Assembly: GCA_964529325.1 (NCBI GenBank)
Contig: CAZGWH010000001.1
Location: 2,872 to 66,871 of the forward strand
Source of the DNA: an uncultured bacterium
Lineage (GTDB): Bacteria; Fidelibacterota; Marinisomatia; SCGC-AAA003-L08; GCA-2689995
DNA length: 64,000 nucleotides
Direction of reading: 5' to 3'
How positions within the stretch are numbered: the first letter of the stretch is position 1; every line of letters begins with the position of its first letter. The notes below the pieces were generated by a model. It had not been told where the DNA came from. It made no database searches and saw nothing but the letters and a program-made list of their open reading frames with translations. Shown here one piece after another: positions 1 to 64,000 of the stretch. The position numbers were made by a program, and so were the translations under genes.

Positions 1-950
1 TTAGTATCACGACCATCCGCTCTAACACCTTTCAGTGTTCGCTCTCTTAAATCAGCTGTGATTGCGTCATCAATAACAGATTTAATGGTCCGTGAATCAT
101 CTGGATATTCTTCAGATAATTGTTCTACAATATTATCTTTGAAAGTGCTAATATCACCATATCTCTCAAATTTAACTTTTGGATCATTTAAAGGACTAAT
201 TTTCCCCTCTATAACTGAATTTACTTTTGAAATTAATTCTTCATTTAACTTAACTTCAGCAACAATTCGTTTTTCAATACCAACTTCAGCCACTAATTCT
301 AACTGTAATGCAATAACTTTTTTAATTGCATCATGGCCTTTTTTAATTGCATCAATCAAATCATTTTCTGAAATAAAATCAGCTTCACCTTCAACCATTA
401 CAATCGATTCATCAGTTCCAGAAACGATTATATCCATATCGCTTTCTTCCATTACCGTTTTTGTTGGGCTGACAATATATTCACCATCGATTCGACCAAC
501 ATGCACTGATGCAACAGGTCCATTCCATGGAATATCAGATATTGCTAAAGCTGCGGAAGCCCCGATTGTACCTAATACATCAGGATTATTTTCACCATCA
601 TAAGACAATACATTAATAATCACTTGAGTTTCATTATGAAATCCCTTTGGAAATAATGGTCTTAATGGTCTATCTGTAATTCGACATGCTAAAATTTCCA
701 TTTCAGACGGTCTTGCTTCTCGTTTAAAAAACCCACCCGGGATTTTACCAGCAGCATACATTTTTTCACGATACTCTACCGATAATGGGAAAAACCCTTT
801 ATCTTCTGCATCTCCTTTTGAAGCAGTAACAGTTACTAATACTACCGTTTCACCCTGTGTAACTAATACTGAACCACTTGCTTGTTTTGCTATTCGACCA
901 ACTTCTAAAGTTAATTTTTGGTCGGCAAGCTCTATTGATTTTCTTATCAT
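1..950 (-). CDS. pnp: Polyribonucleotide nucleotidyltransferase (PNPase), 5' part; runs off the left edge
   Basis: Not in the ORF track; my translation from ATG at 950 gives MIRKSIELADQKLTLEVGRIAKQASGSV...FFPLSVEYREKMYAAGKIPGGFFKREARPSE, the PNPase N-terminus; follows rpsO as usual. Confidence 0.97.
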   Translation of the reverse strand, partial: MIRKSIELADQKLTLEVGRIAKQASGSVLVTQGETVVLVTVTASKGDAEDKGFFPLSVEYREKMYAAGKIPGGFFKREARPSEMEILACRITDRPLRPLFPKGFHNETQVIINVLSYDGENNPDVLGTIGASAALAISDIPWNGPVASVHVGRIDGEYIVSPTKTVMEESDMDIIVSGTDESIVMVEGEADFISENDLIDAIKKGHDAIKKVIALQLELVAEVGIEKRIVAEVKLNEELISKVNSVIEGKISPLNDPKVKFERYGDISTFKDNIVEQLSEEYPDDSRTIKSVIDDAITADLRERTLKGVRADGRDT

Positions 951-974
951 TTTTTTCTCTTTTCTTCTATAGAA

Positions 975-1244
975 CTATTTTCGGATTCCTAATTTACCAA
1001 TTAAATCTAAATATTGTTTTGAATCCCGTTTTTTAATATAGCTCAATAATTTTCTTCGTTTTGAAACAAGTCCTAAAAGACCTCTTCGTCCTGCATGATC
1101 TTTTTTATTATCTTTAAGATGTGCAGTGATATTATTGATTCTATCTGTTAATATGGCAACTTGTACATCAGAAGCACCTGTATTTTCTGATTTACTACCA
1201 TATTCTTTAATGAGTTCCTGTGTTCTTTCACTCGTAATTGACAT
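975..1244 (-). CDS. rpsO: 30S ribosomal protein S15
   Basis: [28 protein letters not shown] motifs; AGGAG SD upstream; operon position. Confidence 0.98.
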
Positions 1245-1252
1245 ATAAAAAA

Positions 1253-2209
1253 TTATCTCCTATTTTTCATGTCTTGATCTTCCATTATTTTTTGGCAGAT
1301 CATTTTATCTTTCCTAATTTGGTCAATTAATTTTTCTTTTGACTCAAATTTCTTTTCATCTCTGACAAATTGAATAAATTCAACTTTCAGCTCTTTACCA
1401 TAAAAGTTTTGTGGTTTAATTAAAAACAAATAAACCTCTATAATCTTTGTTTTTTGTGTATCAAATGTTGGTCTTGAACCAACATTACACATTCCATAAT
1501 AATGATTATTTTTACAATTTACTTTAACAAAGTAAACACCATCTTGTGGAATATGTAATAATGGGTTTTGTATATCTATGTTTGCAGTTGGAAATCCTAA
1601 TGAGTTACCTCTTCCTGCACCTTTAATTACAATCCCAGTTAAAGAGTAATTTCGACCCAATAATAAATTAACTTTTTCAATTTTCTTTAATTCAATTAAT
1701 CTTCGTATCCAGCTACTGCTAATTATTTTATCACCTTGATAATTAGGATCAATTTTAATAACATCAAAATTATATTTTATTTTTTGTAACATTAAAAATT
1801 CAATATTACCTTTTTTTCTAAAACCAAAGTGATGATCATGCCCAACAATAATTTCTAATGGTTTAAAATGTTGGATAATAATTTCATTTAAAAATTGACT
1901 AGCCGAAATTCTAGAAAAATCCTTATCAAATGGAATTACTAAAATATGGTCAATCCCTAATTTAGTTAAGTAATTTACTTTATCCTTAATTGTCGTAAGT
2001 ATTTTCTTTGGATTTATTCCATTATAAATAACATGTTGTGGATGTGGGTCGAAAGTGATAACTACAGATTCACTATGAGTAGTTTTTCCTCTTTCAATCA
2101 TTATTTCAAAAAGCGATTGATGTCCTCTATGGACACCATCAAATGTTCCTATTGTCAAAACTGTATTTTTCAGTTCTGGTAAATTGTTTAAGCTATTGTA
2201 GAAAGCCAT
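1253..2209 (-). CDS. ribF: Bifunctional riboflavin kinase/FAD synthetase
   Basis: [19 protein letters not shown] and [13 protein letters not shown] motifs; between truB and rpsO. Confidence 0.96.
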
Positions 2210-2868
2210 TCATTTAAGTTCTCAATTTGTATTGAATCAGATTCAGTATAATCTCCTACTTTAGTACGAGATAATTGAGATAAATACCCACATGTATCTA
2301 ATTTTTCAGCAATATCTTTTGCTAATGTACGAATATATGTCCCCTTACCGCACTCAACTTTAATTGTAATTTGATTTTTATTAAAATTAATTAATTCAAT
2401 ATTATAAATAAATATTTTCCGAGGCTCTCTCTCTACTTCAATTCCTTTTCGAGCCAATTTATATAATCGTATTCCATTTTTTTTTAATGCTGAAAACATA
2501 GGTGGTATTTGATAGCTTTCACCAATAAATCCATTTAAAATTGATTTTATTTTTTCTCTTGAAAATTCAGGTACAGGCAATTCATTTATCACTTTTCCTG
2601 TTATATCTAGTGAATCTGTTTCTGTTCCTAATTGAATGGTAGCAATATATTCTTTATTTAATGCCATTAACTTTTCAGATTCTTTAGTTTTTTTACCAAT
2701 ACATAAAACGAGCACTCCTTCAGCAAATGGATCTAAAGTTCCTGAATGCCCTACTTTATTAGGTCTAATTTGATTTTTCACTTTTTTAACAACATCAAAA
2801 GATGTCCAATCAGTTGGTTTCCAAAAGGGAACAATTAAATCTATTGGCTGAAAAATATTCTTACTCAC
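2188..2868 (-). CDS. truB: tRNA pseudouridine(55) synthase
   Basis: KVGHSGTLDPFAEGVL catalytic motif, CGKGTYIRTLA. Confidence 0.96.
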   Translation of the reverse strand: MSKNIFQPIDLIVPFWKPTDWTSFDVVKKVKNQIRPNKVGHSGTLDPFAEGVLVLCIGKKTKESEKLMALNKEYIATIQLGTETDSLDITGKVINELPVPEFSREKIKSILNGFIGESYQIPPMFSALKKNGIRLYKLARKGIEVEREPRKIFIYNIELINFNKNQITIKVECGKGTYIRTLAKDIAEKLDTCGYLSQLSRTKVGDYTESDSIQIENLNEWLSTIA

Positions 2869-3226
2869 TAATCTCTTTCATTATTCGATTTAAATTTTCA
2901 GCACTTTTCATCGAATCATCATAATAAAATTCTATATCTGGCATAAATTTAGCATACCATTTTTGAGAAATATGATATTTGAAATATTTAGTCTTTGTTT
3001 TTAATTTCTCCATTAAGGTATCAATAGATTGTGAATTATTAATAAAACTAACATATATCTTAGCAATTCGTAAATCTGATGTCATCGTAACTGAAGTTAC
3101 AGTCATTAAACCAATACCATGTGGATTAAAATTACTTTGTAATAGTGGAGTAAGAATTTTTTTAATATTATCAGCAAGCCTATCTTTGCGATTAAAAGGT
3201 CTATTATTGCTATATTCTAAACTAAT
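2861..3226 (-). CDS. rbfA: Ribosome-binding factor A; 5' end extended to a putative ATT start
   Basis: DLRIAKIYVS and MPDIEFYYDDS motifs; conserved N-terminal RKDRLADNIKKIL lies upstream of the first ATG (3106); frame is open to a TGA at 3241-3239 with no ATG/GTG/TTG in between; start position is inferred. Confidence 0.9.
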   Translation of the reverse strand: MSLEYSNNRPFNRKDRLADNIKKILTPLLQSNFNPHGIGLMTVTSVTMTSDLRIAKIYVSFINNSQSIDTLMEKLKTKTKYFKYHISQKWYAKFMPDIEFYYDDSMKSAENLNRIMKEISE

Positions 3227-5811
3227 ATTCGTTTGACCTCAACAATTTCATAAAAATTAATTAAATCACCTTCAAGGAAATTATTAAATCCATCAACAGC
3301 TATACCACATTCAAAACCTGTTTTAACTTCATTAACATCATCTTTAAATCTTTTCAAGGAAGTTAATTTACCTTCATGAATAATTTCTTTATCTCTTTCA
3401 ATTCTTAATAATGCATTTCGAATAGCTTTACCCGTTTGAACATAAGAACCAGCAATTACATCTCTACGACCAACTTTAAATACATTTCTAACTTCAGCAA
3501 CACCAAGTGCTTCTTCAATTTCTTCAGGTTTCAATAATCCTTCAAGTGCTAACTTAACTTCATTTACAGCATCATAAATCACACTATAATTTCGAATATC
3601 AACACCATTTTCTTTCGCAGTAAATTTAGCTTCATTTGAAACACCAACATTAAATGCAATAATAATAGCACCTGATGCTGTGGATAGTGTTACATCATTT
3701 TCAGTTACCATACCAACAGATCTATGTATAATATTTACAGCAACCTCTTTAGTTGTTAATGCCATTAACGCATCACTTAATGCTTCTATAGAACCATCAA
3801 CGTCACCTTTTACAACAATATCAAGATTTTGAACTTCACCTTCACTGATTTGTTGCCCAATTTGGTCTAATGTTAAATGTTTAAATCGATGGTGTTCAGC
3901 TTCTCTTTTAAGCTGACTTCTTTGTAATGTAATTCGTCGAGCTTCTCTTTCATCTTTAATTATTACAAACCCATCACCTGCATTAGGAACAACATCAAAA
4001 CCTAATATTTGGACTGGATCAGAAGGTCCAGCAGATTCAATTCTTGCACCTCTTTCATTTAATATTGCTCGTATTTTAGAATATTGTGTTCCACAAATGA
4101 AAACATCACCCTTCTTCAAAGTTCCTTTTTCAACCAATACTGTTGCAACCGCACCCAATCCTTTATCTAATCGACCTTCAATTACAGTTCCTTTTGCCGG
4201 AATATCTGCATTCGCTTTTAAATCTAACAATTCTGCTTCTAATAATAACTTATCTAATAATTCAGGAACTCCTAAACCAGTTTTAGCCGAAATCTCACAA
4301 CATTGAACATTTCCACCATAATCCTCCACAACAATTTTTTGTTCTGTTAATTGCTGTTTAATTTTATCAGCATTTGATTCTGGTCTATCTACTTTGTTTA
4401 TAGCAATTAAAATAGGAACTCCAGCTGCTCTTGCATGGTCAATTGCTTCAATAGTTTGTGGCATTACAGCATCATCAGCGGCAACAATTACAATTACAAT
4501 ATCTGTAACCTGAGCTCCTCTTGCACGCATTGCAGTAAATGCAGCATGTCCAGGAGTATCTAAAAATGTGATTTTCTTACCAGATTTTAATGTCACCTCA
4601 TAAGCACCAATATGTTGAGTTATTCCACCTGCTTCCCCAGCAACTACATTTTCATCTCTTACATAATCAAGTAATGAAGTCTTACCATGGTCAACATGCC
4701 CCATTATTGTTACAACAGGTGCACGAGGTGTTGCATTTTCATCATCAATTTCTTCTGGTTCTAATTCATCTATATCTTCTGAAACATCTTCAATTGTTTC
4801 AATTTCAAAACCAAATTCATCAGCAATAAGCATCATGGGTTCCATTTCTAGGCGTTGATTAATTGTTACCATTAATCCCATGCTCATACATGCCATTATT
4901 ACATCATTTACAGAAACTTCCATTGATTGTGCTAACTCGTCAACGGATGTAAACTCAGGTAAACGAATAATCTTAGAATCACCTAAGGTCTCTAATTCAA
5001 CTAATTCTGTTTTTTTCTGTTTTTTAGATTTTTTCTTTAATTTTCGACCAAAAGTTGGAAGTGCAGGTTTCTTTGTTTTTTTATTCCCTGTACCTTTACC
5101 AAACCGTGTTTGATTAATTTTATCAGCAATAGAAGCAACATTAATCTTTTTAAGTTTTCTCGGTTTTGTTGGTTTCGCATCTGTAGTTTTTTTATCTTCT
5201 GCTTGCTTAGGTTTTTCTTTTTTTTCTTTAGCCTTTTTAGGCTTTCTTGCATCAATTTTTTGCTGTTTTTGCCTCTCTAATTTATCTTTTTCTTCCTTTG
5301 TAGCATATCGAACAATTCTTAGTTTGCTTTTAGGTTTTTCCTCTTCTTTAACTTTTAATTCTTTTTCAACTTTTACCTGTTCTTCAACTATTTTTAATTG
5401 TTCTTTTTCACTCTCTTCCTGTTCTTTTTTAAGAATTTCTTCATCAGCTTTCTTTTTAATATCTGAAATTCTATTTTTTTCTGATTGAATCCTATCTTTT
5501 AACGATAAAGAAATTGAATCTTTTGGTTTAGCTTTTGTTGTAGGTTTAGGAAGTGAATCTTGTTGTTTTTTATCAATACGGCGTGTATCTACAACGACCA
5601 TTCTAGCCTGATCTTTTCGGAAGCGATCTATTTGTTGCCGTTCTCTAGCAAACTCATTCAAAACAAGTTCATAAGTCTCAGGTGTAATTTTCATCATTCG
5701 ACTTGTGACTTTAATATCTTTGCCTTCTAAAAAAGAAATAATATCATCATGTGATATATTTAATTCTTTAGCAATTTGAAATATCTGCTTCTTCTTTACA
5801 ATTTCTGTCAT
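3217..5811 (-). CDS. infB: Translation initiation factor IF-2
   Basis: GHVDHGKTSLLD, GGITQHIGAY, FLDTPGHAAF, NKVD GTPase motifs; C-terminal GFECGI. Confidence 0.98.
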   Translation of the reverse strand: MTEIVKKKQIFQIAKELNISHDDIISFLEGKDIKVTSRMMKITPETYELVLNEFARERQQIDRFRKDQARMVVVDTRRIDKKQQDSLPKPTTKAKPKDSISLSLKDRIQSEKNRISDIKKKADEEILKKEQEESEKEQLKIVEEQVKVEKELKVKEEEKPKSKLRIVRYATKEEKDKLERQKQQKIDARKPKKAKEKKEKPKQAEDKKTTDAKPTKPRKLKKINVASIADKINQTRFGKGTGNKKTKKPALPTFGRKLKKKSKKQKKTELVELETLGDSKIIRLPEFTSVDELAQSMEVSVNDVIMACMSMGLMVTINQRLEMEPMMLIADEFGFEIETIEDVSEDIDELEPEEIDDENATPRAPVVTIMGHVDHGKTSLLDYVRDENVVAGEAGGITQHIGAYEVTLKSGKKITFLDTPGHAAFTAMRARGAQVTDIVIVIVAADDAVMPQTIEAIDHARAAGVPILIAINKVDRPESNADKIKQQLTEQKIVVEDYGGNVQCCEISAKTGLGVPELLDKLLLEAELLDLKANADIPAKGTVIEGRLDKGLGAVATVLVEKGTLKKGDVFICGTQYSKIRAILNERGARIESAGPSDPVQILGFDVVPNAGDGFVIIKDEREARRITLQRSQLKREAEHHRFKHLTLDQIGQQISEGEVQNLDIVVKGDVDGSIEALSDALMALTTKEVAVNIIHRSVGMVTENDVTLSTASGAIIIAFNVGVSNEAKFTAKENGVDIRNYSVIYDAVNEVKLALEGLLKPEEIEEALGVAEVRNVFKVGRRDVIAGSYVQTGKAIRNALLRIERDKEIIHEGKLTSLKRFKDDVNEVKTGFECGIAVDGFNNFLEGDLINFYEIVEVKRILV

Positions 5812-7115
5812 TTAGTTTTTACGGATTCCACTTCTTCAATATTATTTTCGGATTCATCATCTTCATTTGATTCAGGTTTAATTTCATCTAATTTTTCTAA
5901 AATTATTCCAGCAATTTTATCCACAGTTTTATCACCGAAACCATTTACAGTTAATAGTGTTTTTCTATCTGCATCTAAAAAACTATTACCTGTTGTTAGA
6001 TTTAACTTTGTCAATTCTTCCAATTGAGATGGTGTAATCCCATCAATTTCATCTAAATATATTTCTGTTTTTTCACCTTCATAATCAGATTTTTTAACCG
6101 CATCAATTGAATAACCAGTAACTTCTGAAGCTAAACGAATATTTTGACCATTCCGCCCGATTGCAATTGGCAATTCATCATCTTCAAAAACAGCAACAAC
6201 ATAAGGCCTATCTTCATCAATATATAAATCTACTGGATTTGCAGGTGATAATGCTCTTGAAATTAATATTTCAGGTCTTTCACTATAATTTATGATATCA
6301 ATTTTTTCACCATTTAATTCTCGAACAATTGCTTGAATCCTACTACCTCGCATCCCTACGCATGAACCAACCGCATCAATCCGTTTATCTGAAGAAAAAA
6401 CTACAATTTTACTTCTATCACCAGGAGCCCTCGAGACATGTTTGATTTCAATAATTCCATCTTCTACTTCAGGAACTTCCATTTCAAATAATTTTTTTAA
6501 AAACTCGCTATCACTTCTTGAAAGAATAATTTCAGGTCCTTTTGAAGACCATTCAACACTTTTAATTAATGCACGAATATTATCACCTCTTCGATACCGA
6601 TCATTTCCAATTTGTTGGTTACGTGGTAATTTCATTTCAATTTTATCTATATTCACAAAAAGGTTATCTCGTTGTATTTGATGAATTGTACCGAGAATAA
6701 CCTCACCCACTTTTTTGAAATATTCATCATATACAGACATTTTTTCTACTTCGCGAATTTTTTGACTTAAAAATTGTTTTGCAGTATTAATTAATCTCCG
6801 TCCAAATGAGGCTGGATCAATGATATCAATATAAACATCATCAATTTCTAAATCAGGTTCAACAATTAATGCTTCTTCTAAGCTAATCTCATAAACTGGG
6901 TCAATTACTTCCCCAACAACTGTTTTTTCTTGATAAATTTCAATCTCACCTTTATCCATGTTTACAATAACACTGAAATTTTCTCTGTCTTCCCCAAATT
7001 TTTTATGGATTAATGACATGAATAACTCTTCTATAATCGTACCTAAGTTGGTCCGATCAATATTTTTTTCTCTTGCTATCGCAACAAATGCTTCAATAAT
7101 GTCTTTATTGATCAA
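5808..7115 (-). CDS. nusA: Transcription termination/antitermination factor NusA (TTG start)
   Basis: S1 and KH domains, DAVGSCVGMRGSRIQ, AIGRNGQNIRLASEVTG; AGGAAG SD before TTG; ATGA overlap with infB. Confidence 0.97.
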   Translation of the reverse strand: MINKDIIEAFVAIAREKNIDRTNLGTIIEELFMSLIHKKFGEDRENFSVIVNMDKGEIEIYQEKTVVGEVIDPVYEISLEEALIVEPDLEIDDVYIDIIDPASFGRRLINTAKQFLSQKIREVEKMSVYDEYFKKVGEVILGTIHQIQRDNLFVNIDKIEMKLPRNQQIGNDRYRRGDNIRALIKSVEWSSKGPEIILSRSDSEFLKKLFEMEVPEVEDGIIEIKHVSRAPGDRSKIVVFSSDKRIDAVGSCVGMRGSRIQAIVRELNGEKIDIINYSERPEILISRALSPANPVDLYIDEDRPYVVAVFEDDELPIAIGRNGQNIRLASEVTGYSIDAVKKSDYEGEKTEIYLDEIDGITPSQLEELTKLNLTTGNSFLDADRKTLLTVNGFGDKTVDKIAGIILEKLDEIKPESNEDDESENNIEEVESVKTK

Positions 7116-7143
7116 ATTGAACTTCCTGTTTTAAATAGTTCCT

Positions 7144-7177
7144 AAAAATAAAGAAAGTGGGCAAACCACCCACTTCC
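7144..7177 (-). terminator. Intrinsic terminator/attenuator hairpin in the nusA leader
   Basis: Minus strand GGAAGTGGG-TGGTTTG-CCCACTTTC followed by TTTATTTTT, about 30 nt before the nusA start. Confidence 0.75.
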
Positions 7178-7224
7178 TAAGCATATTAATTTAATATAAA
7201 TCTTGATTTTAAATCAAGATAAGT

Positions 7225-7887
7225 TTACAGTGTAAAATGTTGAGAAAATGCCAATAGTTCTTCAATAATATTTTTATTTGAACTACTAATTTTATCATTA
7301 TTTAATAAGCTATTTGCTAGAGATACAACCTTATTATGACTTCCTTTTGTCTGCAACGCAAACATTTCACCAATTTGAAACTTAATTTTATAATTTGTTA
7401 AATCACATGTACTTTTCGCTTTATTATAAAACTTAATGGCATCATCATATTGATTGTTAGAAAGTGCAATATCCCCACGCATCCCTAATATATTAGCGTC
7501 CAAAGCATCTATGTCAAACTTCCCTAAACTACTTAATTTAGTTTCTGCTTCATCTAGTTTTCCATTGTAAAATAGATTTGATGCAATATATAATTCAGCC
7601 ATAATTCCTGCATTAATATTTGAATACTCTTCTGCAATATTTTCAAATTCAATCATTGCAAAATCTTGTAATCCATTAATATAAGAATTCTGTGCAATTC
7701 CAAAATCAGAATTTGCTGATTCATTTTTTACATTAGAAATATTATTATAATAAAAAACAACACCTAAAACAAAGGCAATTGCCAATACTCCATTCAGGAT
7801 ATTACTTTTTTGTTCATATACATTTTCTAAAAAACCGATTAACTTTTCTCGAATCGGATCTTGATATAGTTCTTTATCTTTACTCAT
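7225..7887 (-). CDS. Membrane-anchored TPR protein, YfgM-like
   Basis: Single N-terminal TM (ILNGVLAIAFVLGVVFYY) followed by TPR-like helices (GDIALSNNQYDDAIKFY). Confidence 0.75.
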   Translation of the reverse strand: MSKDKELYQDPIREKLIGFLENVYEQKSNILNGVLAIAFVLGVVFYYNNISNVKNESANSDFGIAQNSYINGLQDFAMIEFENIAEEYSNINAGIMAELYIASNLFYNGKLDEAETKLSSLGKFDIDALDANILGMRGDIALSNNQYDDAIKFYNKAKSTCDLTNYKIKFQIGEMFALQTKGSHNKVVSLANSLLNNDKISSSNKNIIEELLAFSQHFTL

Positions 7888-7911
7888 TCTTGTTCCTTTT
7901 AAAATTTTCTG

Positions 7912-7985
7912 TGCCCTCGCCCCGAATCGAACGGGGAGCCTTTCACTTAGGAGGCGAACGCTCTATCCTATTGAGCTACGAGGGC
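7912..7985 (-). tRNA. tRNA-Arg(CCT)
   Basis: Minus strand GCCCTCG...CGAGGGC-A acceptor stem, D-arm GCTC/GAGC, anticodon stem TTCGC-CTCCTAA-GTGAA, T-loop TTCGATT; 3' CCA not encoded. Confidence 0.95.
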
Positions 7986-8081
7986 TCAATACTTATAAAA
8001 TCGTTTAAAATTTAGCTTAGAAATTTATTCTATTATTCATACTGTAACCAAATTTAATTATTAGAATATTTGATACTTAAA

Positions 8082-8714
8082 TTAATTAAAATTCTTCACT
8101 AAAATCTCATTTCCTTTTTCATCGTATTTAATCCATTTCCCATGTTTATGGTTTGAAATATAAATACCTATTTCTTTCACTTTTTTATTACTCCAATACC
8201 AAACCCATTTTCCATGTTTTTTCCCTGATAAATATCGTTCAGTTCTAATTAAAATATGGTTTTCATTATAATAATTTGCCTTACCATGCTTTAAACCATT
8301 CAAGTATTCAATAACACATTCTAACTCACCATTTTCATAATATTCTATCCAATTTCCAGTATATCCTTTTAATAACGGATTTTGAATTTCATTTTTGAGA
8401 GTATCTTCAATTGAATTTAAAGATGAATTATTAATTTCAGAATTATTTAATATACTCATTGATTTTTCCATTGTGATAATTTCAGAAGATTTTGGTTTAA
8501 ATAATTGCCATTTCATTTCATCAATTTTATTCCCATTTTCAAATAAAATGTATTTCCATACTTTTCCTTGTAAATTATAATACTCCCATTTACCATGTTT
8601 TTTATTAGATAAAAAGGAACCTTTAATTTTTAGCGAATCATTTGCCCAATACTCATAATATGGTTCTAATGTAGAAAATAATAATGAGAATAATAATAAT
8701 AATAATAATTTCAT
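8082..8714 (-). CDS. Secreted MORN-repeat (YwqK-like) protein
   Basis: Signal peptide MKLLLLLLFSLLFS; repeated KHGKW..Y...G units. Confidence 0.75.
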   Translation of the reverse strand: MKLLLLLLFSLLFSTLEPYYEYWANDSLKIKGSFLSNKKHGKWEYYNLQGKVWKYILFENGNKIDEMKWQLFKPKSSEIITMEKSMSILNNSEINNSSLNSIEDTLKNEIQNPLLKGYTGNWIEYYENGELECVIEYLNGLKHGKANYYNENHILIRTERYLSGKKHGKWVWYWSNKKVKEIGIYISNHKHGKWIKYDEKGNEILVKNFN

Positions 8715-8721
8715 TTTTATT

Positions 8722-8952
8722 TTAAAATATGATGTTTTTAATTATTGATTTAATCTTTTGAAATGCACTTTTACCAGACAATAGAATAAATAATCCAAAT
8801 AAAACCCAAGAGAATCCATAAGAAACACCGCTTCTAATTAGCCATGTATTGTCATGCGTTTTAGTATAAATTAAAGTAAAAACTATTGGAATAATATACC
8901 CAATAAAACAACTTAAACCAAAAATTGCATAACCTATTTTTTTCTTTAATAT
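8722..8952 (-). CDS. Small two-TM membrane protein lacking a canonical start (possible frameshifted gene)
   Basis: 77-codon open frame ILKKKIGYAIFGLSCFIGYIIPIVF...SWVLFGLFILLSGKSAFQKIK; a TTG at 8956 is one base out of frame across an A7 run; not in the ORF track. Confidence 0.45.
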   Translation of the reverse strand: MLKKKIGYAIFGLSCFIGYIIPIVFTLIYTKTHDNTWLIRSGVSYGFSWVLFGLFILLSGKSAFQKIKSIIKNIIF

Positions 8953-8956
8953 TCAA

Positions 8957-9166
8957 TTATTTTAGTATAATCACTTTTTGTGATTGGGATGGTTTATTTG
9001 GAATAAATTTTACAAAATAAACTCCGTTTGGCCGACCGTTAGCAGACCATTCAACTACATGTGTTTCTGCGAACTTCAAACCTTGTGCGTCATAAATGAT
9101 ATCTAAAGCATTCAGAGCTACTTTTCTCGTACTCATACGGTTTATAGTCTTCAATTCAATCATCAT
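8957..9166 (-). pseudogene. Orphan fragment resembling a T9SS type-A/FlgD-Ig C-terminal sorting domain
   Basis: IYDAQG...HVVEWSANGRPNGVYFVKF....SQKVIILK matches the tail of FCB-type secretion C-terminal domains; no signal peptide or cargo domain. Confidence 0.55.
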
Positions 9167-9242
9167 TTCATTTCACAATTTCCATGAGACATATTTTAAA
9201 CTATTGCGAACTATACGAACAATACAAAGCTGAGCCTGTATG

Positions 9243-9261
9243 TTGAAATAGACTATTTCAA
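9243..9261. other. Perfect 9-bp inverted repeat (possible operator)
   Basis: TTGAAATAG-A-CTATTTCAA in non-coding DNA. Confidence 0.4.
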
Positions 9262-9470
9262 TGGCATCAAGAAAGCCTTTCAATCTATAGATTAAGTAGT
9301 TCCACAATCACATTATTTACAAGGCAATGCGAGTGTTAATCGAAGGATCATGAATAGTTAAGCGGATTATTTTCAATTAAAATTTAAATTCATCGCATTA
9401 TTAGAATAACCAAGTCAATCCAATTTTTAATTTAAAAAAATATTTCTTTTTTATTAATAATGAATGTCTT

Positions 9471-9488
9471 TATGTTACTAGTAACATA
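9471..9488. promoter_or_regulatory. Candidate LexA operator (SOS box)
   Basis: Perfect 18-bp palindrome TATGTTACTAGTAACATA ending 37 nt before the lexA ATG, just upstream of a TATAAA -10-like hexamer (9493-9498). Confidence 0.7.
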
Positions 9489-9525
9489 CGAGTATAAATT
9501 TTAATTAAATGTAAAAAGGACGAAA

Positions 9526-10125
9526 ATGTATTTATCTCCAAAAAAACAAAAATTTGTTAATTTTATTTTAGGATTCACTCATGCTAATGAAAGGCCACCA
9601 ACATTTGTAGAAATTATGAAGGGATTAAATATTAGTTCCCTTGGTACAATCCATTGGTATGTAACTGAATTAGAAAAAGAAGGTGTTATTAAAAGAACAC
9701 GAGGACATCAAGGGAAAAGAGCGCTTTCGATTTTAGAGCAAAATCTGAGAATTACTTTACCATTACTTGGTATTGTTCAAGCAGGATACCCTCTAGATGT
9801 ATTTGAAGATAATGAACAAATAGAAGTCCCTCCATCTTATTTAAATGAACATAATTTCGTATTACGAGTTCGTGGTGATTCTATGATAGAAGAACATATT
9901 CAAGAAGGAGATTTTATTATAGTTAAAGAATGTAAAACGGCACAAAATGGAGAATTAGTAATTGCATATATTAATAATGAAGCGACTTTAAAACGATATT
10001 ATTATAAAGAAAATCAAATTGAACTTCGCCCGTCAAATTCAAATTTTAAAATTATTTTTGTTAATCCAGAAGATGAATTTAGAATTGGTGGTACCGTTTT
10101 AAGTGTAATGCGTAATTATAAATAA
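9526..10125 (+). CDS. lexA: SOS repressor LexA
   Basis: N-terminal wHTH (RPPTFVEI), Ala-Gly cleavage site (IVQAG), catalytic Ser (VRGDSM) and Lys (ATLKR); AAAGGA SD. Confidence 0.92.
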   Translation: MYLSPKKQKFVNFILGFTHANERPPTFVEIMKGLNISSLGTIHWYVTELEKEGVIKRTRGHQGKRALSILEQNLRITLPLLGIVQAGYPLDVFEDNEQIEVPPSYLNEHNFVLRVRGDSMIEEHIQEGDFIIVKECKTAQNGELVIAYINNEATLKRYYYKENQIELRPSNSNFKIIFVNPEDEFRIGGTVLSVMRNYK

Positions 10126-10208
10126 TTTTAGTATTAATTGAATTCACTTTAAAATATTATTTTATTACTCATTGTTTTTATATTTAATAAACAAATTAGA
10201 GAGTAATA

Positions 10209-10526
10209 ATGAATATTTATGGTGAAAACTGCCATCGTTGTGATCAAAAAACTAGGCGAGTTAGAAAAAATAAACCCACATGTGGTCATTGTATTGCAAT
10301 ATTAGATTCTAGGCATGAAGAAATTAGAAATTGCCCCGTGGATAATTTTAAAATGAAAAAAGAGATTATTCAAAATATTATTTTAGATCGTTGCCCTAAA
10401 TGTTCTGGTCTTTGGTTTGATAAAAATGAAATTGAAGCATTTGAGGAATTAATAAACAAAGTTTCAAATGATGCAATTATTCATAAAATAATTAAAGGTA
10501 TTACACAGGGAAAATATGAAGAATAA
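10209..10526 (+). CDS. Zinc-finger protein (TFIIB-type zinc ribbon at the C-terminus)
   Basis: CHRC/CGHC pair plus CPVD...LDRCPKCSGLWFDKNEIE. Confidence 0.7.
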   Translation: MNIYGENCHRCDQKTRRVRKNKPTCGHCIAILDSRHEEIRNCPVDNFKMKKEIIQNIILDRCPKCSGLWFDKNEIEAFEELINKVSNDAIIHKIIKGITQGKYEE

Positions 10527-10532
10527 TTTTTT

Positions 10533-11330
10533 ATGAATCTAAGAAATAATTTAAAAACTATTATATTTGGTACAGATACTCCTCTAGGAAAATTATTTGA
10601 TATTATACTTATATTACTAATTTCTTTAAGTATTTTAGTTGTTCTACTAGATAGTATAGGTGAATTTAGAAATAAATATCAAAACATATTAAATATAGTT
10701 GAAGTTATATTTACATTACTTTTTACGATTGAATATATGCTTCGAATTTACTGTATTAAAAAACCATTTAATTATATTTTTAGTTTTTATGGAATAATAG
10801 ATCTATTAGCAGTGTTTCCTACATATTTAAGTTTTATCTTACCCGGCACAGAAGTGTTAGTTGTAATTCGAGTATTGCGTGTATTACGAGTATTTAGGAT
10901 ATTAAAACTTGCTCAATACATAAATGAAGCAGACTTACTAATTAAAGCACTTATTGCAAGTAAAAGAAAAATATTTATTTTTCTATTTGTAGTAATGAAT
11001 GTTGTAATTATTTTAGGATCTGTTATGTATTTAATAGAGGGTGAAAAAGCAGGATTTACAAGTATTCCTCGTAGTATATATTGGGCAATTGTCACTTTGA
11101 CAACCGTTGGATATGGTGATATTTCTCCAGAAACAAACTTTGGTCAATCAATAGCTGCCTTAATAATGATTATTGGTTATTGTATTATCGCAGTGCCCAC
11201 AGGAATTGTAACTTCTGAAATTAATTATGTTACATCACAGAAAAATAAAAAGGAGTGTAATAAATGTGGTGAAAAAGAATTAAAACAGACTTCCTTTTAT
11301 TGCAATAATTGTGGTATCAAATTATTATGA
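10533..11330 (+). CDS. Voltage-gated-type potassium channel (ion transporter family)
   Basis: S4-like RVLRVLRVFRILKL, selectivity filter TTVGYGD, C-terminal CxxC...CxxC. Confidence 0.9.
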   Translation: MNLRNNLKTIIFGTDTPLGKLFDIILILLISLSILVVLLDSIGEFRNKYQNILNIVEVIFTLLFTIEYMLRIYCIKKPFNYIFSFYGIIDLLAVFPTYLSFILPGTEVLVVIRVLRVLRVFRILKLAQYINEADLLIKALIASKRKIFIFLFVVMNVVIILGSVMYLIEGEKAGFTSIPRSIYWAIVTLTTVGYGDISPETNFGQSIAALIMIIGYCIIAVPTGIVTSEINYVTSQKNKKECNKCGEKELKQTSFYCNNCGIKLL

Positions 11331-11336
11331 TAAAAC

Positions 11337-11363
11337 AAAAAAGCCTCGTAAACGAGGCTTTTT
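11337..11363. terminator. Bidirectional intrinsic terminator
   Basis: AAAAAA-GCCTCG-TAAA-CGAGGC-TTTTT between convergent K+ channel and csp genes. Confidence 0.88.
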
Positions 11364-11388
11364 AATATCATTAAGATATTTTTATGAT

Positions 11389-11601
11389 TTAATTAGGTAA
11401 GATATTTTCAGCGATTGGGCCTTTATCACTTTCCCCCAATTCATATTCCACTGCTTGATTATCTGCAAGAGTTTTATACCCATCCATAATAATATTATTT
11501 ATATGTGCAAATAAATCTTTCCCACCATCTTCTGGAGTGATAAATCCATAACCTTTTTTATTATCAAACCACTTTACTGTACCTTTTAACTTTTCTGCCA
11601 A
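11389..11601 (-). CDS. Cold-shock protein (CspA family)
   Basis: GTVKWFDNKKGYGFI (RNP1) and DLFAH (RNP2); TTG start. Confidence 0.95.
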   Translation of the reverse strand: MAEKLKGTVKWFDNKKGYGFITPEDGGKDLFAHINNIIMDGYKTLADNQAVEYELGESDKGPIAENILPN

Positions 11602-11720
11602 GGCTTTTTCCTTTCGTTACATTTAATATACTAAAATAAGGGCATAATTTATTATTATTACTAATAACAATTCATATATTATTATTTTTATTTATAGTAC
11701 TTTATTTTAAAAATTAAACA

Positions 11721-14700
11721 TTAATTTTCTAAAATAATATTTATAAGTAATAATATATCCAATACATTTACTTCGATATCAAAATTCAAATCGGCTATTT
11801 CGTTAAATTCATTATTTATAATTAAATTCACAAATAATAATACATCTAAAACATTAACTTCATTATCTAAATTTATATCTCCTTCAAAACAAGAATAAAC
11901 ATGTATAAAATTTTCCATAGTATTTGAAGTTAATTCACCGTGTAAATCAAATATAGTTAATGTGACATCATACCAACCAATTTCATTTAATATAAAAATG
12001 GGATTTTCAGCAAATTGAACTTCTTCATTTCCAACCTCCCATTGCCACCATAAATTTACCCCAGTAGATGAGTTCAAAAATTGTACCGATTCACCTTCAC
12101 AAATTAAATTGGACTCAACATTAAAAATTGGTTGAGGTTCAGGTAAAATTTCATATTTTATTTCTTCTACTTCCATTTCAACAATTACTTGAGATGTAGA
12201 TCGAATCTGGATATAATAAAAATCATTAGGGTATAATAAGGAATCCAAACCATTTATGTTTTGCCAGGCTTCCCATTGAATAATACCTAAATCATCAAAA
12301 TACACATTAGAAGTTCCATTTTCGGGTGGTGAAGACCTAATTATCATATCTACAAAATTACCATTTTCAGGTATTTCAATTTCTCTTTCAAAATTAGTCC
12401 AGTCAAAATATCCATTTAATGTACCCATTAATGATTCATTGGCTATTGAATTTCCGCAATTTCTATCTGAATAATAATAAGTATTAATTCTGGCATTATT
12501 AGCATTATCACCTTTAACAACACCATGTACGGTATGCTCAAACTGATTCATAATTGGCACACAATATGAAATTTCGGTGATTGCATTATTTTCATCAAAA
12601 TAATTTCTAATCTGCTGTAAAGCATATTCACCATTATAAGAAATTGAATCATTTATAAATTCGGAATCATGTGGAATCATTCTCCAATAATTTATTCCAG
12701 GGTCCCAACAATCCATTGGTGGGTTATATTCAAAATCCCCCATCATTATAATTTCTCTGCCTAATCTAAATTCAAATTCACCATTATTTAAAAATTCTAA
12801 ATTTTTAATACTACCAACTCGTTCTAATTCAATTGGTTTAGAAATATTATATCCAGTATTATTATTTAATAGTGAATCAGAAAGAATATAATAAACATTG
12901 GATATTTGTTCATCAGGGTTAAATAAAACTTCAGCTATTTCATTTTCATAATCTACATGAAGATATGTATCAAGCTTACGAGACTTATAAGCTAAATTAT
13001 CTAAAATTCGATGAGCCAATTTTCCAGTTGCAGGTTTTGGGATATAATTTTGAATAAATACAGGTTGTATCCAATGCTTTGAAAACCCACTTTCATTTAT
13101 TTCTGAATTTATAATAATCGTTTGCCAAGTTTCAGGATATCGTTGGTCAAATACAAAATTTCCCAAAGAATGAGCAATTAAATTACCATTATATAGCTCA
13201 ATACCTTGTAAAACATGAGGATGATGATTTATGACCATATCAGCTCCAGCATCAATTGCAAAATGTCTAAATTCAATATTTTCTCTCGTTGGTTCTGTGA
13301 AAAATGGATTATATAGTTCATCCTCTCCATAATAGAATCGAGGTTCTAAAGAATATTCAGCTCCTGAATGAGTTTCTAATATAATTATATCACTTATTGA
13401 ATCAATATTTTCTATTTGTCTACTAACATTATTTTCATTCATTTTATAAAAACCAGGTTTATTATATCCAGAATCTAAATATGGTTGTTCATTATATTCT
13501 CTACCATCAATATTACTACTACCAATAATAGCAATATTTACACCTGATTTATTGATAAATACTGGTGACATTGCTTCATATTCATTTAATCCTGCACCAA
13601 AATATTTTATCTCAACAGAATCCAATTGATTTTGTGTTTCCAACATCCCATCGACCATATAATCTAAAAAATGATTATTCGCCAATGATACTACATCTAT
13701 ACCTGCATAATCCAAAGCAGAGATAGTTTCTGCCTTTGAATAAAATACAATAGATTTCGTTGGATGTGGATTCTCAGGAAAATCAGTTATAGGTGTTTCT
13801 AAGTTTGCAATAGAAATATCTGCAATATCACCAAAATATGGATTTATATATTCAAATAAATATTCAGAGCCACAAGTTGGTATTATACCATCATTACAAT
13901 TTTCATCATTTGTTGGTGCAGATATACAATTATATCTTCTACCCATCATAACATCACCAACAAAATTCATCTTAATTGGAAATGTAGATTCTCCTATATC
14001 TAAATGTACTGGGATTAAAGCGTATCCTAATAATCCTGTAGGATCTTTTACAATTAATGTCACACTATACAGATGGTCATCTTCTGTTAAATATGTATGT
14101 TGAGGATTTGAAATGGTGTCAGTTGAACCATCACCAAAACTCCAATAATAAATTATGCTATCTAAATCAGAATCAACGTCAACTACTTCTGAGTAAAATT
14201 GATAAGTTTGCGTCAATCTTCCAAATTCATCCACTTCTGAAATTACTTCTTCATCTATTGAAATCGCAACGAGAGGTGCAATAGGCAAATCTTCAGAAAT
14301 ATCAATTATATTATCAAAATAAATACTATCAGAAAACCATCCATCAGCATCATTTACATAAAACAACTTATTAATAATAGGTTCATAATTAAATCGATCA
14401 AACCAATCAATTCCAATCGGCAATACAACCTCTGCCCAATTATTTAATGTAAAATACCCTTGATAATAATTTTCAAAAAATTCTATATCTACCGATTGTG
14501 TCCCCCATATTGAATAATAAATTCTATTTCCAACAGTATCTTCAAATCCAATTGCTTGAATTTCTGAATTTAGATTATTTCCAATTAAAGATGAATACAT
14601 ATCCAAACTCCAAACAGATTGAGTGCTTACTTGAATTGAATCTAAAAGTTGGTCTTTCCATGTATTACCAAATAATACTAGCGAATATTGGGATAATGAA

Positions 14701-14951
14701 TCGGGAGTAAATTCTGAAATAACCCATTCATTAACATCAACATCATCTTCTCCATGAGAAATTAAATCTATAAACCCATTTTCAAAATCTTCTATAATTT
14801 CAGACCGAAGAATTGAGGAATTATTTATAAACTGAAATAAAACAGCTCTATTTATATTGTTCATTTCCTTTAGTTGTGTTTCAACATTTAGATTTACTGC
14901 AAATAAACTAGTAAATAAAACTACAAATAAGTAATTTAATTTGTTAATCAT
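11721..14951 (-). CDS. Secreted CapA-family metallophosphoesterase with PKD, CBM-like and C-terminal dockerin-like domains
   Basis: Signal peptide; FVGDVMMGR, ANLETP, SLANNH, HHPHVLQG, HSLGNFVFDQ motifs; PKD-like WSFGDG; tail GDINLDNEVNVLD...ADLNFDIEVNVLD. Confidence 0.85.
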   Translation of the reverse strand: MINKLNYLFVVLFTSLFAVNLNVETQLKEMNNINRAVLFQFINNSSILRSEIIEDFENGFIDLISHGEDDVDVNEWVISEFTPDSLSQYSLVLFGNTWKDQLLDSIQVSTQSVWSLDMYSSLIGNNLNSEIQAIGFEDTVGNRIYYSIWGTQSVDIEFFENYYQGYFTLNNWAEVVLPIGIDWFDRFNYEPIINKLFYVNDADGWFSDSIYFDNIIDISEDLPIAPLVAISIDEEVISEVDEFGRLTQTYQFYSEVVDVDSDLDSIIYYWSFGDGSTDTISNPQHTYLTEDDHLYSVTLIVKDPTGLLGYALIPVHLDIGESTFPIKMNFVGDVMMGRRYNCISAPTNDENCNDGIIPTCGSEYLFEYINPYFGDIADISIANLETPITDFPENPHPTKSIVFYSKAETISALDYAGIDVVSLANNHFLDYMVDGMLETQNQLDSVEIKYFGAGLNEYEAMSPVFINKSGVNIAIIGSSNIDGREYNEQPYLDSGYNKPGFYKMNENNVSRQIENIDSISDIIILETHSGAEYSLEPRFYYGEDELYNPFFTEPTRENIEFRHFAIDAGADMVINHHPHVLQGIELYNGNLIAHSLGNFVFDQRYPETWQTIIINSEINESGFSKHWIQPVFIQNYIPKPATGKLAHRILDNLAYKSRKLDTYLHVDYENEIAEVLFNPDEQISNVYYILSDSLLNNNTGYNISKPIELERVGSIKNLEFLNNGEFEFRLGREIIMMGDFEYNPPMDCWDPGINYWRMIPHDSEFINDSISYNGEYALQQIRNYFDENNAITEISYCVPIMNQFEHTVHGVVKGDNANNARINTYYYSDRNCGNSIANESLMGTLNGYFDWTNFEREIEIPENGNFVDMIIRSSPPENGTSNVYFDDLGIIQWEAWQNINGLDSLLYPNDFYYIQIRSTSQVIVEMEVEEIKYEILPEPQPIFNVESNLICEGESVQFLNSSTGVNLWWQWEVGNEEVQFAENPIFILNEIGWYDVTLTIFDLHGELTSNTMENFIHVYSCFEGDINLDNEVNVLDVLLFVNLIINNEFNEIADLNFDIEVNVLDILLLINIILEN

Positions 14952-15104
14952 AAAAAGAATTTACTCTGTTTTATAAATTAATTACACCTAAAGGAAAATA
15001 TAAAATTGTAACTAATATTTTTAAATAATACAATTAATTCTACTTGTTGAAAGGATTCATATTATTTTAAATTTCTATCAATTATTTTTCAAAGGAATTC
15101 TTCA

Positions 15105-17138
15105 ATGAAAGCATTATATTTAATCTTTTCAATTACTATTGCCTTTTCAAATCAGGTGAAAAATCAAAATCCCCATCTAAAACATTTTAATATTATAAGT
15201 GGTCAATTAAAAAAAATCACCAATAACCCAGAATATTTAATAAGGGAATACCTCTCTAATAATAAATTTCAATCAGGATATACAAATGAAATTGATTTTA
15301 AATTAAAAACAATTAATGAAGATAAAAATAATACTACACATTTAATTTTTCAACAATACTATTTAAATATCCCCGTTTTTGGAAAAACTATAAGAGCTCA
15401 TATAAATAAAAATAATCAATTATCATCAATTTCATCAAATATCGAGCAATTTAATATTCATATTCAACCAACTATACCAATTAAAGAGGCAATGAATAAA
15501 ATAAAACTTATCAAAAAAATTAACCGAAAATCATACATAAAATATAATCAATTGTATATTTATTTAAAAGAGAACAAACCATATTTAATTTATTCATTTG
15601 AATATGTTAATTTTGAAAATCCATATAAATATTTTATTGATGCACATTCAGGTGAAATTATTTTGGAGTTCCCACTTTCATTTCAAGATGGACCAACAAC
15701 AGGAAGTGGTATAAATTTAATGAATCAAAATATTGAAGAATTACAAGTTTATGAAGGAAATTCATATAATCCAATTGGAAATCAATCGACCCCATATTTG
15801 ATTTGTGAAGAATATTGTTGGGATTATGGTGATTGTGATGGTGAAAATTATAATGATTGTGTAATTGCACCACAACAAGGGGATTGTTCTAATGGTTTTT
15901 TGACCGATTGTAATGGTGAATGTTTTAGTGAATGGTATATGCAATTTCCTGGCGTAGGGAATGGGTTTTGTAATGACCCCTGGATTGCATTTAATGACTC
16001 TACAATTGCGACGGGTAGCTACAATTTGGTAGATGAAAGCAACTCTGAATTAGGTACAATTTATACTTTAAATAGTTATGGAGGATTTTATGAAAATATT
16101 TCATTGGTAAACAGTGAAACCTCAATTTTTAACAATAATGATAATAGCCTTTCACACCATTCAGGTGTAAGCGCTCATGATTATCAACGAAAAACTCTCG
16201 ATTATTTTTGGAACTACCATAATTATGCAGGAATAGATGGAAATGGTAAGCGAACAATTTCAGTTGTTAATTATTTTTCAAACTCAAGTATTAGTCAAAA
16301 CAACGCATTTTATAATGCATCACTAGATATTTTAACTTATGGATATGGTTCTGCAAGTTATCGACCATTTTGTGCGGGACTTGATGTTGTGACTCATGAA
16401 TTTAGTCACGGCTATACAGCACATACATCGGGTTTAATTTATAGAAATCAAGCCGGGGCATTAAATGAATCAATGTCTGATGTATTTGGTTATTTAGTTG
16501 AAGCTGTTTATCAAGATGGTGGTGACTGGTTACAAGCAGAAGATGTTCATGTTAATGGTGCAGGAAGAAGTTTTAATAACCCTCCTCAATTTGGGCAACC
16601 AGACCACAGAGATCATAATTATTTTGTACAATACAATCCTAACCCTCAATGGAACAATGATTTTGGAGGTGTACATACAAATTCAGGGATAACAAACAAA
16701 TTACTCTATTTAACAATTCAAGGTGATATACATTATAATATTGCCGTACCACCATTTGAAGAAGATATAGTCCAATCTCGAATTATTGCAGGAAATATAT
16801 GGTTCGCTTGGAATACATACTATCTAGACATAGAAGATGATTTTCAAATATCAAGAGATAAAATGCTTCAAGTTGTACAAGATATTTATCCTGGAAGATT
16901 AGATTATTTACAAACAGTTATAAATGGATGGGCATCACTTGGATGGGGAACTGAAATTGTATCTGGAGACTTTAATGAAGATTTAATTGTGAATATTCAA
17001 GATGTAATTATATTGATAAATATTATTTTAGGTAACTTCATACCAACTGAACATCAACAGTTGTTTGGTGATTTAAATCAAGATGGATTATTAAATATTC
17101 AAGATATACTTGAAATTGTTGTTATCATTATGGATTGA
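15105..17138 (+). CDS. M4 (thermolysin-like) metallopeptidase with propeptide, Cys-rich insert and C-terminal dockerin-like domain
   Basis: Signal peptide; FTP/PepSY-like propeptide; NNAF, HEFSH (HExxH), ALNESMSD, GVHTNSG; tail GDFNEDLIVNIQD...GDLNQDGLLNIQD. Confidence 0.92.
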   Translation: MKALYLIFSITIAFSNQVKNQNPHLKHFNIISGQLKKITNNPEYLIREYLSNNKFQSGYTNEIDFKLKTINEDKNNTTHLIFQQYYLNIPVFGKTIRAHINKNNQLSSISSNIEQFNIHIQPTIPIKEAMNKIKLIKKINRKSYIKYNQLYIYLKENKPYLIYSFEYVNFENPYKYFIDAHSGEIILEFPLSFQDGPTTGSGINLMNQNIEELQVYEGNSYNPIGNQSTPYLICEEYCWDYGDCDGENYNDCVIAPQQGDCSNGFLTDCNGECFSEWYMQFPGVGNGFCNDPWIAFNDSTIATGSYNLVDESNSELGTIYTLNSYGGFYENISLVNSETSIFNNNDNSLSHHSGVSAHDYQRKTLDYFWNYHNYAGIDGNGKRTISVVNYFSNSSISQNNAFYNASLDILTYGYGSASYRPFCAGLDVVTHEFSHGYTAHTSGLIYRNQAGALNESMSDVFGYLVEAVYQDGGDWLQAEDVHVNGAGRSFNNPPQFGQPDHRDHNYFVQYNPNPQWNNDFGGVHTNSGITNKLLYLTIQGDIHYNIAVPPFEEDIVQSRIIAGNIWFAWNTYYLDIEDDFQISRDKMLQVVQDIYPGRLDYLQTVINGWASLGWGTEIVSGDFNEDLIVNIQDVIILINIILGNFIPTEHQQLFGDLNQDGLLNIQDILEIVVIIMD

Positions 17139-17247
17139 TTAAATTTATTTAATTGTTCTAAAAATATATTTAGTAACCCTTTGTAATTTATTCTGTCCAA
17201 TTATTTATTAAATTCGTCAATTTCAATAATTATTTATAGGCATTTAA

Positions 17248-18687
17248 ATGAATTCATTTAATTTAAACACAATTTGTAAAAATTTAAAAACGAAAGCTGA
17301 CTGGTTTAGTTTGCGTGAAGTTTTTGAATCTACAAATACACATGTTGCAAGAGATGGTAATCCTGAGGCCAATCATACAAACTCAACCCATGGAGTTATG
17401 ATTGAAATATTAATTTATGGACAGTTTGGTTATTCAGCAACGAATGAATTAACATTACAAGGTATACAAAACGCTATTGAAAAAGCTGAGTTCTTTGCAC
17501 TTAACGCTTCAAAATATTCACTTGTTAAATTTGACCCAAGTGTTCGTCCAACAAATAGTGGGAAATATAAGTCCAACGCTAAAAATAATATAAATGATAT
17601 TTCAATCCCTGAAATAAATAATTTATTAGTATCATCAAATCAATATTTAAAACATTCTGACCGCATTATTTGTACAACAGGATTTGCAATGATCGTGGAT
17701 TCAAAACATAAGTATACCTGCAGTAATGGTAGTAATATAGAACAAGATTTTCAATTTATTTCCTTAGATTTTTCTGCAACGGGACAGCATAATGGAATTA
17801 TTCAAAAAAGAACTGACCATGGAATGCTTGCAAGAAGTTATCAAATAGGTACAGAATTTATATTGGATACAAATATTAAAGAAAGATGCAAAAAAATTGG
17901 TAAACAAGCTGATGAATTATTATTTGCTGAAGAATGTCCAACAGGAGAGATGGATTTGGTTTTAGCTCCGGATCAAATGATGCTTCAAATCCATGAATCT
18001 GTAGGCCACCCATTAGAAGTAGATAGAATACTTGGAGATGAACGGAATTATGCCGGTTGGAGTTTTATTAGGATGGATGATTTCAATAATCTTCAATATG
18101 GTTCTAATTTAATGAATATCACATTTGACCCAATGGTAAATCAACAATTTGCTTCTTATAAATTTGATGATAGTGGGTTAGAAGCTAAAAAAGATTACAT
18201 TATAAAAGATGGTGTATTAATTAAAGGATTAGGTGGAACTGAAAGTCAATTCAGGTCTAAGTTAGATGGGGTTGCAAATTTCAGGTCATCTTCGTGGAAT
18301 CGACCCCCAATCGATAGAATGGCAAATTTAAATTTAGAACCTGGTAATTCAACCTTTAATGAAATTATTTCGAATATTGAAAATGGGGTTTATATGGAAT
18401 CAAATAAATCATGGTCAATTGATGACTACCGAAATAAATTTCAATTTGGATGTGAATATGGTAAATTAATTGAAAATGGAGTGATAACAAAAACATTACG
18501 AAATCCTAATTATCGAGGAATTACAACACCATTTTGGAATAAGCTTAAAAGTGTTGGCGATGAATCAACATTTAAAATATATGGCACACCTTATTGCGGA
18601 AAAGGTGAACCTAATCAAATAATAAGAGTTGGACATGCCTCTCCAGTTTGCCATTTTGAAAATATTGATGTTTTTGGAGGAAATTAA
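17248..18687 (+). CDS. tldD: TldD-family metalloprotease subunit
   Basis: HESVGHPLE (HExxxH), PPIDRMAN, C-terminal CGKGEP. Confidence 0.9.
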   Translation: MNSFNLNTICKNLKTKADWFSLREVFESTNTHVARDGNPEANHTNSTHGVMIEILIYGQFGYSATNELTLQGIQNAIEKAEFFALNASKYSLVKFDPSVRPTNSGKYKSNAKNNINDISIPEINNLLVSSNQYLKHSDRIICTTGFAMIVDSKHKYTCSNGSNIEQDFQFISLDFSATGQHNGIIQKRTDHGMLARSYQIGTEFILDTNIKERCKKIGKQADELLFAEECPTGEMDLVLAPDQMMLQIHESVGHPLEVDRILGDERNYAGWSFIRMDDFNNLQYGSNLMNITFDPMVNQQFASYKFDDSGLEAKKDYIIKDGVLIKGLGGTESQFRSKLDGVANFRSSSWNRPPIDRMANLNLEPGNSTFNEIISNIENGVYMESNKSWSIDDYRNKFQFGCEYGKLIENGVITKTLRNPNYRGITTPFWNKLKSVGDESTFKIYGTPYCGKGEPNQIIRVGHASPVCHFENIDVFGGN

Positions 18688-18688
18688 A

Positions 18689-20011
18689 ATGGAAACATTA
18701 TGTAGAGAACTTTCAAAAAATACGTTTCAATTACTCAAAAAAAATGAGCATTTATCAATTTCATTTAGTGGAGAAAATAGTAATTTTATCCGTGTAAATG
18801 AATCGAAAGTCAGGCAAATTTCAACTGTCATTAATGGTGAAATTGAAATTGAATTAATTATTGGTCAGAAAAAAACAGTTCATGGATTTACATTAACATC
18901 AAATAATATAACCAATTTAATTAAAGTAGAATCAGAATTATATAAAATGAGAGCATATATAAATGAATTACCAAATGATCCATTTATTGTGTTGCCAAAA
19001 GAAGGTGAATCAAGTAAAAAAATAATAAAAGGTAACCTCATAAACGACGATGAAATTTTAGACTCAATTCTCCCTCCGCTTTCAAAAGTCGATTCCTCAG
19101 GAATTTGGGCATCAGGAATAATTTTTAAAGGATTTGCAAGTTGCAAAGGGGTTTTTCATTGGTTTGAAACTGAAAATTATTCTTTTGATTTTTCACTTAT
19201 TACCAAAGATGAAAAAATGGTAAAAGAGACTTATACAGGAAATTATTGGAATCAAAAAGATTATAATCTATTTATTGAAAATGCAATTCTAAAATTTAAT
19301 TCAATGGAAAAGAAAAATATAAAGCTAAAACCTGGAAAATATAAAACCTACATTGCTCCTGCTGGAATTTCAGATTTAATAAATATGTTTAGCTGGGGGG
19401 GTATTAGTGAAAGTGCAATTAGGCAAGGAGGGAGCGCATTTTGTAAAATGAGAAATGAAAACATATCCCTAAACCCTCAATTTAATTTAATAGAAGATTT
19501 TAATTTAGGATTGAATGCACGGTTCAATAATTATGGTGAACTATCTCCAGATAAGTTAAATATAATTTCTTCAGGAAAACTAATAAATACACTTATTTCA
19601 TCTCGTACAGCAATAGAATATAATTTAGAAAGCAATAAAGCTGAAATAAATGAAGGACTTAGAACTCCCGTAATTGCTCCTGGGAATTTGAATGAAAATG
19701 ATATTCTAAAAGAAATTGGAACGGGGATTTATTTATCTAACCTCCATTATTTAAATTGGAGTGATCAACCCAATGGTAGAATAACAGGAATGACTCGATA
19801 CGCATCATTTTGGGTTGAAAATGGAGAAATAATATCTCCAATTGAACAAATGAGGTTTGATGATAGTTTTTATAATTTCTTTGGAAACAACTTATCACAT
19901 ATTTCAAAAAAAACGCAAATAATCCCAGATGTTTCAACTTATAATGCTCGTTCATTAGGGGGAGTAAAATGTCCTGGGATGATTATTGATAATTTTAAGC
20001 TTACGCTATAA
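18689..20011 (+). CDS. TldE/PmbA-family partner subunit
   Basis: TldD paralog without HExxxH, YLNWSD...TGMTR motif; ATG at 18689 follows a GGAGG SD and the tldD stop (track start at 18629 is too long). Confidence 0.85.
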   Translation: METLCRELSKNTFQLLKKNEHLSISFSGENSNFIRVNESKVRQISTVINGEIEIELIIGQKKTVHGFTLTSNNITNLIKVESELYKMRAYINELPNDPFIVLPKEGESSKKIIKGNLINDDEILDSILPPLSKVDSSGIWASGIIFKGFASCKGVFHWFETENYSFDFSLITKDEKMVKETYTGNYWNQKDYNLFIENAILKFNSMEKKNIKLKPGKYKTYIAPAGISDLINMFSWGGISESAIRQGGSAFCKMRNENISLNPQFNLIEDFNLGLNARFNNYGELSPDKLNIISSGKLINTLISSRTAIEYNLESNKAEINEGLRTPVIAPGNLNENDILKEIGTGIYLSNLHYLNWSDQPNGRITGMTRYASFWVENGEIISPIEQMRFDDSFYNFFGNNLSHISKKTQIIPDVSTYNARSLGGVKCPGMIIDNFKLTL

Positions 20012-21945
20012 TGTTTATGGATCCCTCTCAACGAATTAATAAATTGATATTATTTCTTTTTATTATACTATCATCCCTTCCCGCTGGGGTTATATCAAAA
20101 CATTATTTAGGTGCTCGATTAAATATAGATAATAATGAAGCAACATTTATTGATAAAATTGAATGTGAAGCAAATCCACATTGGACATTTAATCTTTCAT
20201 CTGAATTAACAATTTCAGCAATTTTAATAAATGATAAAATACGGAAATTCACTAAATTAATTTCAGGACCTTCACAAACTCAGTATAAAATACATCGAAA
20301 TTTTTGGGAACCAAAAGATGCCTTAATCTATATTGAATATTATTCAAATCAATCGGATATTTTTCATGAGATAATACCAAATCAACTCGTACAATTAAAA
20401 GCGAGCGAATATTTTTATCCAACAGGAAATGAATTTACATCTCAATTTGAATTTCATTTGCAAATACCATCTGATTGGAAATTAATTAGTGACGGTAATG
20501 TTATGAAGATAAAAAATAAACAAAATAGCTATAAAATTTTATCACCAAAAAAGATTACTCAATTAAATTTATTCTTTTTAAAAGATTATCAGGAAACACC
20601 ACAATTAAATAAGTTATTACTTACACTATTTTCCAATAATTTAGCTAATCAAGTAAAAGAAGAAATTATAAATAATTTTTTTACAGCACTTCAGATAGCT
20701 GAAGATTTATTAGGCCCATTCCCATTCCCTAAATTTGATATTGTGCTCAGTGAGTATGAATTTGAATCAAATTCAATTATTTTTATAAATCCATTGGAAT
20801 TAAAGGCTGAACTAAATAATTTACCCGTAAAAATATTAAATCAATATTATAGATATTATTTATTTCCGACAGAATTATCTAACCTAAATTGGATTGAAGC
20901 AATTCAAATTTATTTATTAGATTATCTGCCAACATTATATAAAAATCCAATTTCTGCACAATTATTTAGAAAAGAAATACTAAATTCAAATTCTAAATCA
21001 ATAACTTCAAATATCTTTAATGATACTTTGCAAACCGAAATAGATAAATATGAAATTCAAAACTATTTATTTCTTTTATTCACATTAGAAAAACAAATAG
21101 GGAAAGAAAATTTAATAAATAAACTACAATTATCTATTGAAAAATTTGCTTTCAATAAAGTAGATAAAACAAAATATTTCACTTTTCTATTTGATGAATT
21201 ATTTAATGATATGGATTTTTATTTAACTGAGAGATCATCTTTTCAATTCGAAATTCCAACTATTGAAATTGTAGAATCAGAACAAATAATCTCATTATTA
21301 CAACCAAACAAAGTATTGCCCATGTTATTACCAATCACCTATTATTTTAATAATAAATCTAAATTAGATAGCACTTTATATACAAAATCATTTAAAACCA
21401 CTCTTGCAAATAAAATAGATTCAAGTTTAATTAAAATAGAAATTGATCCATCGTATCAAATATTTCGTTCATTGAATGAAACAGAAATTGATACAAAAAT
21501 TAAAGATATCTTTAATTATCCAATTTTGCAAGTCTCAGTCTCAAATCAAATTTCAAATCAAACCCATATCCATAAATTAATTTTGGATGTTTTTCAAAAT
21601 CAAAATATTATATTCACTAAATTTGATGAATTGAACTCAAATTTACCTTCTATTATTATTGGAGACTTGCCAAATGAATTTAAATATTTATCAACAGAAA
21701 CAGACATAATATTAAATGGTCGTAAATTTTATTTAAAAAATCACTGTCTTGCATACGCAATCCATTCACAGAAGAATCTTACAAACTTAATAATTTATTC
21801 AGATTCTGAAAAGCAAATTATTCCTGTATTAAATAAATTAAAATTCTTTAAAAATTATGGTTATTTTATTTTAAGAAATGGAAATAATGCTGATAAGGGG
21901 ATACATAAAACACATAAAAAACAATTAATTTGGAAAAATAAATGA
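20011..21945 (+). CDS. M1 aminopeptidase-like protein with degenerate active site
   Basis: LGPFPFPKFDIV and WIEAIQIYLLDY resemble M1 motifs, but the HExxH position reads KILNQYY; TAATG overlap with tldE. Confidence 0.6.
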   Translation: MFMDPSQRINKLILFLFIILSSLPAGVISKHYLGARLNIDNNEATFIDKIECEANPHWTFNLSSELTISAILINDKIRKFTKLISGPSQTQYKIHRNFWEPKDALIYIEYYSNQSDIFHEIIPNQLVQLKASEYFYPTGNEFTSQFEFHLQIPSDWKLISDGNVMKIKNKQNSYKILSPKKITQLNLFFLKDYQETPQLNKLLLTLFSNNLANQVKEEIINNFFTALQIAEDLLGPFPFPKFDIVLSEYEFESNSIIFINPLELKAELNNLPVKILNQYYRYYLFPTELSNLNWIEAIQIYLLDYLPTLYKNPISAQLFRKEILNSNSKSITSNIFNDTLQTEIDKYEIQNYLFLLFTLEKQIGKENLINKLQLSIEKFAFNKVDKTKYFTFLFDELFNDMDFYLTERSSFQFEIPTIEIVESEQIISLLQPNKVLPMLLPITYYFNNKSKLDSTLYTKSFKTTLANKIDSSLIKIEIDPSYQIFRSLNETEIDTKIKDIFNYPILQVSVSNQISNQTHIHKLILDVFQNQNIIFTKFDELNSNLPSIIIGDLPNEFKYLSTETDIILNGRKFYLKNHCLAYAIHSQKNLTNLIIYSDSEKQIIPVLNKLKFFKNYGYFILRNGNNADKGIHKTHKKQLIWKNK

Positions 21946-21954
21946 GGTCGCACA

Positions 21955-22632
21955 ATGTCAATCCAATCAACAACAGGTCATTATGCAAATATGAGAAATC
22001 GATTTGTTCACAATGGTCTAAATGGATTTCTTGATTATGAAGTAATAGAATTATTACTAAAACTTTCCGATAATCGAAGAGATCAAAAGAATACTGCTAA
22101 ACGATTAATTAAACAATTTAAATCCTTAAAAGGTGTTTTAAGTGCATCAAACTCTGATTTACTTAATATTGAAGGAATTGGGCCATCCAATATTTTTGGT
22201 TTAAAATTTGTTCACGCTGTAGCTGATAGATATTTAAAAGATAATGTAATTGAAGAAAACTTTATTCGCTCATCAAATGATGTTATTCAATATTTAACTT
22301 ATAATTTAAGAGATAGAAATAGAGAAGCATTTCTTATTATATATTTAAATGGTAGAAATCAAATTTTAGAAATCGAGCAATTATTTGAAGGCTCATTAAC
22401 TTCAAGTGCTGTTTATTCAAGAGAAGTTATTAAAGGTATTTTACAAAAAGATGCGGCGTCAATAATTTTAGTACATAATCACCCTTCTGGAAATCCAAAC
22501 CCATCAAAAGAAGATCAGAAAATCACAAAAAAATTAATTAATGCATGTAAATCAATTGATGTAACAGTTCATGATCATATTATTATTGCAGGAAATAACC
22601 ACACTTCATTTGTTGAACGAGGTTTAATTTAA
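21955..22632 (+). CDS. radC: RadC/JAB-domain protein
   Basis: HhH IEGIG; REVIK, HNHPSGNPNPSKED, VHDHII JAMM motif. Confidence 0.92.
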   Translation: MSIQSTTGHYANMRNRFVHNGLNGFLDYEVIELLLKLSDNRRDQKNTAKRLIKQFKSLKGVLSASNSDLLNIEGIGPSNIFGLKFVHAVADRYLKDNVIEENFIRSSNDVIQYLTYNLRDRNREAFLIIYLNGRNQILEIEQLFEGSLTSSAVYSREVIKGILQKDAASIILVHNHPSGNPNPSKEDQKITKKLINACKSIDVTVHDHIIIAGNNHTSFVERGLI

Positions 22633-23991
22633 TTAACACTCAACAACATTAACAGCTAGTCCCCCAAGAGATGTTTCTTTGTATTTTGATTGCATATCTT
22701 TTCCAGTTTCAAACATCGTTTTAATTACTTGATCTAAAGAAACTAAATGCTCTCCAGTTCCTTTTAATGCCATTCTTGCCGCATTAATTGCTTTAACTGC
22801 CCCCATCGCGTTTCTTTCAATACATGGGATTTGAACTAATCCTCCAATGGGGTCACAAGTTAACCCTAAATTATGCTCCATTCCAATTTCCGCCGCATTT
22901 TCTATTTGACGGCTAGAACCTCCCATCGCAGAAACTAAACCACCTGCCGCCATTGAACATGCAACTCCAACTTCTCCTTGGCACCCAACTTCTGCGCCCG
23001 AAATAGATGCATTTGATTTATATAATAATCCGATTGCACCAGCAGTTAATAAAAAGTTTTTAATTCCAGATTGATTATTTCTAGCAATAAATACAGTATA
23101 ATATTTTATAACCGCAGGAATAATACCAGCGGCTCCATTTGTTGGTGCAGTTACAATTTTCCCACCTCGTGCATTTTCTTCATTAACTGCAATTGCCCAT
23201 ACATTTACCCAATCCATAATATTCAAAGGATTGTTTTCATCCTCTTTTAATAATAATTCATATAATTGGGGTGCTCTTCGAGTTACTTTTAATTTACCTG
23301 GTAAATTTGTATTTGAATTTATTCCTCTTTTAATACACTCATTCATCGTTTCCCAAATTTTCAATAACTCTTTTGAAATATTTAAATTAGGCGATATTGA
23401 ATTTTCATTTTCATATATTAGTCTTGAAATAGAGATTTTTTCATTTTCAGAAATAAACAATAAATCTTTACCTGATTTAAATTCAAATTTAACATTATAA
23501 TCAATTGAGCTATTATTACTTATCGCATCATCTGCTATAACAAACCCTCCACCAATTGAATAATAAAGCTTACTTAAAATTAATTTTTTATCTGAAAAAA
23601 TTGAAAACTCTATCGCATTTGAGTGAAAATCAAATAATTTATCATATTCAAAAATGATATCTGAAATTGGATTAAAATTAATTTTTTTACTTTTAAATTC
23701 AACAAAATTATTTTCATGAACTATATTATTTATGTTATCCATATCATTATTAGAAATCGATTGAGGAGTAAACCCAGATAGACCTAAAATAATTGCCCTA
23801 TCAGTTCCATGACCTTTTCCTGTCCAAGCTAATGAGCCATGTAATTTCACTTGGATATTATTAATTTGTTCTAGAAGTCCATTCTCATTGCAATAATCAA
23901 TAAAATTATAGCTTGCTGTCATTGGCCCCATCGTATGGGAACTTGACGGTCCAATTCCAATTTTAAATAAATCAAAAATACTAAAATTCAT
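22633..23991 (-). CDS. sdaA: L-serine ammonia-lyase (Fe-S, single chain)
   Basis: IGIGPSSSHTMGP, TAPTNGAAG, GCQGEVG, CDPIGGLVQIPCIERN, YKETSLGGLA. Confidence 0.96.
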   Translation of the reverse strand: MNFSIFDLFKIGIGPSSSHTMGPMTASYNFIDYCNENGLLEQINNIQVKLHGSLAWTGKGHGTDRAIILGLSGFTPQSISNNDMDNINNIVHENNFVEFKSKKINFNPISDIIFEYDKLFDFHSNAIEFSIFSDKKLILSKLYYSIGGGFVIADDAISNNSSIDYNVKFEFKSGKDLLFISENEKISISRLIYENENSISPNLNISKELLKIWETMNECIKRGINSNTNLPGKLKVTRRAPQLYELLLKEDENNPLNIMDWVNVWAIAVNEENARGGKIVTAPTNGAAGIIPAVIKYYTVFIARNNQSGIKNFLLTAGAIGLLYKSNASISGAEVGCQGEVGVACSMAAGGLVSAMGGSSRQIENAAEIGMEHNLGLTCDPIGGLVQIPCIERNAMGAVKAINAARMALKGTGEHLVSLDQVIKTMFETGKDMQSKYKETSLGGLAVNVVEC

Positions 23992-23997
23992 ACTATA

Positions 23998-24543
23998 CTA
24001 TGAAATTCCCGTGTTACCTGTAATATTTAAAATATCAATTCCAAATAAATTTGTGGCTTCTTTCCATTTTTTATTATCAGCTGTATCAAAAATAAATCCA
24101 ATATTTGCAGGTAATAAAAGCCAATCACCATTTTCAAATTCCCTTTCTAATTGGTTATTATCCCAACCTGCATATCCAAATGTTAATCTAAATTTATCAG
24201 GACCTTTTCCATTTGATAAATCTTCTATTATTTCTTCATTTGAAGTAATTGATATATTATTCGTTACAATTTTAGAATCCCCATTCATATAATCACAACT
24301 ATGTAAAATTAATCCACGATTTATTTGAACAGGACCACCCAAATATATTCCTGGATTTGGTTTTAATTTATCTAACCCTGTTTCATTTAAGATTAAAGAT
24401 TTTTTCTTTTTTGGCAATTTTTTATTTATTATTATCCCCATTGCTCCTTCATCATTATGTTCACAAATAAAAATTATACTTTTATTAAAAAATGAATCGA
24501 CTAAATGAGGCATAGAAATAAGAAAGTGATTTTTAAAATTCAT
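23998..24543 (-). CDS. yqgE: YqgE/AlgH family protein
   Basis: HFLISMP, YLGGPV, GYAGWDNNQLERE motifs. Confidence 0.9.
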   Translation of the reverse strand: MNFKNHFLISMPHLVDSFFNKSIIFICEHNDEGAMGIIINKKLPKKKKSLILNETGLDKLKPNPGIYLGGPVQINRGLILHSCDYMNGDSKIVTNNISITSNEEIIEDLSNGKGPDKFRLTFGYAGWDNNQLEREFENGDWLLLPANIGFIFDTADNKKWKEATNLFGIDILNITGNTGIS

Positions 24544-24798
24544 AACTTACATTCATTTATACTTAAAAAATTTAAACATATTATCTACCATTAATAATAT
24601 TCAATAAGATAAAATTATAATAAAATGTTTCTTCAAAAAAACAAATTGTTAAGAAAATAACGAATTAATAATAATGTTTTAAATACTTAATTAATTCAAT
24701 TTTTTTGATTCATTTCTTTTTAAATTATTTATCTTGGTAAGTTGCCTCTTTTGATAGGTACACGAATACTTTGTTTAACAAATTGGATAATTAATATA

Positions 24799-27700
24799 AT
24801 GAAAATTATTAAATATATTATAATATTAATCGGAATTACAAAATTCCTAATTGCTCAGGACACGCCTGTAAATTTAGAAACAGAAACAATTGATCATAGT
24901 AGTATTCAATTAAATTGGAATATTTGGGATCCTGCAGACTCATATTTTAGTAATATTATCTTTATTTCAAATATTGAAGATAATGGGAATGGGACAATCG
25001 TGATGGAATTTTATCTTGAAAATGATGCAACTATTTCATCATTTAATTTATCTTTAGAATCAGATATTTATATTTCGGATGTTGAATTAACAAGTAATTC
25101 CTTAGATAATATTGGGTTTATTATAACACATGAGGAAGAAAATCTGGGTGACTTTACAATTAGTGGTAATAATACAGGGCAGAATATTCCTACAGATTTT
25201 GGAATACTTCTTCAATTAACAGGTAATTATGACCCTGACCATGGCGATGAATCTCAATTTTTCATCAATTATTCTGAGTCAAATTTTATAGATAATAATA
25301 TTGAACACCTATCATATAAATGGAAGAATATAGTTTGGGAAGTTGGCACTGGAATAGCTCCAGATATATGTGGAGATGGAGTGTGTACCATTAATGAAAA
25401 TTATAGTATTTGCCCTCAAGAATGTGAGTTAGATATTACATATTCAATTTATTTTGAAAATAATCCTCAATTAATTGCACAAACTTCATCAAATAATTCA
25501 ATTATTCAAAATCTTATTCCAATTACGCCATATTGTTTTGAAGTAGTTGCAACAGAAAATAATTCTAATGTAAATGAAATTTCAAATATTGCTTGTTCTA
25601 CTACTAATTGTGTTGAACAAAATTGGTGTCAAGATTTAGATGGCGATGGATATGGTAATCCTGCAATATTAATTTCTTCTTGCCAGCCAATATCTAACTT
25701 TGTCGCAGAATGTACTGATGAGGATGATAGTTCATATTGTTTATCAAATTCTTTTGATTTTTGTGGAGTGTGTAATGGACCAAATGAATGTAATTATGTT
25801 GAAGATCCAGATTACCCTGGAATTTGTCAATGTGGTAATGGTGAAGATTCATGTTGGACAGAAGGATCGACATCTTCAGGCTATATAATTGATTGTAGTG
25901 GTACTTGTAGTGGTGTGGCAGAAAAAGATGACTGTGGTGTGTGTACTGGAGGAAATACATTAAACTCATTTAATGGTTCTCAGGATTGTTATGATACTTG
26001 TTCCCCTACTGACCCTGAATCACTTTCTAGCTGTGATAATGGTTTAGGATTTAATGAACAGGGACAAGAATGTTTAAGCTACTTAGGTGCAGGAAGTGGT
26101 GTTGACCAATGTGGAATTTGTGGTGGAAATAATTCAGCATGTTTCCCTTATTTTGAAGGGCCTACAAATTTATTAGCTCAGGCAACAAATTTACAAATTG
26201 GACTTAGCTGGGACCCTGTTAATTTATGTGACCCCTATATTTATGATTGCGATTGGGGGGATGAAAATCAATCGTTGAGTGAAAACCCTATTAATTCAAA
26301 TTATTCAAGAAATGAAACAACATTAAATTCAAAACTTTCAATAGATCAAATTGTAGATGATGGACAAGGAACTGTTAGTTTTTATATTAATTTACAAGCT
26401 GATTCTGATGTATATAGTGCTCGATTTAATTTGGATATTTTAGATATATATGATACTCTTAGCGTTTTTCAAGATTTCCCAAATATAAATGATTTAGCGA
26501 CAAATACAACTGATTGTAGCGGAAACACCTGTGTTCAATTTGGGCAACCAGCTGGCGGAATTTTAGATAATGAAGATTTTGATTTTTCAGGATATACCCA
26601 AATGGATGGTAGTGCAAATTTGCAATCTTTTTCAGGTGACTTTATCAACCAAGAAATTCTTCAAGCAGGAACTACATTATTTAGAATGGATGCAACTTAT
26701 GATCCGATTGCATTAGCGGGAAAAGAACTTTTCGTAACTCATACATTGACTATACAAACAGAAAGTGATACCTTGGTTGTTTTTACTGAAAATTATGAAA
26801 ATTTAACTACACGATTTAATACTTCAGTTTGGCAAGTTGGTTTTGGTCTTTCTTCAATCTTTTCGTGTGGGGATGGAATTTGTCAAGAACCATTTGAAGA
26901 ACCAGGCGATGATTTAATGTCTGGAATTGATGGTTACCCAACTGCTTGTGGAACAGGTTTAACTGAATATTTTCTTGGAGTCGGAGTTATTGGAGATTGC
27001 ATCCCTCCTCAATTTTGTGGAGATGAGATATGTCAAGATGAAAGTTATTGTGAATTTGTTGATAATATTTTAGAATGTGGTTATACAGACGGTGCACCTC
27101 ATGAATATGATAATGAAAGTTGGCAAAATTGTAATTTAGATTGTTACTCGTGTGGAAATGGAATTTGTGATTGGGATAATTATGAAAATTACTGTGACGA
27201 AATTCCAAATAATGATATACCTGACTGTACAAATATTCCAATTAATTATTTATCTTGTATTGATGGTGAATTTTATTCAGAAATAAATGATGGGGTTTGG
27301 GGTGATTGCATGGAGCCATTTGAAGTAGTATATACCATCTATAAGGATAATGTAATTTATTCTTCTGAAGAATCATGTATTGCAAATTCAGGATATTGGC
27401 TTGGAGAATGTTTTACACCATTAATTTCTACTACAAATACACAATTCAATGATGTTGGTCTCGATTATTTAGAAGACCATTGTTATTTCATTGAAGCGAA
27501 ACAAGGTGAATTAACAACAACGATAGCTCAAAATTCGAATATATCTTGTGATCAGACAAATCCTCAAATTGGTGAATTGCCAGTAATTAGAAGAATTGAT
27601 GATATGCCTGGAGATCAAGGTGGATATGTGAAATTAACAGTTCAACGATCATATTCTGATAATGGTACTGTTGATTCACTATATCAAGTATATCGAAAAT

Positions 27701-28722
27701 TCCAAGAAAGTAACTGGACTCATGTAGGTTCATTCCCTGGAACAGGTGAACAAAGTTACTTTTTCATTTCACCAACTTTAGAAGATTCTGTGCCGAGCAA
27801 CCCAAACTATCATAATTTTAAAGTTTATTACAGAGGATATATCGACTCATCCGCATTTAGTAATTTCCCTGAATATGGTTATTCAATTGATAATATTGCT
27901 CCCTCTACTCCCACAGGGCTTTCATTAGAACTTGGAAATGATAATATTTTATTAAACTGGAATCCTGTATTTGAAAACGACTTTAGCCATTACTCAATTT
28001 ACCGAAATAACTATAATGTAAATAATCCATCTACGCATTCATATATTGATAATAATTATACTGAAAATGGTGGATTTAACTTCGGGGAACTACTACAATA
28101 CCAAATTGGAGCATTTGATATTCATGGAAATGAGTCAATATTATCTGATATTGAAATGACTTCTTATGGATTACTTGGAAATGTAACTTATCAAGATATA
28201 TTTTTATATGGAGAAAATAATCTTAATGACCCTTTAAGTGATTCAACGCTAATAGATATATTAGATATTTCAATGGCTCAATCAATTGCATGCAGTCAAT
28301 TTGATGTATGTGATCAAAATATTAATAACAACTCGATGTCAAACCCATCTGACTATGAAATATGGGCAAGTGATATGAATTTTGATGACATTGTAAATGT
28401 TTCCGATTTAAGCTGTTTAGTTTATTATATTCAAAATGGTTTAGTTTGTCCGACTGAGAATGCTGTTTCAATTAATATTTCTCCGAATTATGAATCAAAA
28501 ATAATCCAATTTAATGCAGATTCAATACATCGATTTGAAATTTTGGTCGATGAAAATATTCATATTCTAAATCATAATCTTCCTGAAAGCTGGATAATTA
28601 TACAAAATAAAAATTCAATAAATGCATATTCACCATTCAATATTCCATTCAATGGTAAATTAGAAATTGAATTTGGCAAAATTATAAAAATTAATTCTAT
28701 TTCTACTTATTCTTATAAATAA
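24799..28722 (+). CDS. Large secreted Cys-rich multidomain protein (two cohesin-like repeats, FN3-like segments, dockerin-like module near the C-terminus)
   Basis: Signal peptide from ATG 24799 (MKIIKYIIILIG...LIAQ); CGDG.C and DDCGVCTGG/DQCGICGG repeats; DNIAPSTPTGL; SDMNFDDIVNVSD. Confidence 0.8.
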   Translation: MKIIKYIIILIGITKFLIAQDTPVNLETETIDHSSIQLNWNIWDPADSYFSNIIFISNIEDNGNGTIVMEFYLENDATISSFNLSLESDIYISDVELTSNSLDNIGFIITHEEENLGDFTISGNNTGQNIPTDFGILLQLTGNYDPDHGDESQFFINYSESNFIDNNIEHLSYKWKNIVWEVGTGIAPDICGDGVCTINENYSICPQECELDITYSIYFENNPQLIAQTSSNNSIIQNLIPITPYCFEVVATENNSNVNEISNIACSTTNCVEQNWCQDLDGDGYGNPAILISSCQPISNFVAECTDEDDSSYCLSNSFDFCGVCNGPNECNYVEDPDYPGICQCGNGEDSCWTEGSTSSGYIIDCSGTCSGVAEKDDCGVCTGGNTLNSFNGSQDCYDTCSPTDPESLSSCDNGLGFNEQGQECLSYLGAGSGVDQCGICGGNNSACFPYFEGPTNLLAQATNLQIGLSWDPVNLCDPYIYDCDWGDENQSLSENPINSNYSRNETTLNSKLSIDQIVDDGQGTVSFYINLQADSDVYSARFNLDILDIYDTLSVFQDFPNINDLATNTTDCSGNTCVQFGQPAGGILDNEDFDFSGYTQMDGSANLQSFSGDFINQEILQAGTTLFRMDATYDPIALAGKELFVTHTLTIQTESDTLVVFTENYENLTTRFNTSVWQVGFGLSSIFSCGDGICQEPFEEPGDDLMSGIDGYPTACGTGLTEYFLGVGVIGDCIPPQFCGDEICQDESYCEFVDNILECGYTDGAPHEYDNESWQNCNLDCYSCGNGICDWDNYENYCDEIPNNDIPDCTNIPINYLSCIDGEFYSEINDGVWGDCMEPFEVVYTIYKDNVIYSSEESCIANSGYWLGECFTPLISTTNTQFNDVGLDYLEDHCYFIEAKQGELTTTIAQNSNISCDQTNPQIGELPVIRRIDDMPGDQGGYVKLTVQRSYSDNGTVDSLYQVYRKFQESNWTHVGSFPGTGEQSYFFISPTLEDSVPSNPNYHNFKVYYRGYIDSSAFSNFPEYGYSIDNIAPSTPTGLSLELGNDNILLNWNPVFENDFSHYSIYRNNYNVNNPSTHSYIDNNYTENGGFNFGELLQYQIGAFDIHGNESILSDIEMTSYGLLGNVTYQDIFLYGENNLNDPLSDSTLIDILDISMAQSIACSQFDVCDQNINNNSMSNPSDYEIWASDMNFDDIVNVSDLSCLVYYIQNGLVCPTENAVSINISPNYESKIIQFNADSIHRFEILVDENIHILNHNLPESWIIIQNKNSINAYSPFNIPFNGKLEIEFGKIIKINSISTYSYK

Positions 28723-28748
28723 TAGATAACTTTTTAAAAAGCATTAAT

Positions 28749-30308
28749 TTGAGATTATTTATTTATTTTATTGCTTTAATGCTTTTTCTTTTAAATTGTG
28801 CAGCAATTGGACCAGCAACAGGAGGGCCTGAAGATAAACAAGGTCCATTCCTAATCTCTTCATCACCATATTCAGGTTCTATTAATATACCTTTAAACAA
28901 ACAGGTACAAATTATTTTTTCTGAACCAATTGACCCAAATTCAATTCATGCCTCAATTCAAATTATACCTAAAACAGAATTCAAAACGATAATACGAAAA
29001 AATAATTTATTTATTATTCCTAAAAATGAATGGAATAAAAATCTTCCAACGCGAATTATTATTAATAGAAATATAAGAGACTTTCAAGATAATATAATTG
29101 CTTCACCAATAAATATTATTTTTTCAACTTCATCAAGTCTAGGTAAAGGTGTAATTTCTGGTAAATTAATAAATACTGAAATGGATCAAATTTTTGAAAT
29201 TGGGTTATTCGAATATCCACCTCAAGATACTTTAATTCCTATTTTAAAAACTCAATCAAATCAACATGGTGAATTTTTATTTAATTTTCTAAATTTAAAT
29301 AAATATTTTATTATTGCTTCATCAAATGAAATAATTAATATTTCTGAAGAAATTAAATTTTCAAATTATGGGTTATTACCATTCGATTATTTAGAAATTA
29401 AAAATGATATTGATTCAATAATAACAACAATATATATTGATGACCCTTTGCCAAAATTAAAAATTCAATCAGCACAATTATTAGGTAAACAATATGGTAA
29501 ATTAATTTATTCAAATGGTAATGAAGAACTTTTTTATTTTTCATTAATCGATAAAATTTCTTATCCCGAAAATTTAACTATTTCCAATTATGGAATAGAC
29601 TCATTAAAAATTATTAGCCAACTGAGTAATAGATTAAATAAATATTATACTCCCCCATTTTTCATTTCAAATCAAACAATAATTGATACAATTGCACCTA
29701 AAGTAGAAAATCACAATATTCAAAATAATAAATATTTAATAGAATTTAATGAACCAATTTCAATTAATTATATATCCAATACAATTTCTAGTGCTTTCTA
29801 CCTTAATTCTGATTCTAACCAAATAGATATAAAATTAAATGTAGTAACCCCATTTTCAATTGAAACATCCATTCTGCCTGATAATATTGAAAATATTTTT
29901 CTACCTAAAAATATCATTATTGATAAAGATAATAATGTTTTTCCTGATTCTCTAACTACTTTTTCTTTTATAAAACCTCTTGAAGACATAAATGAAATTA
30001 ATATTAATTATGGACAACTATCAGGTGAAATTACCAATTTCAAAAACGCTGTAATGATTGAAGCAATAAACATACAGGAAAAAACTGTAAATTATACAAA
30101 GGTTATAAATAGTGAATTTCAATTTTTAGAATTAATTCCAGGTGCATATAATCTTAGAGCGTTTGAAATTTTAAATGAAATTAATGATTCAATTTATTTT
30201 TCTGGAACAATTAGTCCATATAAAAGAGCTGGTAAATTTGTTATCTATCCTGAAAAAATTGATATTCGAGGTAGATGGGAAATTGAAGGAATAAATATAA
30301 GGTTTTAA
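28749..30308 (+). CDS. Ig-like (Big_5-type) domain lipoprotein
   Basis: Lipobox LLNC followed by AAIGPATGGPEDKQGP and IIFSEPID, typical of an FCB lipoprotein family. Confidence 0.75.
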   Translation: MRLFIYFIALMLFLLNCAAIGPATGGPEDKQGPFLISSSPYSGSINIPLNKQVQIIFSEPIDPNSIHASIQIIPKTEFKTIIRKNNLFIIPKNEWNKNLPTRIIINRNIRDFQDNIIASPINIIFSTSSSLGKGVISGKLINTEMDQIFEIGLFEYPPQDTLIPILKTQSNQHGEFLFNFLNLNKYFIIASSNEIINISEEIKFSNYGLLPFDYLEIKNDIDSIITTIYIDDPLPKLKIQSAQLLGKQYGKLIYSNGNEELFYFSLIDKISYPENLTISNYGIDSLKIISQLSNRLNKYYTPPFFISNQTIIDTIAPKVENHNIQNNKYLIEFNEPISINYISNTISSAFYLNSDSNQIDIKLNVVTPFSIETSILPDNIENIFLPKNIIIDKDNNVFPDSLTTFSFIKPLEDINEININYGQLSGEITNFKNAVMIEAINIQEKTVNYTKVINSEFQFLELIPGAYNLRAFEILNEINDSIYFSGTISPYKRAGKFVIYPEKIDIRGRWEIEGINIRF

Positions 30309-30312
30309 TATA

Positions 30313-31383
30313 ATGAATGACTATCATGTAATATTAGCAGGCGGGTTTGGTTCACGATTTTGGCCCAGAAGTCGAAAGGATAATCCCAAACAATTATTAA
30401 AAATATTTGGTAATGAGTCAATGATTCGCCTTACGGTTAATCGATTAAAAAAGCTCACGACACCTTTGAATATTCTAATTGTAGCCTCTGAAAATTTATG
30501 CAATAAAATGAAAATTGAATTACCAGAGATTCCAAATAATAATTTTATTATTGAACCGAGTGGTAGAAATACAGCTCCAGCCATTGGTTTAGCAGCCATC
30601 CATGTTTATCAAAGAAATAAAAATGCAGTCATGTGTATTTACCCTGCTGATCATTTAATTGTAGAAAATGATAAATTTTGTGAAATTGTTACAGAAGGAA
30701 TCCATTTTGCTCAAGAACATTCTGCTTTAATCACTATGGGAATAAAACCAACTTATCCTGCAACGGGATATGGTTATATTCAATTTGGTAATTCTCACAC
30801 AGATAATTCAAATATTTATAAAGTAAAAACTTTTGCAGAAAAGCCACCATTAAAGAGTGCAGAACGATTTTTAGAAACGGGTGAGTTTTTATGGAATTCA
30901 GGTATGTTTATTTGGAAAGCAGAAATAATACTATTAGAAATGAAAACATATATGCCTGAGCTTCATGAATCTCTTGATGTAATATTTGACTCATTTGAAT
31001 CTGGAAAATATGACATAATATTAGACCGAGAATGGGAAATTATACAACCTGAAAGTATTGATTATGGAATTATGGAAAAAGCAAAAAATGTATTTACGCT
31101 AAAAGCTGATTTTAGTTGGAATGATATGGGCACATGGAAATCGGTGTATGATGTATTATCAAAAGATAAAAATGGGATGATACTTCAGGGTAATGTTCTT
31201 TCTGTTGAATCAAAAAATTCAATTATTTATAGTCAGGATAGGTTAACAGCCGTTATTGGAATTGATAATATTGCTGTGGTCAATACGGATGATGCAACAT
31301 TAATTATGCCAATGGATCATGCCGAAAAAGTGAAAGAAATTGTAAATCAATTAACTGCTTCAGAAATGAATGAATTTTTATGA
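30313..31383 (+). CDS. manC: Mannose-1-phosphate guanylyltransferase
   Basis: ILAGGFGSRFWPRSR..PKQ, EPSGRNTAPAI, FAEKP, WNSGMF, WNDMGTW. Confidence 0.94.
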   Translation: MNDYHVILAGGFGSRFWPRSRKDNPKQLLKIFGNESMIRLTVNRLKKLTTPLNILIVASENLCNKMKIELPEIPNNNFIIEPSGRNTAPAIGLAAIHVYQRNKNAVMCIYPADHLIVENDKFCEIVTEGIHFAQEHSALITMGIKPTYPATGYGYIQFGNSHTDNSNIYKVKTFAEKPPLKSAERFLETGEFLWNSGMFIWKAEIILLEMKTYMPELHESLDVIFDSFESGKYDIILDREWEIIQPESIDYGIMEKAKNVFTLKADFSWNDMGTWKSVYDVLSKDKNGMILQGNVLSVESKNSIIYSQDRLTAVIGIDNIAVVNTDDATLIMPMDHAEKVKEIVNQLTASEMNEFL

Positions 31384-31637
31384 AGAAAAATAAAATTATT
31401 GAAGAATTTGAACTATTATCTGAAAAATTAGGATATAAAGTGATACATGGACGAGGTACCTTTACAGGTGATTCATGTATTGTTGAGGAAAATAAATATA
31501 TCGTCCTTAATAAAAATAAACCCATCGAACAAAAAATTAAACGATTCTCACAAGTATTTTCTAAAATCGATCTTTCTAATGTATTTTTAAAACCTGCAAT
31601 TAGAGAACTTGTAAATCAAGAAAAATTAGAATTGTAA
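31380..31637 (+). CDS. Small hypothetical protein
   Basis: Overlaps the manC stop; GRGTFTGDSC...LNKNKP pattern; no function assigned. Confidence 0.7.
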   Translation: MKKNKIIEEFELLSEKLGYKVIHGRGTFTGDSCIVEENKYIVLNKNKPIEQKIKRFSQVFSKIDLSNVFLKPAIRELVNQEKLEL

Positions 31638-31647
31638 TAATCTATAT

Positions 31648-32961
31648 TTACCCAAATAATTTTAAAATATAAGCCATCGAATTCATTCGTTGTTTTAATA
31701 TTTGAGTAGAAGATTGCATTAAAATTTCAGCCTTCATTTGATTCATCGATTCCTTTGCAAAATCTATATCCTCAATTCGACTTCTTGATTTTTCTGTATT
31801 TAATATATGTGTTGATAAATTCATTTCTTTATTATCTAACCGATTTATTGTTCTTCCAATATTCTGTGAGAGCTTCAACAATATAGATAAGTTGTCTTCA
31901 ATTTGAGTTAAAAAATCTGGTTTAGCAGTGTTTAATATTTGATTTTTCACCTCTGAAATCACACTAGAAAAGTCATCATTAATATTTATTGTAAATCCAT
32001 CAGAGCCATTTGTAATTGATTCAAAATCATTATAAAATCCTGGTTCCGTAACTGTTATTAATTTACCATTTATACTATTTATTGCTGTTAATGCTTCACT
32101 TTGTCCTGAATCACCTTGATCCGGATTCTCATCTCCAACAACCATTAAATATCGATTTGAACCAACTCTAAATTCCATATTATTAGCAGTATCTTCAATT
32201 GCATCATAAGTGGGTTCAATAGATCCATCTAGCGTATTTTGATTCCAAATATTATTTATAAAATCATCAGTATCTGTCGTTAATTCTCCAACAATTGGAT
32301 TACCCCCGTTTAATGATGCACCAAACCGTGTTAATCCCAAAGCTAAATCAATATTTTCAGATTCAAGTTCATTTACTAAATTTTGTAAGTTATTTTCTAT
32401 TCCAGCTTGTTCCTCACCCAAACTTCCACTATTATCCATAATAATTGCTAAATCAACTTTAATATCTTCACTGAATGTTAAATTTAAACTTGATATATCA
32501 AAATTAATTTCTAGCTTATCTGTTGAATCACTACCCACTTGAAATTCAAAAGAATCTGTATTTAATATGTCAAAACCATTAAAATTTGAAGAGTTTAAAA
32601 TATCCAAAATTTCACTACCTACGGCATTCATTCTATCCAATAATGCATTTTTTTGACTAGAATTATAAGATCCATCATTATATGATATTGCTTCTTTTTT
32701 TAATTCAATTAACCTATTTATTGCAGATTGTACAGATCCATCGGCAATAGATAGCATATTAGAAGCGGTAGATATATTTCTCATTGCAATTTCAGAATTT
32801 CGAACTCTTTCTTCAAGTGATTTTGCAATATGGTAATCTGCGGGTGATTCTTCAAGTAAATTCTTTTTTCCAGATGATAATTTAGAAAATGAATTACTTA
32901 CACTATTCGATGCTTTCTTTAATCCATTTAGATTATTATATATTCCAATTGTCTCTAACAT
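31648..32961 (-). CDS. Flagellin with a von Willebrand factor A domain in the hypervariable region
   Basis: N-term KLSSG, ADGSVQ, NFNG, FQVG; C-term RSRIEDIDFAKE...ILMQ; central DLAIIMDNSGS (MIDAS DxSxS) and LMVVGDE; start moved to ATG 32961. Confidence 0.85.
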   Translation of the reverse strand: MLETIGIYNNLNGLKKASNSVSNSFSKLSSGKKNLLEESPADYHIAKSLEERVRNSEIAMRNISTASNMLSIADGSVQSAINRLIELKKEAISYNDGSYNSSQKNALLDRMNAVGSEILDILNSSNFNGFDILNTDSFEFQVGSDSTDKLEINFDISSLNLTFSEDIKVDLAIIMDNSGSLGEEQAGIENNLQNLVNELESENIDLALGLTRFGASLNGGNPIVGELTTDTDDFINNIWNQNTLDGSIEPTYDAIEDTANNMEFRVGSNRYLMVVGDENPDQGDSGQSEALTAINSINGKLITVTEPGFYNDFESITNGSDGFTININDDFSSVISEVKNQILNTAKPDFLTQIEDNLSILLKLSQNIGRTINRLDNKEMNLSTHILNTEKSRSRIEDIDFAKESMNQMKAEILMQSSTQILKQRMNSMAYILKLFG

Positions 32962-32969
32962 AGTAAATA

Positions 32970-32995
32970 TTATCGACAAAATAATATAATCTTTA
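32970..32995 (-). promoter_or_regulatory. Sigma28 (FliA/SigD)-like promoter
   Basis: Minus strand TAAA-N14-GTCGATAA versus consensus TAAA-N15-GCCGATAA; -10 ends 8 nt before the flagellin ATG. Confidence 0.6.
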
Positions 32996-33066
32996 ATTAT
33001 ATTTAATAAAATTATATAAAAAACCATAAAATTAATTATTTTATATTAATAAATATTTCACTTTTA

Positions 33067-33088
33067 TTAGTAAGTAAGTGCTTACTAA
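33067..33088. promoter_or_regulatory. Candidate TetR operator
   Basis: TTAGTAAG-taagtg-CTTACTAA, perfect 8-bp arms, 10 nt before the tetR ATG at 33099. Confidence 0.65.
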
Positions 33089-33098
33089 ATTATTAGCG

Positions 33099-33710
33099 AT
33101 GGCAATAACACGAATGAAAAAAGAAGATCGAATTCAACAAATTAAGGATGTAACATTATCGCTTATTTCAAAAAAAGCAATAAGTGCAATTCGTACAGCT
33201 GAAATTGCTCGTATGGCGAATGTTTCCGAAGCTACATTATTTAAATATTTTAATAGTAAGGAAGAAATTTTTGAATCGATTATTGAGCAATTTATTAATT
33301 TTGAATATCCAAATATTGATTATGAAGAAATAACTACTCCACAGAAATTTAGAGAATATTTAAATACATATATGTCAAGTTTAATAAATATTGATAATAA
33401 CAGAATTGCATTTCTCCATTTATTATTACAAATTAGTATGGATAAACATCCATTAGCAAAAGTAAAATATAATCAAACGGTAAATGGTTTTTGGAATATT
33501 ATGGAAAATAGAATTGAATATGGAAAACTTCATTGGAACTTTAATTCAAATTTTAATACAAAAATTCAAGTTAGACTCTTCCTTCTCTCTGTTTTAATGT
33601 TTTTAATAGAACAGGAAGTTTTTGATGCAAAGTTACAAGATCCATTTTCATTAGAGAAAGTAAAGGACACAGCAATAGATAATTTATTTAAATTATTAAT
33701 AATTAAATAA
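33099..33710 (+). CDS. TetR/AcrR family transcriptional regulator
   Basis: IARMANVSEATLFKYFNSKEEIF HTH; ATG 33099 preferred because the track GTG start (33078) lies inside the palindrome. Confidence 0.92.
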   Translation: MAITRMKKEDRIQQIKDVTLSLISKKAISAIRTAEIARMANVSEATLFKYFNSKEEIFESIIEQFINFEYPNIDYEEITTPQKFREYLNTYMSSLINIDNNRIAFLHLLLQISMDKHPLAKVKYNQTVNGFWNIMENRIEYGKLHWNFNSNFNTKIQVRLFLLSVLMFLIEQEVFDAKLQDPFSLEKVKDTAIDNLFKLLIIK

Positions 33711-33739
33711 TTTTTTTAACATAAATAAGGAATAATAAA

Positions 33740-34270
33740 ATGAATAAGATAAAAACAAAAATAAATTTAATTGGTTTAATATCAATTATTACTTTATCAG
33801 CAATTTCACTTAATCAATCAGCAGGTAGTATTAGTGGTAATTCTGGGTCTGATAACGGTGATGTTTTCCCTGTTATTGCTCAGGATTTTAATATAAATGT
33901 GAGTGAAGCAAATGATGGATTTAGAGATATTAGCGTAATTATACCCGTTGATGAAATAACTACAGATAATTGGATGCGAGATGTTCATATGAGAATGTCA
34001 ATATTTGATAGTAAATATAAAAATATTGAATTTATGAGTAAAACAAACATTCCATTAGAATCAGGAATTTATGATTTAGCAGGTAATTTAAAAATAAATG
34101 GCATATCAAATCCTTCTACATTACAGATTGAAATTTATAATAAGGGTGATAATTTATTTGCAAAAGGTTCATCAACTGTTAGTTTAACTGCATATAAAAT
34201 TGCTTCCCCTGGAATGGGTTCAATGAAAGTAAAAGATAAAATTTCGATTAACTTTGATTTAAAACTCTAA
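33740..34270 (+). CDS. YceI-like secreted lipid/isoprenoid-binding protein
   Basis: Signal peptide; TDNWMRDVHM, GNLKINGI, C-terminal KVKDKISINFDLKL pattern. Confidence 0.75.
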   Translation: MNKIKTKINLIGLISIITLSAISLNQSAGSISGNSGSDNGDVFPVIAQDFNINVSEANDGFRDISVIIPVDEITTDNWMRDVHMRMSIFDSKYKNIEFMSKTNIPLESGIYDLAGNLKINGISNPSTLQIEIYNKGDNLFAKGSSTVSLTAYKIASPGMGSMKVKDKISINFDLKL

Positions 34271-34280
34271 ACTTAAAATA

Positions 34281-34487
34281 ATGAATTTTATTCATAATTT
34301 AAGTTTATTTGATAAACGATTACGAGTTTTACTGGGCATATTCTTTGAAATAATTGCTGTATTAATTCCGTTTAGTTTTTGGTTGAAAATAATTTTTCTC
34401 ACAATGTCAATTTATGGAATTGGAACAAGCGCAATTGGAGTATGCCCAATATATAAAATATTTGGAATCTCAACATGTTCAAAATAA
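34281..34487 (+). CDS. DUF2892 (YgaP-like) membrane protein
   Basis: NLSLFDKRLRVLLG...GVCPIYKIFGISTC. Confidence 0.8.
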   Translation: MNFIHNLSLFDKRLRVLLGIFFEIIAVLIPFSFWLKIIFLTMSIYGIGTSAIGVCPIYKIFGISTCSK

Positions 34488-34497
34488 AACCCGTATA

Positions 34498-35442
34498 ATG
34501 AAAATTAAAAATGACTATGGGCCAATTGTTTTATTTCAATTTGGAAAATATTATTTTACTACATTTGGATTTCTTCTTGGTGTTGGCACACTCCTCGGAT
34601 TCATCCAATTTTTATTTTTTTTAGGATATAGAGGTGTAACATTAGAATCTAAATTAATTTCTCAGTTAATTTTATATATTGGTATTTCAATCCCTTTAGG
34701 CTCTTATTTAATGGCACGATTTACAGATATTCCAAAATTAATAACTGGAAAATTATTATTAAAAAATTACTTTAGAATTCCTGGATTTAGCTTTTGGGGA
34801 GGGTTGATTTTAGGAGGATTAATTATAATCATTTTTTCATTATTTCATCAAATACCATTGTTATGCTTAACCGATTCTTTAGTAATTGGATTATCGTTTG
34901 GTCAAATATTTGGGCGTTTAGGATGTTTAAATTATGGATGTTGCCATGGTATTGAGTGTGAAAACAATTCATGGTTTATTAAATATAATCATCCTAATTC
35001 CAAGGTTTACCGAACAGACCAACGCTTAATTGGCAAACCACTATATCCAACACAAATTATTTCAGCATTAAGTAATTTCATTATTTGGACTATTTTAATT
35101 TCTATGACTATTGGTATAAATAATATGTCAACCGGAATTTTAACAATTATCTATTTAATATTATTTAGTCTAAAACGCTTTTTAATAGAATTTTATAGAG
35201 GTGAACTTCCTCGAACAAATTTTTTCACTTTTACACTATGGCAATGGCTAAGTATAATTTTGTTTTCAATTGGAATTTATATCACAATTCATTTAAGTGG
35301 GTTTGAACTGCCTACTAAATTATTACATTCATTTGAAATGGGAATAACTTATGTTTATGATTCTATTTCAATTGTGTTAATTACTGTATTCATATTAACA
35401 TCAATTTACTCTTTTCATTATCGAAAAGTTGGATCTTGGTAA
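34498..35442 (+). CDS. Divergent Lgt-family (prolipoprotein diacylglyceryl transferase-like) membrane protein
   Basis: FSFWGG, FGRLGCLNYGCCHG, YPTQI, FLIEFYRG; start placed at ATG 34498. Confidence 0.8.
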   Translation: MKIKNDYGPIVLFQFGKYYFTTFGFLLGVGTLLGFIQFLFFLGYRGVTLESKLISQLILYIGISIPLGSYLMARFTDIPKLITGKLLLKNYFRIPGFSFWGGLILGGLIIIIFSLFHQIPLLCLTDSLVIGLSFGQIFGRLGCLNYGCCHGIECENNSWFIKYNHPNSKVYRTDQRLIGKPLYPTQIISALSNFIIWTILISMTIGINNMSTGILTIIYLILFSLKRFLIEFYRGELPRTNFFTFTLWQWLSIILFSIGIYITIHLSGFELPTKLLHSFEMGITYVYDSISIVLITVFILTSIYSFHYRKVGSW

Positions 35443-35444
35443 AT

Positions 35445-35654
35445 TTATTTATTATCTTTAAAAATAATTTTCGAAATAATTATTCCAAAGCAATATCCAT
35501 TTATAGAAGCACCCAAAAACATTGTAGGTGGAATAAATAGTAACCAATGCACATTTTCAATTCCACTTAATAAAATACCCGTCCACAAGAAACATCCAGA
35601 TATAAAAAAGAAAAATCGTTGAAATGGTTTTAATTTATGAGATTTAAGATTCAT
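35445..35654 (-). CDS. Small DUF2892-like membrane protein
   Basis: Two TM segments and ASINGYCFG motif. Confidence 0.6.
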   Translation of the reverse strand: MNLKSHKLKPFQRFFFFISGCFLWTGILLSGIENVHWLLFIPPTMFLGASINGYCFGIIISKIIFKDNK

Positions 35655-36192
35655 ATTTTACTTTCAATGAAATTGGTTTAACAATCAATGGTAAAAGTAT
35701 ATGTACCATTCCTAATACCACACCACCTATTACAGCTTGCCATGATATAAAAATTGCAAATGGCGTAACATCGTATAATGAATTTGTTGACTTCAAACTC
35801 CATTGACTAAACTCAGTCATTCCAAATAATATAAACAAATATGTAAAATGTAATCCATTAGCAATAATATGCACTAAATATTCTTTGTCTGGCAGACCAC
35901 CCATTAATTCACGACTATCGTATTCAGTTAATATATCAACTACAAGCACGATAACATCAATTAGAGCTAAAAAAAGAGCCACCCAGAGTAAAACTCCACT
36001 TATATTTTTTATGAGTAAAAGATAAATGATAGTAGGAAATAATAAAGCTCTCGCAGAATGAAGCCAATGTTCATATCGAGATTCTTCCCATTTGTAGAGT
36101 TTAAATTTCCAAATATGATAATAAAAACCATCAATAAGCCCAATTCCAGCAAATAGTGCAATTATAATAGCGATGTATGTAGTTGAAATCAA
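35644..36192 (-). CDS. Multi-TM hypothetical protein with conserved-looking His/Glu residues
   Basis: DGFYYH, EHWLH, EYLVH motifs within TM helices; co-oriented with arsR. Confidence 0.65.
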   Translation of the reverse strand: MISTTYIAIIIALFAGIGLIDGFYYHIWKFKLYKWEESRYEHWLHSARALLFPTIIYLLLIKNISGVLLWVALFLALIDVIVLVVDILTEYDSRELMGGLPDKEYLVHIIANGLHFTYLFILFGMTEFSQWSLKSTNSLYDVTPFAIFISWQAVIGGVVLGMVHILLPLIVKPISLKVKYES

Positions 36193-36205
36193 AATTTATC
36201 TCCTT

Positions 36206-36523
36206 TTAACAACACGAATTTAACACATCTAAAAAAGAATTGAGATTAGTTTTAATTGATTTAAAATCAAGACCATACACAACTTCTCGCCCCTGCTTTG
36301 TTTTTATCATTATACCAGACTCATACATCATGGACAAATGGCGAGATACATTAGACTGATTAATATCAATTTTTTCTGATACTTGTCCTACCGTCATTTG
36401 CCCATGTTCCATAAAGAGAAGTACAATTTCAGCTCTACTATTATCACTAAATGCCTTGAAAAAATTTCCAGACAAAAATGATTTACATTGTTTTAATAGT
36501 GATTTTCCGCAACAACTTCCCAT
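36206..36523 (-). CDS. ArsR/SmtB family regulator
   Basis: FKAFSDNSRAEI, QSNVSRHL, GREVVY; Cys pairs at both termini. Confidence 0.9.
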   Translation of the reverse strand: MGSCCGKSLLKQCKSFLSGNFFKAFSDNSRAEIVLLFMEHGQMTVGQVSEKIDINQSNVSRHLSMMYESGIMIKTKQGREVVYGLDFKSIKTNLNSFLDVLNSCC

Positions 36524-36535
36524 AATTAGATCTGG

Positions 36536-36784
36536 TTATTTAGATTTACTACAACAGTTAGAATCTGGTGAACAACAAGAACAACAGCAACATTTACCTC
36601 TCCAGGATCTCAAGACAAATCCAAGAACAATTAATGGTAATCCAAATACTGCAAGATGTCCACAGCAAGTAGCACAACATTGTCCAAATAATCCAATACT
36701 AACTAAATACGCACCCCCAACAAATGTTATAAAATCAATTAGACCATATAAATATTGGCAAGATTTACTTTTTTCGCAGTTCAT
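36536..36784 (-). CDS. Cys-rich two-TM membrane microprotein
   Basis: AAGGAG SD; 14 Cys in 82 aa including CCATCC and CCCCSCC...CC. Confidence 0.75.
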   Translation of the reverse strand: MNCEKSKSCQYLYGLIDFITFVGGAYLVSIGLFGQCCATCCGHLAVFGLPLIVLGFVLRSWRGKCCCCSCCSPDSNCCSKSK

Positions 36785-36812
36785 AATATCTCCTTTGTTT
36801 AATTATTTTATT

Positions 36813-36856
36813 TGCGTCAACACGCATAAGTTAAATATTATATGCATTTACACGCA
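36813..36856. promoter_or_regulatory. Tandem palindromic operator pair flanking a -10 box
   Basis: TGCGT-caac-ACGCA (36813-36826) and TGCAT-ttac-ACGCA (36843-36856); minus-strand TATAAT at 36842-36837 between them. Confidence 0.65.
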
Positions 36857-37038
36857 AGTATTTTAATAAAAAATCTTTTCTGTCGATTTATAAAATAATT
36901 TCAATAAAATTTGATATCAAAATCGGGATTACATAGGAAAATCAACACATGTCCTAACTAAAATTGAAGATTTAACTTTCATCAAAAGACATTCAATAAA
37001 AAGATTAAAAGGTGAAATATGTAAAAGCTGAATAAATA

Positions 37039-38640
37039 TTATTCTAAAATAATATTTACAATTGAAATTATATCAGAAATATTTACTTCATTATCCAAAT
37101 TTAAATCACTTAATGCTATTTGAGCATCGGATAATATAGAATTGCCCAACACATATTCAACAATTATAATTATATCTAAAATATTTAATATTGCATCATT
37201 ATTTACATTTCCCATAATAACAGAAATACATGTATTCATTGAAAATGGTGGGATGGAAATTTGATTTAATCCTGCTTCATAGGATCTATTTATAGAATCA
37301 TACCCATCAATTTCTTTCCTTAAAGTATCAGCTGTCCAATGAGTCCATAATAAGTCATTATTAAATGCATTTTCCACTGAAATAATAAGAGTCGTATCAG
37401 AGACATTTGTAATAATTCCAGATTCGTCAAAATCATTATTAAATTTCCAACCAAATAACCGAGGACAATTAATAAACTTTTCAATTCCGCCATTTGTTAC
37501 AAACATAATTGTATCAGAGAAGGATTCAGGAAATTGTAATTGTATATTTTCAGTCATATCCTTTGCCATCCAATCATATAACATCGCTGAAAATGCAGTT
37601 GCCCTTTTTTGAAAATGTTCATCTTCGCTATTATTAATAGCATCAAACCCTGTTGGCCCACCTACATTATGTGCAAGTAACATAGTAACCAAATTATTTC
37701 TCATTATATTGTCAGTCATTGATGATAAAAATAAGGAATGTAACCAAGTATTTCGATAAATATGTTCTTCTGATTTATCAAATAAATTATATTCTGTTAC
37801 CCAGATTTCATGATTTTGAATTAGTGCAGTTGTATCCTGAAATCCTCTCCATTCTTCTATTCGAGGGATATCAAAATATGGATAGCTAATAAATTGTCTA
37901 TCTGTATATCCCGCATGAGAATCTTTCATATATAAATATACATGCCAAGTTAAAGCATCAAATGAATCCGATTGAATATTTGCATATAAACTATCATTCC
38001 AATGAGTAGCTCTTTCAGAGTCCCCTCTATTCCCTCCAGTTATTGTTATTTTGGCTTCTGGTAATATAGTTTGTAGTGAATCAATATATATTTGGCAATC
38101 GCGAGCATAATCACCAGCTGTAGGGTATTTCGCAATATAAAATTCATTAGGATGATTTATTTCACTACCTAATTCTAAATTTCTAAATTGCATACCATTT
38201 TGCATCGCATTAGTAACAGATTCCATTGAGGTTCTAACATCCGTAGTAATCATATTCATAATAAAAATACCTTCTGCCCCAGTAACATTTAACGCATTTT
38301 GAAAATGAATAGGACGAATATCGATTTGAGGTAGGTTTATCCAATTATTTGGTAAAGTATCAACAGGAAGAGTATCATTAATTATTGGCTCATCTAAAAA
38401 CCAACCCGTTGCCCAATCCCAATATGAGGCACCTGAAGGGTATCGGAGGATATCAGGTTTCATTGTTGCCACAGAATCAGTAAACTCTCCATTAATCCAA
38501 GATGGCCCACGCACAGTATTTCCATTAAAACCATATTTTGGAACAGAACGAGTTTCCCCCAATGAAACTTCAATATCTTGAGAAATACTTATTGAAACCA
38601 GAAAAACTAAATTAACTAAAAGAAACCTCATAATTACCAT
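37039..38640 (-). CDS. Secreted clan GH-A-like glycoside hydrolase (GH79/GH51-like) with C-terminal dockerin-like domain
   Basis: Signal peptide; LRYPSG..YWDW, LELGSE, WHVY, IWVTEYN; tail GNVNNDAILNILD...SDLNLDNEVNISD. Confidence 0.72.
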   Translation of the reverse strand: MVIMRFLLVNLVFLVSISISQDIEVSLGETRSVPKYGFNGNTVRGPSWINGEFTDSVATMKPDILRYPSGASYWDWATGWFLDEPIINDTLPVDTLPNNWINLPQIDIRPIHFQNALNVTGAEGIFIMNMITTDVRTSMESVTNAMQNGMQFRNLELGSEINHPNEFYIAKYPTAGDYARDCQIYIDSLQTILPEAKITITGGNRGDSERATHWNDSLYANIQSDSFDALTWHVYLYMKDSHAGYTDRQFISYPYFDIPRIEEWRGFQDTTALIQNHEIWVTEYNLFDKSEEHIYRNTWLHSLFLSSMTDNIMRNNLVTMLLAHNVGGPTGFDAINNSEDEHFQKRATAFSAMLYDWMAKDMTENIQLQFPESFSDTIMFVTNGGIEKFINCPRLFGWKFNNDFDESGIITNVSDTTLIISVENAFNNDLLWTHWTADTLRKEIDGYDSINRSYEAGLNQISIPPFSMNTCISVIMGNVNNDAILNILDIIIIVEYVLGNSILSDAQIALSDLNLDNEVNISDIISIVNIILE

Positions 38641-38727
38641 TATTAAATTAGGGATAATTTATGTAAGTTTTAAATCACTGCATAATAAAAAAACAGAGAA
38701 TTGATGTTTTAATAACAGCAAAGCAAG

Positions 38728-40059
38728 TTAATTACCAATTATAATTCCAACTATTTGAATAATATCTATAACATTAATCTCATCATCTGAATTGATATCC
38801 ATTAAAATATTGCAATCTTCACTTTCAATTATACAGCTAACTGTTAAAACTATATCAAGTATATTAATATTCCCATCTAAATTTATATCGCCCGATAAAT
38901 CATTAATATCTCTAACGCATCTCACTGCATTAAATACATAATGGATATCACCCTGAGGCCCCATAGAGAAAGGATAGTCATCTGGATTTCCCGTTTTATA
39001 ATCACTTCGTTGTGCCCCTGCTCCATGCACATCCATTAACTGATTATTGATAATACCCTGAGCTTCACCAAAAGCTATATATGCAGATGTTGAATAAGGG
39101 TTTGGACTGTTAATATGTGTAGTTCCTGTCCAAAAATATGGATATTGGTTTGGATTATCAAACGGATCTAAAATTTCTGTTGTATAAAATATTGGGTTTA
39201 TAGCAGGTGAATTTGTAATATCAGGAGACCTAGAATAATCGACAATACTGTGTAATTCTTTTGGGTTTGGTAACCGCCAATCATCATGCCCTCCTAATTC
39301 AAGATTTTCAGCAAAATTTAATGCATTTTCCCAATCATAAAAATTGCCATCATCAGCTTGTTGCCACATTAATCCTGTATTTAAATCACTTATTGTTTCA
39401 TCATTATTATTTATAAAATTATTTGTACCATATTCTACATTTCCTCGAACCAATCTAAAATACATTTGATTTAATTGAGAAAATTGGGGTGGTTTAAATT
39501 TAGGGTACCCTTTAATTCGACCATCAACAAAATTTACTCCAAATATAGTTTCTACCTCAAACATTGTTTCCCCAACATATTCAGTTGACGACCATGTTTG
39601 TGCATCTATTTCCCGCTCACCTATAGAAACATCTCCTAGTGGTTGGTCAAAATAATTAGTATCAATGTACATATATATAGCTTCTTCCCCAAGAGACTCA
39701 CCCGTAAATAATATAAGGGAATACAATTCTTTTAAGGTGGGAACTCGCCAATCAGAATAACCACCAAGCGTAAGGGTATCTGCTTTATTAATTGCATCTA
39801 AATTGTTAATTTTAGGACCCATATAATGTTGTCACATCAACCCCGTTATATTATCTGTAATGGTTCCATCTCCATTGTCAGTGTATGATGGTTGATTGCC
39901 CAAGTAACTTGCATCTTGACCATAGAATGCTTCGTCAATATCGGGTTCGGTAATTATTTGATTATTATTATAAAATGTTTCAACACCAGTATCTACAATT
40001 GGGTATGGATTTGACTGAGAAAATACAATTGAACATAAAAATATAAATGAATACTTCAT
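38728..40059 (-). pseudogene. DUF1566 (Lcl C-terminal-like) secreted protein with dockerin-like tail, interrupted by an in-frame TGA
   Basis: Track ORFs 39832..40059 and 38728..39822 share a frame: TGLM-TGA-QHYMGPK; second repeat has TGLMWQQ; DWRVPT/DWRLPN motifs. Confidence 0.8.
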
Positions 40060-40143
40060 TTTAACTCCAAATTAATAATGAGTTCGACAAAGAATTTAAT
40101 AAAAGGTTAACTAAAAATAATTATTATAACAATTAATATTATC

Positions 40144-40503
40144 TTAAAAGTTTAATAGAGAATTTTGAAGTTTTTTTGTCAATTTATTAAAAACTAATTT
40201 ATATGAATCATTAATTAATTGAAATACCAAATTATCAGGAATTGAGTTTGACATTATAATCGTATTCCAATGATCTTTATTTAAATGGTAACCTGGTATA
40301 ATTTCACTATACATCCCCCTTTGGATAATAGCATCTTCAGGGTTGCATTTCAAAGAAACTCTACATGGCTCTAAATCGATAGAAATTAACGCAAACATTT
40401 TACCCCCAATTTTTGCAACTAAAGGTGAATCACCAAATGGATATGTTTCTATACACCCTTCTTTGTGTAACACATATTCTTTTACAGATATATAATCAAG
40501 CAT
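40144..40503 (-). CDS. MmcQ/YjbR family DNA-binding protein
   Basis: YPFG...KIGGKMFAL, LKCNP, PGYHLNKDHWNT. Confidence 0.9.
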   Translation of the reverse strand: MLDYISVKEYVLHKEGCIETYPFGDSPLVAKIGGKMFALISIDLEPCRVSLKCNPEDAIIQRGMYSEIIPGYHLNKDHWNTIIMSNSIPDNLVFQLINDSYKLVFNKLTKKLQNSLLNF

Positions 40504-40515
40504 CCATACCCTAAC

Positions 40516-41619
40516 TCAATCCATTTCTCCATTTTTCCCAAGCATATTAAATAATTTTTTTAATTTAATCTTTATTGAGTTATTATTTTCATTTTGAGAT
40601 TTACGATTGTTATTATTATTAAATGATGTATCAAAATTAACAATATTTTTAGGAAAAGCACTTTTTATTTTATCCCAAATTTCAACCCATGTATTCGATA
40701 AAGTTGGTAATATATCGTCAATAAATATTTGTCTAGAATAAATATAAAAATCTTTTGATGTTTTTGTAAATGTTTTTTTTTCAATTTCTAGATCCCAAGT
40801 TCCATAAGATCTACATCTTTGTATTGTTGCTTTACCAATAGATGTTGTTAATATGCCTGCACCAATACCTTGAATTATATCATCTGCGATTCGGCTTACA
40901 ACTGGAATTCCACCCATCATTTTTTCAGTAAATTTTTCGGTAAAATTTAACATATTTACAGAGGTAATAATTTTTAAAACATCTTTTAAATAAATGACTG
41001 TTTGAGAGAAAGGTGGTCTCTGATTATATAGGTTAACCAATTGATTAAACATTTTAAAATTTCTATAAATGATAAAATATATATCAAATGATCTAAAAGG
41101 ACTGAGCGTTACACCTGCGATTGAATCTCTAACTGTATTTTTAACAATTAATTCTGCTTTTTCATTTAATATAATTAATACAGGTTGAATTATTTTGATA
41201 TCAATCGTATCTATGTACTCTTTATGACTAAAATTGTTTGAATTGCTACTGATATGTTTAAATTCAGTTTGTAATTTTAATTTATAAGCATGACTAATAT
41301 TTGGATTTTTTAATAATTTTTTTGAATAATTTTCTATAAATAATTTATATTTATTTTTAAACTTAACAGAATTAATACCTCCATATTTTTGCGGTAAAGG
41401 GATATGTATAGATCTTTTATATGTTATAAATATCCTTAAAAATGGAAAAACTGCCCATAATAATAATCCAATTATAATAATTATAAATAAAATTGCAATT
41501 ATCGAGTTAAAATTAGCTAAAGTTTGGTAGGCTCTTAATAATTCAATGAAAATAAATGATAAAAAGAGAATCGAAATAAGTATTATAATTCGTTTAAAGT
41601 ATTTAATTAATTTTAACAT
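40516..41619 (-). CDS. YcjF/DUF697-like membrane protein
   Basis: Two N-terminal TMs; TLSPFRSFD and QGIGAGILT segments. Confidence 0.6.
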   Translation of the reverse strand: MLKLIKYFKRIIILISILFLSFIFIELLRAYQTLANFNSIIAILFIIIIIGLLLWAVFPFLRIFITYKRSIHIPLPQKYGGINSVKFKNKYKLFIENYSKKLLKNPNISHAYKLKLQTEFKHISSNSNNFSHKEYIDTIDIKIIQPVLIILNEKAELIVKNTVRDSIAGVTLSPFRSFDIYFIIYRNFKMFNQLVNLYNQRPPFSQTVIYLKDVLKIITSVNMLNFTEKFTEKMMGGIPVVSRIADDIIQGIGAGILTTSIGKATIQRCRSYGTWDLEIEKKTFTKTSKDFYIYSRQIFIDDILPTLSNTWVEIWDKIKSAFPKNIVNFDTSFNNNNNRKSQNENNNSIKIKLKKLFNMLGKNGEMD

Positions 41620-41667
41620 AACCCCCCTCTTACCATAATCAAACTTATCTTAAAAATTAATAACCAT

Positions 41668-42939
41668 TTATTTATAAGATTTTATTAAGTTTTCTAGTTT
41701 ATTTAATCCATCTTTTAGCTTTGACATTTCCACACCAAAACTAATTCGTGAATAATTATTATATCGTGCAAATGCTCTTCTTTTCCCTGGATTTACATCA
41801 AAGAATGTCCCCGGAACTGTGATAATTTTTTCTTTAAGTCCAGCTTTGAATAATTCCATTCCATCATTTAATGGTTTAGGCAATTGTGATAAATTTGCCC
41901 ACACATAAAAAGAACCCATTGGAGAATGTTCAACAATTATTCCCATTTTTTTAAATCGGTTAATTGTATAATCTCGTTTTTCTTTAAAACACATTTGAAG
42001 TGATGAAGATTCTTGTTTGACATAATCAATTTCAAGTAGTGATACAGTATGATGTTGAAATGGGTTACTTGCTCCTCCATCTAAAAATGAACCTGCACTT
42101 GTAACCCTATTTATTACTTCTTTAGGTCCTAATGTCCAACTAATTCTCCATCCCGGATATCGCCAATTTTTTGTTAATCCATCTACAATAATTATTGGAT
42201 CTTGATTAACATCTTCAACAAATTCTGCACTTGAAATAATATTTAATCCACCATCTTTTGATTGATTATAAATATAATGTGAATAAAATTCATCAAAAAT
42301 CATTGTACAATTATATTTTCGTGCAATATTTACGCGTTCTTTTAATTCTTCACCAAAAATTAATTGCCCCGTAGGATTACATGGATTACTCATAAGCATC
42401 GCACCTAATCCTCTACCTGTAATTTCTTTTTTTAAATCTTCAGTGGAAATTTTATAACCATTTTCAGGGTTTAACAATATTGGAATAGGTGTAAATGCTT
42501 TAAATATACTCAACAACTCTTCATAGGCTGTATAATCAGGAATAAAGTAACCCATATTTATATTTCCCAATGATGCAGCTAACCGTGTTAATCCTGAGCG
42601 ACCACCACCTGAAATTGCTACATTCTCATACGTATATTTTGAGCGTTTATTTTTTCTAAAAACTTGATTATAGAATTCAGCAATTTTATTTCTTAATTCA
42701 ATGATACCATCAACAGGTGAATACTCAAATGTATCCGTATGGATTTCTATTTTATTTATTCTTTCGGGACTATTTGGTAAAGCTGTTGTTTCAGGTGCAC
42801 CCTGTCCTAAATTAATCCAATCAGGATGATTTCGATTAAAGCCTACTTTTGATGCTTCACTCATAATATAAATCACACCTGTTTTAGGTAAAGATCTAAA
42901 TCCAGGAATTACTTTTTTATCTGAATCATTTTGTGTCAA
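41668..42939 (-). CDS. PLP-dependent aminotransferase class I/II
   Basis: NLGQGAPE, SNPCNPTG, FDEFY, GLTKNWRYPGWRI (PLP lysine). Confidence 0.92.
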   Translation of the reverse strand: MTQNDSDKKVIPGFRSLPKTGVIYIMSEASKVGFNRNHPDWINLGQGAPETTALPNSPERINKIEIHTDTFEYSPVDGIIELRNKIAEFYNQVFRKNKRSKYTYENVAISGGGRSGLTRLAASLGNINMGYFIPDYTAYEELLSIFKAFTPIPILLNPENGYKISTEDLKKEITGRGLGAMLMSNPCNPTGQLIFGEELKERVNIARKYNCTMIFDEFYSHYIYNQSKDGGLNIISSAEFVEDVNQDPIIIVDGLTKNWRYPGWRISWTLGPKEVINRVTSAGSFLDGGASNPFQHHTVSLLEIDYVKQESSSLQMCFKEKRDYTINRFKKMGIIVEHSPMGSFYVWANLSQLPKPLNDGMELFKAGLKEKIITVPGTFFDVNPGKRRAFARYNNYSRISFGVEMSKLKDGLNKLENLIKSYK

Positions 42940-42944
42940 TTAAA

Positions 42945-43994
42945 CTATTCTCCTAAAATCAAATTAACCAATAAAACTATATCAATCACGTTTAAACTAT
43001 TATTACTATTCATATCACCAATTTCATCATATTCACCCAATAATACTAAATTAACAACAGCCACTAAATCAAGAATATTAATTATATCATCGTTATTTAA
43101 ATCGCCTAATATGGTCAAATAAAATTGTAACTTTAGCCCAACGGGTCTATGGTCAGAAACATGTTGATCATATTCATTTAATCCGCCATCTAAATATTCA
43201 TCTATTTTAATAGTTTGAATATCTGAATTAGCGTCATTAAAATTATCAAAAAGTTCATTTGAAATTAAAATATGGTCAAGATGAGATGGCCACCCAGGGT
43301 ATGACCACCCTGAGCTATTTCCTTCTGCAATTTCTAAATCAGAAAAAAGATAATTTTCATTATCTTCTAAAAACATCTGAAAAACATTATTTGAAATTTC
43401 ATCCGTTAAAATATCATTTAAGTCTCCTAAAATAATTACATTTTCAAATTCTAAATAATTATCAATATATTCTTTTAGTAAATTATTTGCAGTATATCTT
43501 CTAAATTCTTCATCTCCATCATTTCCTAATTCTAAAATTCCATCTCCACAACATTTATAATGGTTATTGATAACGAAGATATTTTCTCCATTGAAGTTCA
43601 AATCCATAACCATTGGTGAGCGAGGGAATGCATTCCAATATTCAGAAGTAATATAGATTTCATACATATTATTAATTTCGATTGTATTTGTATTATAAAT
43701 ATATGCTAACCCTGCAAACCAATTAGATTCGTAATACCCTGCATAATTAGTGAGTCCACTTAGCATTTGATCAAACATATCGGTATCATCAACTTCTTGA
43801 ATTGCAATTAAATCTACATCAAGAGCTTGAATAATTTCAGTTACATAATCTACTGTCGTTTGGTCATTTTTTGGAAACCATTCAATATTCCAAGTTATCA
43901 CTTCAAAGGTTTCATTTGAACCAAAATTTAAATCATTTAAATCCTGTGCAATCATAAAACAGACTAAAATAATAAAAATCAATATTTTTTTCAT
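42945..43994 (-). CDS. Secreted endonuclease/exonuclease/phosphatase-family protein with dockerin-like tail
   Basis: TWNIEWF, IAIQEV, ILGDLN, HLDHIL, SDHRPV; tail GDLNNDDIINILD...GDMNSNNSLNVID. Confidence 0.9.
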   Translation of the reverse strand: MKKILIFIILVCFMIAQDLNDLNFGSNETFEVITWNIEWFPKNDQTTVDYVTEIIQALDVDLIAIQEVDDTDMFDQMLSGLTNYAGYYESNWFAGLAYIYNTNTIEINNMYEIYITSEYWNAFPRSPMVMDLNFNGENIFVINNHYKCCGDGILELGNDGDEEFRRYTANNLLKEYIDNYLEFENVIILGDLNDILTDEISNNVFQMFLEDNENYLFSDLEIAEGNSSGWSYPGWPSHLDHILISNELFDNFNDANSDIQTIKIDEYLDGGLNEYDQHVSDHRPVGLKLQFYLTILGDLNNDDIINILDLVAVVNLVLLGEYDEIGDMNSNNSLNVIDIVLLVNLILGE

Positions 43995-43995
43995 A

Positions 43996-45132
43996 TCATT
44001 CTCCTAAAATCAAATTTACTAAAAGTACTACATCTAAAACATCTATTGAACTATCTTCATTCATATCTGCGAAAACAGCAGATTCATTATTCAATATTAA
44101 ACCAACTAATAATACAATATCTAACACATTAATCAAAGAATCTTGATTAATATCTCCTAAATAAAATTCATCTTCACAACTTCCATCATCATTTAAAGCA
44201 TACGGATTATAATTTATTGAAGTATCATCCATACAACCTACAATTCGTGGGTAAAAATATAAATTCGCTGGGATTCCAAAAGTCTCTTCACTTGTTGTAA
44301 AATATCCAAACCCTTCAGAATGCCACGCAACAGCTTCACCTTGTGGTTCCATGATATACTCAACTTGAGTAGGTGAATATAATGCATCAATTATGCTTTC
44401 CCTTTCATCCCATTCATAATGAAAAATATGTTGGTAGGATTTCAATAATATTTCTCTTCCATCCATAGAAATATCTCCAGCCGTAATCCAAGTTAATTGA
44501 TTATTAACCTGATTTTGGTTAGGATACATATCAAAACCACCTAATAATATTGCAGTATTTAATGATTCAGTTTGTTGTGGAAATGGTAATGCGAAAACAA
44601 AAGTTTCATTTTCTCTTTTGGAAATAGTATAGATATCCAATGTATTTGGATCAACCATAAGTGTTTCTGAATCTCTATTTCCATTTGGATATTCATAGGA
44701 AATCGTTTCAATATTAACAATATTTTCAGTTATTGGGTTTTGAATTGATAAGACATCAGGTTCTAAAAATCGATGGATATATTTAACATTATATTGGCTA
44801 TTATTATCACCAATATCACCAATATAAATATAATAATCAGTTCCATTTATATTTGGAGAAATTGAAATATCTTCCCAATCTCGTGCTGTAATATTGGGTA
44901 AAATAAATTTACCTAAATGCTCACCATTCTGATTTAATGCAAATATACAACTCTCACCTCCCGAGTCATTATGCGTCCAAAATACATTCTCATTTTTTGA
45001 ACTCGCAACTAAACCCGATGCCTCATTAATGTCATTATTTTCAAGTATTCCCCAATTTTCTCGTTCACCAAATATTGGTTCTGTGCCGAAAATTAATGAC
45101 ATAAATAAAACTATATAAATTATTATTTTCAT
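43996..45132 (-). CDS. Secreted beta-propeller-like protein with GC.D...NY...DDGSC repeat and dockerin-like tail
   Basis: EASGL, WTHNDSGG, DWEDI, DSETL, QGEAVAW; GCMDDTSINYNPYALNDDGSC; tail GDINQDSLINVLD. Confidence 0.75.
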   Translation of the reverse strand: MKIIIYIVLFMSLIFGTEPIFGERENWGILENNDINEASGLVASSKNENVFWTHNDSGGESCIFALNQNGEHLGKFILPNITARDWEDISISPNINGTDYYIYIGDIGDNNSQYNVKYIHRFLEPDVLSIQNPITENIVNIETISYEYPNGNRDSETLMVDPNTLDIYTISKRENETFVFALPFPQQTESLNTAILLGGFDMYPNQNQVNNQLTWITAGDISMDGREILLKSYQHIFHYEWDERESIIDALYSPTQVEYIMEPQGEAVAWHSEGFGYFTTSEETFGIPANLYFYPRIVGCMDDTSINYNPYALNDDGSCEDEFYLGDINQDSLINVLDIVLLVGLILNNESAVFADMNEDSSIDVLDVVLLVNLILGE

Positions 45133-45165
45133 AATCTCTTTCTAATAAATTTAATAAGATTCCAA

Positions 45166-46146
45166 TTAAAATTTAAATCCTTCACACGGGTCTTTATCGT
45201 CTTTTCTATCCGTAAACCAAAAATATTCATGTAATGGTAGATACTTATGATCATTAATTATCGTTGAGTTATAATAATCATTTAATTGAGATTCTTCAAT
45301 TGAAATTTCTTTAAACCCTAAATTCAATTGATTTAAATTTGGATTTAAATAATTTACTCTTTCAAAAACGCCCATATTATGTTCTACATGTCCCCCACCT
45401 ACAATTAAAATTACAGGATTATTATTATTTTTAGCCATCATGGAAATTGCTTTAGCCATTGCATCATTCCGTGCAACCCAAGTATGAAATAATTTTTCAA
45501 AATTATCTTTTGGCACCCATCCACAATGACTATCTTTAAACTTTTTTACCATTAATTTTTGATAATTTGTGTCAATATAATTAGTGAATGATAATTGGTT
45601 TAATTCCACAGGTGTTAACGCATGCATTCCTTCACGAGAAATTCGTGAAACTATTCCCTTGGGTAAGTCTGCACCAAAAATAGTCAATTTATTTTCTTTT
45701 GCTAATTTTACTAAATCGAAATAGAAATTCCAATCTTCATCCGTTTTGTGTTGCCACCCCAGTTTTTCTCTCAATTTTTCTTCGTCTTTTTCTGGGTTTT
45801 CTTCTCCATGTTGGAACGGGGATTTTATACCATTAATATATTTCATTAAATCACTTGTCTGGTGTTGATAAAAAAATTCAAATCCAATAACAGGATTTTT
45901 ACCTTCAGATAATAATAATTTAATAATATCAATTTGATGTTTATGATGATCAACATTATCGTGTTTTTCTCCAAGATAAATCACATCAGAATATTTCATT
46001 TTATCAATTAATTTTTCAACTGAAATAATCTCATTATTTTTCGTATTTACAATTTTTCCAATTAAATCATTTTCATTTGGCTCACAAAAAGTAAGTGAAA
46101 CCAACATAATTGAAAAAATTGTTATATAGCTATCTTTTTTATTCAA
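45166..46146 (-). CDS. ChaN-family (haem-uptake/Tiki superfamily) exported protein
   Basis: VIYLGEKHDNVDHH, IGFEFF, RNDAMA, IVGGGHVE. Confidence 0.85.
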   Translation of the reverse strand: MNKKDSYITIFSIMLVSLTFCEPNENDLIGKIVNTKNNEIISVEKLIDKMKYSDVIYLGEKHDNVDHHKHQIDIIKLLLSEGKNPVIGFEFFYQHQTSDLMKYINGIKSPFQHGEENPEKDEEKLREKLGWQHKTDEDWNFYFDLVKLAKENKLTIFGADLPKGIVSRISREGMHALTPVELNQLSFTNYIDTNYQKLMVKKFKDSHCGWVPKDNFEKLFHTWVARNDAMAKAISMMAKNNNNPVILIVGGGHVEHNMGVFERVNYLNPNLNQLNLGFKEISIEESQLNDYYNSTIINDHKYLPLHEYFWFTDRKDDKDPCEGFKF

Positions 46147-46345
46147 AATTCTCCTTCTTAAAGGTTTTAATTATTATATATAAAATCTCTTTTATTCTTT
46201 ATTGTTTTTCTATAAACTATAATTTACAAATAATTAAATTTTCTATATTAAAAATTTCTATTTTAATTATAATAATTCATTTTATTTATACAATATAAAA
46301 TTAATAAATTACGAGTCTATAATTTAAAAGGAAATATAGCATTAT

Positions 46346-46597
46346 ATGAGTGCAAAAGGATCAGAACTTAAAAGGGTTAAACAAAACCTTAAAAGATATC
46401 AACGGAATAAACATTATAAATCAGTGTTAAAGTCCGCAATTAAAAATGTAATTAACGCTGAAAATAAAGAAACTGCACAATCTGCATTATCTTCTTCATT
46501 TTCAGTAATAGACAAAACTGCAAGAAAAGGCATCATACATAAAAATAAAGCTGCAAATCAAAAATCTAGATTAATGCGGCATGTTGCCTCTTTATAA
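46346..46597 (+). CDS. rpsT: 30S ribosomal protein S20
   Basis: IDKTARKGIIHKNKAANQKSRL. Confidence 0.95.
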   Translation: MSAKGSELKRVKQNLKRYQRNKHYKSVLKSAIKNVINAENKETAQSALSSSFSVIDKTARKGIIHKNKAANQKSRLMRHVASL

Positions 46598-46604
46598 TTT
46601 ATTA

Positions 46605-46632
46605 GGCCGGTTTAATTTAATTTAAGCCGGTC
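46605..46632 (+). terminator. GC-rich hairpin after rpsT (terminator-like), overlapping the hutH 3' end
   Basis: GGCCGGTTTAA-tttaat-TTAAGCCGGTC pairs fully with two G-U wobbles on the + strand; weak U-tract. Confidence 0.5.
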
Positions 46633-48132
46633 TTCAACCCACCAAAGTAAATTACCATTATTAACTAATTTAATAGCATTTAAAATATCTGCTTCCATAA
46701 ATCGGTCTGTCGTTAATTTTGGAATTATTTTTCGAACCTGTTCACGAACATTTTCAAGTGGCGGACTTGATAATAAATTACCTCTGAAATCCATTCCTTG
46801 AAGTGCTGTAATTAATTCAATACCCAATATGCGTTCTACATTCTCAACAATTTGCAATAATTTTCGGCCTGCATAAGGTGCCATACTTACAAAATCTTCT
46901 TGTCCTGCACCTGTTGGAATACTATCCACTGTTGATGGACTTGATAAACTTTTATTTTCAGATGCAATTGAAGCTGAAGTAATTTGTGTTATCATAAATC
47001 CAGAATTTAGCCCTGGATTATCAACTAAAAATGTTGGAAGACCAAAATCACCATTTACGAGTGTCGAAATTCGGCGTTCACTTATTGCACCCAAAGTTGT
47101 CAATGCAATTGCAGAACAATCCATGGCCTGACCAATCGCCTGTGCATGAAAATGTCCAGCAGAAATAACTTCCCCGTCATTTAAAATCAAAGGATTATCA
47201 CTCACTGAATTTACTTCTGTCTCAACAACATTGAATAAATAATTTAAATTCTCTCTACTTGCACCATGTACATGAGGCATACATCTCAAACAATACATAT
47301 CTTGAACACGCTCGCATCCATCATGTGATTTTCTTATTTCACTATCTTCAAGAAGATTATATAAATTTTCAGCAGAATCTAATTGCCCACGATGTGGTTT
47401 TAAATCATGAATATCACTTTTATATGCTCGATGAGTACCAAGAAGTGCATCAACTGATAAAGCTCCAATAATATCACAATTTTTTATAATTTTTTTAGCT
47501 TGAATTGAAGCATAGATTCCATGTGCTGTTGAAAATTGAGTACCATTAATTAATGCTAAACCTTCTTTATAACTTAACTGAACAACTTTTATTTTTAACC
47601 TATCTAAAACATCTTTAGCAGGCGATAACTCGCCATTAAATTTTAAGTTGGAATATCCTAATAATGGTAATGTCATATGAGCTAAAGGTGCTAAATCACC
47701 ACTCGCCCCTACTGACCCCTGAGAAGGAATTATTGGTAGGCAATTAAAATTTAATAAATCAATTAGCCGTTCTACAATTTCAATTCTTACCCCACTATAT
47801 CCTTTTGAAAGACCTATGATTTTTGTTAATATAATAAGCTTAACTAGATTGTCATTAATTGGGGCACCAACTCCAGTAGCATGTGATAAAATTAAATTTT
47901 CTTGTAATTTTGAAATATTATCATCTGAAATTTTAACTTGGCTTAATTTTCCAAATCCTGTATTCACGCCATAAATAGTTTGTCCACTTTTAACTGCAAG
48001 GTTCAACCGTTTTCTAGAATCATTAATTAACTTTTGTGATTCTTTTGAAAGTACTACCTTTGTATTATTAGACAGAAAAAAAGCGAAATCAGATATTTTA
48101 TAATTTTTATTTTCAATTATAAATTCATTCAT
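46612..48132 (-). CDS. hutH: Histidine ammonia-lyase
   Basis: YGVNTGFG, LILSHA (His specificity), GASGDLAPL (MIO-forming ASG), KEGLALING. Confidence 0.94.
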   Translation of the reverse strand: MNEFIIENKNYKISDFAFFLSNNTKVVLSKESQKLINDSRKRLNLAVKSGQTIYGVNTGFGKLSQVKISDDNISKLQENLILSHATGVGAPINDNLVKLIILTKIIGLSKGYSGVRIEIVERLIDLLNFNCLPIIPSQGSVGASGDLAPLAHMTLPLLGYSNLKFNGELSPAKDVLDRLKIKVVQLSYKEGLALINGTQFSTAHGIYASIQAKKIIKNCDIIGALSVDALLGTHRAYKSDIHDLKPHRGQLDSAENLYNLLEDSEIRKSHDGCERVQDMYCLRCMPHVHGASRENLNYLFNVVETEVNSVSDNPLILNDGEVISAGHFHAQAIGQAMDCSAIALTTLGAISERRISTLVNGDFGLPTFLVDNPGLNSGFMITQITSASIASENKSLSSPSTVDSIPTGAGQEDFVSMAPYAGRKLLQIVENVERILGIELITALQGMDFRGNLLSSPPLENVREQVRKIIPKLTTDRFMEADILNAIKLVNNGNLLWWVEDRLKLN

Positions 48133-50959
48133 TAACACTTTCCTTGCGAAATAAAATGGTTGAATTATTTATTTCTGAAATTGACTTATATGGTTTATAT
48201 GTTAATGGTAATGCATTTAAAATAAATTTCCCATACTGAGCTTTTAACAAACGAGGATCAGTCAATATACACATTCCATTATCATTTATACTTCTTATTA
48301 ATCGACCAAATCCTTGTTTAAATTTAACAGTAGCCGTTGGGATTTGAAAATCCATAAATGGATTTTTTCCTTTTTTCTTATAATTTTCTATTTCTGTTAA
48401 TAAAATTGGATCTGTTGGATTATCAAAAGGGATTTTAAATATCATCAAAATTTCAACTAATTCTCCAGGGAAATCAACCCCTTCCCAAAAACTCATCGTG
48501 CCAATTAAAATTGAACTTGGTGTATTTGTATAACCTCTAATCATCGCTCTACGGCTATGACCAATAGTTTGAGCAAAAACTTTCCGTCCTAAATAATCAT
48601 AACAAGGTTTCACAATATCTCGTAATTTTTTAACTTGATCGTATGAAGTGCAGAGTACTAAAATTCGATTATTATGCTGTTGTGCTAATTCAATTATTTG
48701 ATTTCCAATTGTTTGAATAAAAGAGAAACTATTTACTTTGTCAAAAGAATCATACACCCATAATTCAACTTGGTCTTCATAGAAGAAAGGAGATTTATAT
48801 TCAACTGTACTTAATTTTTCAACAATATGTGAATCTGAAATTCCCATTGAATCTTTTATAAATTGAAAGGATGAATTTAATGCAAGTGTTGCAGAACAAA
48901 TTACTCCTCCTGCCTCTCTTCCAAATAATGCATCTCTTAAAAAGACACCAACATCTTTTGGGGCACAATTTATAGAACAATGTACTTGTCCAAATCTATT
49001 TCGAAAAGAAGACCAAATAATATCTTCATCTAACAAATGAGAAATTCGCATAAATGTTTGTGCCAAATCATCTAGATATTTATTTTGAGAAGACAATTCA
49101 ATTAATAAACTTTGAGGGAAATCTTTTACACTTTTAAGCGAGTTCTCAAGTGATTTAGTTAATTTAGAAAATGATAAGATTTCATCTAAACAATTCTCAG
49201 GTGAATAACTTAATTTATCATAAATTTTTGTAGCATTATTTAATATAAAGTTTTTCTCATACTGTAAATTTGATAATTCTCCTTTTGAATTAGATTTTTT
49301 TGAAAATTCATTAAAAAATGTATCAATATACTTTTTTAGTTTAACGGCATATTCAGCTATTTCATTTACATGTTCAGTGTATTCTTCTGCATGTTGGCTC
49401 ACCGCTTTTATTATTGTATTTCCAAATAAATCCGTTTCAAATTTATAAAATGAAATAACTTCATTTGCAGAATCAGCATTCAATTTTATTGTTAATTGGT
49501 CTCGAGCAGATTTAACAAAATTATGTCCCTCATCAATAACATAAACAAAACCTGAAGGTAAAATAGAATTCTCTCTATTTAATTCAATACAAAATAATGC
49601 GTGATTAACAATAATTAAATTAACTTGAGATGATTTTTTTCGTATAGGTCCATAAAAACATCCATTATGATCTTTACACCTAGATGTTGTGCAAAACCCG
49701 GGTTCACTACGAATTGCATTCCATATATTCAAAGCCCTACCTAAAGGAAATGCAGGACATTCTTCAATATCACCAGATAATGTATTTTTACTCCACGAAA
49801 TTATTGGTAAAAATAACTCCCTATCTTTTTTATTCAACTTTGGTAATCTATATTTTACAAATTGTTCTAATCGAGTTCTACATAGATAATTATGACGACC
49901 CTTTAAAATAATTGCAGTAGCTGGAATTCCTGTTAATTTAGAAAAACTAGGAATATCTTTATTAAAAAGTTGGTCCTGTAAATGTTTTGTATAAGTAGAA
50001 ATAATTACAGGAATTTTATTTTGAAGAGAATAAATTAAGGATGCCGTTAAATAACTAAATGATTTTCCTAATCCTGTCCCTGCCTCTCCTAATAATATTT
50101 GTTGCTGGTTAAATGAGGATAAAATATCTTCAGAAAAAGAAACTTGATTTTTTCTAGATTCAAATTTATCCCAGTTTTTTTCTATTAACCCACCGTCATC
50201 CAAAATTAAACCAATGTCTAAATTATCAATTTCACATTCATTATTTTCAAATTTAAAAAAAGAAGAATTTAAGGGTGAATTTAATTCTGATTTTCCAATC
50301 CCATTAACTGAATTTGATTTTAATTGTAACTCAACAAGATTTTTAAATAAATAATAATTATATGAATTTTCATCTTTTAAAGTTGTTACACATTGTTCTA
50401 ATTGTTCTATTGTATTACAGGCAGTTTCTTTAATCAATTCAACAAATACTTTACCTGTATTTAGAGTATCCATTTCAGCCCGATGTGCACCATCTGTATT
50501 CAATCCATAAAAATCAGATATGCCACTTAAAGACAAATCATGATTTGTAAATAAGCAAAATCTTGACAATGTAGAAGTATCATAAACTCTACTATTTTTA
50601 TATGATGGTTTGTTTTCTGTCGCTAATGCATTATTTAAAAAGCCAAAATCAAACCCTATATTTTGTCCAACAATTGGTGAATTACCAAAAAATTCGAGTA
50701 GCTCTGGAATTGCATCTTTAATAAATGGGGATTTTTTTACCATCGAATTATTAATACCTGTTAATTCAGTAATAAACACTGGAATTGTTCTATTTGGATT
50801 AATTAAAGTTGTAAAAGTGGAATGTGGAAGACCGTCAATAAATCGATATGCTGAGATTTCAATAATTGAATCTGTATTAGAGTTTAATCCCGTTGTTTCT
50901 AAATCAAAAGCAACAAATTCATTTAGGTTAATTGATTTTAATAAAGTTTGAATTTGCAT
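48125..50959 (-). CDS. dinG: DinG-family helicase with N-terminal DEDDh 3'-5' exonuclease
   Basis: FDLETTG, HRAEMD; AGTGLGKS, IDEGH, four Fe-S-type Cys, FWEGVDFPG, QGFGRLIR. Confidence 0.92.
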   Translation of the reverse strand: MQIQTLLKSINLNEFVAFDLETTGLNSNTDSIIEISAYRFIDGLPHSTFTTLINPNRTIPVFITELTGINNSMVKKSPFIKDAIPELLEFFGNSPIVGQNIGFDFGFLNNALATENKPSYKNSRVYDTSTLSRFCLFTNHDLSLSGISDFYGLNTDGAHRAEMDTLNTGKVFVELIKETACNTIEQLEQCVTTLKDENSYNYYLFKNLVELQLKSNSVNGIGKSELNSPLNSSFFKFENNECEIDNLDIGLILDDGGLIEKNWDKFESRKNQVSFSEDILSSFNQQQILLGEAGTGLGKSFSYLTASLIYSLQNKIPVIISTYTKHLQDQLFNKDIPSFSKLTGIPATAIILKGRHNYLCRTRLEQFVKYRLPKLNKKDRELFLPIISWSKNTLSGDIEECPAFPLGRALNIWNAIRSEPGFCTTSRCKDHNGCFYGPIRKKSSQVNLIIVNHALFCIELNRENSILPSGFVYVIDEGHNFVKSARDQLTIKLNADSANEVISFYKFETDLFGNTIIKAVSQHAEEYTEHVNEIAEYAVKLKKYIDTFFNEFSKKSNSKGELSNLQYEKNFILNNATKIYDKLSYSPENCLDEILSFSKLTKSLENSLKSVKDFPQSLLIELSSQNKYLDDLAQTFMRISHLLDEDIIWSSFRNRFGQVHCSINCAPKDVGVFLRDALFGREAGGVICSATLALNSSFQFIKDSMGISDSHIVEKLSTVEYKSPFFYEDQVELWVYDSFDKVNSFSFIQTIGNQIIELAQQHNNRILVLCTSYDQVKKLRDIVKPCYDYLGRKVFAQTIGHSRRAMIRGYTNTPSSILIGTMSFWEGVDFPGELVEILMIFKIPFDNPTDPILLTEIENYKKKGKNPFMDFQIPTATVKFKQGFGRLIRSINDNGMCILTDPRLLKAQYGKFILNALPLTYKPYKSISEINNSTILFRKESVNE

Positions 50960-50960
50960 A

Positions 50961-52142
50961 TTAAATTCCTGCGAATACTTTTATTACATCAATTACAAGT
51001 AATGGTTTTTTTGTAAGTGCCGTAGAAAATATTCGTGTCAATGTTCTCTTATCTCGAGGTAGTTTTTTAATTTTATCTGCAATACTATTTAAGTCTTCAT
51101 CTGTAAATTGACTAATTGCATTTTTTATATTATAAATTCTTGAATAGTTTTTTCCAAATTCTTTATGAATCCACTCTGTATAAACAGTCAATGATTTTTC
51201 ATCTAATTTGTTTTTACGAATTAAATTAGCAGACACTTGACCAGCTATCCATCCGCCAGTCATTCCAGAAGAAATACCTCCTCCAGTAACAGGATTCACC
51301 TGATGCCCTGCATCGCCAACTAATATTAATCCAGACTTAACGGGATTCTTTAATGGTTTATCACAAGGGATTCCCCCGCATACAGTCGTTAATATAGATG
51401 CTTCAGGAAATTTTTCTTTTACAAATTTATCTAATAATTTTCGAGAAGATTTTTCTTTACTATAAGTACCGCTCACACCTATACCAACATTTGCTATTCC
51501 ATCACCCTTTGGAAATATCCATATATACCCGCCTGGTGCATATGTTTTACCGACAAAAAAATCCATTCTGTTTTGAGGAATATTTACATTCGCAAGTGTA
51601 TATTGAAAACCAGATTCCATATCTTTCATTTTTAATTGAGTTCTTATTCCTGCCCATCTCCCCACTCTTGATTCAACACCATCTGCACCAATTACAATTT
51701 TTGCACGAATTTCTTTTTTCTCACCTAAATATTCTAATTTTACACCCTTAACAAATCCATCTTCAATAATTAATCCATATACATAAGCTCTTGTATAAAT
51801 TTCAGCACCCTTTTCTGATGCGAGACGGGCTAAGTCATAGTCGAAAACCCTTCGGTTTAATATATAACCTTTATCTGCGGTAAAATCGGCGGAAATACTT
51901 GTACCATTTGGAGCAGTCATGCTAAAACTATTTAGATAAGCTGCAAACCAAGATTCTTTAGGTTCAACAAATTTCCTTAATCCTGAATCTCCAATTGCCT
52001 CACCACATCTAACTGGATATCCAATATCTCTATCTTTTTCTAAAAGGCAAACACTTACACCACCTTCTGCAGCTAATTTTGCAGACATTGAACCAGAAGG
52101 TCCTCCACCAACAACTACAACATCATAACTACTTTTCATCAT
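50961..52142 (-). CDS. Geranylgeranyl reductase family flavoprotein, archaeal DGGGPL-reductase-like
   Basis: GGGPSG, IGYPVRCGEA, APGGYIWIFPKG (YxWxFP), LVGDAGHQVNPVTGGGI. Confidence 0.88.
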   Translation of the reverse strand: MMKSSYDVVVVGGGPSGSMSAKLAAEGGVSVCLLEKDRDIGYPVRCGEAIGDSGLRKFVEPKESWFAAYLNSFSMTAPNGTSISADFTADKGYILNRRVFDYDLARLASEKGAEIYTRAYVYGLIIEDGFVKGVKLEYLGEKKEIRAKIVIGADGVESRVGRWAGIRTQLKMKDMESGFQYTLANVNIPQNRMDFFVGKTYAPGGYIWIFPKGDGIANVGIGVSGTYSKEKSSRKLLDKFVKEKFPEASILTTVCGGIPCDKPLKNPVKSGLILVGDAGHQVNPVTGGGISSGMTGGWIAGQVSANLIRKNKLDEKSLTVYTEWIHKEFGKNYSRIYNIKNAISQFTDEDLNSIADKIKKLPRDKRTLTRIFSTALTKKPLLVIDVIKVFAGI

Positions 52143-52311
52143 AAATTGGCTCCAAAACTTCTATAGGGCAAATATTAGCACATAAATCACAGTCAATGCA
52201 GACTTCATGTCTAATTGAAATATCAGCTTCTTTTAAATCGATACAATCAACAGGACAAACAGCAACGCATGCTCCGCAAAAATCACATTTATTTGGTGTT
52301 ATTACGATCAT
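52129..52311 (-). CDS. 2[4Fe-4S] ferredoxin
   Basis: CDFCGACVAVCP and CIDCDLCANICP. Confidence 0.93.
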   Translation of the reverse strand: MIVITPNKCDFCGACVAVCPVDCIDLKEADISIRHEVCIDCDLCANICPIEVLEPIYDEK

Positions 52312-53248
52312 TTTCTAATACTAATTTTGGATAATGAAAATCAAAACGATGCCAATAATAATATTTACTTAAAAAATAAATACCAAAAGAAAACCAAATA
52401 AATTGTGGGTATGTTGAAAAAATAAAAACAGCTAAAATTAATAATGAATATCGAATTGCCCTTAATAAATCAATATGACTATTTCGTATTAAAACCATGA
52501 TTAAAAATGGAAGTATAGTAATTGATGCCGTAGATGCTATAGGATCATTTAATAAAAACCCATTTATTCCAGCTAAAATACATAAGAATATTAAAATAAT
52601 ATAATTCAAAACTGAATTAGTATCGCTATCGAAATCCCTATCTTTTTGAATTAAATTAGTAATAATAATTGCAAAAAAGAGATATGAAAAAATAATTTGT
52701 ATATTTTTAAATTCAAATTGATTACTTAATAAAAAATGTATATGAATATATCCCATTAAATAAATAAAAATAGGTAATGCAATAATACTTACGATATTAG
52801 GTTCAAAATTATTTTTATTTATAATTGATGTGCAAAAATAAAGTATAAATATTAGAAATGGAAGCATAATAAAATCTGAAATTCCAATAAGTACTGTTCC
52901 AAAAGTAAAAAGAATATATTGAACTATCAATGCATATCTTGGTTTAATTTTTTCATTTATTAAAAATACCTTTTTTTGTAAAGGAAAATTTGACTCTGAA
53001 TGTAGTTGCCAATTTATAAAACAGGCTGAAGTAAACGATGATAATCCAATAATTAATAATATAGAATTAAAACTCAATTTCTCCCCCCAAATTAAGTTGC
53101 TATCATGTATAAATTGACTTGAGAACATTCCCGCACAAAATACAATCCAAATTGCAAAAAAATATGTTGGGCGTAATAAAAATAAATAATCCAAAAATGG
53201 AACTATTTTTCTATGAATAGGGTGATCTCTAATAAATTTCTTTACCAA
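52289..53248 (-). CDS. UbiA-like prenyltransferase-fold membrane protein, first Asp-rich motif degenerate
   Basis: LLRP at TM1, multi-TM topology, DRDFDSD at the second motif position; first motif reads NWQLHSESN. Confidence 0.5.
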   Translation of the reverse strand: MVKKFIRDHPIHRKIVPFLDYLFLLRPTYFFAIWIVFCAGMFSSQFIHDSNLIWGEKLSFNSILLIIGLSSFTSACFINWQLHSESNFPLQKKVFLINEKIKPRYALIVQYILFTFGTVLIGISDFIMLPFLIFILYFCTSIINKNNFEPNIVSIIALPIFIYLMGYIHIHFLLSNQFEFKNIQIIFSYLFFAIIITNLIQKDRDFDSDTNSVLNYIILIFLCILAGINGFLLNDPIASTASITILPFLIMVLIRNSHIDLLRAIRYSLLILAVFIFSTYPQFIWFSFGIYFLSKYYYWHRFDFHYPKLVLENDRNNTK

Positions 53249-54602
53249 CTTTATCCTTTATTTCTATAGGGTATTCACCTGAAAAACAAGCTGTACAATA
53301 ATCATCTTTATTTAATGAAACTGATTTAAGCAATCCTTCAAGTGTTAAATAATTTAATGTATCAACTTTTATTATTTCTGCTAATTCATTAACTGTGTGT
53401 TTATTTGCTGCCAATTCATCTTTTGTAGGGAAATCCATTCCATAATGACATGGATACCGAACTGGAGGAGAACTAATTCTAACATGAACTTTTTTAACGC
53501 CTGCATCTTTTAATAACTGAGATAGTTTTCTCAATGTCGTTCCTCTTACAATTGAATCATCGACTAATACAACTTCCCGGTTATCTAATACACCTTTTAC
53601 TGTATTAAATTTTAAGCGAACATTTAGGCTTCTTAACCTTTGATTTGGAAAAATAAAAGTTCGGCCAACATAATGATTTCTAATTAACCCAATTTCATAT
53701 TTTGTATTTGAAGTCGCTGCATAACCCATTGCACATGTATTACTTGAATCTGGAACTGAAATTACAATGTCTGCAGATTCAATTGTAGATTCTTCTGCAA
53801 GTGTTTTTCCAAATTTTCGCCTCATTTTATCAACATTTTCTCCAAATACTTGAGAATCTGGCCGACTAAAATAAATATATTCAAAGATACAATGACTTTT
53901 ATTTTTAGCTGGAATTTCATACTGAATTGAGCTTGCCCCAGAATCATTTATTGTTAATAATTCTCCTGGGTTAATATCTCTAATATATTGTGCACCTAAT
54001 AAATCTAATGCACATGTTTCAGATGCAACAATTATTGTATCATTTAGCTTTCCAAAACAAAGAGGTCTTATCCCTTTTGTATCTCTTGCTATATGTAGTC
54101 CTTCTTTAGAAATTATAATAATTGAAAATGCACCTTCAATTTCTTTTAGTGTTCCTGCAATTCGTTCTGTTAATGTTGATTCAGTTCTTCGTGCAAGTAA
54201 ATGAATGATGATTTCAGTATCAGTAGTCGTTTGAAAAATTGCTCCATTTTTTTGAAGTTTTTTTCGAGTAGAAGTTAAGTTTACTAAATTCCCATTATGA
54301 GCAATTGATATAAATGAGTCACCTAAATTAAATAATAAAGGACCTACATTGGTTGCATTATTTTCTCCAGTTGTCGAATATCGTGTATGACCAATTGCAT
54401 AATGTCCTTTTAAATTATCAAATATTTTAGGATCTGAAAAAACATCAGAAACAAGACCTTGCCCTGTGTGACTATACATTTTATCACCATCACATGTAAC
54501 TATTCCAGCACCTTCCTGCCCACGATGTTGTTGAGCATAAAGTCCCATATAAGCAAAAGTACCTGCTTCGGGGTTATTATATAAACCGATTATACCACAC
54601 AT
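53229..54602 (-). CDS. purF: Amidophosphoribosyltransferase
   Basis: MCGIIG, QHRGQEGAG, GHTRYST, VDDSIVRGTT, CTACFSG. Confidence 0.97.
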   Translation of the reverse strand: MCGIIGLYNNPEAGTFAYMGLYAQQHRGQEGAGIVTCDGDKMYSHTGQGLVSDVFSDPKIFDNLKGHYAIGHTRYSTTGENNATNVGPLLFNLGDSFISIAHNGNLVNLTSTRKKLQKNGAIFQTTTDTEIIIHLLARRTESTLTERIAGTLKEIEGAFSIIIISKEGLHIARDTKGIRPLCFGKLNDTIIVASETCALDLLGAQYIRDINPGELLTINDSGASSIQYEIPAKNKSHCIFEYIYFSRPDSQVFGENVDKMRRKFGKTLAEESTIESADIVISVPDSSNTCAMGYAATSNTKYEIGLIRNHYVGRTFIFPNQRLRSLNVRLKFNTVKGVLDNREVVLVDDSIVRGTTLRKLSQLLKDAGVKKVHVRISSPPVRYPCHYGMDFPTKDELAANKHTVNELAEIIKVDTLNYLTLEGLLKSVSLNKDDYCTACFSGEYPIEIKDKVGKEIY

Positions 54603-54943
54603 TATTCTTTTTTCTTTTTCTTATAAATTGGAAATGAAGTTAAATGAGCATCTACATAAGCATCTAAAATTCCGAGTGTATAAATTCCAAAAATCCACCA
54701 CCCCCATGTATTTCTTTTATTTATATTATTCTTATTATGATTCACTTCTACGACTGAAAGTCCTAAAGCCGAATTAATAATAAATGATTTATAAAATTTA
54801 CCATTATAAATTTGACCTAATCCAGGAATTAAGCTAAGTTTCCAAGATAATGATGGGTTTTTTATTTGAGTAGAATCAATAAATGTTTCTTGTGCAAAAA
54901 AAATTCCAAAAAATATGAATAAAACATATCTATTAAATTTCAA
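54602..54943 (-). CDS. DUF5683-like membrane protein
   Basis: SLIPGLGQIYN...ILDAYVDAHL. Confidence 0.75.
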   Translation of the reverse strand: MKFNRYVLFIFFGIFFAQETFIDSTQIKNPSLSWKLSLIPGLGQIYNGKFYKSFIINSALGLSVVEVNHNKNNINKRNTWGWWIFGIYTLGILDAYVDAHLTSFPIYKKKKKE

Positions 54944-55317
54944 ATTATTCCAATTGCTTCAATTTCAACTCTTACATTCATTGGAAGAGCAGATACTTCA
55001 ACTACTGATCTTGCTGGCGGATGCTCGGGAAAAAATTCTAAAAAAACTTCATTTAATTCTGAAAACAATGATAGATCAGTAATGAAAACCGCTACCTTTA
55101 AAATTTTATTTAATGCACTCCCTGATTCAAGTAGAACAGCATTTAAATTATTCAATACTTGTCGAACTTCATCTTTAAAAGTGTCATTATTTAATTTTCC
55201 AGTTTCAGGATTTAAACAGATTTGACCTGAAGTAAAAACTAGATTTTGAAATGTCACCCCTTGTGAATATGTTCCAATAGCTAAAGGAGCATTTTGTGTT
55301 TTAATTATTTTTCTCAT
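54940..55317 (-). CDS. ridA: RidA/YjgF enamine deaminase
   Basis: APLAIGTYSQG, VFTSGQI, PARSVVEVSALP; start placed at the ATGA overlap at 55317. Confidence 0.92.
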   Translation of the reverse strand: MRKIIKTQNAPLAIGTYSQGVTFQNLVFTSGQICLNPETGKLNNDTFKDEVRQVLNNLNAVLLESGSALNKILKVAVFITDLSLFSELNEVFLEFFPEHPPARSVVEVSALPMNVRVEIEAIGII

Positions 55318-55739
55318 CTTTCTAAACACCATAAAGCAAGACCTGTAAAATTATCAAACTTTCTATTTATAAAATTTTCACCTACTGTCATAATAAATTC
55401 TCCTGCAGCTGAAATTTCACCTTCAAATAAATGGCCACCAAAAACATTAAATTTACTATCACTAAAATTAATATGTGTGTGTGAGAATAATTCACCATCT
55501 TTAATTGTAATATTTCCGCTTAAACTAGTTAATTCATAATCATCATTAAAAATTTTCCGAATATAAGTTTTTGAAGAAAGTTCATAGTATCCCATTTCAA
55601 GATTTGTAACCGCTCCAATTCCATTAATCCAAGCAGAATTTAATTTTTCAATTTTCGCTAATTTTTCAAATGAAGAATTTATCTTATCTCCTGGTTCAAG
55701 TGAAATAAAATAAAGATTATTCTCTTTCCTAAATTTCAT
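55314..55739 (-). CDS. PPC/DUF296 domain protein
   Basis: GIGAV, ELTSLSGNI, HTHINF, FGGHL. Confidence 0.9.
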   Translation of the reverse strand: MKFRKENNLYFISLEPGDKINSSFEKLAKIEKLNSAWINGIGAVTNLEMGYYELSSKTYIRKIFNDDYELTSLSGNITIKDGELFSHTHINFSDSKFNVFGGHLFEGEISAAGEFIMTVGENFINRKFDNFTGLALWCLER

Positions 55740-57189
55740 AATCGAATTTTAAATTAAGTTCTCTATTCGCTTTTGTTTCATTCAACCTTTTCACAGGAGT
55801 TGTGATTGGAGCATCTAATAATTCTTGGGGGTTATCAGTAATTTTTTTGTCAATTTCAATTAATGCATGTGCAAAAGCATCCAATGTTTCTTTTGTTTCT
55901 GATTCAGTTGGCTCCATCATCATTGCTTCGGGAATGTTTATTGGGAAATATATAGTTGGTGCATGATATCCATAGTCTAGTAAACTTTTAGCAATATCTA
56001 AAACTTTAATACCTCTTTTTTTCTGTGCTTTACCAGAAGCAACAAATTCATGCAGAGTACCATCAGAAAAAGGAACATCATATACATCTTCTATTTTTTT
56101 CTTTAAATAATTTGCATTTATAATGGCTTGGCGAGTCATTTGCTTTACCCCCTCTTCACCTAAAGTACGAATATATGCCCAAGCTCTAACAAGAATACCA
56201 TAATTTCCATAAAATGTGTGAATTTGTCCAATTGAATTTGGATAATCAAAATCCCAAGAAAACCTATCATCAACTTTTTTAATCATAGGAATAGGTAAAA
56301 ACTCAACTAAGTTCTCTACAACACCAATCGGACCTGCACCTGGTCCACCGCCTCCATGCGGTGTAGAGAATGTTTTATGAAGGTTTATATGTAATATATC
56401 AAATCCCATTTTTTCAGGCTTTACAAGGCCTATTAATGCATTTAAATTTGCACCATCCATATACATTAATCCATCATATTGATGTATTATTTTCGTAATC
56501 TCTTCAATTTCATCTTCAAATAATCCCAATGTATTTGGTTGGGTTAACATCATTCCTGCAATTTGGTCTGACATTAATGATTTTAAATGTTCAATATCAA
56601 CACGCCCATTATCATTAGATTGAACTTGTAATGTTTTATACCCACCTAAAATTACACTAGCAGGATTTGTTCCATGAGCAGTTTCAGGAATAATTATATA
56701 TTTTTTATTATTCCCTTTCTTTCGATGGTATTTTTGCATCATTAATAAACCAACAAATTCTCCTTGTGAACCTGCTGTTGGTTGAAGAGTAAATCGCTTC
56801 ATACCTGTCATTTTTGATAAGAAAATTTCAAGCTCATACATTATTTTTAATGCACCTTGTATATTTGAATCTTTTTCATCTGGATGCAAGGAAATAATTT
56901 TAGAATGGTTTGCTAATTTATCATTTATTTTTGGATTATATTTCATTGTACATGAACCCAATGGATAAAAATCTTTATCTACATGATGATTTTTTACAGA
57001 GAGGTTAGTGAAATGCCTAACGACTTCAGGTTCAGATATTTCAGGTAATCGAGCAGGTTTATTTCTTAACATAGAATTATCAATAATTGATTCTGGAGTT
57101 AATTCAGGAATAGATGTAGTTGGTAATTGAAATCCACTTACATTTTTTTTAGATTGAGTAAATATAATAGGTGTTTCAGTTAATTTCAT
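55729..57189 (-). CDS. gcvPB: Glycine dehydrogenase (decarboxylating) subunit 2
   Basis: YPLGSCTMKYNPK, HGTNPAS, HINLHKTFSTPHGGGGPG, EPTESE. Confidence 0.96.
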   Translation of the reverse strand: MKLTETPIIFTQSKKNVSGFQLPTTSIPELTPESIIDNSMLRNKPARLPEISEPEVVRHFTNLSVKNHHVDKDFYPLGSCTMKYNPKINDKLANHSKIISLHPDEKDSNIQGALKIMYELEIFLSKMTGMKRFTLQPTAGSQGEFVGLLMMQKYHRKKGNNKKYIIIPETAHGTNPASVILGGYKTLQVQSNDNGRVDIEHLKSLMSDQIAGMMLTQPNTLGLFEDEIEEITKIIHQYDGLMYMDGANLNALIGLVKPEKMGFDILHINLHKTFSTPHGGGGPGAGPIGVVENLVEFLPIPMIKKVDDRFSWDFDYPNSIGQIHTFYGNYGILVRAWAYIRTLGEEGVKQMTRQAIINANYLKKKIEDVYDVPFSDGTLHEFVASGKAQKKRGIKVLDIAKSLLDYGYHAPTIYFPINIPEAMMMEPTESETKETLDAFAHALIEIDKKITDNPQELLDAPITTPVKRLNETKANRELNLKFDYEI

Positions 57190-59771
57190 TTTAAAATTTC
57201 AATCAATTTAATTCGTCCAAATTCCAATGTATCATCTAATAAATTAAGATCTTTTCCTCCAGCTGTTGCTAAATTAGGTTTACCACCTCCACCTCCACCC
57301 ATTCTTGTTCCAAGCTCTCTAACAATATTACCTGCATGGATCCTACCTAGAAGATCAGAAGTTACTCCACAAAAGACAAGTGGTTTATTATTCAATTTTA
57401 ACCCTAATAAAATTGCTGTATTTTTAACACATTTATCTAAAACTTGAGCCCCAAATTCTTTTAAATCTGAAATATTTTCCACCATAGAAAAAATTAATTT
57501 ATTTCCATTAATTTCAACCGCATTACTTAATAAATCAGAAATTAATTCAACTTGGTTTTTCTTATTAATTTGATTTAATTCTTTTTCCAAAAATTTAATT
57601 TTATTTTTCAAATCATCAATATGATTAATAACCTTATCATTTGATGTATTTAAAACTGATGAAATTTCATCTAAAATTTGATCATTAATTACGACTCTAT
57701 CTATTGCATTTTTTCCAGTAATAGCTTCAATTCTTCTAATACCTGAAGCAAGAGACGATTCTGATATTATTTTAAATAGACCAATATCTCCAGTTCTATT
57801 AACATGCGTTCCACCACATAATTCTTTTGAATACCCTGGCACATCTACTACGCGAACAAAATCACCATATTTTTCACCAAAAAGTGCTTCGGCTCCACCA
57901 TTTTTTGCATCATCAAATGAAGTTTCAAGTATATTCAATTTTATATTTTGTAAAATAATTGAATTAACATCTTTTTCAATCTTTATTAAATCATTTTTTG
58001 AAATTTTTTCATAATGGGTCAAGTCAAATCTCAATTTTTCTGGTGAAACTAATGATCCAGCTTGATTCACATGATCGCCTAAATTTGTTTTAAGTGCTTT
58101 ATGCAATAAATGTGTTGCCGTATGGTTATGTTCAGTTGACTGTCTTAAACTTAAATCTATTTCTGCAGTTACCTTAAAATCATCTGAGAGTTTTCCATTT
58201 ATAAAACTCCCATAATGAATAATATCATCACCTAATTTTTGAGTATTTTGAACATTAAATGTAAAATCATTATTATAAATTTTACCTCTATCACCAACTT
58301 GTCCACCTGATTCAGCATAAAAGGGTGTATTATTTAATACAATTTCAGATTCATTTTTATTAATTCTATATTTAATAATTCTACTTACTGAACTATTTTC
58401 AGAATAACCAATAAAATTACTTTTAATTAACCCTTCAATCTGAACCCACTGATTTTCATTTACTTTTACCCCAAATTTTCCTGCTTCTCTTGCTCGTGTT
58501 CTTTGTTGCTCCATACATTCATTAAACATTGATATATCAACAGATAAATTTCTCTCCCGAGCTAATAATTCTGTTAAATCTAATGGAAACCCATAAGTAT
58601 CATATAATTTAAAAGCATCTTCTCCTGATATTAAATTATCATCTAATGTGTTACACATATTTTCAAAAATTTCTAAACCTTTATCCAAGGTTTTATTAAA
58701 TGATTTTTCTTCAGCTAAAATTACTTTTTTAACATGGCTTTGTTTTTCATTAATTTCAGGAAATGCATCTTTCATTTGTTTAACTAAAACATCTACTAAT
58801 GAATGTAGAAATGGATTATTTAAACCTAATGACCGTCCAAATTTCAATGCTCTTCTTAAGATTCGTCTTACAACATATCCACGACCTTCATTCCCAGGCA
58901 TTATACCATCTGCAATTGAAAAGCTTATCATTCTTAAATGATCTGCAATTACCCGATGAGGAATACCACCCTCAAATTGAGATGATTTACCACTAATTTT
59001 CTCAACAGCTTTAATTATTGGTTGAAATAAATCCGTATCATAATTTGATTCATGTCCATTTATAATTGCAGTTATTCGTTCTAAGCCCATACCAGTATCA
59101 ACATGAGTTGAAGGTAAATTTTCGAGAGATTGATCCAACTTTCTATTATATTGAATAAAAACTAAATTCCAAATTTCTCTGTATTCAGGCAAAACATTCA
59201 CACCACTCGAAGTTTGATTTTTGGGTTCGTCACCTGTATAATAATGAATTTCAGTACATGGTCCACATGGTCCTGTTTCACCCATTTCCCAGAAATTTTC
59301 TTTCTTATCAAACTTTAAAATTCGATTAGGATCTACATCTGTCACCTGTTTCCAAATTTCACCTGTTTCATCATCATCTTTATAAATTGAAACCCACAAT
59401 TTGGATTTATCAAGCTTCCACACTTCTGTTAATAATTCCCATGCCCACTTTATTGATTCATTTTTATAATAATTTCCAAATGACCAATTTCCCAACATTT
59501 CAAAAAAAGTATGATGATAATTATCGACGCCAACTTCTTCAAGATCATTATGCTTTCCACTGGCTCTAATACATTTCTGAGAATTTGCAACTCGGGTAAA
59601 TTTTGGCTTTTCTTGATCTAGAAATATGGGTTTAAATTGATTCATTCCCGCATTTGTAAATAATAATGTAGGATCATCTAAGGGAAAAACGGGAGAGCTC
59701 CGAACAAATTGATGTTCCTTAGATTTAAAAAAATCAATAAACTGTTGCCTAACTTTTGAAGATGAAATCAT
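57186..59771 (-). CDS. alaS: Alanine--tRNA ligase
   Basis: LLFTNAGMNQFK, FEMLGNWSFG, DTGMGLER, HNHTATHLLH, ELCGGTHV, GGGGGK. Confidence 0.98.
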   Translation of the reverse strand: MISSSKVRQQFIDFFKSKEHQFVRSSPVFPLDDPTLLFTNAGMNQFKPIFLDQEKPKFTRVANSQKCIRASGKHNDLEEVGVDNYHHTFFEMLGNWSFGNYYKNESIKWAWELLTEVWKLDKSKLWVSIYKDDDETGEIWKQVTDVDPNRILKFDKKENFWEMGETGPCGPCTEIHYYTGDEPKNQTSSGVNVLPEYREIWNLVFIQYNRKLDQSLENLPSTHVDTGMGLERITAIINGHESNYDTDLFQPIIKAVEKISGKSSQFEGGIPHRVIADHLRMISFSIADGIMPGNEGRGYVVRRILRRALKFGRSLGLNNPFLHSLVDVLVKQMKDAFPEINEKQSHVKKVILAEEKSFNKTLDKGLEIFENMCNTLDDNLISGEDAFKLYDTYGFPLDLTELLARERNLSVDISMFNECMEQQRTRAREAGKFGVKVNENQWVQIEGLIKSNFIGYSENSSVSRIIKYRINKNESEIVLNNTPFYAESGGQVGDRGKIYNNDFTFNVQNTQKLGDDIIHYGSFINGKLSDDFKVTAEIDLSLRQSTEHNHTATHLLHKALKTNLGDHVNQAGSLVSPEKLRFDLTHYEKISKNDLIKIEKDVNSIILQNIKLNILETSFDDAKNGGAEALFGEKYGDFVRVVDVPGYSKELCGGTHVNRTGDIGLFKIISESSLASGIRRIEAITGKNAIDRVVINDQILDEISSVLNTSNDKVINHIDDLKNKIKFLEKELNQINKKNQVELISDLLSNAVEINGNKLIFSMVENISDLKEFGAQVLDKCVKNTAILLGLKLNNKPLVFCGVTSDLLGRIHAGNIVRELGTRMGGGGGGKPNLATAGGKDLNLLDDTLEFGRIKLIEILK

Positions 59772-59774
59772 AAT

Positions 59775-61301
59775 TTAAAATGCAAACTGTGTTTCAACTA
59801 GAATTGTACTTATTGGCTCATAATCGACACCATTTTCAGACATAACATATGTAGTCGTAGATTTATATTGAATTATCATATCTTGTGAGACTTGAAAGCC
59901 AATAACAAATCCATAAAGTGATGTTTCAGTAAATTCAAAATCAAATGGATTTGGTACATTTTTTTGTTGATAAAAGGCTTCTGCCTTTTTTAAACGAGGA
60001 ATTAAATTCTCTTTTAAGGATAATATGGTTATAAACGAATTATTATTTTGTGTTTCAAATTCATCCAATTCAAAATTCTTTACCTCACCATTCATAAAAG
60101 TATAAGAAGTAGTTAAAAATAATAGATTTGCAATGTTCCCCGTTAGTTGAGAATAAACACCATTCATTTCACCATAATTAATTAACGAATTTTCTTTTGT
60201 TACAATTTTATCTTCATCTTCAATAAATTCAGAGGAATTAAATGACACTGTTGCACGATTAATTTCATACGATCTATCCCAATAATTATATAAGAAATAT
60301 CTTGTACTATAACGGTATTCAGCTAAAAACTGAAAAGAACCGAGTTTATACGATAATCCAATCGGTACAAGTCCTAGTCCTGGTGAATAATCAATTTCTC
60401 CATCTGTTCCAAACAAATCTAATTCACTTGAAATTAATGTACCTGCCTGTGAATATAATTTTAATTTTTCATTTAAATTATAATTTAAGTCAAAACTAAA
60501 TCCAATAACATCATTTGATTCATTTGTCGCTGGATTATATGAATTATGATTTAGTGGTAAAGATTCAAACCAATCATTAAAGGATATGTCATTTGAGTTG
60601 ATGTAACTTTCATATATAACCTGCCATTCATCTTGTTCTTCAAGTGCTTCGTCCCATTTATATGAATCATCAGGGAAATGGTCATAAACATCAGGATAAT
60701 CGTCACCATCTTTATTAGATAATCCAGCAAATTGGTTTACATCTGTTGCAAAAGAAAGTCCCATATCTAAACCTGGAAGAATTTTATAATTTAATCTTGC
60801 ACCTACAAGTCCTGGTTCATATTTAAAATCACTAACTACAAATTCTAAACCTAGAGTACCAAAATCAGCACCAATATTTAAACCAAGTTTTCTATTTGAC
60901 GGGTATTCAAGTGCATTCGTGTAACCATTCACCAAAATACCATTCCCCAAAACAACATTTTCTAAATTTCCAAATGTAAAATAAAATGGGTCCTGGGTAT
61001 TTCCATATTTTATAAATCTAATTTTATCTAAAACCGTTCTTGCTCCTGATTCAAAATCTGAAAAGTCATAATCCTCAGTATGAATATCACCACTCGAGTT
61101 AATATTCAAATAAAAATCAAGACCAATTCCAAGTTTTCCAATTGGGATTACAGGTCGAAGTGCAATTTGGTTATAAATTTCACCATCTATAGTAATTGAG
61201 CCTAAACCTCCAGACAAACTCATTGTGGAATCCACATCCTGTGCGAAAATTGAAGCCAAAAATAAAAATGGAATATAAAATTTTCTAATCATTTTAAACA
61301 A
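59775..61301 (-). CDS. Exported protein, probable outer-membrane beta-barrel
   Basis: Signal peptide, amphipathic beta-strand patterns, terminal Phe (ILVETQFAF), acidic DGDDYPDVYDHFPDD loop. Confidence 0.65.
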   Translation of the reverse strand: MFKMIRKFYIPFLFLASIFAQDVDSTMSLSGGLGSITIDGEIYNQIALRPVIPIGKLGIGLDFYLNINSSGDIHTEDYDFSDFESGARTVLDKIRFIKYGNTQDPFYFTFGNLENVVLGNGILVNGYTNALEYPSNRKLGLNIGADFGTLGLEFVVSDFKYEPGLVGARLNYKILPGLDMGLSFATDVNQFAGLSNKDGDDYPDVYDHFPDDSYKWDEALEEQDEWQVIYESYINSNDISFNDWFESLPLNHNSYNPATNESNDVIGFSFDLNYNLNEKLKLYSQAGTLISSELDLFGTDGEIDYSPGLGLVPIGLSYKLGSFQFLAEYRYSTRYFLYNYWDRSYEINRATVSFNSSEFIEDEDKIVTKENSLINYGEMNGVYSQLTGNIANLLFLTTSYTFMNGEVKNFELDEFETQNNNSFITILSLKENLIPRLKKAEAFYQQKNVPNPFDFEFTETSLYGFVIGFQVSQDMIIQYKSTTTYVMSENGVDYEPISTILVETQFAF

Positions 61302-61505
61302 TTATACCTATATTAAAGATATAAAATTTAGACGCTTTCAAAGGCTTCAACCAAAGTTAAATTAATATTGTAATTAAATTTTTTATTCACTATTATTATT
61401 CAAAATATTCAAAAAATTTCTAATAGATAAATTTCCTTACAAAACATATTTTGATTTATAATTGATGAAAAGATTAAATTTCACATATAAAATATTAAGT
61501 AAAAA

Positions 61506-62408
61506 ATGATGATTATAAACAAAATTATTTTATTTTTAATTACAAAATTACCTAAATCATTTATTAAAATTTTTGCAAGTCGATATGTTGCTGGTGAATC
61601 TCAACTCGATGCAATTGAAACAGCTAAAAAATTAAATAAAAAAGGGTATTCTGTTACATTGGATATTTTAGGTGAACATACGAAAACAATTCAAGAAGCA
61701 AGGAATATCACTCAAGAATATGTTAAATTATTTAATTTAATTGAAAATCATAATATTGATGCAAATATTTCTATAAAACCTACTCATATTGGTTTAGATA
61801 TTTCTATTGAAGAATTTGAATCAAATTTATCAATATTATTAAATACAGCATCAAATACAAATAATTTCCTCAGAATTGATATGGAATCTTCTCTGATTAC
61901 TGACCAAACCATAAATACAACATTAAATTTTCAGAAAAATAATAAAAATTTAGGAACTGTAGTCCAAGCCTATCTATATCGTACAATGGATGACCTTGAC
62001 CTATTAAATAAATTTAATAATTTAAATCTTCGTTTATGCAAAGGAATTTATAAAGAATCTGAAAAAATTGCAATCCAATCTCGAAACCAAATTAATACTA
62101 ATTATTTAAAAATATTTGAAAAAATTATTCACCTTAAAGGGTTTGTCGGTATTGCAACACATGATCAAACATTAATTGAAGATATTTATAAACATATAAA
62201 CAATAATAGTATCGATAATAAACAATTTGAATTTCAAGCATTATATGGTGTTCCAATGGGTGGGTGGTTAGAAAAACATTTATCAAATAATTTTAAAACT
62301 CGTATTTATATTCCTTTTGGACCAAATTGGTATGATTATTCAATAAGACGATTAAAAGAAAACCCAAGCATTGTTAGCTATATTTTTAAAAATTTATTTA
62401 CCAATTAA
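61506..62408 (+). CDS. Monofunctional proline dehydrogenase
   Basis: RYVAGE, ISIKPT, LRIDME, LRLCKGIY, IATHD, RIYIPFG..WYDYSIRRLKE. Confidence 0.93.
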   Translation: MMIINKIILFLITKLPKSFIKIFASRYVAGESQLDAIETAKKLNKKGYSVTLDILGEHTKTIQEARNITQEYVKLFNLIENHNIDANISIKPTHIGLDISIEEFESNLSILLNTASNTNNFLRIDMESSLITDQTINTTLNFQKNNKNLGTVVQAYLYRTMDDLDLLNKFNNLNLRLCKGIYKESEKIAIQSRNQINTNYLKIFEKIIHLKGFVGIATHDQTLIEDIYKHINNNSIDNKQFEFQALYGVPMGGWLEKHLSNNFKTRIYIPFGPNWYDYSIRRLKENPSIVSYIFKNLFTN

Positions 62409-62641
62409 AGAAAAATCAATTTTAATTACGGATTTACTATCAGTAGATAATGATTGCTATGTTTTAATGAACCTCATAGAGAGAAGAAAAAAAGAATCAC
62501 CTTCCTTTGAACATTGTTTAAACTTCACACAAGAGACTCTTTACCTCATAAATAATTATTCTAAATTCTACATAAAAATAGTAATAAAATATGGTATTAA
62601 ATTTTCATCAAAATAAATAATTTACAGGACATATTTTTATA

Positions 62642-63814
62642 ATGGATAAAACTAACAGAGATAATCTGTTTCATAAATTAATATTTTTACTCACTATTTT
62701 TGGTATGCTTACAACAGTACATCTATATATAATGAATGACCGCGGTTTTGACCAAGGCTGTTTTGGTTTTGAAACCAATGCCCAAGTAGAAGATACTTTT
62801 GATTGTGAATCTGTACTAAAAGAAGGATTAACCATTTTAGGAATGTCAAATATTTTCTGGGGATTCCTTCATTATTCCATACTTATGCTCACAAGCTTAT
62901 TGCCAGTATTATTTTCGTTTAATTCTAAAAAATTAATGATAAAAGGGCGAAATTTTTTAATTGTTTTTGGATTTGTTTATTCAACATACCTCGCATATTT
63001 ACAGCACTTTGAATTAAATGAGTATTGTGCCCTCTGTTTGATTTCTGGCCTAATTAGTTTTATTTTATTTCTGTTATTATTTATTTCAAAATTCCATATA
63101 TCTCATCCTATACCAGATAATAAATTAAGATCAATATTTTTAAATATTTTAATTGGTGGACTCATTTTAGCTGGGGCAGACTATTATTATTTTAATAATC
63201 TTGATATAAAAACGAAAGTAAGTACCAAAAAAATAAATGATATAAGTGAATCAAACTCTAATTCAATTGAATGTGGGTATAATAATGATAAACCTTTTGT
63301 AAGAAATGTAGAGCATTTAATTACAGATGTGGATATAAAATATGGAAATCCAAATTCTAAAAATATATTAATTGAATTATTTGATCCAAATTGTACCCAT
63401 TGTAAAAAACTGCATGAAGAGATGAACAATATTATCGAAGAATATAAAGAAGATATTTTTATTGTGATAAAACCTAATCCATTATGGAATTATTCTCTTC
63501 AACAGATTCAAGCATTATTTATAGCAAATGATTTTGGATTATTTGAAGAAATGTTATCTGAACAGTTTAAAAGGCAAACACCTCGAAAAGGATTAAATTT
63601 AAATCAATTAAAAGAAATTGCTGATATAATTGGACTAGACTCTAAAATATTATTAAGCCGAATAAAAAAGAATGATTTTTTTAATCATATAAATCAAGAA
63701 AACCAAAAGGCAAGAAAAGCGGGAATTAAAAGTGCTCCAACTCTTATTCTAAATGGAAAAACAATTGCATCAAAAAGTAGAAATGTAGAATGTATTGGAG
63801 AGTTAATTAAATAA
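62642..63814 (+). CDS. VKOR-DsbA/thioredoxin fusion
   Basis: VKOR part with GC...CESV loop Cys and CALC redox motif in TMs; C-terminal DsbA-like domain with CTHC and cis-Pro (SAPT). Confidence 0.88.
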   Translation: MDKTNRDNLFHKLIFLLTIFGMLTTVHLYIMNDRGFDQGCFGFETNAQVEDTFDCESVLKEGLTILGMSNIFWGFLHYSILMLTSLLPVLFSFNSKKLMIKGRNFLIVFGFVYSTYLAYLQHFELNEYCALCLISGLISFILFLLLFISKFHISHPIPDNKLRSIFLNILIGGLILAGADYYYFNNLDIKTKVSTKKINDISESNSNSIECGYNNDKPFVRNVEHLITDVDIKYGNPNSKNILIELFDPNCTHCKKLHEEMNNIIEEYKEDIFIVIKPNPLWNYSLQQIQALFIANDFGLFEEMLSEQFKRQTPRKGLNLNQLKEIADIIGLDSKILLSRIKKNDFFNHINQENQKARKAGIKSAPTLILNGKTIASKSRNVECIGELIK

Positions 63815-64000
63815 TATTTGCTTCATAGCTGAATTATAAATCATTTGCCTTGCTTGATATATTCCTTTTTTCTCTCTAGTAGGATGAACACGGTTTGTTA
63901 ATAATACAATAATAATTTCTTCTTCAGGATCTGCCCAAACCGAAGTACCAGTAAACCCTAAATGACCAAACGATTTATCACCAAAATAATCACCTGCTGA
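63803..64000 (-). CDS. 3' end of a serine hydrolase (beta-lactamase family); runs off the right edge
   Basis: My translation: SFGHLGFTGTSVWADPEEEIIIVLLTNRVHP...ILFN*; not in the ORF track. Confidence 0.88.
   Translation of the reverse strand, partial: SAGDYFGDKSFGHLGFTGTSVWADPEEEIIIVLLTNRVHPTREKKGIYQARQMIYNSAMKQILFN

Follow-up and report, generated by a model that had tools for sequence, protein, structure and literature searches.

A direct repeat at the lexA promoter of a marine Marinimicrobia genome is a predicted LexA operator

The lexA promoter of an uncultured member of Candidatus Neomarinimicrobiota (Marinimicrobia, SAR406, Fidelibacterota) contains a 21-nt element, at 9473..9493 on the + strand, which is very probably the operator for LexA autorepression and is best read as a direct repeat with an 11-bp period rather than as a palindrome. 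Coordinates refer to the window, the whole 64,000-nt stretch of contig CAZGWH010000001.1 (assembly GCA_964529325.1) that was analyzed; the host genome comprises 2.3 Mb in 118 contigs. The predicted operator lies 32 nt before the lexA ATG and scored 23.3 bits with a position weight matrix (PWM), the top score in the genome. The original prediction had placed the SOS box of this lineage at the same spot, as a perfect 18-bp palindrome with the motif TGTTAC-N2-GTAACA. The location in the lexA promoter held up as a very probable operator, but the motif was wrong, with a direct repeat being conserved instead.

The open reading frame at 9526..10125 (+) encodes 199 amino acids and is a canonical LexA repressor. 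It matched the Pfam families Peptidase_S24 (PF00717, 9e-27) and LexA_DNA_bind (PF01726, 9e-6, above the cut-off), and it could be aligned from one end to the other with known LexA structures (3k2z, 3e-31; E. coli 1jhh and 3jso, ~1e-21). The N-terminal winged-helix domain was recognized from an alignment starting at residue 3 with the LexA structures of T. maritima and E. coli. The catalytic features, already described as an intact AG, Ser and Lys, were located at Ala86-Gly87 (VQAGYP), Ser119 (GDSM) and Lys156 (TLKR), and these motifs aligned with LexA 3k2z. The recognition helix had likewise been placed correctly at SSLGTIHWYV, of which SLGTIHWYV aligned with helix 3 of E. coli LexA, SPNAAEEHLKAL. 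This was the single lexA in the whole genome, and a recA gene was present at C23:17009-18007.

Across the phylum, the consensus of the element was aCTTACGAG-(T/A/C)A-aCTTACGAG, a tandem repeat whose two copies point the same way and recur at an 11-bp period. The repeat was found within 400 nt upstream of lexA in 29 of 31 distinct phylum loci, without exception on the coding strand of lexA; at a 30th lexA locus the repeat lay 486 nt upstream, and at the lexA locus of genome G049 (L010) no repeat was found. In a non-redundant alignment of 26 sites, the information resided in the two 9-mers (1–2.5 bits per position), with the two spacer bases contributing ~0.35 bit each. A search for CTTACGAG-N3-CTTACGAG with at most one mismatch returned 146 matches in 140 of 401 phylum genomes, compared with 5 matches for the reversed control, and there was nearly always one match per genome, adjoining lexA. 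This pattern search was specific at zero to one mismatch only, as counts at two mismatches were no better than those of the reversed control. The spacer variants over the 146 sites included TAA, AAA, CAA, TTA and TGA. The periodicity was also specific: perfect 8/8 direct repeats (with at least two G/C) occurred at period 11 in 24 of 56 lexA promoters, compared with 0–1 promoters at the other periods from 8 to 16 and none in control regions. With identity relaxed to at least 7/8, 41 lexA promoters among these 56 loci carried a repeat at period 11 versus at most 5.

The right-hand CGAG was among the best conserved positions of the element and lies outside any palindromic axis. Since both copies carry CGAG, no palindromic axis can account for the conservation. 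Furthermore, the palindromic core GTTAC-NN-GTAAC was present in 0 of the 146 phylum-wide operators, a set that by the one-mismatch rule leaves out the window's own site and that of the congener G002. The conserved element is therefore taken to be a direct repeat, because the information sits in the two 9-mers, the palindrome is absent from all 146 operators, and the CGAG falls outside the axis.

The site in the window reads tGTTACtAG-TA-ACaTACGAG (9473-9492). In the alignment with lexA operators from 25 non-redundant relatives, the left repeat tGTTACtAG (9473..9481, +) matched aCTTACGAG at 6 of 9 positions, and the right repeat ACaTACGAG (9484..9492, +) matched the consensus at 8 of 9. The spacer TA between them (9482..9483, +) was low in information (0.35–0.37 bit in the 26-site alignment), while the CGAG of the right repeat, which stands outside the palindrome, carried 1.1–2.5 bits per position. 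Two of the most conserved positions of the left repeat are changed in the window (C to G and G to T), so that LexA may control its own gene only weakly here, or in a different way.

The position of the repeat relative to promoter elements was examined in the same loci. In 21 of 26 lexA loci, the first repeat was preceded by a TANNNT hexamer whose end lay exactly 1 nt ahead of the repeat's C, and a TTGnnn was present 16–19 nt upstream of this hexamer in 14 of those 21. Given this spacing, the operator would begin right after the −10 element and cover the expected transcription start, which is a repressing position. In the window, CTTTAT stands at the place of the relatives' TANNNT, and the promoter elements were less clear than in the relatives. 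The best sigma-70-like match, TTAAAA-18 nt-AATAAT (9432..9461, +), was a weak one from a consensus scan only, and would put the start ~5 nt before the operator. From these comparisons, we infer that the direct repeat is bound by LexA in a head-to-tail geometry, and that it mediates repression and induction by damage. A LexA dimer would place its two winged-helix domains head-to-tail on the two copies, both on the same face of the DNA, 11 bp being one helical turn. Bound there, immediately 3' of the −10 hexamer and across the start of transcription, LexA would block RNA polymerase. Once DNA is damaged, LexA would cleave itself at Ala86-Gly87 through the Ser119/Lys156 dyad, stimulated by RecA, and thereby free the operator.

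The presence of further operators in this genome was investigated with the PWM, which was built from lexA sites; its training set included the window's lexA site and excluded the imuB site described here. Over 4.6 million positions, the matrix recovered two strong sites, the one at lexA and one at C5:39657 (TTATACGAGTAACTTTCGAGT) scoring 23.0 bits. The third-best match reached 16.2 bits and was intragenic, and 12 second-order Markov simulated genomes contained 0 sites of at least 20 bits. The C5:39657 site is intergenic, has the same orientation, and lies 38 nt upstream of an imuB-like gene (386 aa, IMS/IMS_C Y-family) that is directly followed by a gene for a dnaE2-type polymerase III alpha subunit (993 aa). 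This operon is an imuB-dnaE2 mutagenesis cassette, which is a classic LexA target. Inspected by eye, the imuB product lacked the catalytic acidic residues of the DinB type, and ImuB proteins are usually without them.

Other repair genes had been named as places where the SOS box might recur. No operator was found upstream of recA, uvrA, uvrB, uvrD, ssb, ruvA, ruvB or recN in this genome, where the best PWM scores were negative. No operator was found at the SRAP gene adjoining dnaE2. A lone half-site, ACCTACGAG, located ~120 nt before recA, was treated as chance because the recA promoters of 30 relatives carry nothing. The predicted regulon of this genome thus appears to be minimal and would consist of lexA, possibly with two downstream genes, and imuB-dnaE2 on another contig.

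A similar set of genes was associated with the repeat in relatives. It was located 6–30 nt upstream of umuD-umuC at five loci (L038, L042, L049, L062 and L063) and upstream of imuB-dnaE2 at L039, L065 (same genus), L076 and L079; the sites upstream of imuB-dnaE2 include G001:C4:20221 in a congener. At six further loci from several families (L067, L068, L072, L075, L080 and L085), one operator heads a lexA-imuB-dnaE2 operon. Among 30 recA promoters of the class, none had the operator. Matches at lexA, umuDC and imuB-dnaE2 and none at recA therefore suggest a regulon made up of lexA and translesion polymerases, and recA and the uvr genes are outside this predicted regulon. Together, lexA, umuDC and imuB-dnaE2 represent the canonical core of the SOS regulon.

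Divergent LexA families without a match to the main pattern still carried tandem repeats before lexA, with other cores. These were TTAGCGAG in family f10, ATTACGAG in f3, GTACGC(C) in f22 and f9, GTACACC or TATACACC in f24, and AATGTACG or AATGTTCT in f5; the site of f27 (L092), AATGTTCGA-TA-AATGTTCGA, is GTTC-N7-GTTC itself. Helix 3 of LexA differed along with these cores. The TTACGAG core was accompanied by SLGT(V/I)(N/H)WYV, TTAGCGAG by SVGTVSWY, GTACGC(C) by SKGTV(H/Y)KH, GTACACC by SN(F/Y)(A/S)(V/I)QKR, and GTTCGA or GTACGA by SLSTVxYHV. This change of helix 3 in step with the core is the best indirect support for LexA itself as the reader of the repeat. Across the phylum, the half-sites included GTTCGA, GTACGA, GTACGCC, GTACACC, ATACGAG, TTACGAG and TTAGCGAG, all with fixed spacing. 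It is conceivable, although we hold this only tentatively and consider the opposite more probable, that head-to-tail recognition at period 11 represents one ancient, continuously evolving mode of LexA binding and not a series of independent inventions. If so, the alphaproteobacterial GTTC-N7-GTTC box would be one tip of a very large clade, and the phylum would offer a natural allelic series for the code by which helix 3 of LexA recognizes DNA.

The palindrome noticed originally is present as described: TATGTTACTAGTAACATA, read directly from the letters, is a perfect 18-bp palindrome at 9471..9488 (no strand) with a 38-nt gap to the lexA ATG at 9526. Its span takes in the left repeat, the spacer and 5 nt at the start of the right repeat. 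This genome, with a GC content of 29.5%, is rich in perfect 18-bp palindromes; there were 82 genome-wide and 3 in the window, for which first-order Markov simulations predicted 1.4, with at least one in 78% of simulated windows. Matches to TGTTAC-N2-GTAACA with up to two mismatches were at background (3 in the window versus 2.8 expected). Our scan agreed with the earlier reading by eye that the window holds no second intergenic copy. Genome-wide, the motif occurred twice in perfect form, the lexA promoter included, and once with one mismatch. The remaining copies (C89:2943, perfect; C1:26883, one mismatch) both lay inside coding sequence, and no operator-like second copy was found in the genome. 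The expectation that the palindrome would recur at other repair genes was accordingly not borne out, and the same applied to the relatives' lexA promoters, among which only the near-identical G002 shared it.

The relation between the palindrome and the repeat can be followed position by position. The shorter form TTAC-NN-GTAA was present in only 82 of the 146 phylum operators. The first spacer base over these sites was T in 99, A in 29, C in 17 and G in 1, and the right arm of the palindrome requires T. The phylum consensus repeat is self-complementary at 6 of 9 pairs around an axis between alignment positions 12 and 13, and the window's site departs from the consensus at five positions (5, 6, 7, 12 and 19) that together complete the symmetry. 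An mRNA hairpin formed by the palindrome was also considered and rejected, as the fold was weak at only −3.6 kcal/mol.

We treat the palindrome as an incidental by-product of the direct repeat, arising from genus-specific substitutions in the lexA copy, because the site was picked for being palindromic while more than 100 lineages were surveyed, because the congener G001 shares helix 3 but not the symmetry, and because the operator at imuB in the window's genome is a sequence other than that palindrome. The contrary reading, in which the LexA of this genus has switched to TGTTAC-N2-GTAACA as a functional SOS box of two inverted half-sites, seems very unlikely, even though it draws on the perfect symmetry in a lexA promoter and on the fact that all five departures from the consensus create or preserve self-complementarity. 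The same sequence is also found at lexA of G002, whose LexA is 96% identical, and helix 3 in this genus carries a His (GTIHWYV) where most relatives have Asn. However, G001 has GTIHWYV as well, yet its lexA operator, CTTACGAGTGACTTTCGAG, and its imuB site are both non-palindromic. Apart from the lexA site, the window's own genome has a single strong operator, the one at imuB, and this fits the direct repeat and not the palindrome; a switch is also at odds with the intragenic location of the remaining palindrome copies. The half-site centres of palindromic LexA boxes are 12 bp apart in E. coli and 8 bp apart in B. subtilis, whereas those of TTAC-N2-GTAA would be only 6 bp apart. Over more than 100 independent lineages, a 6/9 palindrome should be completed once by chance, and this site was chosen as palindromic. 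The meaning of the site comes from its position in the lexA promoter and not from its symmetry, since the latter is at chance level. As a caution on method, a perfect palindrome within a lexA promoter need not be the operator.

A direct repeat could also be genuine and yet be read by a factor other than LexA, either another damage regulator or a specialized promoter element, in which case lexA would be co-regulated with the other targets rather than autoregulated. DNA-damage regulators other than LexA exist in other phyla, the case for LexA is a comparative one only, and both the fusion of the repeat to the −10 hexamer and its constant orientation would suit a promoter-associated element. We nevertheless consider such a reader improbable, as the element tracks lexA, being typically the sole copy in a genome and directly upstream of that gene, and as, from family to family, its core varies together with the recognition helix of LexA. 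The remaining targets coincide exactly with the classic ones of LexA, two identical 9-mers at 11 bp misfit the −35/−10 geometry, and Balneolaeota possess a LexA direct repeat validated by electrophoretic mobility shift assay (EMSA) that likewise starts with TTAC. An AT-rich promoter with an accidental palindrome and repeat, and with no operator function, would account for the expected occurrence of perfect 18-bp palindromes in the window and for the background level of palindrome matches at two mismatches. For the direct repeat, chance is effectively refuted by the 146 pattern matches versus 5 in the control across the phylum, by the specificity of period 11, and by the second site upstream of imuB-dnaE2, the like of which the simulated genomes failed to produce; an operator-free promoter is thus hardly credible. 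LexA binding to a period-11 direct repeat remains the preferred reading.

The motif had been put forward as lineage-specific, and indeed it had no sequence match to any of the SOS boxes against which it was set. The classical SOS boxes are CTGT-N8-ACAG in Gammaproteobacteria, GAAC-N4-GTTC in Gram-positives and TGTTC-N4-GAACA in Verrucomicrobia. These share with the Marinimicrobia system the repressor family, the S24 autoprotease chemistry, and the regulation of lexA itself and of translesion polymerases, but they consist of inverted half-sites, in contrast to the direct repeat predicted here. The LexA box of Bdellovibrio is the palindrome TTAC-N3-GTAA, which has its TTAC and GTAA tetranucleotides in common with the TTAC-N2-GTAA of the original prediction. 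It is, however, a true inverted repeat with another spacing, whereas Marinimicrobia show no conservation of an inverted arrangement and vary freely at the first spacer base.

The alphaproteobacterial LexA box, GTTC-N7-GTTC, which has been reported for Acidobacterium capsulatum too, resembles the Marinimicrobia box in having two copies in the same orientation at an 11-bp period in the promoters of lexA and translesion genes, and Marinimicrobia family f27 carries that very sequence. The alphaproteobacterial box differs in belonging to another phylum and in its 4-nt GTTC, compared with a TTACGAG core and 8–9 conserved nt per copy here, and recA is outside the predicted Marinimicrobia regulon. The GTTC core is not part of the main TTAC(G) motif and occurs within the phylum only in f27 and partly in f5. 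The Marinimicrobia box is therefore classed as a sequence variant and not as the GTTC motif proper.

Marinimicrobia are placed in the same FCB group as Bacteroidetes and Balneolaeota. The last of these is the sister phylum of Bacteroidetes (PMC8565304), and its LexA was found by EMSA and mutagenesis to bind a direct repeat with the consensus TTACACATATTTTWTACATA (PMC7739468). Direct-repeat LexA motifs are found in several lineages, and LexA has been described as having evolved the recognition of direct repeats several times (PMC7739468). The Balneolaeota sites listed in that study, e.g., TTACACATGTATTTTACATA, resolve to TTACACA-N6-TTACACA with a period of 13; a period of 11 bp for the Balneolaeota consensus was considered and rejected, as TTAC recurs at 13 bp in the actual sites. 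The two boxes are alike in being direct repeats that start with TTAC and in having a regulon centred on lexA and translesion polymerases. They differ in period (13 bp there, 11 bp here) and in the 3' half of the repeat (ACA there, GAG here). Furthermore, the Balneolaeota regulon includes recA and an SRAP peptidase, unlike that of Marinimicrobia, where recA and the SRAP gene adjoining dnaE2 have no site. A literature search found nothing linking LexA or damage-response regulation to Marinimicrobia, SAR406, Marinisomatota or Fidelibacterota, and a search for TTACGAG together with LexA returned primer noise only. A 2021 survey of the SOS response of Bacteroidetes in NAR did not cover Marinimicrobia. 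As predicted from sequence comparison, the Marinimicrobia box adds a new sequence variant to the direct-repeat class of LexA boxes already known, and is apparently the first described for the phylum.

Marinimicrobia/SAR406 (Fidelibacterota) rank with the most abundant uncultured bacteria found in the dark ocean. With the element reported here, the phylum gains a candidate SOS box and a predicted regulon of lexA, imuB-dnaE2 and umuDC, without recA or the uvr genes, and the motif may be used to annotate SOS genes in hundreds of metagenome-assembled genomes. A regulon of this kind would agree with the proposal that what is conserved at the core of the SOS response is the control of translesion synthesis (PMC7739468). 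The repeat cores and the helices that vary with them would also provide a data set on direct-repeat recognition by a dimeric repressor and on the co-evolution of operator and repressor.

The region upstream of recA, which starts at position 17009 of contig C23 in the same genome, was found to carry a single copy of the repeat that makes up the predicted LexA box (aCTTACGAG-NN-aCTTACGAG, 11-bp period). This solitary copy, ACCTACGAG, is located ~120 nt upstream of the gene and scored 11.3 bits for one half, and a partner copy at 11 bp was absent. Because the recA promoters of relatives carry nothing of this kind, the half-site is probably a chance occurrence. A conserved element of ~21 nt was also observed upstream of recA in several families of relatives (loci L115, L118, L119, L124, and L133), reading CCCCATATTACTATTGCAAGA on the recA strand and TCTTGCAATAGTAATATGGGG on the opposite strand. 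It has no relation to the LexA box and may represent a promoter or regulatory site specific to recA. The genome also encodes an SOS-response-associated peptidase (SRAP, PF02586) on the minus strand of contig C5 (43865–44548), convergent to dnaE2. No operator was found in the promoter of this gene, in which respect the genome differs from Balneolaeota.

The original prediction had proposed the palindrome TGTTAC-N2-GTAACA as the SOS box. A near-match with two mismatches, TATTACTAATAACA, was identified in the window at 11656–11669; this intergenic site lies upstream of a minus-strand gene for a cold-shock protein (11389–11601). Matches at this level occur at background frequency, and the direct-repeat matrix built from lexA operators gave no score at the site. 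Two GC-rich, perfect 18-bp palindromes were recurrent in this AT-rich genome. Five copies of AAGGGGACATGTCCCCTT were located at C2:90, C2:198, C26:9904, C27:28642, and C31:81, with a variant at C10:47760, and five copies of GTCGTTACGCGTAACGAC at C15:33270, C78:1745, C89:2831, C97:103, and C99:11. Several copies of these palindromes are close to contig ends, and each palindrome is a candidate REP-like or mobile-element-associated repeat.

Only weak LexA matches (E about 1e-12) were obtained from the class's smallest, streamlined genomes (0.7–1.1 Mb; family f7, genus g29), and the phylum-wide pattern search returned no operator match in them, which together suggests that the SOS system was lost in this lineage. 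In some other relatives (loci L081, L082, L083, L053, and L055), a small ORF sits between the operator and lexA, a position that would place it under LexA control. By eye, the putative products appeared to be either GxxExxY-type (…ESVYEEA…) or four-helix-bundle-like.

Downstream of lexA in the window, and on the same strand, are a Zn-ribbon gene (PF13453; 10209–10526) followed by a gene for a K+-channel-like membrane protein (10533–11330). A scan of positions 9150–10250 detected no terminator-like sites. If co-transcribed with lexA, both of these genes would be SOS-controlled.

What the first reader, a model, noticed from the sequence alone, without database searches (positions are those of the whole stretch)
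11721..45132. A dockerin-tagged, non-cellulolytic secretome: seven unrelated proteins share one module
Seen: CapA-family phosphoesterase (11721), M4 protease (15105), Cys-rich giant (24799), GH-A-like hydrolase (37039), DUF1566 (38728), EEP nuclease/phosphatase (42945) and a propeller-like protein (43996) all have signal peptides and a duplicated G-D-x-N-x-D-x-x-(I/V)-N-x-x-D-(I/V) Ca-loop/helix module, at the extreme C-terminus in six of them. Loop positions 10/11 are mostly hydrophobic (VL, IL, VI; also IQ, IS, VS). Known: in cellulosomes these positions set cohesin specificity (e.g. Ser/Thr in C. thermocellum). Inference: a cellulosome-like surface complex for protein, nucleic acid and polysaccharide scavenging with one shared specificity code, or a dockerin repurposed as a sorting/anchoring tag.
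Basis: partly seen in the sequence, partly recalled or inferred. Interest (0 to 1): 0.82.

Follow-up and report, generated by a model that had tools for sequence, protein, structure and literature searches.

The report
Marine SAR406 cohesin–dockerin enzyme-docking system
A chromosome piece from an uncultured marine Marinimicrobia (SAR406) bacterium encodes six secreted non-cellulolytic proteins (most of them enzymes) with true dockerin tags, plus a giant cysteine-rich protein carrying two hidden cohesin modules that probably dock them; similar cellulosome-like systems have already been inferred in related phyla, so this is a new example, not a new principle.

Summary
A duplicated Ca-loop/helix module occurs in exactly the seven named proteins out of 42 ORFs (12 motif hits against 0.5 expected). 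In six it is a clear C-terminal type-I-like dockerin: a profile of the six hits only solved dockerins in the PDB, and relatives carry PF00404. The seventh, in the giant, is degenerate and internal. Corrections: the DUF1566 signal peptide lies upstream of an in-frame TGA, and the 'GH-A-like' and 'propeller-like' labels could not be verified. The organism is a Candidatus Neomarinimicrobiota (SAR406). The new result is that the Cys-rich giant is not just another cargo. It contains two divergent cohesin modules, each nested in an fn3 domain. Pfam does not see them, but an AlphaFold model matches solved cohesins (TM about 0.70), and a 27-module profile hits a solved cohesin at E=3.9e-4. In 79 marine loci this module is fused to T9SS sorting domains (29 loci) or sits next to or fused with dockerins (25 loci). 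Precedents exist in Cloacimonadota (2021) and Planctomycetes (2019), so this is a new member of a known kind.

The parts
11721..14951 (-). CapA/PGA_cap-family protein (1076 aa): signal peptide, PKD, PGA_cap, long unannotated region, C-terminal dockerin
   Evidence: Pfam PGA_cap 4.5e-59, PKD, Dockerin_1 28.5 bits; N-terminus MINKLNYLFVVLFTSLFA
11724..11897 (-). Dockerin module of the CapA-family protein (aa 1019-1076); loops DINLDNEVNVLD and DLNFDIEVNVLD
15105..17138 (+). M4 (thermolysin-like) metalloprotease precursor (677 aa): FTP, PepSY, M4 and M4_C domains, C-terminal dockerin
   Evidence: Pfam Peptidase_M4_C 6.8e-28, Peptidase_M4 1.4e-20, FTP, Dockerin_1 28.9 bits
16950..17135 (+). Dockerin module of the M4 protease (aa 616-677); loops DFNEDLIVNIQD and DLNQDGLLNIQD
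24799..28722 (+). Cys-rich giant (1307 aa from ATG 24799; 57 Cys counted on the 1326-aa TTG-start ORF), the candidate scaffoldin: signal peptide, fn3 with nested cohesin M1, Cys-rich CGxC/DGDG repeats, fn3 with nested cohesin M2, further Cys-rich region, fn3, degenerate dockerin, unknown C-terminal beta domain
24955..25353 (+). Cohesin-like module M1 (aa 53-185), nested between strands B and C of the first fn3 and followed by a 'VWEVG..CGDGVC' knot
   Evidence: AF2 model pLDDT 72.5. Foldseek: 2w1n cohesin+FN3 at E 1.9e-7; cohesins 2xdh TM 0.70 and 6kgd_A TM 0.69. Family HMM 2.4e-39
26332..26847 (+). Cohesin-like module M2 (aa 512-683), same family with a roughly 45-aa insertion
   Evidence: Aligns in register with M1; iterated family HMM 3.1e-28
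28219..28440 (+). Degenerate dockerin-like segment of the giant (aa about 1141-1214): expanded first loop, canonical second loop DMNFDDIVNVSD, Cys-containing linker
   Evidence: Linker shared with the true dockerin of P0125. The AF2 model here is helical but low-confidence
28441..28719 (+). C-terminal beta domain of about 93 aa ending in a conserved '...NSYK'; function unknown
   Evidence: pLDDT 64-87 but no Foldseek match at E<=1e-3; no hit with Pfam or my T9SS-CTD HMM
28749..30308 (+). Big_5 Ig-like putative lipoprotein (519 aa, N-terminus ...MLFLLNC), directly downstream of the giant. The pairing is conserved in a 56%-identical ortholog locus, making it a possible partner or anchor (inference)
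   Evidence: Pfam Big_5 2.8e-11; sequence; synteny in L091
37039..38640 (-).
   Evidence: Only Dockerin_1 at 17.9 bits; the PDB hits are all dockerins; nothing in NCBIfam
37042..37224 (-). Dockerin module of the 533-aa protein (aa 473-533); loops NVNNDAILNILD and DLNLDNEVNISD
38728..40059 (-). DUF1566/Lcl_C protein reading frame, interrupted by an in-frame TGA at 39832-39834. The signal peptide is in the upstream 75-aa part and the dockerin at the C-terminus of the 364-aa part
   Evidence: Pfam Lcl_C 3.5e-33, Dockerin_1 18.7 bits; TGA, identical in four assemblies
38731..38907 (-). Dockerin module of the DUF1566 protein (aa 306-364); loops DINLDGNINILD and DINSDDEINVID
42945..43994 (-). EEP-family nuclease/phosphatase (349 aa) with a weak ExeM/NucH-like match, signal peptide and C-terminal dockerin
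   Evidence: Pfam Exo_endo_phos 8.6e-12; NCBIfam ExeM_NucH_DNase 1.7e-7, below cutoff
42948..43121 (-). Dockerin module of the EEP protein (aa 292-349); loops DLNNDDIINILD and DMNSNNSLNVID. No Pfam hit at E<=0.01, but 52% identical to the neighbouring gene's module
43996..45132 (-).
   Evidence: Dockerin_1 24.4 bits; orthologs L005 (88%), L006 and L007 (52-53%) retain the module
43999..44172 (-). Dockerin module of the 378-aa protein (aa 321-378); loops DINQDSLINVLD and DMNEDSSIDVLD

Best explanation
This is a non-cellulosomal cohesin-dockerin system in a marine Neomarinimicrobiota (SAR406) bacterium. Six Sec-exported proteins end in a compact type-I-like dockerin made of two Ca-binding loops, each followed by a very hydrophobic helix. 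They are an M4 protease, an EEP nuclease/phosphatase, a CapA-family phosphoesterase-like protein, a DUF1566 protein and two unidentified proteins. The 1307-aa Cys-rich giant has no recognised catalytic domain and acts as the scaffoldin or adaptor. It displays two divergent cohesin modules, each inserted into an fn3 domain, onto which the dockerins are proposed to bind in a Ca-dependent way. This would hold degradative enzymes for protein, nucleic acid and glycan together near the cell. The giant's own degenerate dockerin, its unknown C-terminal domain or the conserved downstream Big_5 lipoprotein would tie the assembly to the cell envelope. In related marine loci the same cohesin family is anchored by a T9SS C-terminal domain or a lipoprotein-like signal. 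Shown: the modules, their family relationships, the predicted cohesin fold and the co-occurrence. Inferred: binding, stoichiometry, surface location and anchoring.
For: Dockerins: motif restricted to seven proteins and far above chance; Pfam Dockerin_1 at or near threshold in five; six-module profile hits only solved dockerins and PF00404-annotated proteins; the module is retained in orthologs at 52-88% identity. Cohesins: the AF2 model of giant aa 20-271 (pLDDT 72.5) matches the C. perfringens cohesin-FN3 construct 2w1n (E 1.9e-7) and many cohesins, including 2xdh at TM 0.70 and rmsd 3.4 A over 134 columns, 6kgd_A at 0.69 and 2jh2 at 0.69. The 27-module profile has one significant PDB hit, cohesin 5n5p_A, at E 3.9e-4 over 105 residues, and cohesins 1tyj and 2y3n are in the top four. 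Scaffoldin-like architectures in relatives: 13 modules + T9SS CTD (P0133); 4 modules + Dockerin_1 ending '...NVLDIVLIVNLILG' (P0161); signal peptide + 1 module + CTD (P0143, P0145, P0146). Co-occurrence: of 79 marine loci with the module, 25 encode dockerins, 5 have both in one ORF and 29 fuse the module to a CTD, with recurrent gene orders of dockerin-enzyme followed by a small cohesin anchor. The neighbours are InhA-like and M14 peptidases, ASST-like and PNGase-F-like proteins. The giant-Big_5-ManC gene order is conserved at 56% identity. Published analogues: PMC8542988 and PMC6461901.
Against: There is no binding evidence of any kind. Pfam's Cohesin model misses the modules; only 1 of 27 reaches E 0.015. 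The model rests on a 6-sequence alignment with moderate confidence, and CBM2 structures also match, though less well (TM 0.55-0.63, rmsd about 6 A). The sequence link to cohesins is a single hit at E 3.9e-4. The giant has only two cohesins for at least six cargo proteins, and no recognised anchor. No anchoring cohesin was found in the window or within 10 kb either side. The route by which dockerin-only proteins cross the outer membrane of a diderm is unknown. Co-occurrence was not compared with a measured background rate of dockerin genes in such genomes. The taxonomy of the 79 loci is unknown.
Confidence: 0.55

Rival explanations
1. The dockerins are real, but the giant is not their partner. 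Its beta-modules would be carbohydrate- or particle-binding modules (CBM-like) or adhesin domains, and the dockerins would bind cohesins encoded elsewhere in the genome, for example small cohesin-T9SS-CTD or lipoprotein anchors like those seen in related loci.
For: CBM2 structures also match the model. Pfam does not call the modules cohesins. Small single-cohesin anchors exist in marine relatives. The giant resembles large Cys-rich adhesin-like proteins (P0125, P0126).
Against: Cohesins give the better structural matches, with higher TM and lower rmsd. The only significant sequence hit is a cohesin, and no CBM family is hit by any of the 27 modules. Those small anchors carry this same module family, so the family's association with dockerins holds in any case.
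Confidence: 0.2
2. The C-terminal dockerin works mainly as an export or sorting tag in this diderm. It could be an alternative C-terminal signal, or a 'hitch-hiker' tag that binds a cohesin-CTD carrier in the periplasm so that the folded complex leaves through the type IX secretion system.
For: Six of the seven modules sit at the extreme C-terminus, where T9SS signals normally sit. None of the seven has a recognisable T9SS CTD, yet they must cross an outer membrane to reach polymers. Small signal peptide-cohesin-CTD genes lie directly downstream of dockerin-enzyme genes. T9SS CTDs occur in the phylum (L007).
Against: Related loci encode proteins with both a dockerin and a separate Por_Secre_tail (L013:7168-9840), so the dockerin is not itself the T9SS signal. 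No T9SS machinery was seen in the window. No precedent for hitch-hiking through T9SS was found in the papers searched.
Confidence: 0.12
3. The modules are partner-less Ca-binding EF-hand-like tails that stabilise the proteins, promote self-association or bind a non-protein ligand such as capsule or polysaccharide. Non-cellulosomal dockerins in many genomes have no identified cohesin.
For: Surveys find dockerins without cohesins in many non-cellulolytic genomes (Peer et al. 2009, as cited in PMC10066038; own knowledge). The helices here are unusually hydrophobic, with V/I-N/G at positions 17/18.
Against: A cohesin-like family co-occurs with, and is fused to, this dockerin flavour. The module is conserved in orthologs at 52% identity.
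Confidence: 0.1

Closest known systems
Cellulosome-like complex inferred in Cloacimonadota 'Ca. Stygibacter' (Williams et al. 2021, PMC8542988)
   Same: An FCB-group, uncultured, aquatic diderm. Signal-peptide enzymes, both peptidases and glycosidases, carry C-terminal dockerins. There is a large non-catalytic scaffoldin with cohesins. T9SS-CTD anchoring is seen there in the scaffoldin itself, and here in relatives of the module family. Both were proposed for polypeptide and polysaccharide degradation. A link to PGA/capsule appears in both: a CapA-family dockerin protein here.
   Different: The phylum differs (Neomarinimicrobiota). The cohesins here are too divergent for Pfam or InterPro-type detection and are nested inside fn3 domains. 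The window's scaffoldin has only two cohesins, a degenerate dockerin of its own, no CBM2/3 and no recognisable CTD. The cargo includes a nuclease and a DUF1566 protein.
'Planctosome' hypothesis in freshwater Planctomycetes Nemodlikiaceae (Andrei et al. 2019, PMC6461901)
   Same: A non-cellulosomal cohesin-dockerin assembly proposed for peptide degradation in an aquatic Gram-negative. An adaptor protein carries both dockerin and cohesin. The anchoring protein contains thrombospondin-type-3-like repeats, comparable to the giant's DxDGDG/Cys-rich repeats.
   Different: Anchoring there is through a lamin-tail domain. The peptidase families differ (M12B, M14). The cohesins there are detectable by standard models. 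Both cases are computational inferences only.
Clostridial cellulosome (e.g. C. thermocellum CipA with type I dockerin enzymes)
   Same: A duplicated 22-residue Ca-loop/helix dockerin at the C-terminus of secreted enzymes, with near-symmetric segments compatible with dual binding. A scaffoldin with cohesins, plus a scaffoldin-borne dockerin for a second tier of attachment.
   Different: There are no cellulases, no cellulose-binding CBM3 and no SLH or sortase anchor. The organism is a diderm. Recognition positions are hydrophobic (V/I-L/I at 10/11, V/I-N/G at 17/18) instead of Ser-Thr and Lys-Arg (own knowledge of C. thermocellum). The linker between the loops is shorter, with loop-to-loop spacing of 29-34 residues.
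Non-cellulosomal cohesins with solved structures (Archaeoglobus fulgidus 2xdh; C. perfringens GH84C cohesin-FN3 2w1n and 2jh2)
   Same: These are the best structural matches to module M1. In C. perfringens a cohesin is likewise paired with an FN3 domain and serves to assemble non-cellulolytic enzymes.
   Different: In 2w1n the cohesin and FN3 are in tandem, whereas here the cohesin is inserted within the fn3. Sequence identity is only 12-16%.

Membership tests
Dockerin type I (Pfam PF00404) | Two tandem segments of about 22 residues, each a 12-residue EF-hand-like Ca loop (D/N at positions 1, 3, 5, 9 and 12) followed by a helix | tested here: met
   Met in six proteins, each with two complete segments. 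The giant has one canonical loop and one expanded loop.
Dockerin type I (Pfam PF00404) | Score at or above the Pfam gathering threshold (22.9 bits) | tested here: inconclusive
   28.5, 28.9 and 24.4 bits pass. 17.9 and 18.7 fall below. The EEP protein and the giant have no hit at E<=0.01. All six clear modules are mutually alignable at 33-52% identity.
Dockerin type I (Pfam PF00404) | Profile-level homology to experimentally solved dockerins | tested here: met
   The A1 profile gives 20 PDB hits, all dockerins, best E 8.4e-6, aligned across both segments.
Dockerin type I (Pfam PF00404) | Ca-dependent folding and binding to a cohesin | not testable with these tools
   Needs ITC, ELISA or native PAGE with and without EDTA.
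Cohesin (Pfam PF00963) | Nine-stranded beta-sandwich jelly-roll fold | tested here: met
   The AF2 model of M1 (pLDDT 72.5) matches solved cohesins at TM 0.61-0.70 and rmsd 3.4-4.1 A. Caveats: shallow alignment, and the CBM2 fold also matches at a lower level.
Cohesin (Pfam PF00963) | Recognition by the Pfam Cohesin HMM | tested here: not met
   No hit for the giant, its orthologs or relatives. Only 1 of 27 modules reaches E 0.015. I therefore call these modules 'cohesin-like / divergent cohesin', not members of PF00963 as currently defined.
Cohesin (Pfam PF00963) | Sequence-profile similarity to a solved cohesin | tested here: met
   The A5 profile hits 5n5p_A (R. flavefaciens ScaB cohesin) at E 3.9e-4 over 105 residues. 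It is the only significant hit among 177,635 sequences. The result is marginal but specific.
Cohesin (Pfam PF00963) | Occurs with dockerins in the same genomes, loci or proteins | tested here: met
   25 of 79 loci, 5 of them with both modules in one ORF. P0161 and P0158 carry Dockerin_1. In the window, six dockerin genes lie within 13 kb upstream or 16.5 kb downstream of the giant.
Cellulosome (sensu stricto) | Dockerin-borne cellulases or hemicellulases (GH5/9/48 and similar) and a cellulose-binding CBM on the scaffoldin | tested here: not met
   No such families were found in the window's dockerin proteins or in the giant. This is not a cellulosome; it only works like one.
T9SS cargo (C-terminal sorting domain PF18962/TIGR04183) | A C-terminal beta-sandwich CTD of about 80 residues | tested here: not met
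   None of the seven proteins is hit by Pfam or by a local CTD HMM at E<=10. Relatives of the cohesin family do have it. The window holds only a 69-aa CTD remnant at 8957-9166.

The most novel reading that the evidence does not exclude
Marine FCB-group bacteria, including the abundant SAR406 clade, may use a previously unrecognised, Pfam-invisible cohesin subfamily (motifs '(I/V)AGFQFDL...GFSLTG...W.VG.G', often nested in fn3). Anchored by T9SS C-terminal domains or lipid, it would assemble, and possibly co-export by 'hitch-hiking' through T9SS, mixed sets of dockerin-tagged peptidases, nucleases and glycan-active enzymes on the cell surface. That would be a general 'scavengosome' for particulate organic matter in the dark ocean.
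Probability: 0.2. Interest if true: 0.75.

Novelty: new member of a known kind. Interest (0 to 1): 0.5.

Why it matters
Marinimicrobia (SAR406) are among the most abundant uncultured bacteria of the deep and oxygen-poor ocean, and they are thought to live on sinking organic matter. If their exoenzymes are docked on a scaffold and not released, the products of hydrolysis stay with the cell. That bears on models of 'selfish' versus 'sharing' polymer degradation and of carbon remineralisation. On the practical side, the work defines a cohesin subfamily that standard domain models miss. Genome surveys reporting dockerins without cohesins in FCB-group and other marine bacteria may therefore be undercounting partners. 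It also gives a small set of defined constructs (M1, M2 and six dockerins) for direct binding tests.

Tried and rejected
1. BLASTP self-comparison of the giant found no internal repeat, and phmmer of the giant against the PDB found nothing useful. The duplication became visible only with profile HMMs.
2. Pfam at relaxed thresholds on the giant's segments and its orthologs gave no Cohesin, CBM or CTD hit.
3. The indexed homolog search with the module profile found only 5 proteins. The exhaustive search was needed.
4. The AF2 model of the giant's C-terminal 280 aa (fn3, dockerin-like segment, terminal domain) was poor (pLDDT 52), and Foldseek gave no match at E<=1e-3. The terminal domain and the fold of the giant's dockerin-like segment therefore remain unresolved.
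I repeated it with a 6-module subset.
6. The 10-kb flanks on each side of the window contain only housekeeping genes and no anchor cohesin.
7. NCBIfam and PDB sequence searches did not identify the catalytic domains of the 533-aa and 378-aa proteins. A Pfam retry on sub-ranges failed on a frame error.
8. An alternative genetic code (TGA=Trp) as the explanation for the DUF1566 TGA is rejected. TGA ends 9 of 42 ORFs, and all 194 Trp codons counted are TGG.
9. Peer et al. 2009 could not be read because it is not held. It is cited only through papers that cite it.
10. I considered a membrane-anchor role for the hydrophobic C-terminal helices and rejected it. The helices are about 11 residues long, too short to span a membrane, and they align with dockerin helices.

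Full report
**What the window is.** The 64-kb window has 28% GC and carries ordinary bacterial housekeeping genes: infB, nusA, truB, ribF, lexA, purF, hutH, alaS, lgt and a flagellin. Identical proteins occur on 119-kb contigs from several marine metagenome samples. The closest genome in GTDB is a 'Candidatus Neomarinimicrobiota' (Marinimicrobia/SAR406) MAG, NIOZ-UU64, at 88% amino-acid identity for the 378-aa protein. Two more distant genomes match at 52-53%; one of them is also labelled Neomarinimicrobiota.

**Checking the observation.** There are 12 hits, against a mean of 0.52 and a maximum of 4 in 1000 shuffles.
- Six proteins carry two loop-plus-helix segments, with the second helix ending at the C-terminus.
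- Loop positions 10/11 are VL, IL, VI, IQ, IS and VS, as stated. Positions 17/18 are V/I followed by N/G/E/S/Y.
- Pfam Dockerin_1 passes its threshold in three proteins and is sub-threshold in two. It is absent at E<=0.01 in the EEP protein and the giant.
- The six modules align with one another at 33-52% identity.
- Their joint profile hits 20 PDB sequences, all dockerins, with best E 8.4e-6.
- The same profile finds 800 database proteins, and nearly all of the 120 listed carry PF00404.
- Orthologs of the 378-aa protein at 52-88% identity keep the module.

The six are therefore genuine type-I-like dockerins.

**Corrections to the observation.**
- The giant's module is degenerate and internal. 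My six-module HMM does not detect it.
- It is tied to true dockerins only through a shared linker motif with a Marinimicrobia protein, P0125, whose C-terminal dockerin passes Pfam.
- The DUF1566 signal peptide lies upstream of an in-frame TGA.
- The 'GH-A-like' and 'propeller-like' labels could not be confirmed.

**The new finding: the giant carries cohesins.** Reading the giant's sequence, I saw two beta-rich stretches, each followed by 'VW(E/Q)VG..CGDG(V/I)C'. BLAST and Pfam saw nothing there. A profile built from orthologs showed that they form one module family, also repeated four times in a 2252-aa relative that ends in a T9SS sorting domain.

- **Fold.** An AlphaFold2 model of giant residues 20-271 (six-sequence alignment, pLDDT 72.5) shows an fn3 domain split by a nested beta-sandwich of about 130 residues. 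Foldseek against the PDB returns the C. perfringens cohesin-FN3 construct 2w1n as the top hit (E 1.9e-7). Many cohesins follow: the non-cellulosomal A. fulgidus cohesin 2xdh (TM 0.70, rmsd 3.4 A), CaCohA2 6kgd_A (0.69), 2jh2 (0.69) and 5n5p_C (0.61). CBM2 structures match less well, at TM 0.55-0.63 and rmsd about 6 A.
- **Rarity and architectures.** An exhaustive HMMER search of 1.84 billion representatives found only 32 proteins at E<=1e-3. Their architectures look like scaffoldins. P0133 has 13 modules plus a T9SS CTD. P0161 has 4 modules plus a dockerin ending '...NVLDIVLIVNLILG'. P0143, P0145 and P0146 are a signal peptide, one module and a CTD. P0158 combines a module, LRR and a dockerin.
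- **Family membership of M1 and M2.** After local iteration, the giant's M1 (aa 53-185) and M2 (aa 512-683) score 2.4e-39 and 3.1e-28 in the family.
- **Sequence link to cohesins.** A 27-module profile searched against all PDB sequences has a single significant hit, a solved R. flavefaciens cohesin (5n5p_A, E 3.9e-4, 105 aligned residues). Two further cohesins are among the top four. Scanned individually, 1 of the 27 modules reaches Pfam Cohesin at E 0.015, and none hits any CBM family.

I conclude that these are divergent cohesins lying below the reach of the current Pfam model.

**Association with dockerins elsewhere.** A metagenome scan with the conserved '(I/V)AG(F/Y)QFD(L/V)' strand returned 79 marine loci. 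With local HMMs, all 79 contain the module and 25 also encode a dockerin. Five have both modules in one ORF, and 29 fuse the module to a T9SS CTD.

Two gene orders recur. In the first, one or two dockerin proteins are followed by a small signal peptide-cohesin-CTD gene (L010, L011, L013). In the second, an ASST-like dockerin protein, a 157-aa cohesin with a lipoprotein-like N-terminus and a PNGase-F-like protein with two dockerins sit together (L071, L072, L079, L082). The dockerin neighbours are InhA-like and M14 peptidases and ASST-like proteins, so they too are non-cellulolytic. One protein carries both a dockerin and a separate Por_Secre_tail.

I did not measure a background rate of dockerin genes, and the taxonomy of these loci is unknown. 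Their GC content (27-43%) overlaps the window's.

**The window's own system.**
- Only the giant has cohesin modules. None of the seven proteins has a T9SS CTD, and the window holds only a 69-aa CTD remnant.
- A Neomarinimicrobiota relative does encode a clear CTD protein (L007, E 3e-25).
- The 10-kb flanks add nothing.
- The giant is followed directly by a Big_5 putative lipoprotein and ManC. This order is conserved around the 56%-identical ortholog.
- The giant's C-terminal 93 residues fold confidently as a beta domain but match nothing.

**Mechanism proposed.** Six Sec-exported proteins dock through their dockerins onto the giant's two cohesins. The giant is then tied to the envelope by its own dockerin-like segment, its terminal domain or the neighbouring lipoprotein. 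Only the modules, the predicted fold, the homology and the co-occurrence are shown. Binding, location and anchoring are inferred. I put this at about 0.55.

Rivals:
- The giant's modules are CBM-like, and the true cohesins lie elsewhere in the genome (0.2).
- The dockerin is an export or hitch-hiker tag (0.12).
- The dockerins are partner-less Ca-binding tails (0.1).

**Comparison with what is known.**
- Non-cellulosomal dockerins and cohesins are long known (Peer et al. 2009, cited in PMC10066038 and PMC6461901; not readable here).
- A 'planctosome' for peptide degradation was proposed for Planctomycetes (PMC6461901).
- The closest case is in Cloacimonadota. A cellulosome-like complex was inferred there with dockerin-tagged peptidases and glycosidases and a 3,755-aa cohesin scaffoldin anchored by a T9SS CTD (PMC8542988).
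- No paper in the library mentions dockerin together with Marinimicrobia or SAR406.

The finding is therefore a new member of a known kind. Its added elements are a cryptic, fn3-nested cohesin subfamily and its T9SS- or lipid-anchored forms in marine metagenomes. It is not a cellulosome in the strict sense, because cellulases and cellulose-binding modules are absent.

**Verdict.** Interest is moderate at 0.5. The system is ecologically relevant and directly testable, but the concept has been anticipated.

Noticed in passing
window 39832-39834 (minus strand), within 38728-40059: The DUF1566/Lcl_C gene is split by an in-frame TGA that replaces the Trp of a 'TGLMW' motif; the same protein has an intact copy of that motif at residue 228. 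The TGA is identical in four independent assemblies. TGA is a normal stop in this genome (9 of 42 ORFs end in it, and all 194 Trp codons counted are TGG). This is either a population-fixed nonsense mutation (pseudogene) or a read-through site. The downstream 364-aa part lacks a signal peptide.
   Followed up: partly
window 38728-41619 versus L005: The DUF697-YjbR-DUF1566 block is absent from the 88%-identical relative NIOZ-UU64. There the aminotransferase gene is followed after about 0.4 kb by the 533-aa dockerin gene. This is a strain-level insertion or deletion that includes the interrupted gene.
   Followed up: partly
window 8957-9166 (minus strand): A 69-aa ORF ending '...NGVYFVKFIPNKPSQSQKVIILK' matches the C-terminal half of a T9SS sorting domain (local HMM, E 6e-5). 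It looks like a truncated remnant of a T9SS cargo gene between the MORN-repeat gene and lexA.
   Followed up: partly
window 24799-25611 (giant aa 20-271) and about 26200-27400: The cohesin-like modules are inserted between strands B and C of fn3 domains and return through a small Cys knot ('CGDGxC...CPxEC'). This domain-in-domain arrangement recurs 13 times in P0133 and 4 times in P0124.
   Followed up: partly
window about 25650-26200 and 26900-27500 (giant aa about 285-470 and 700-900): Cys-rich repeats of the type 'DxDGDGxG' and 'CGxCxGxN...DCxGxC'. They are shared with very large marine proteins made almost entirely of such repeats (P0125 from Marinimicrobia; P0126 from TARA). Their function is unknown.
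   Followed up: no
window 28749-30308 (+); L091 14066-15634: A Big_5 Ig-like protein with a lipoprotein-like N-terminus (…MLFLLNC) follows the giant at a gap of 27 nt, then ManC. The giant-Big_5-ManC order is conserved around a 56%-identical ortholog, which suggests a functional pair.
   Followed up: partly
window 28441-28719; L013 about 9270-9600: A beta domain of about 90-110 residues directly follows the dockerin, both in the giant (ending in a conserved '...NSYK') and in a metagenomic dockerin+CTD protein ('...GAIELTLSHNEEF...'). It could be a dockerin-associated accessory (X-like) module. It has no structural match.
   Followed up: partly
window 17248-21945 (+); L091 3136-7819: A TldD/PmbA peptidase pair followed by a 644-aa protein with no family hit lies next to the M4-dockerin gene. 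The trio is conserved in the 56% relative, where the M4 and CapA dockerin genes are replaced by a TetR regulator and acyl-CoA dehydrogenase genes.
   Followed up: no
L082 4567-5037; also L071, L072, L079: A small 157-aa single-cohesin protein has a lipoprotein-like signal (…FLFLFNC) and no CTD. It is flanked by an ASST-like dockerin gene and a PNGase-F-like gene with two dockerin modules. This suggests a lipid-anchored version of the cohesin anchor.
   Followed up: partly
window 45166-46146 (minus strand): A ChaN/Tiki-superfamily (Cofac_haem_bdg) protein is encoded directly upstream of the 378-aa and EEP dockerin genes on the same strand. Any relation to them was not examined.
   Followed up: no

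Follow-up and report, generated by a model that had tools for sequence, protein, structure and literature searches.

The window analysed here, a 64-kb stretch of DNA (64,000 nucleotides) from an uncultured marine SAR406 (Marinimicrobia; Candidatus Neomarinimicrobiota) bacterium, carries a flagellin-type gene in which the two ends of a flagellin enclose a vWA domain. The reading frame runs on the minus strand from an ATG at 32959-32961 to a stop codon at 31648-31650, as checked by coordinates and translation, and the features found in it and upstream of it are collected in Table 1. Gene callers extend the product to 459 residues (P0001) from an ATG at 33027. This start was rejected: in other clades in-frame stop codons close the added stretch 0-3 codons before Met1, and the stretch also runs into the conserved promoter described below; the first-pass annotation was therefore correct in delimiting the gene to 31648-32961. 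The orthologues, with lengths of 425-445 residues, can be aligned from Met1 of the 437-residue frame. The hydrophobic N-terminal extension of the rejected version resembles a signal peptide. In the 437-residue protein neither a signal peptide (maximum hydropathy 0.17) nor a lipobox nor a T9SS tail was found, and it has no cysteine anywhere. At NCBI, the Marinimicrobia member MAJ44328.1 is named merely 'hypothetical protein'.

Table 1. Features of the flagellin-vWA locus, in positions of the 64-kb window
Feature	Position	Strand	Basis
Flagellin-vWA gene, 437 aa plus stop codon	31648..32961	-	ORF list; orthologues align from the same Met
Sigma-28 (FliA)-type promoter TAAAGATT-N10-GTCGATAA, ending 8 nt before the ATG	32970..32995	-	Conserved motif
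N-terminal flagellin D0/D1 region, aa 1-157, including the beta-hairpin before the insert	32491..32961	-	PF00669, model helices
vWA domain, predicted integrin-beta I-like type, aa 167-345	31927..32463	-	Fold model, Foldseek, profile
Putative MIDAS motif D176-N-S178-G-S180 (DNSGS)	32422..32436	-	Translation checked; aligns to integrin beta-6 DLSAS
Acidic pair E183-E184, at the position of the integrin ADMIDAS Asp-Asp	32410..32415	-	Aligned to DD of integrin beta-6 'SMDDD'
E249-P250	32212..32217	-	Alignment to integrin beta-6: EPTYDAI vs PEGGFDAI
D277-E278 after strand beta4; D277 as putative fifth MIDAS residue	32128..32133	-	Translation checked
C-terminal flagellin D1/D0 region, aa 353-437	31651..31905	-	PF00700, model helix

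The gene had been described as the only flagellar gene in the window, with ManC and TetR on its two sides, and both statements hold. Besides the gene, the window has 48 non-nested ORFs of 85 residues or more; Pfam searches with 47 of them returned no other flagellar, motor or chemotaxis family, and the 48th is ManC (30313-31383), which was annotated separately. No flagellar, motor or chemotaxis gene was found in the ~14 kb beyond the window either (~78 kb in total), and no flagellar gene lies beside the orthologues at the five orthologous loci whose neighbourhoods were scanned.

The identical protein was recovered on 12 contigs from several samples, and 11 orthologue clusters of the same architecture (49-87% identity) were identified in Candidatus Neomarinimicrobiota, to which a metagenome scan added five further loci. 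The first-pass annotation had named an assembly chimera as one way in which the fusion could prove false; the 12 contigs and 11 orthologue clusters exclude it. A pseudogene was likewise rejected, given the intact reading frame and purifying selection. The dN/dS values against the orthologue in L007 were 0.175 for the N-terminus, 0.095 for the vWA domain and 0.050 for the C-terminus, with similar values in other orthologue pairs, and purifying selection is evident in each of the three regions. In the orthologue alignment, the core and loops of the vWA domain are the best-conserved portion of the protein.

The polymerisation regions of flagellin, recognised at both ends in the earlier annotation, exceed the Pfam gathering thresholds and cover nearly the full profiles. 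Flagellin_N (PF00669) matched residues 9-134 with 48.1 bits against a cut-off of 26.6 (profile positions 9-135 of 139), and Flagellin_C (PF00700) matched residues 353-434 of 437 with 42 bits against a cut-off of 23 (positions 3-84 of 86). In the full-length structure model the N-terminal region forms long helices at residues 3-28, 40-95 and 101-124, and the C-terminal region a helix at residues 349-426. An identity as FlgL was rejected since flagellin models and structures score much better: NCBIfam flagellin models reached down to E 2.5e-26 as against 1.9e-13 for the FlgL model TIGR02550, and solved flagellins headed the sequence search of the PDB with values down to E 9e-17 as against 2.8e-4 for FlgL. 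As its score stays below the cut-off of every NCBIfam model, the protein cannot be called an equivalog of a named flagellin. The N-terminal ~25 residues are variable among the orthologues. In a word-indexed, non-exhaustive search the next-best match beyond the orthologue family scored only 64 bits, which marks the termini as unusually isolated, and no close ordinary flagellin paralogue was found for this lineage.

The central domain sits where flagellins bear their surface-exposed variable region. Pfam reported no vWA family for the full-length protein, and with the excised centre PF00092 gave 21.3 bits, just below its cut-off of 23.8; precomputed PF00092 matches exist in four orthologue clusters, and relatives of the same subfamily score 22-46 bits. 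Despite the sub-threshold score, the vWA identity was settled by the predicted structure. The domain-only AlphaFold2 model was confident (pLDDT 86, pTM 0.86), the structure models have an alternating beta-alpha fold in this domain, and Foldseek returned 350 matches in the PDB at E<=1e-3. Among the top matches listed, nearly all were integrin beta I-domains with query-normalised TM scores of 0.70-0.75, and the vWA domain of TFIIH p44 was matched with a TM score of 0.71. In the PDB, the sequence profile of the domain matched only integrin beta-6. The model and the Foldseek matches bear out the ~180-residue vWA centre of the first-pass annotation, and by its modelled fold the domain belongs to the integrin-beta I-like type.

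All five residues of an integrin-beta-type MIDAS are present, namely D176, S178, S180, E249 and D277. Two parts of this site, the DxSxS motif (DNSGS, residues 176-180) and the acidic residues of VVGDE (D277-E278), had been noticed from the sequence before, and both are present and conserved in the orthologue family. D, N, S and S of DNSGS are invariant in that family, and D, S and S are kept in 142 of 145 other subfamily members. The fourth MIDAS residue is Glu, not Thr, within an E-x-x-[FY]-D-A-[IL] motif (EPTYDAI), as in the integrin beta I-like subtype, and E249 would be the counterpart of the integrin-beta MIDAS/SyMBS glutamate; none of the 145 subfamily members lacks it and 135 have P250, both residues being invariant among the orthologues. 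D277 is likewise found in 145/145 and E278 in 143/145 subfamily members, and within the orthologue family D277 is kept in 11 of 12 proteins (N in P0012) while E278 is invariant. The acidic pair E183-E184 may play the role of the ADMIDAS: E184 is invariant in the orthologue family and is Glu in 115 of the 145 subfamily members, and position 183 is variable across the subfamily. The SyMBS residues do not map clearly onto the domain in the alignment to integrin. The putative MIDAS would bind a divalent cation.

The promoter motif conforms to a family consensus, TAAA-N14-15-[GT][CT]CGATAA, which ends 8-9 nt upstream of the ATG in all orthologues examined. The pattern TAAA-N13-16-GYCGATAA has a single match in the 64 kb against 0.10 expected. 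The promoter keeps a constant spacing to the ATG in the window and in L007, L008/L006, L012, L014, L015 and L020 (in L008 and L006 as TAAAGTTT-N10-GCCGATAA), although these loci fall into three or more distinct gene neighbourhoods and their proteins are as little as 49% identical; the DNA flanking it has diverged between orthologous loci while the motif is kept. The same motif also lies upstream of an ordinary flagellin gene in L016. Judged by the consensus, the promoter is a candidate for recognition by FliA, and the mRNA is probably leaderless or nearly so. A scan for sigma-70-type promoters around the gene returned no more than expected by chance. An additional sigma-28-like match in L007 and L018 (L007 6487-6514) is absent from the window and was regarded as chance. 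The conservation of a FliA-type promoter across different neighbourhoods points to a real late flagellar gene; such promoters are usual for the flagellin family, if not a strict mark of it.

An exhaustive profile search retrieved 1586 relatives of the insert. A word-index search with the excised domain gave zero matches, not even the protein from which it was cut, and in view of the profile-search relatives this null result reflects a limitation of the tool. The subfamily otherwise occurs in proteins of 800-3900 residues, such as P0045, P0048, P0051 and a 1410-residue protein in L010, in which the vWA domain usually follows an InhA-like MAM domain. The insert shares up to 44% identity with the vWA domains of these large proteins, together with the signature DNSGS[ML]x[DE]EQ ... 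R[YF]G ... N-x3-G-x2-EP ... DE. Among the three long proteins scanned, P0045 and P0051 end in a Por_Secre_tail (T9SS) sorting domain and P0048 has none; the 1410-residue protein in L010 has a similar C-terminal sequence by eye. Cysteine is absent from all 12 flagellin-embedded copies of the domain, whereas at least one is present in 66% of the non-flagellin relatives. These sequence likenesses make the large vWA proteins the likely source of the inserted domain, and the absence of cysteine fits, with weak statistical support, a change of secretion route.

A vWA domain of the same subfamily was also identified within a Rhodothermales-like flagellin, P0154. Its termini share 49-53% identity with ordinary flagellins that bear the labels Rhodothermales, Bacteroidota and Balneolaceae, and its vWA domain is up to 46% identical to those of large proteins as against 34% to the Marinimicrobia copies (rank 106 of 155). 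A single ancestral fusion for P0154 and the Marinimicrobia family is thus unsupported, both parts of P0154 being nearer to other proteins. P0154 appears to have captured the same vWA subfamily independently, a conclusion that we keep tentative because the neighbour-joining tree is poorly resolved. No recognisable sigma-28 motif was found in the region upstream of P0154, which has 67% GC.

The first-pass annotation implied more novelty than the flagellin-vWA architecture has. With 21 sequences, Flagellin_N~vWFA~Flagellin_C already ranked ninth in frequency among the flagellin architectures of Supplementary Table 1 in Eckhard et al. 2017 (Nat Commun 8:521; PMC5595980), a survey of NCBI nr as of January 2017 that gives 'Bacteria' as the lowest common taxon of these vWFA-flagellins. 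The domain order is that of the Marinimicrobia protein; the entry is one table line, without sequences, taxa, vWA subfamily, metal-site analysis or function. Our search of the literature on vWA-flagellins found only this 2017 table, with no later study and none on function, and the architecture is accordingly one that has been catalogued but is functionally uncharacterised.

An experimental precedent for a displayed insert is provided by flagellinolysin (FlaMP; Clostridium haemolyticum FliA(H)), in which a functional domain in the flagellin variable region assembles into filaments and is active on their surface (PMC5595980). That insert is an enzyme, a peptidase M9-type zinc metalloprotease (HExxH), whereas the Marinimicrobia insert is of the vWA/MIDAS kind and has no catalytic motif; Pfam matched no peptidase family (M9/gluzincin) in the whole protein or in its centre. 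Flagellinolysin also comes from a different phylum and is known from experiments, the Marinimicrobia protein from its sequence and predicted structure.

Among structural relatives, the integrin betaI domain is the best match and has the same type of MIDAS (D, S, S, E, D), with an acidic pair at the ADMIDAS position. It is also an inserted domain, with both chain ends opposite the metal site. It differs in its length of ~240 residues as against ~180 here, in sequence (12-17% identity) and in having an alpha-subunit partner, which the flagellin vWA lacks; from the length alone, the specificity-determining loop of integrins seems to be missing from the insert. The large vWA proteins differ from the flagellin in that two thirds have cysteine in the domain and in their export by the T9SS, where the tail is present, instead of by the flagellum. 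Besides, vWA/MIDAS adhesins are known on other surface appendages, such as PilY1 of type IV pili, the pilus-tip proteins RrgA and GBS104, and CglB and CglD of Myxococcus gliding, and weak NCBIfam matches of our protein include 'MIDAS family adhesin' (E 5.9e-5) and CglD (E 0.028). Those five occur singly or in a few copies, placed at a tip or where focal adhesions form, whereas the flagellin-vWA would carry one vWA domain per filament subunit, on another scaffold and by another secretion route. The PDB sequence matches also contained the flagellin homologue p5 of Sphingomonas sp. A1 (3k8v, 3k8w; E 2.4e-11), a flagellin-family protein reported to bind alginate at the cell surface. It is alphaproteobacterial and has no vWA insert, the binding being attributed to the flagellin itself.

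On balance, the gene probably encodes a real late-class flagellar filament protein in which the variable domains have been replaced by a vWA domain, giving an adhesive filament that displays MIDAS sites. FliA (sigma-28) RNA polymerase would transcribe it from the promoter abutting the start codon, and the cysteine-free protein without a signal peptide would be exported unfolded via the flagellar type III channel and polymerise through its D0/D1 helices, with the vWA domain folding on the exterior of the filament. In vWA domains the two chain ends lie side by side, across the domain from the metal site, so an outward orientation of the MIDAS is expected. Seawater is rich in Mg2+ and Ca2+ and would keep the site loaded with metal, the coordination of which would be completed by a carboxylate or similar acidic group of the ligand, and the many weak sites of a filament would together hold the cell firmly on particles, acidic polysaccharides or other cells. 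Such an adhesive filament had been proposed in the first-pass annotation. The architecture behind that proposal stands, and the proposal itself is strengthened by the promoter, the purifying selection, the absence of signal peptide and cysteine, and the intact metal-site residues; export, filament assembly, metal binding with metal-dependent adhesion, and the nature of the ligand are what we infer as the best explanation.

All the evidence for a flagellar filament role is shared by a reading in which the vWA domains form a structural outer layer, their mutual contacts (e.g. of the metal site with an acidic residue of a neighbour) building a metal-stabilised sheath that may alter how stiff the filament is, its waveform or how well it withstands proteases and grazers in seawater. 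The conserved core and loops of the domain are as expected of fixed subunit contacts, cryo-EM work on other flagellins shows their outer domains pairing into sheaths with an effect on motility, and many such filament structures were among the PDB matches. We nevertheless hold a sheath to be unlikely, since ~145 very large proteins, of which several carry T9SS sorting domains, also retain the MIDAS signature, for reasons that cannot lie in contacts between filament subunits, and an integrin-type MIDAS classically binds external ligands. The protein could also be a minor or specialised component of low copy number, at the hook-filament junction, in the proximal segment or at the tip, so that few vWA domains are displayed; many bacteria position different flagellins at different filament sites, and Flagellin_N and Flagellin_C also match FlgL (TIGR02550). 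The domain-bearing flagellin of Clostridium haemolyticum, moreover, co-assembles with a plain structural flagellin (PMC5595980). With flagellin models and structures scoring far above FlgL, and with no plain flagellin paralogue found for the lineage in the non-exhaustive search, we regard a minor component as very unlikely.

A different view of the locus, which the first-pass annotation had offered as its fallback for a genome lacking flagella, is that of a repurposed flagellin in a cell without a motile flagellum, in which most of the flagellar apparatus was lost, sigma-28 was kept and the product, perhaps exported by a reduced type III core or by another route, serves as a surface or released adhesin or forms a non-motile fibre. 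No flagellar neighbour accompanies the gene within ~78 kb or at any orthologous locus scanned, its termini have no close ordinary-flagellin relatives in the word-indexed, non-exhaustive search, and the genome is low in GC (~28%), which suggests a streamlined organism in which ~40 flagellar genes are less expected to be kept. Sigma-28-family factors also occur in some non-flagellated bacteria, e.g. Chlamydia and Streptomyces (WhiG), and the Sphingomonas homologue has been described as an alginate binder of the cell surface. Against this, D0/D1 is under strong purifying selection, the C-terminal helix especially, and we know of no roles of flagellin D0/D1 other than type III export, chaperone binding and polymerisation; nor does the protein have a signal peptide, lipobox or T9SS tail for alternative export. 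Flagellar genes are reported for most Marinimicrobia MAGs of one study (PMC8163782), which held the one relevant statement that our literature search on flagella in SAR406/Marinimicrobia found. This report and the conserved FliA-type promoter make the repurposed flagellin less likely, and we consider it improbable. There is, finally, practically no chance that the locus is an artefact, whether as a chimeric assembly, as a pseudogene or through a centre that resembles vWA by chance. PF00092 falls slightly under its gathering score and the word-index search with the excised domain was empty, but the recurrence on contigs and in orthologue clusters, the intact frame with dN/dS ~0.1, the confident structural match and the profile-search relatives have already refuted this reading.

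We give a slim chance to a bolder scenario in which these low-GC, probably streamlined SAR406 cells no longer swim, have kept this flagellin and a sigma-28 regulon, and assemble, through an export core derived from the flagellum, a non-rotating, integrin-like 'Velcro' fibre as a tether to marine particles or other cells. If true, the flagellum would here have become an organelle dedicated to adhesion, and the independent capture in P0154 would then signify a recurrent evolutionary route in the FCB group.

The adhesive flagellar filament, the reading that we prefer, would add a second functional class of flagellins, with a binding module beside the protease of flagellinolysin, and would be a natural counterpart to engineered flagellar display. 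As the source of the insert can be identified, if only as the likely one, the protein would also exemplify the transfer of a domain from T9SS cargo to flagellar type III cargo. Its annotation as 'hypothetical protein' or plain 'flagellin' hides the trait from current metagenomic surveys that look at motility and attachment. SAR406/Marinimicrobia rank with the most abundant of the uncultured bacteria in the ocean interior, and their ways of encountering sinking particles and staying on them matter for carbon export; an integrin-type site on every subunit of the filament would be a simple means of combining motility with high-avidity attachment.

The flagellin-vWA gene is intact, and the coordinates given to it in the first-pass annotation, with a product of 437 aa, proved correct (see table). 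The gene caller placed the start at an upstream ATG, giving a 459-aa version (P0001) with a hydrophobic N-terminal extension. This longer form was ruled out because orthologues of other clades carry an in-frame stop 0-3 codons 5' of the common Met and because the extension overlaps a conserved promoter; the 437-aa protein is therefore the real product. The flagellin character of both ends, already recognised by eye, was borne out by Pfam, with nearly complete profile matches to Flagellin_N (aa 9-134, 48.1 bits, cut-off 26.6) and Flagellin_C (aa 353-434, 42 bits, cut-off 23). The top matches in NCBIfam (E down to 2.5e-26) and among PDB sequences (E down to 9e-17) were also flagellins, with FlgL far weaker in both. 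As no NCBIfam model attains its own cut-off, the protein is a divergent flagellin rather than an equivalog of any named one. The identical protein was found on 12 contigs from several samples, and the full architecture is common to 11 further clusters at 49-87% identity, 4 of which have a precomputed PF00092 match. In the unsaturated comparison with the related locus L007, the N-terminus, vWA and C-terminus had dN/dS values of 0.175, 0.095 and 0.050, and other pairs gave similar values. These observations, along with the conserved MIDAS, rule out a pseudogene, a decaying relic and the assembly chimera that the first-pass annotation had raised as a possibility.

No vWA family was reported in the scan of the full-length protein, and PF00092 on the excised centre scored 21.3 bits, slightly below its cut-off of 23.8, together with a weak Integrin_beta match. 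Here the predicted structure decides. The full-length AlphaFold2 model (pLDDT 76) places long terminal helices around an alternating beta-alpha domain (residues 167-345), and the domain modelled alone (pLDDT 86, pTM 0.86) gave 350 Foldseek matches at E<=1e-3, including integrin beta I-domains (query-normalised TM 0.70-0.75) and the vWA of TFIIH p44 (TM 0.71). By its modelled fold the centre is a vWA domain, as had been proposed from its DxSxS motif. The domain sequence profile had integrin beta-6 as its sole PDB match, in which DNSGS aligns to the MIDAS, E183-E184 to the ADMIDAS Asp-Asp and EPTYDAI to the integrin PEGGFDAI. This alignment and the fold match argue for a predicted metal site of integrin-beta type, comprising D176, S178, S180, E249 (all invariant in the family alignment) and D277 (in 11/12).

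When 1.84 billion cluster representatives were searched exhaustively with a profile of the domain, 1586 relatives passed E<=1e-3, of which 123 passed E<=1e-30. This shows that word-index negatives with sub-sequences are unreliable, as such a search with the excised 189-aa domain had returned zero matches, parent protein included. Marinimicrobia flagellins were represented by one full-length sequence (344 bits) and two fragments, and the next-ranked matches were proteins of 800-3900 aa with the domain around residues 270-460. An InhA-like MAM domain precedes the vWA in the sampled large proteins. Of three long proteins scanned, P0045 and P0051 have a Por_Secre_tail T9SS sorting domain at the C-terminus; by eye, the 1410-aa protein of locus L010 has a similar terminal sequence. 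The large proteins have in common the signature DNSGS[ML]x[DE]EQ ... R[YF]G ... N-x3-G-x2-EP ... DE, and the metal-site residues are present in 142-145 of 145 subfamily members. This ranking and common signature point to the flagellin insert being a captured vWA module from large FCB-group surface proteins. The same vWA subfamily occupies the same position in P0154, a Rhodothermales-like flagellin-vWA of 475 aa on a contig of 67% GC (Flagellin_N 91 bits, Flagellin_C 58 bits). At its termini it shares 49-53% identity with ordinary ~277-aa flagellins that are labelled Rhodothermales, Bacteroidota and Balneolaceae, and its vWA has up to 46% identity to the large proteins versus 34% to the Marinimicrobia copies. 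Two FCB lineages therefore seem to have acquired this kind of domain independently, a conclusion kept tentative by the poorly resolved distance tree.

According to genome-collection matches, the gene is carried by the Candidatus Neomarinimicrobiota MAGs NIOZ-UU64 (96% identity) and MED589 (65%), and NCBI lists the family member MAJ44328.1 as 'hypothetical protein [Candidatus Marinimicrobia bacterium]'. The window has ~28% GC and holds core chromosomal genes (IF-2, NusA, TruB, AlaRS, Lgt and GcvP). That it contains only one flagellar gene, as first noted, agrees with a Pfam scan: of the 48 remaining non-nested ORFs >=85 aa, 47 were scanned and gave no flagellar, motor or chemotaxis family, and the 48th is ManC, identified by annotation; such genes are likewise absent from ~14 kb outside the window. 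Orthologues occupy at least three different contexts, all equally non-flagellar: ManC - gene - TetR-YceI-Lgt in the window (matching the placement first described, between manC-linked genes and TetR) and on the contig of the orthologue cluster P0002; HIT or EF-G - gene - T9SS-tailed GATase_4 protein in L006, L008 and L012; and different neighbours again in L015 and L020. Within the clade at 62-65% identity (L006, L012) the GATase_4 gene is convergent with the flagellin gene and overlaps its 3' end tail-to-tail by 12 nt, and its Por_Secre_tail shows that T9SS serves the large surface proteins of these genomes. Besides, dockerin type I modules form the C-terminal end of several large secreted proteins, among them PGA_cap+PKD+dockerin, M4 thermolysin-like protease+dockerin and sulfatase+dockerin proteins and one of 1220 aa whose C-terminus is dockerin-like by eye only; to our knowledge this surface-display tag is not usually associated with Marinimicrobia. 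Three large ORFs of the window gave no Pfam match at E<=1e-5, and the longest lies directly upstream of a Big_5 lipoprotein-like gene and ManC.

The sigma-28-type promoter of the gene reads TAAAGTTT-N10-GCCGATAA in L008 and L006, where each half agrees with the classical FliA consensus, TAAA-N15-GCCGATAA. It ends 8-9 nt 5' of the ATG in all orthologous loci examined, at protein identities down to 49%, and the intergenic DNA around it has diverged. The composite motif occurs once in the window (0.10 expected) and, as a positive control, also upstream of an ordinary 280-aa flagellin in L016. The element is probably a phylogenetic footprint of FliA-dependent late flagellar transcription. Its spacing to the ATG implies a leaderless or nearly leaderless mRNA, so that CsrA/FliW-type translational control of flagellin would have no 5' UTR to act on. 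A second conserved block, ~60 nt 5' of the ATG and ~25 nt 5' of the -35 element, also found in L008, L012, L014 and L015, could be a regulator site or UP-like element. In L008 and L012 another sigma-28-like site lies ~5.8 kb from the flagellin gene, followed by two small conserved ORFs (one of ~117 aa with a hydrophobic segment at either terminus, the other of 106-120 aa) that have no Pfam family and no homologues in the window. These may belong to the same regulon, the conservation of the site being weak evidence as the two loci are 85% identical around it.

Positions of the flagellin-vWA gene, its upstream elements and neighbouring features
Sequence	Positions	Strand	Feature
Window	31648-32961	-	Flagellin-vWA gene
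Window	32959-32961	-	ATG
Window	31648-31650	-	Stop codon
Window	33027	-	Gene-caller ATG
Window	32995-32970	-	Sigma-28-type promoter, TAAAGATT-N10-GTCGATAA, directly upstream of ATG
Window	32962-32995	-	Promoter and spacer up to the ATG
Window	33026-33037	-	Conserved block TTGCTGATTTTAT (AATTAATTTTAT in window)
L008	16073-16099	-	TAAAG-N13-TATCCGATAATA
L012	11864-11890	-	TAAAG-N13-TATCCGATAATA
L006	11303-13963		GATase_4 protein, 885 aa
L012	6328-8985		GATase_4 protein, 885 aa
Window	11721-14951	-	Dockerin protein
Window	15105-17138	+	Dockerin protein
L012	9000-11018		Dockerin protein
L020	313-3975		Protein of 1220 aa, C-terminus dockerin-like by eye
Window	24742-28722	+	Large ORF, 1326 aa
Window	20011-21945	+	Large ORF, 644 aa
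Window	37039-38640	-	Large ORF, 533 aa

The best-supported reading is that flagellin-vWA is a filament subunit with a putative adhesive outer domain. This domain would present a metal-loaded, integrin-type binding site pointing outward, and a filament with such sites could provide multivalent attachment. The predicted metal site might alternatively belong to a metal-bridged structural sheath, or the protein might be a low-copy specialised component. In a third rival reading the lineage lacks flagella and the protein has been repurposed as an adhesin; the sigma-28-type promoter is not proof of a flagellum, since sigma-28-family factors are present in a few non-flagellated bacteria.

As regards export, flagellin-vWA has neither a signal peptide (maximum 12-residue hydropathy 0.17) nor a T9SS tail. 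All 12 flagellin-embedded proteins are free of cysteine, whereas cysteine occurs in 66% of the non-flagellin vWA relatives; at position 211, 83 of 145 such relatives have Cys and the flagellin copies have Thr. This pattern fits passage through the flagellar channel, though its statistical weight is low (about 0.12 for two lineages). Flagellar genes are reported for most Marinimicrobia MAGs in one study, whose clades may differ from those carrying flagellin-vWA (PMC8163782).

The filament subunit proposed here does not have a new layout, as Flagellin_N~vWFA~Flagellin_C, with 21 sequences, is the ninth commonest architecture in Supplementary Table 1 of Eckhard et al. 2017, a survey of 26,587 flagellins. 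Literature searches turned up no work on its function or structure, and flagellin-vWA is a further case of a known but unstudied architecture. To this are added the Marinimicrobia flagellin-vWA family itself, a predicted integrin-beta-type metal site in a flagellin insert, a family of large vWA proteins from which the insert likely derives, a second capture that is probably independent, and a conserved promoter abutting the start codon.

Follow-up and report, generated by a model that had tools for sequence, protein, structure and literature searches.

The locus described here lies on the minus strand of the window, by which we mean the whole 64,000-nucleotide stretch of DNA that was analyzed, and belongs to a 2.3-Mb genome with a G+C content of 29% and a completeness of 100%. 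ORF reading of the window placed four closely packed minus-strand reading frames across positions 35445–36866, in the order of a Cys-rich microprotein (82 aa, 36536–36784), a repressor of the ArsR/SmtB type (105 aa, 36206–36523), a membrane protein (182 aa, 35644–36192), and a hydrophobic ORF (69 aa, 35445–35654), with intergenic gaps of 12, 13, and −11 nt, respectively. No terminator-like site was found in a scan of positions 35200–37050. An Lgt-like gene on the plus strand (34414–35442) is convergent to the operon, and a true DUF2892 protein, scoring 44.9 bits against PF11127, is encoded at 34281–34487.

The first gene of the operon (36784..36536, minus strand) encodes the sequence MNCEKSKSCQYLYGLIDFITFVGGAYLVSIGLFGQCCATCCGHLAVFGLPLIVLGFVLRSWRGKCCCCSCCSPDSNCCSKSK. 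Direct reading of this sequence reveals that a CCATCC motif separates two hydrophobic helices, and that the protein ends in the tail CCCCSCCSPDSNCC. Its 14 cysteines account for 17% of the residues, the highest Cys content among the genome's ORFs of at least 60 aa, compared with a genome mean of approximately 1.0%. The ATG is preceded at a distance of 5 nt by a Shine–Dalgarno sequence, AGGAG (36790–36794, minus strand), which is kept in the genomes G001, G025, and G008, and comparison with three relatives gave dN/dS values of 0.07–0.20, a clear sign of purifying selection acting on the gene. The Shine–Dalgarno site, the low dN/dS, and the in-frame indels together rule out the possibility that the microprotein is a non-gene or an antisense artefact. 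Rather, the plus-strand ORF of 136 aa at 36456–36866 is the antisense mirror of the microprotein's run of Cys codons. A second Cys-rich ORF, located on contig C80, was likewise an antisense artefact.

An AlphaFold2 run on a 22-sequence alignment modeled the microprotein as a hairpin of two helices (residues 5–33 and 41–62), connected by a 7-residue loop and followed by a disordered tail (residues 63–82), with a mean pLDDT of 64 and values of 76–82 within the helices. The ORF reading and this hairpin model bear out what the first-pass annotation had described, namely an 82-aa protein with two transmembrane segments, CCATCC between them, a Cys-rich tail, and 14 cysteines in total. The N-terminus carries a net positive charge in nearly all family members, and the loop has no net charge in 17 of the 22 members and a charge of +1 in the other five. 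This charge distribution predicts that both ends of the microprotein reside in the cytoplasm and that the loop faces outward. In addition, an invariant Asp in the first transmembrane helix (TM1) and a conserved pattern of Gly and Pro residues suggest specific helix packing or oligomerization.

Judged by its homologs, the microprotein founds a narrow, previously undescribed family limited to Marinimicrobia. Homologs were identified in 14 of the 61 genomes of the same order and in 23 of the 401 genomes of the phylum, where they are spread across several orders of one class. A collection holding one genome per species contributed 21 loci and metagenome contigs 131 stretches, and a search of 1.84 billion representative proteins returned 16 matches at E ≤ 1e−3 and 9 at E ≤ 1e−10. 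The relatives of the genome are all labeled Candidatus Neomarinimicrobiota or Marinimicrobia (SAR406). At E ≤ 1, neither Pfam nor NCBIfam offered a family match for the microprotein, and the family profile, run against the complete set of PDB chains (E ≤ 10), returned only three chance-level matches, none of which was a Mer protein. Two marginal look-alikes of the family (P0025 and P0026, E about 6e−4) are Cys-free hairpins, and their contigs gave no useful context.

All members of the family keep 12–16 cysteines, distributed as one to three before TM1, two to four in the loop, up to six in the helices or at their ends, and three to nine in the tail. Among the 22 aligned members, three cysteines never vary (C41, C65, and C66) and two hardly do (C9 and C37), and the invariant CC stands directly after TM2 throughout the family. 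The other invariant residues are K7, Y11, L12, D17, F21, V22, G24, L27, S29, G34, G48, L49, P50, G55, and W61. The family thus keeps its total number of cysteines while single positions drift. Lack of a conserved Cys pattern among homologs, which the first-pass annotation had named as grounds for abandoning its proposal, is therefore not what the family displays, since the total is held in every member.

The second gene (36523..36206, minus strand) encodes a protein of 105 aa that opens with MGSCC and closes with SCC, exactly as had been noticed at first reading. It scored 45.7 bits against HTH_5 (PF01022; E 6e−12, cut-off 22) and 62.4 bits against NF033788 (cut-off 55), and by these profile matches is a member of the ArsR/SmtB family of transcription factors. 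Its best PDB relatives are CzrA, HlyU, CmtR, and CadC, with the match confined to the helix-turn-helix core. The five cysteines (C4, C5, C13, C104, and C105) form a CC-x7-C motif at the N-terminus and a CC pair as the final two residues, an arrangement common to all microprotein-linked ArsRs. The terminal pair is invariant in 13/13 Marinimicrobia ArsRs and the N-terminal CC is present in 10/13, and the phylum's other ArsM-linked ArsRs carry differing extra cysteines, always together with the terminal CC. Residues 14–103 of the window ArsR are free of Cys, and both the His/Asp zinc site of helix α5 and the Cys site of helix α3 are absent. In BigR and SqrR, the persulfide-sensing cysteines occupy interior positions of helices α2 and α5. 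These positions are empty in the window ArsR, and it scored 30.5 bits against the BigR model (NF040642), far below the cut-off of 155.

Vicinal Cys pairs are established ligands of As(III) or MAs(III) in AfArsR (site C95, C96, and C102), CgArsR (C15, C16, and C55 in CgArsR1), and SpArsR (C101 and C102), and the As(III) site of the type 1 regulator R773 is a CxCxxC motif in helix α3 (PMC11868830). The window ArsR shares an N-terminal vicinal pair with CgArsR and a C-terminal one with AfArsR and SpArsR. The type 1 motif is absent, as the α3 region reads MTVGQVSEKI and holds no Cys. With respect to type 2, whose As(III) site adds a third Cys six residues past the pair, the vicinal C104–C105 pair is present, but the protein ends there and therefore offers no third C-terminal Cys. 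In this it would resemble the MAs(III)-selective SpArsR, unless its N-terminal cysteines complete the site. With respect to type 3 (CgArsR), in which the partner subunit contributes Cys55 to the N-terminal pair, a Cys in the α3 region occurs only in the ArsRs of genomes G016 and G262 and is absent from that of the window. The positions used by R773 (the CVC of α3) and by ArArsR (C41, C80, and C82) are all unoccupied as well. The combination of CC-x7-C and a C-terminal CC matches no described site type, and neither the type 2 nor the type 3 third ligand is present. The hgcAB-linked ArsR of P. mercurii was dropped as a comparison, as its Cys positions differ. ArArsR itself adjoins ArsM, as do orthologs of the window ArsR, and its conserved C-terminal CC pair is dispensable for sensing (PMC11868830); conservation of a Cys is thus no proof of a ligand site. 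Taken with its genomic context, these comparisons lead us to infer that the window ArsR is a trivalent-arsenical sensor with a site type not yet described.

Upstream of the microprotein gene, a consensus scan identified a putative sigma-70-like promoter at 36837–36866 on the minus strand (TTAAAA, an 18-nt spacer, and TATAAT), with 10/12 positions matching, a match to the consensus only. Two predicted operator sites flank the TATAAT box. The first, TGCGTCAACACGCA at 36813–36826, is a perfect TGCGT-N4-ACGCA palindrome that sits downstream of the −10 box and ahead of the ribosome-binding site. The second, TGCATTTACACGCA at 36843–36856, is an imperfect version (TGCAT-N4-ACGCA) that is inverted relative to the first, lies 30 bp from it, and abuts the −10 box. 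G001, G025, and G008 have retained both sites ahead of their microprotein genes. The perfect palindrome occurs a single time in the 2.3-Mb genome, and the ArsR regulon would thus probably consist of this operon alone. Both sites also fit the TATGC-N8-GCAnA frame found in the promoters of ArsM-linked ArsRs, and these promoters share the element TATGCATATATGCGCAT with those of the microprotein-linked ArsRs of G016 and G262.

An ArsR gene adjoins the microprotein gene in 6/23 distinct genome loci and in 7/77 metagenome loci with a complete gene, and across the 23 distinct genome loci it is the sole neighbor that recurs for a functional reason rather than through lineage synteny. The microprotein precedes ArsR in G000, G001, G008, and G025, and follows it in G016 and G262 as well as in the metagenome relatives of these two. 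These pairs occur in lineages from at least three families, which confirms by homology and synteny search that the pairing noticed in the window recurs. The two gene orders, spread over at least three families, imply that the order was rearranged or that the pair was assembled more than once, and either history argues for a functional coupling between the microprotein and ArsR. The ArsR tree gave no answer as to whether the microprotein-linked ArsRs had a single or a multiple origin. An empty-site comparison in G002 allowed no inference, since the entire neighborhood is absent from that genome. At approximately 75–90% of the family's loci no ArsR neighbor is present, and the host genomes there are without this ArsR clade. 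Most microprotein genes thus stand alone, suggesting that ArsR control is a lineage-specific regulatory layer, added to a protein that therefore probably also works on its own and whose core role need not be specific to arsenic.

Hints toward the inducer came from full-length ArsR orthologs of 40–50% identity that carry the identical CC-x7-C...CC signature and directly flank ArsM (in G212, G150, G165, G326, and G227). The ArsMs of G150 and G165, the two that were checked against NCBIfam, scored 322–326 bits against NF008823 (cut-off 263). Sharing as they do the Cys signature of the window ArsR and an operator related to its own, these ArsM-flanking orthologs make a trivalent arsenical, rather than sulfur, the likely inducer, on the assumption that effector specificity was kept after the switch of the ArsR target gene. 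The first-pass annotation had left the target as a metal or a reactive sulfur species. Of this broader proposal, the ArsM-flanking orthologs and the related operator favor arsenic, and the sulfur part is weakened by the lack of BigR/SqrR-type cysteines. No ars gene was found beside any microprotein locus.

The third gene (35644–36192, minus strand) encodes a protein of 182 aa with five predicted helices, whose model (pLDDT 50) was too low in confidence for a fold search. Its motifs DGxYYH, EHxxH, and HxxxNxxH are conserved across homologs, in keeping with the earlier description of a downstream membrane protein marked by histidines; with 6 His among 182 residues, the label "His-rich" did not hold. 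The gene begins 13 nt past the ArsR stop codon and is thus probably co-transcribed with ArsR in this genome. It adjoins ArsR only in G000 and G001, the window's own genus, and its homologs (30–41% identity) occur in 17/301 genomes of the class. In family f10, the homologous gene is translationally coupled to a 265-aa Lgt-like gene, whose end it overlaps, implying that its conserved partner is the Lgt-like enzyme rather than the microprotein. A permease of PF03773 (ArsP_1) with a TPFCSC motif is encoded upstream of the Lgt-like gene in the f10 clusters, its nearest NCBIfam models being SaoE and SO_0444, below cut-off, and a Tes/TrsS-like radical SAM gene lies farther upstream. An arsenic theme running through the 182-aa gene was not sustained, given the below-cut-off score of the f10 permease and the Tes/TrsS-like enzyme, which makes the cluster look lipid-related.

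The last reading frame (69 aa, 35445–35654, minus strand) has an 11-nt overlap with the end of the 182-aa gene. It matched no Pfam or NCBIfam family, PF11127 (DUF2892/YgaP-like_TM) being unmatched at E ≤ 1 and again in a second search at E ≤ 0.01, and BLASTP detected no significant likeness (E = 1.1) between it and the true DUF2892 protein located 1 kb away. In the sister genome G001, an in-frame TAG stands at the homologous Trp codon. The ORF is thus doubtful as a gene, and its earlier designation as a DUF2892-like protein is unsupported. A conserved four-gene module was rejected, since ArsR is followed by the 182-aa gene in no genus but that of the window, and since G001 carries a broken version of the 69-aa ORF. 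Of the module proposed by the first-pass annotation, we therefore retain the microprotein and ArsR and set aside the remaining two members, one with an Lgt-like partner elsewhere and the other a doubtful ORF.

Structural and contextual comparisons with known systems further delineate the pair. ArsR/SmtB regulators are known to control metallothioneins, as in SmtB/SmtA. In both SmtB/SmtA and BxmR/BmtA, an ArsR-family repressor stands beside a small Cys-rich protein, which here too is presumably controlled by it, and the same logic would apply, with the ligand derepressing the operon and the Cys-rich product then binding that ligand. The parallel with SmtB and metallothioneins, already drawn at first reading, is a fitting one, and the microprotein matches no metallothionein family, whether of soluble or of membrane proteins. 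Unlike SmtA and BmtA, the microprotein is predicted to be an integral protein with two transmembrane helices rather than a soluble zinc-finger-like fold (no Pfam match at E ≤ 1), and the window ArsR differs from SmtB and BxmR in being without the α5 and α3N metal sites and in having orthologs that flank ArsM. A second likeness concerns the mercury transporters. MerF is a two-helix hairpin of approximately 80 aa with a Cys pair near the outer face of the membrane and a CC pair in its cytoplasmic tail. In its predicted topology, the microprotein matches this layout of MerF, MerT, and MerE with its hairpin, its outer-face thiols, and its vicinal CC after TM2, an arrangement well suited to passing a thiophilic ion from one side of the membrane to the other. 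No homology to MerF, MerT, MerE, or MerC was detectable (no Pfam match at E ≤ 1 and no Mer chain in the PDB), the family holds 12–16 cysteines compared with 4 in the Mer transporters, and merA, merP, and merR are absent from the microprotein context. The eukaryotic CYSTM module, a cysteine-rich, tail-anchored stress module, has a single transmembrane helix with cysteines within or next to it. The microprotein resembles CYSTM as a small membrane protein with a Cys-rich juxtamembrane stretch of a kind implicated in metal and stress tolerance, and differs in being bacterial and having two transmembrane helices, again with no Pfam match at E ≤ 1. Our literature search found no report of a bacterial membrane-anchored metallothionein. 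The system may thus be described as an ArsR-family repressor paired with a Cys-rich binder, realized by a new protein family.

We propose that an arsenical or another thiophilic metalloid frees ArsR from its two operators, and that the induced hairpin acts as a thiol sink at the membrane or as a MerF-like relay. We give this reading about an even chance (a probability of roughly 0.5), and hold it somewhat under even odds that the effector within it is specifically arsenic. The microprotein and ArsR would form a self-repressed operon, in which an ArsR dimer binds two inverted sites of the TGCGT-N4-ACGCA type around the −10 box and lets go when C4/C5, C13, and C104/C105 ligate a thiophilic trivalent metalloid, most likely As(III) or methylarsenite. 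Once induced, the microprotein would enter the membrane as a hairpin of two helices whose ends both remain cytoplasmic, offering two to four Cys in the short outward loop, one or two just before TM1, and a flexible tail with three to nine (8 here). These thiols may bind the toxicant at the membrane as a stoichiometric sink, analogous to a membrane-anchored metallothionein, or may alternatively pass it between the two membrane faces as a MerF/MerT-like thiol relay. The inducer and the topology are inferred, as are the binding and the preference for a sink or a relay. Speaking against the proposal, a stoichiometric sink would be an inefficient defense, and a relay would be passive, with no evident energy source.

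A rival reading is a system responding to a soft metal rather than to arsenic, with the microprotein serving as a membrane metallothionein for Zn, Cd, or Cu(I), or as a MerF/MerT-like carrier of Hg(II), and ArsR as a sensor of the SmtB, BxmR, or CmtR kind. The established control of SmtA by SmtB, the MerF-like size and layout of the microprotein, and the fact that the best PDB relatives of the ArsR core include CzrA, which senses Zn, as well as CmtR and CadC, which sense Cd/Pb, all speak for it, and the five ArsR cysteines could make an S4 site. We nonetheless consider it unlikely, since the α5 His/Asp zinc site and the α3 Cys site are missing from ArsR, whose closest orthologs adjoin ArsM rather than metal genes, and since the microprotein matched no Pfam metallothionein or Mer transporter family at E ≤ 1 and its family profile no PDB chain at E ≤ 10 beyond the three chance-level matches. 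Furthermore, merA, merP, and metal pumps are absent near all of the approximately 100 loci.

The cysteines could instead serve thiol redox chemistry or reactive sulfur, with ArsR sensing persulfide, polysulfide, or oxidants through di- or polysulfide bridges between its terminal cysteines, and the microprotein acting at the membrane as a buffer for sulfane sulfur or oxidants where the water is sulfidic or low in oxygen. Relatives do come from low-oxygen or sulfidic sites, as judged by the MAG names NIOZ-UU, SI037, and Arabian9; Cys-only ArsR sensors exist for persulfide (BigR/SqrR) and for peroxide (RexT); and the cysteines of the outward loop could alternate between thiol and disulfide. The score of 30.5 bits against the BigR cut-off of 155, the empty BigR/SqrR Cys positions in the window ArsR, and the failure to find sqr, pdo, rhodanese, or TauE among the neighbors of the microprotein loci make this quite improbable, and the ArsM linkage of the ArsR orthologs argues for arsenic. 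The microprotein might also be a structural or signaling partner that tethers or inactivates ArsR at the membrane by Cys–Cys or metal-bridged contacts, comparable to SdpI and SdpR, or a carrier of a cofactor such as Fe–S. The transmembrane residues, including the invariant Asp of TM1, are conserved more strictly than most Cys positions, which hints at specific helix packing or at a partner, ArsR gave a sub-threshold match to the SdpR family (53.6 bits, cut-off 100), and both proteins carry terminal CC pairs. Since most microprotein genes reside in genomes without this ArsR, since a Cys total held at 12–16 with drifting positions is typical of bulk thiol chemistry and not of one defined cluster site, and since cluster motifs of the CxxC type are absent, we rate a role as partner or cofactor carrier as very improbable.

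A bolder version of the proposed arsenical-responsive hairpin is that the microprotein is a new arsenic resistance determinant, a membrane-anchored decoy or relay that presents many thiols to As(III) or methylarsenite, is switched on by a new ArsR type (CC-x7-C with a terminal CC), and replaces Acr3 and ArsM in streamlined SAR406 lineages lacking both. We regard this as tentative and on the doubtful side. Neither ArsM nor Acr3 nor ArsB was found in the 100%-complete genome that carries the window. Across the phylum, Acr3 occurs in 111/401 genomes and ArsM, counted over cut-off, in 49/401. Acr3 was present in one of the 22 microprotein-positive genomes compared with 110 of the 379 others (Fisher p = 0.012), an anticorrelation that is confounded by phylogeny, as within the window's order only families f4 and f5 carry Acr3 and only f1–f3 the microprotein. 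It is thus compatible with functional replacement and not evidence for it. The occurrence of ArsM and that of the microprotein displayed no association.

SAR406/Marinimicrobia rank with the most abundant bacteria in dark and low-oxygen ocean waters, where arsenic cycling is active, and many of their genomes show neither a canonical arsenite pump nor a methylase. If our proposal holds, a membrane-anchored poly-cysteine protein under arsenic-type control would represent a new way of coping with thiophilic toxicants and a bacterial membrane counterpart to metallothioneins. The regulator would add a further type of ArsR sensing site, and the ArsR–operator pair could serve as a biosensor part. Should the microprotein indeed act as an arsenic resistance determinant, it might shield SAR406 from the methylarsenite made by ArsM-bearing neighbors in low-oxygen water.

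The operon of the microprotein (82 aa, window 36536..36784, minus strand) and its ArsR (36206..36523, minus strand) is followed by two further ORFs. The first (window 35644-36192, minus strand) encodes a 182-aa membrane protein whose conserved His motifs are DGxYYH, EHxxH, and HxxxNxxH. In the window, an Lgt-like gene (34414-35442, plus strand) is convergent to the gene for this protein, while in genomes of family f10 (loci L090-L092) a 265-aa Lgt-like gene is translationally coupled to it. Upstream of this f10 Lgt-like gene lies a PF03773 permease carrying a TPFCSC motif and, farther upstream, a Tes/TrsS-like radical SAM gene. The 182-aa protein and the Lgt-like gene cluster may represent a module for membrane lipids or for thiol lipidation. 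In the 69-aa ORF that ends the operon, a TGG (Trp) codon (ORF at window 35445-35654, minus strand) aligns with TAG in the sister genome G001 (locus L019, 5131-5340), and the ORF is either decaying or no gene at all. A Gln-rich 136-aa ORF antisense to the microprotein (window 36456-36866, plus strand) also recurs in relatives; it was rejected as a gene because its recurrence only mirrors the run of Cys codons in the microprotein. In G216, contig C65 (locus L034) carries two paralogous microprotein copies (1305-1559 and 3266-3523) on the same strand, about 2 kb apart.

Within the window's order, matches to the arsenite pump Acr3 come exclusively from families f4 and f5 and those to the microprotein exclusively from families f1-f3, a tally that leaves out a weak, 25-residue partial microprotein match in G047 (family f5). 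The genomes of these families are small (1.1-2.9 Mb). The split comes down to one or two evolutionary events and is therefore no more than suggestive.

Both the microprotein and the arsenite methyltransferase ArsM are present in G001 and in G034 (loci L070, G001:C45, and L071, G034:C82). The ArsR that accompanies ArsM there is another one, with SC in alpha3, CYC in the wing, and a terminal CC; it looks like the type known from Arsenicibacter rosenii (ArArsR). G001 thus carries two ArsRs of the arsenic type, each with its own target. Among the Marinimicrobia ArsM-like matches that fall short of the cut-off, many have a single TGA in frame (for example, G043:C54, G089:C33, G084:C26, G066:C28, G024:C7, G014:C179, G018:C66, G035:C113, G037:C58, and G021:C1), consistent with the selenoprotein ArsM variants listed by NCBIfam (ArsM_AhpD_UU and related).

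Elsewhere in the Marinimicrobia, ArsM directly adjoins ArsRs at loci L044, L046, L047, L048, and L049 (G212, G165, G150, G326, and G227, respectively), which have the promoter element TATGCATATATGCGCAT in common. In alignment A3, these regulators display an N-terminal CC-x7-C together with CC at or near the C-terminus. None of the ArsR site types given in PMC11868830 has this Cys arrangement, and these ArsRs may be an additional type of As(III)/MAs(III) sensor.
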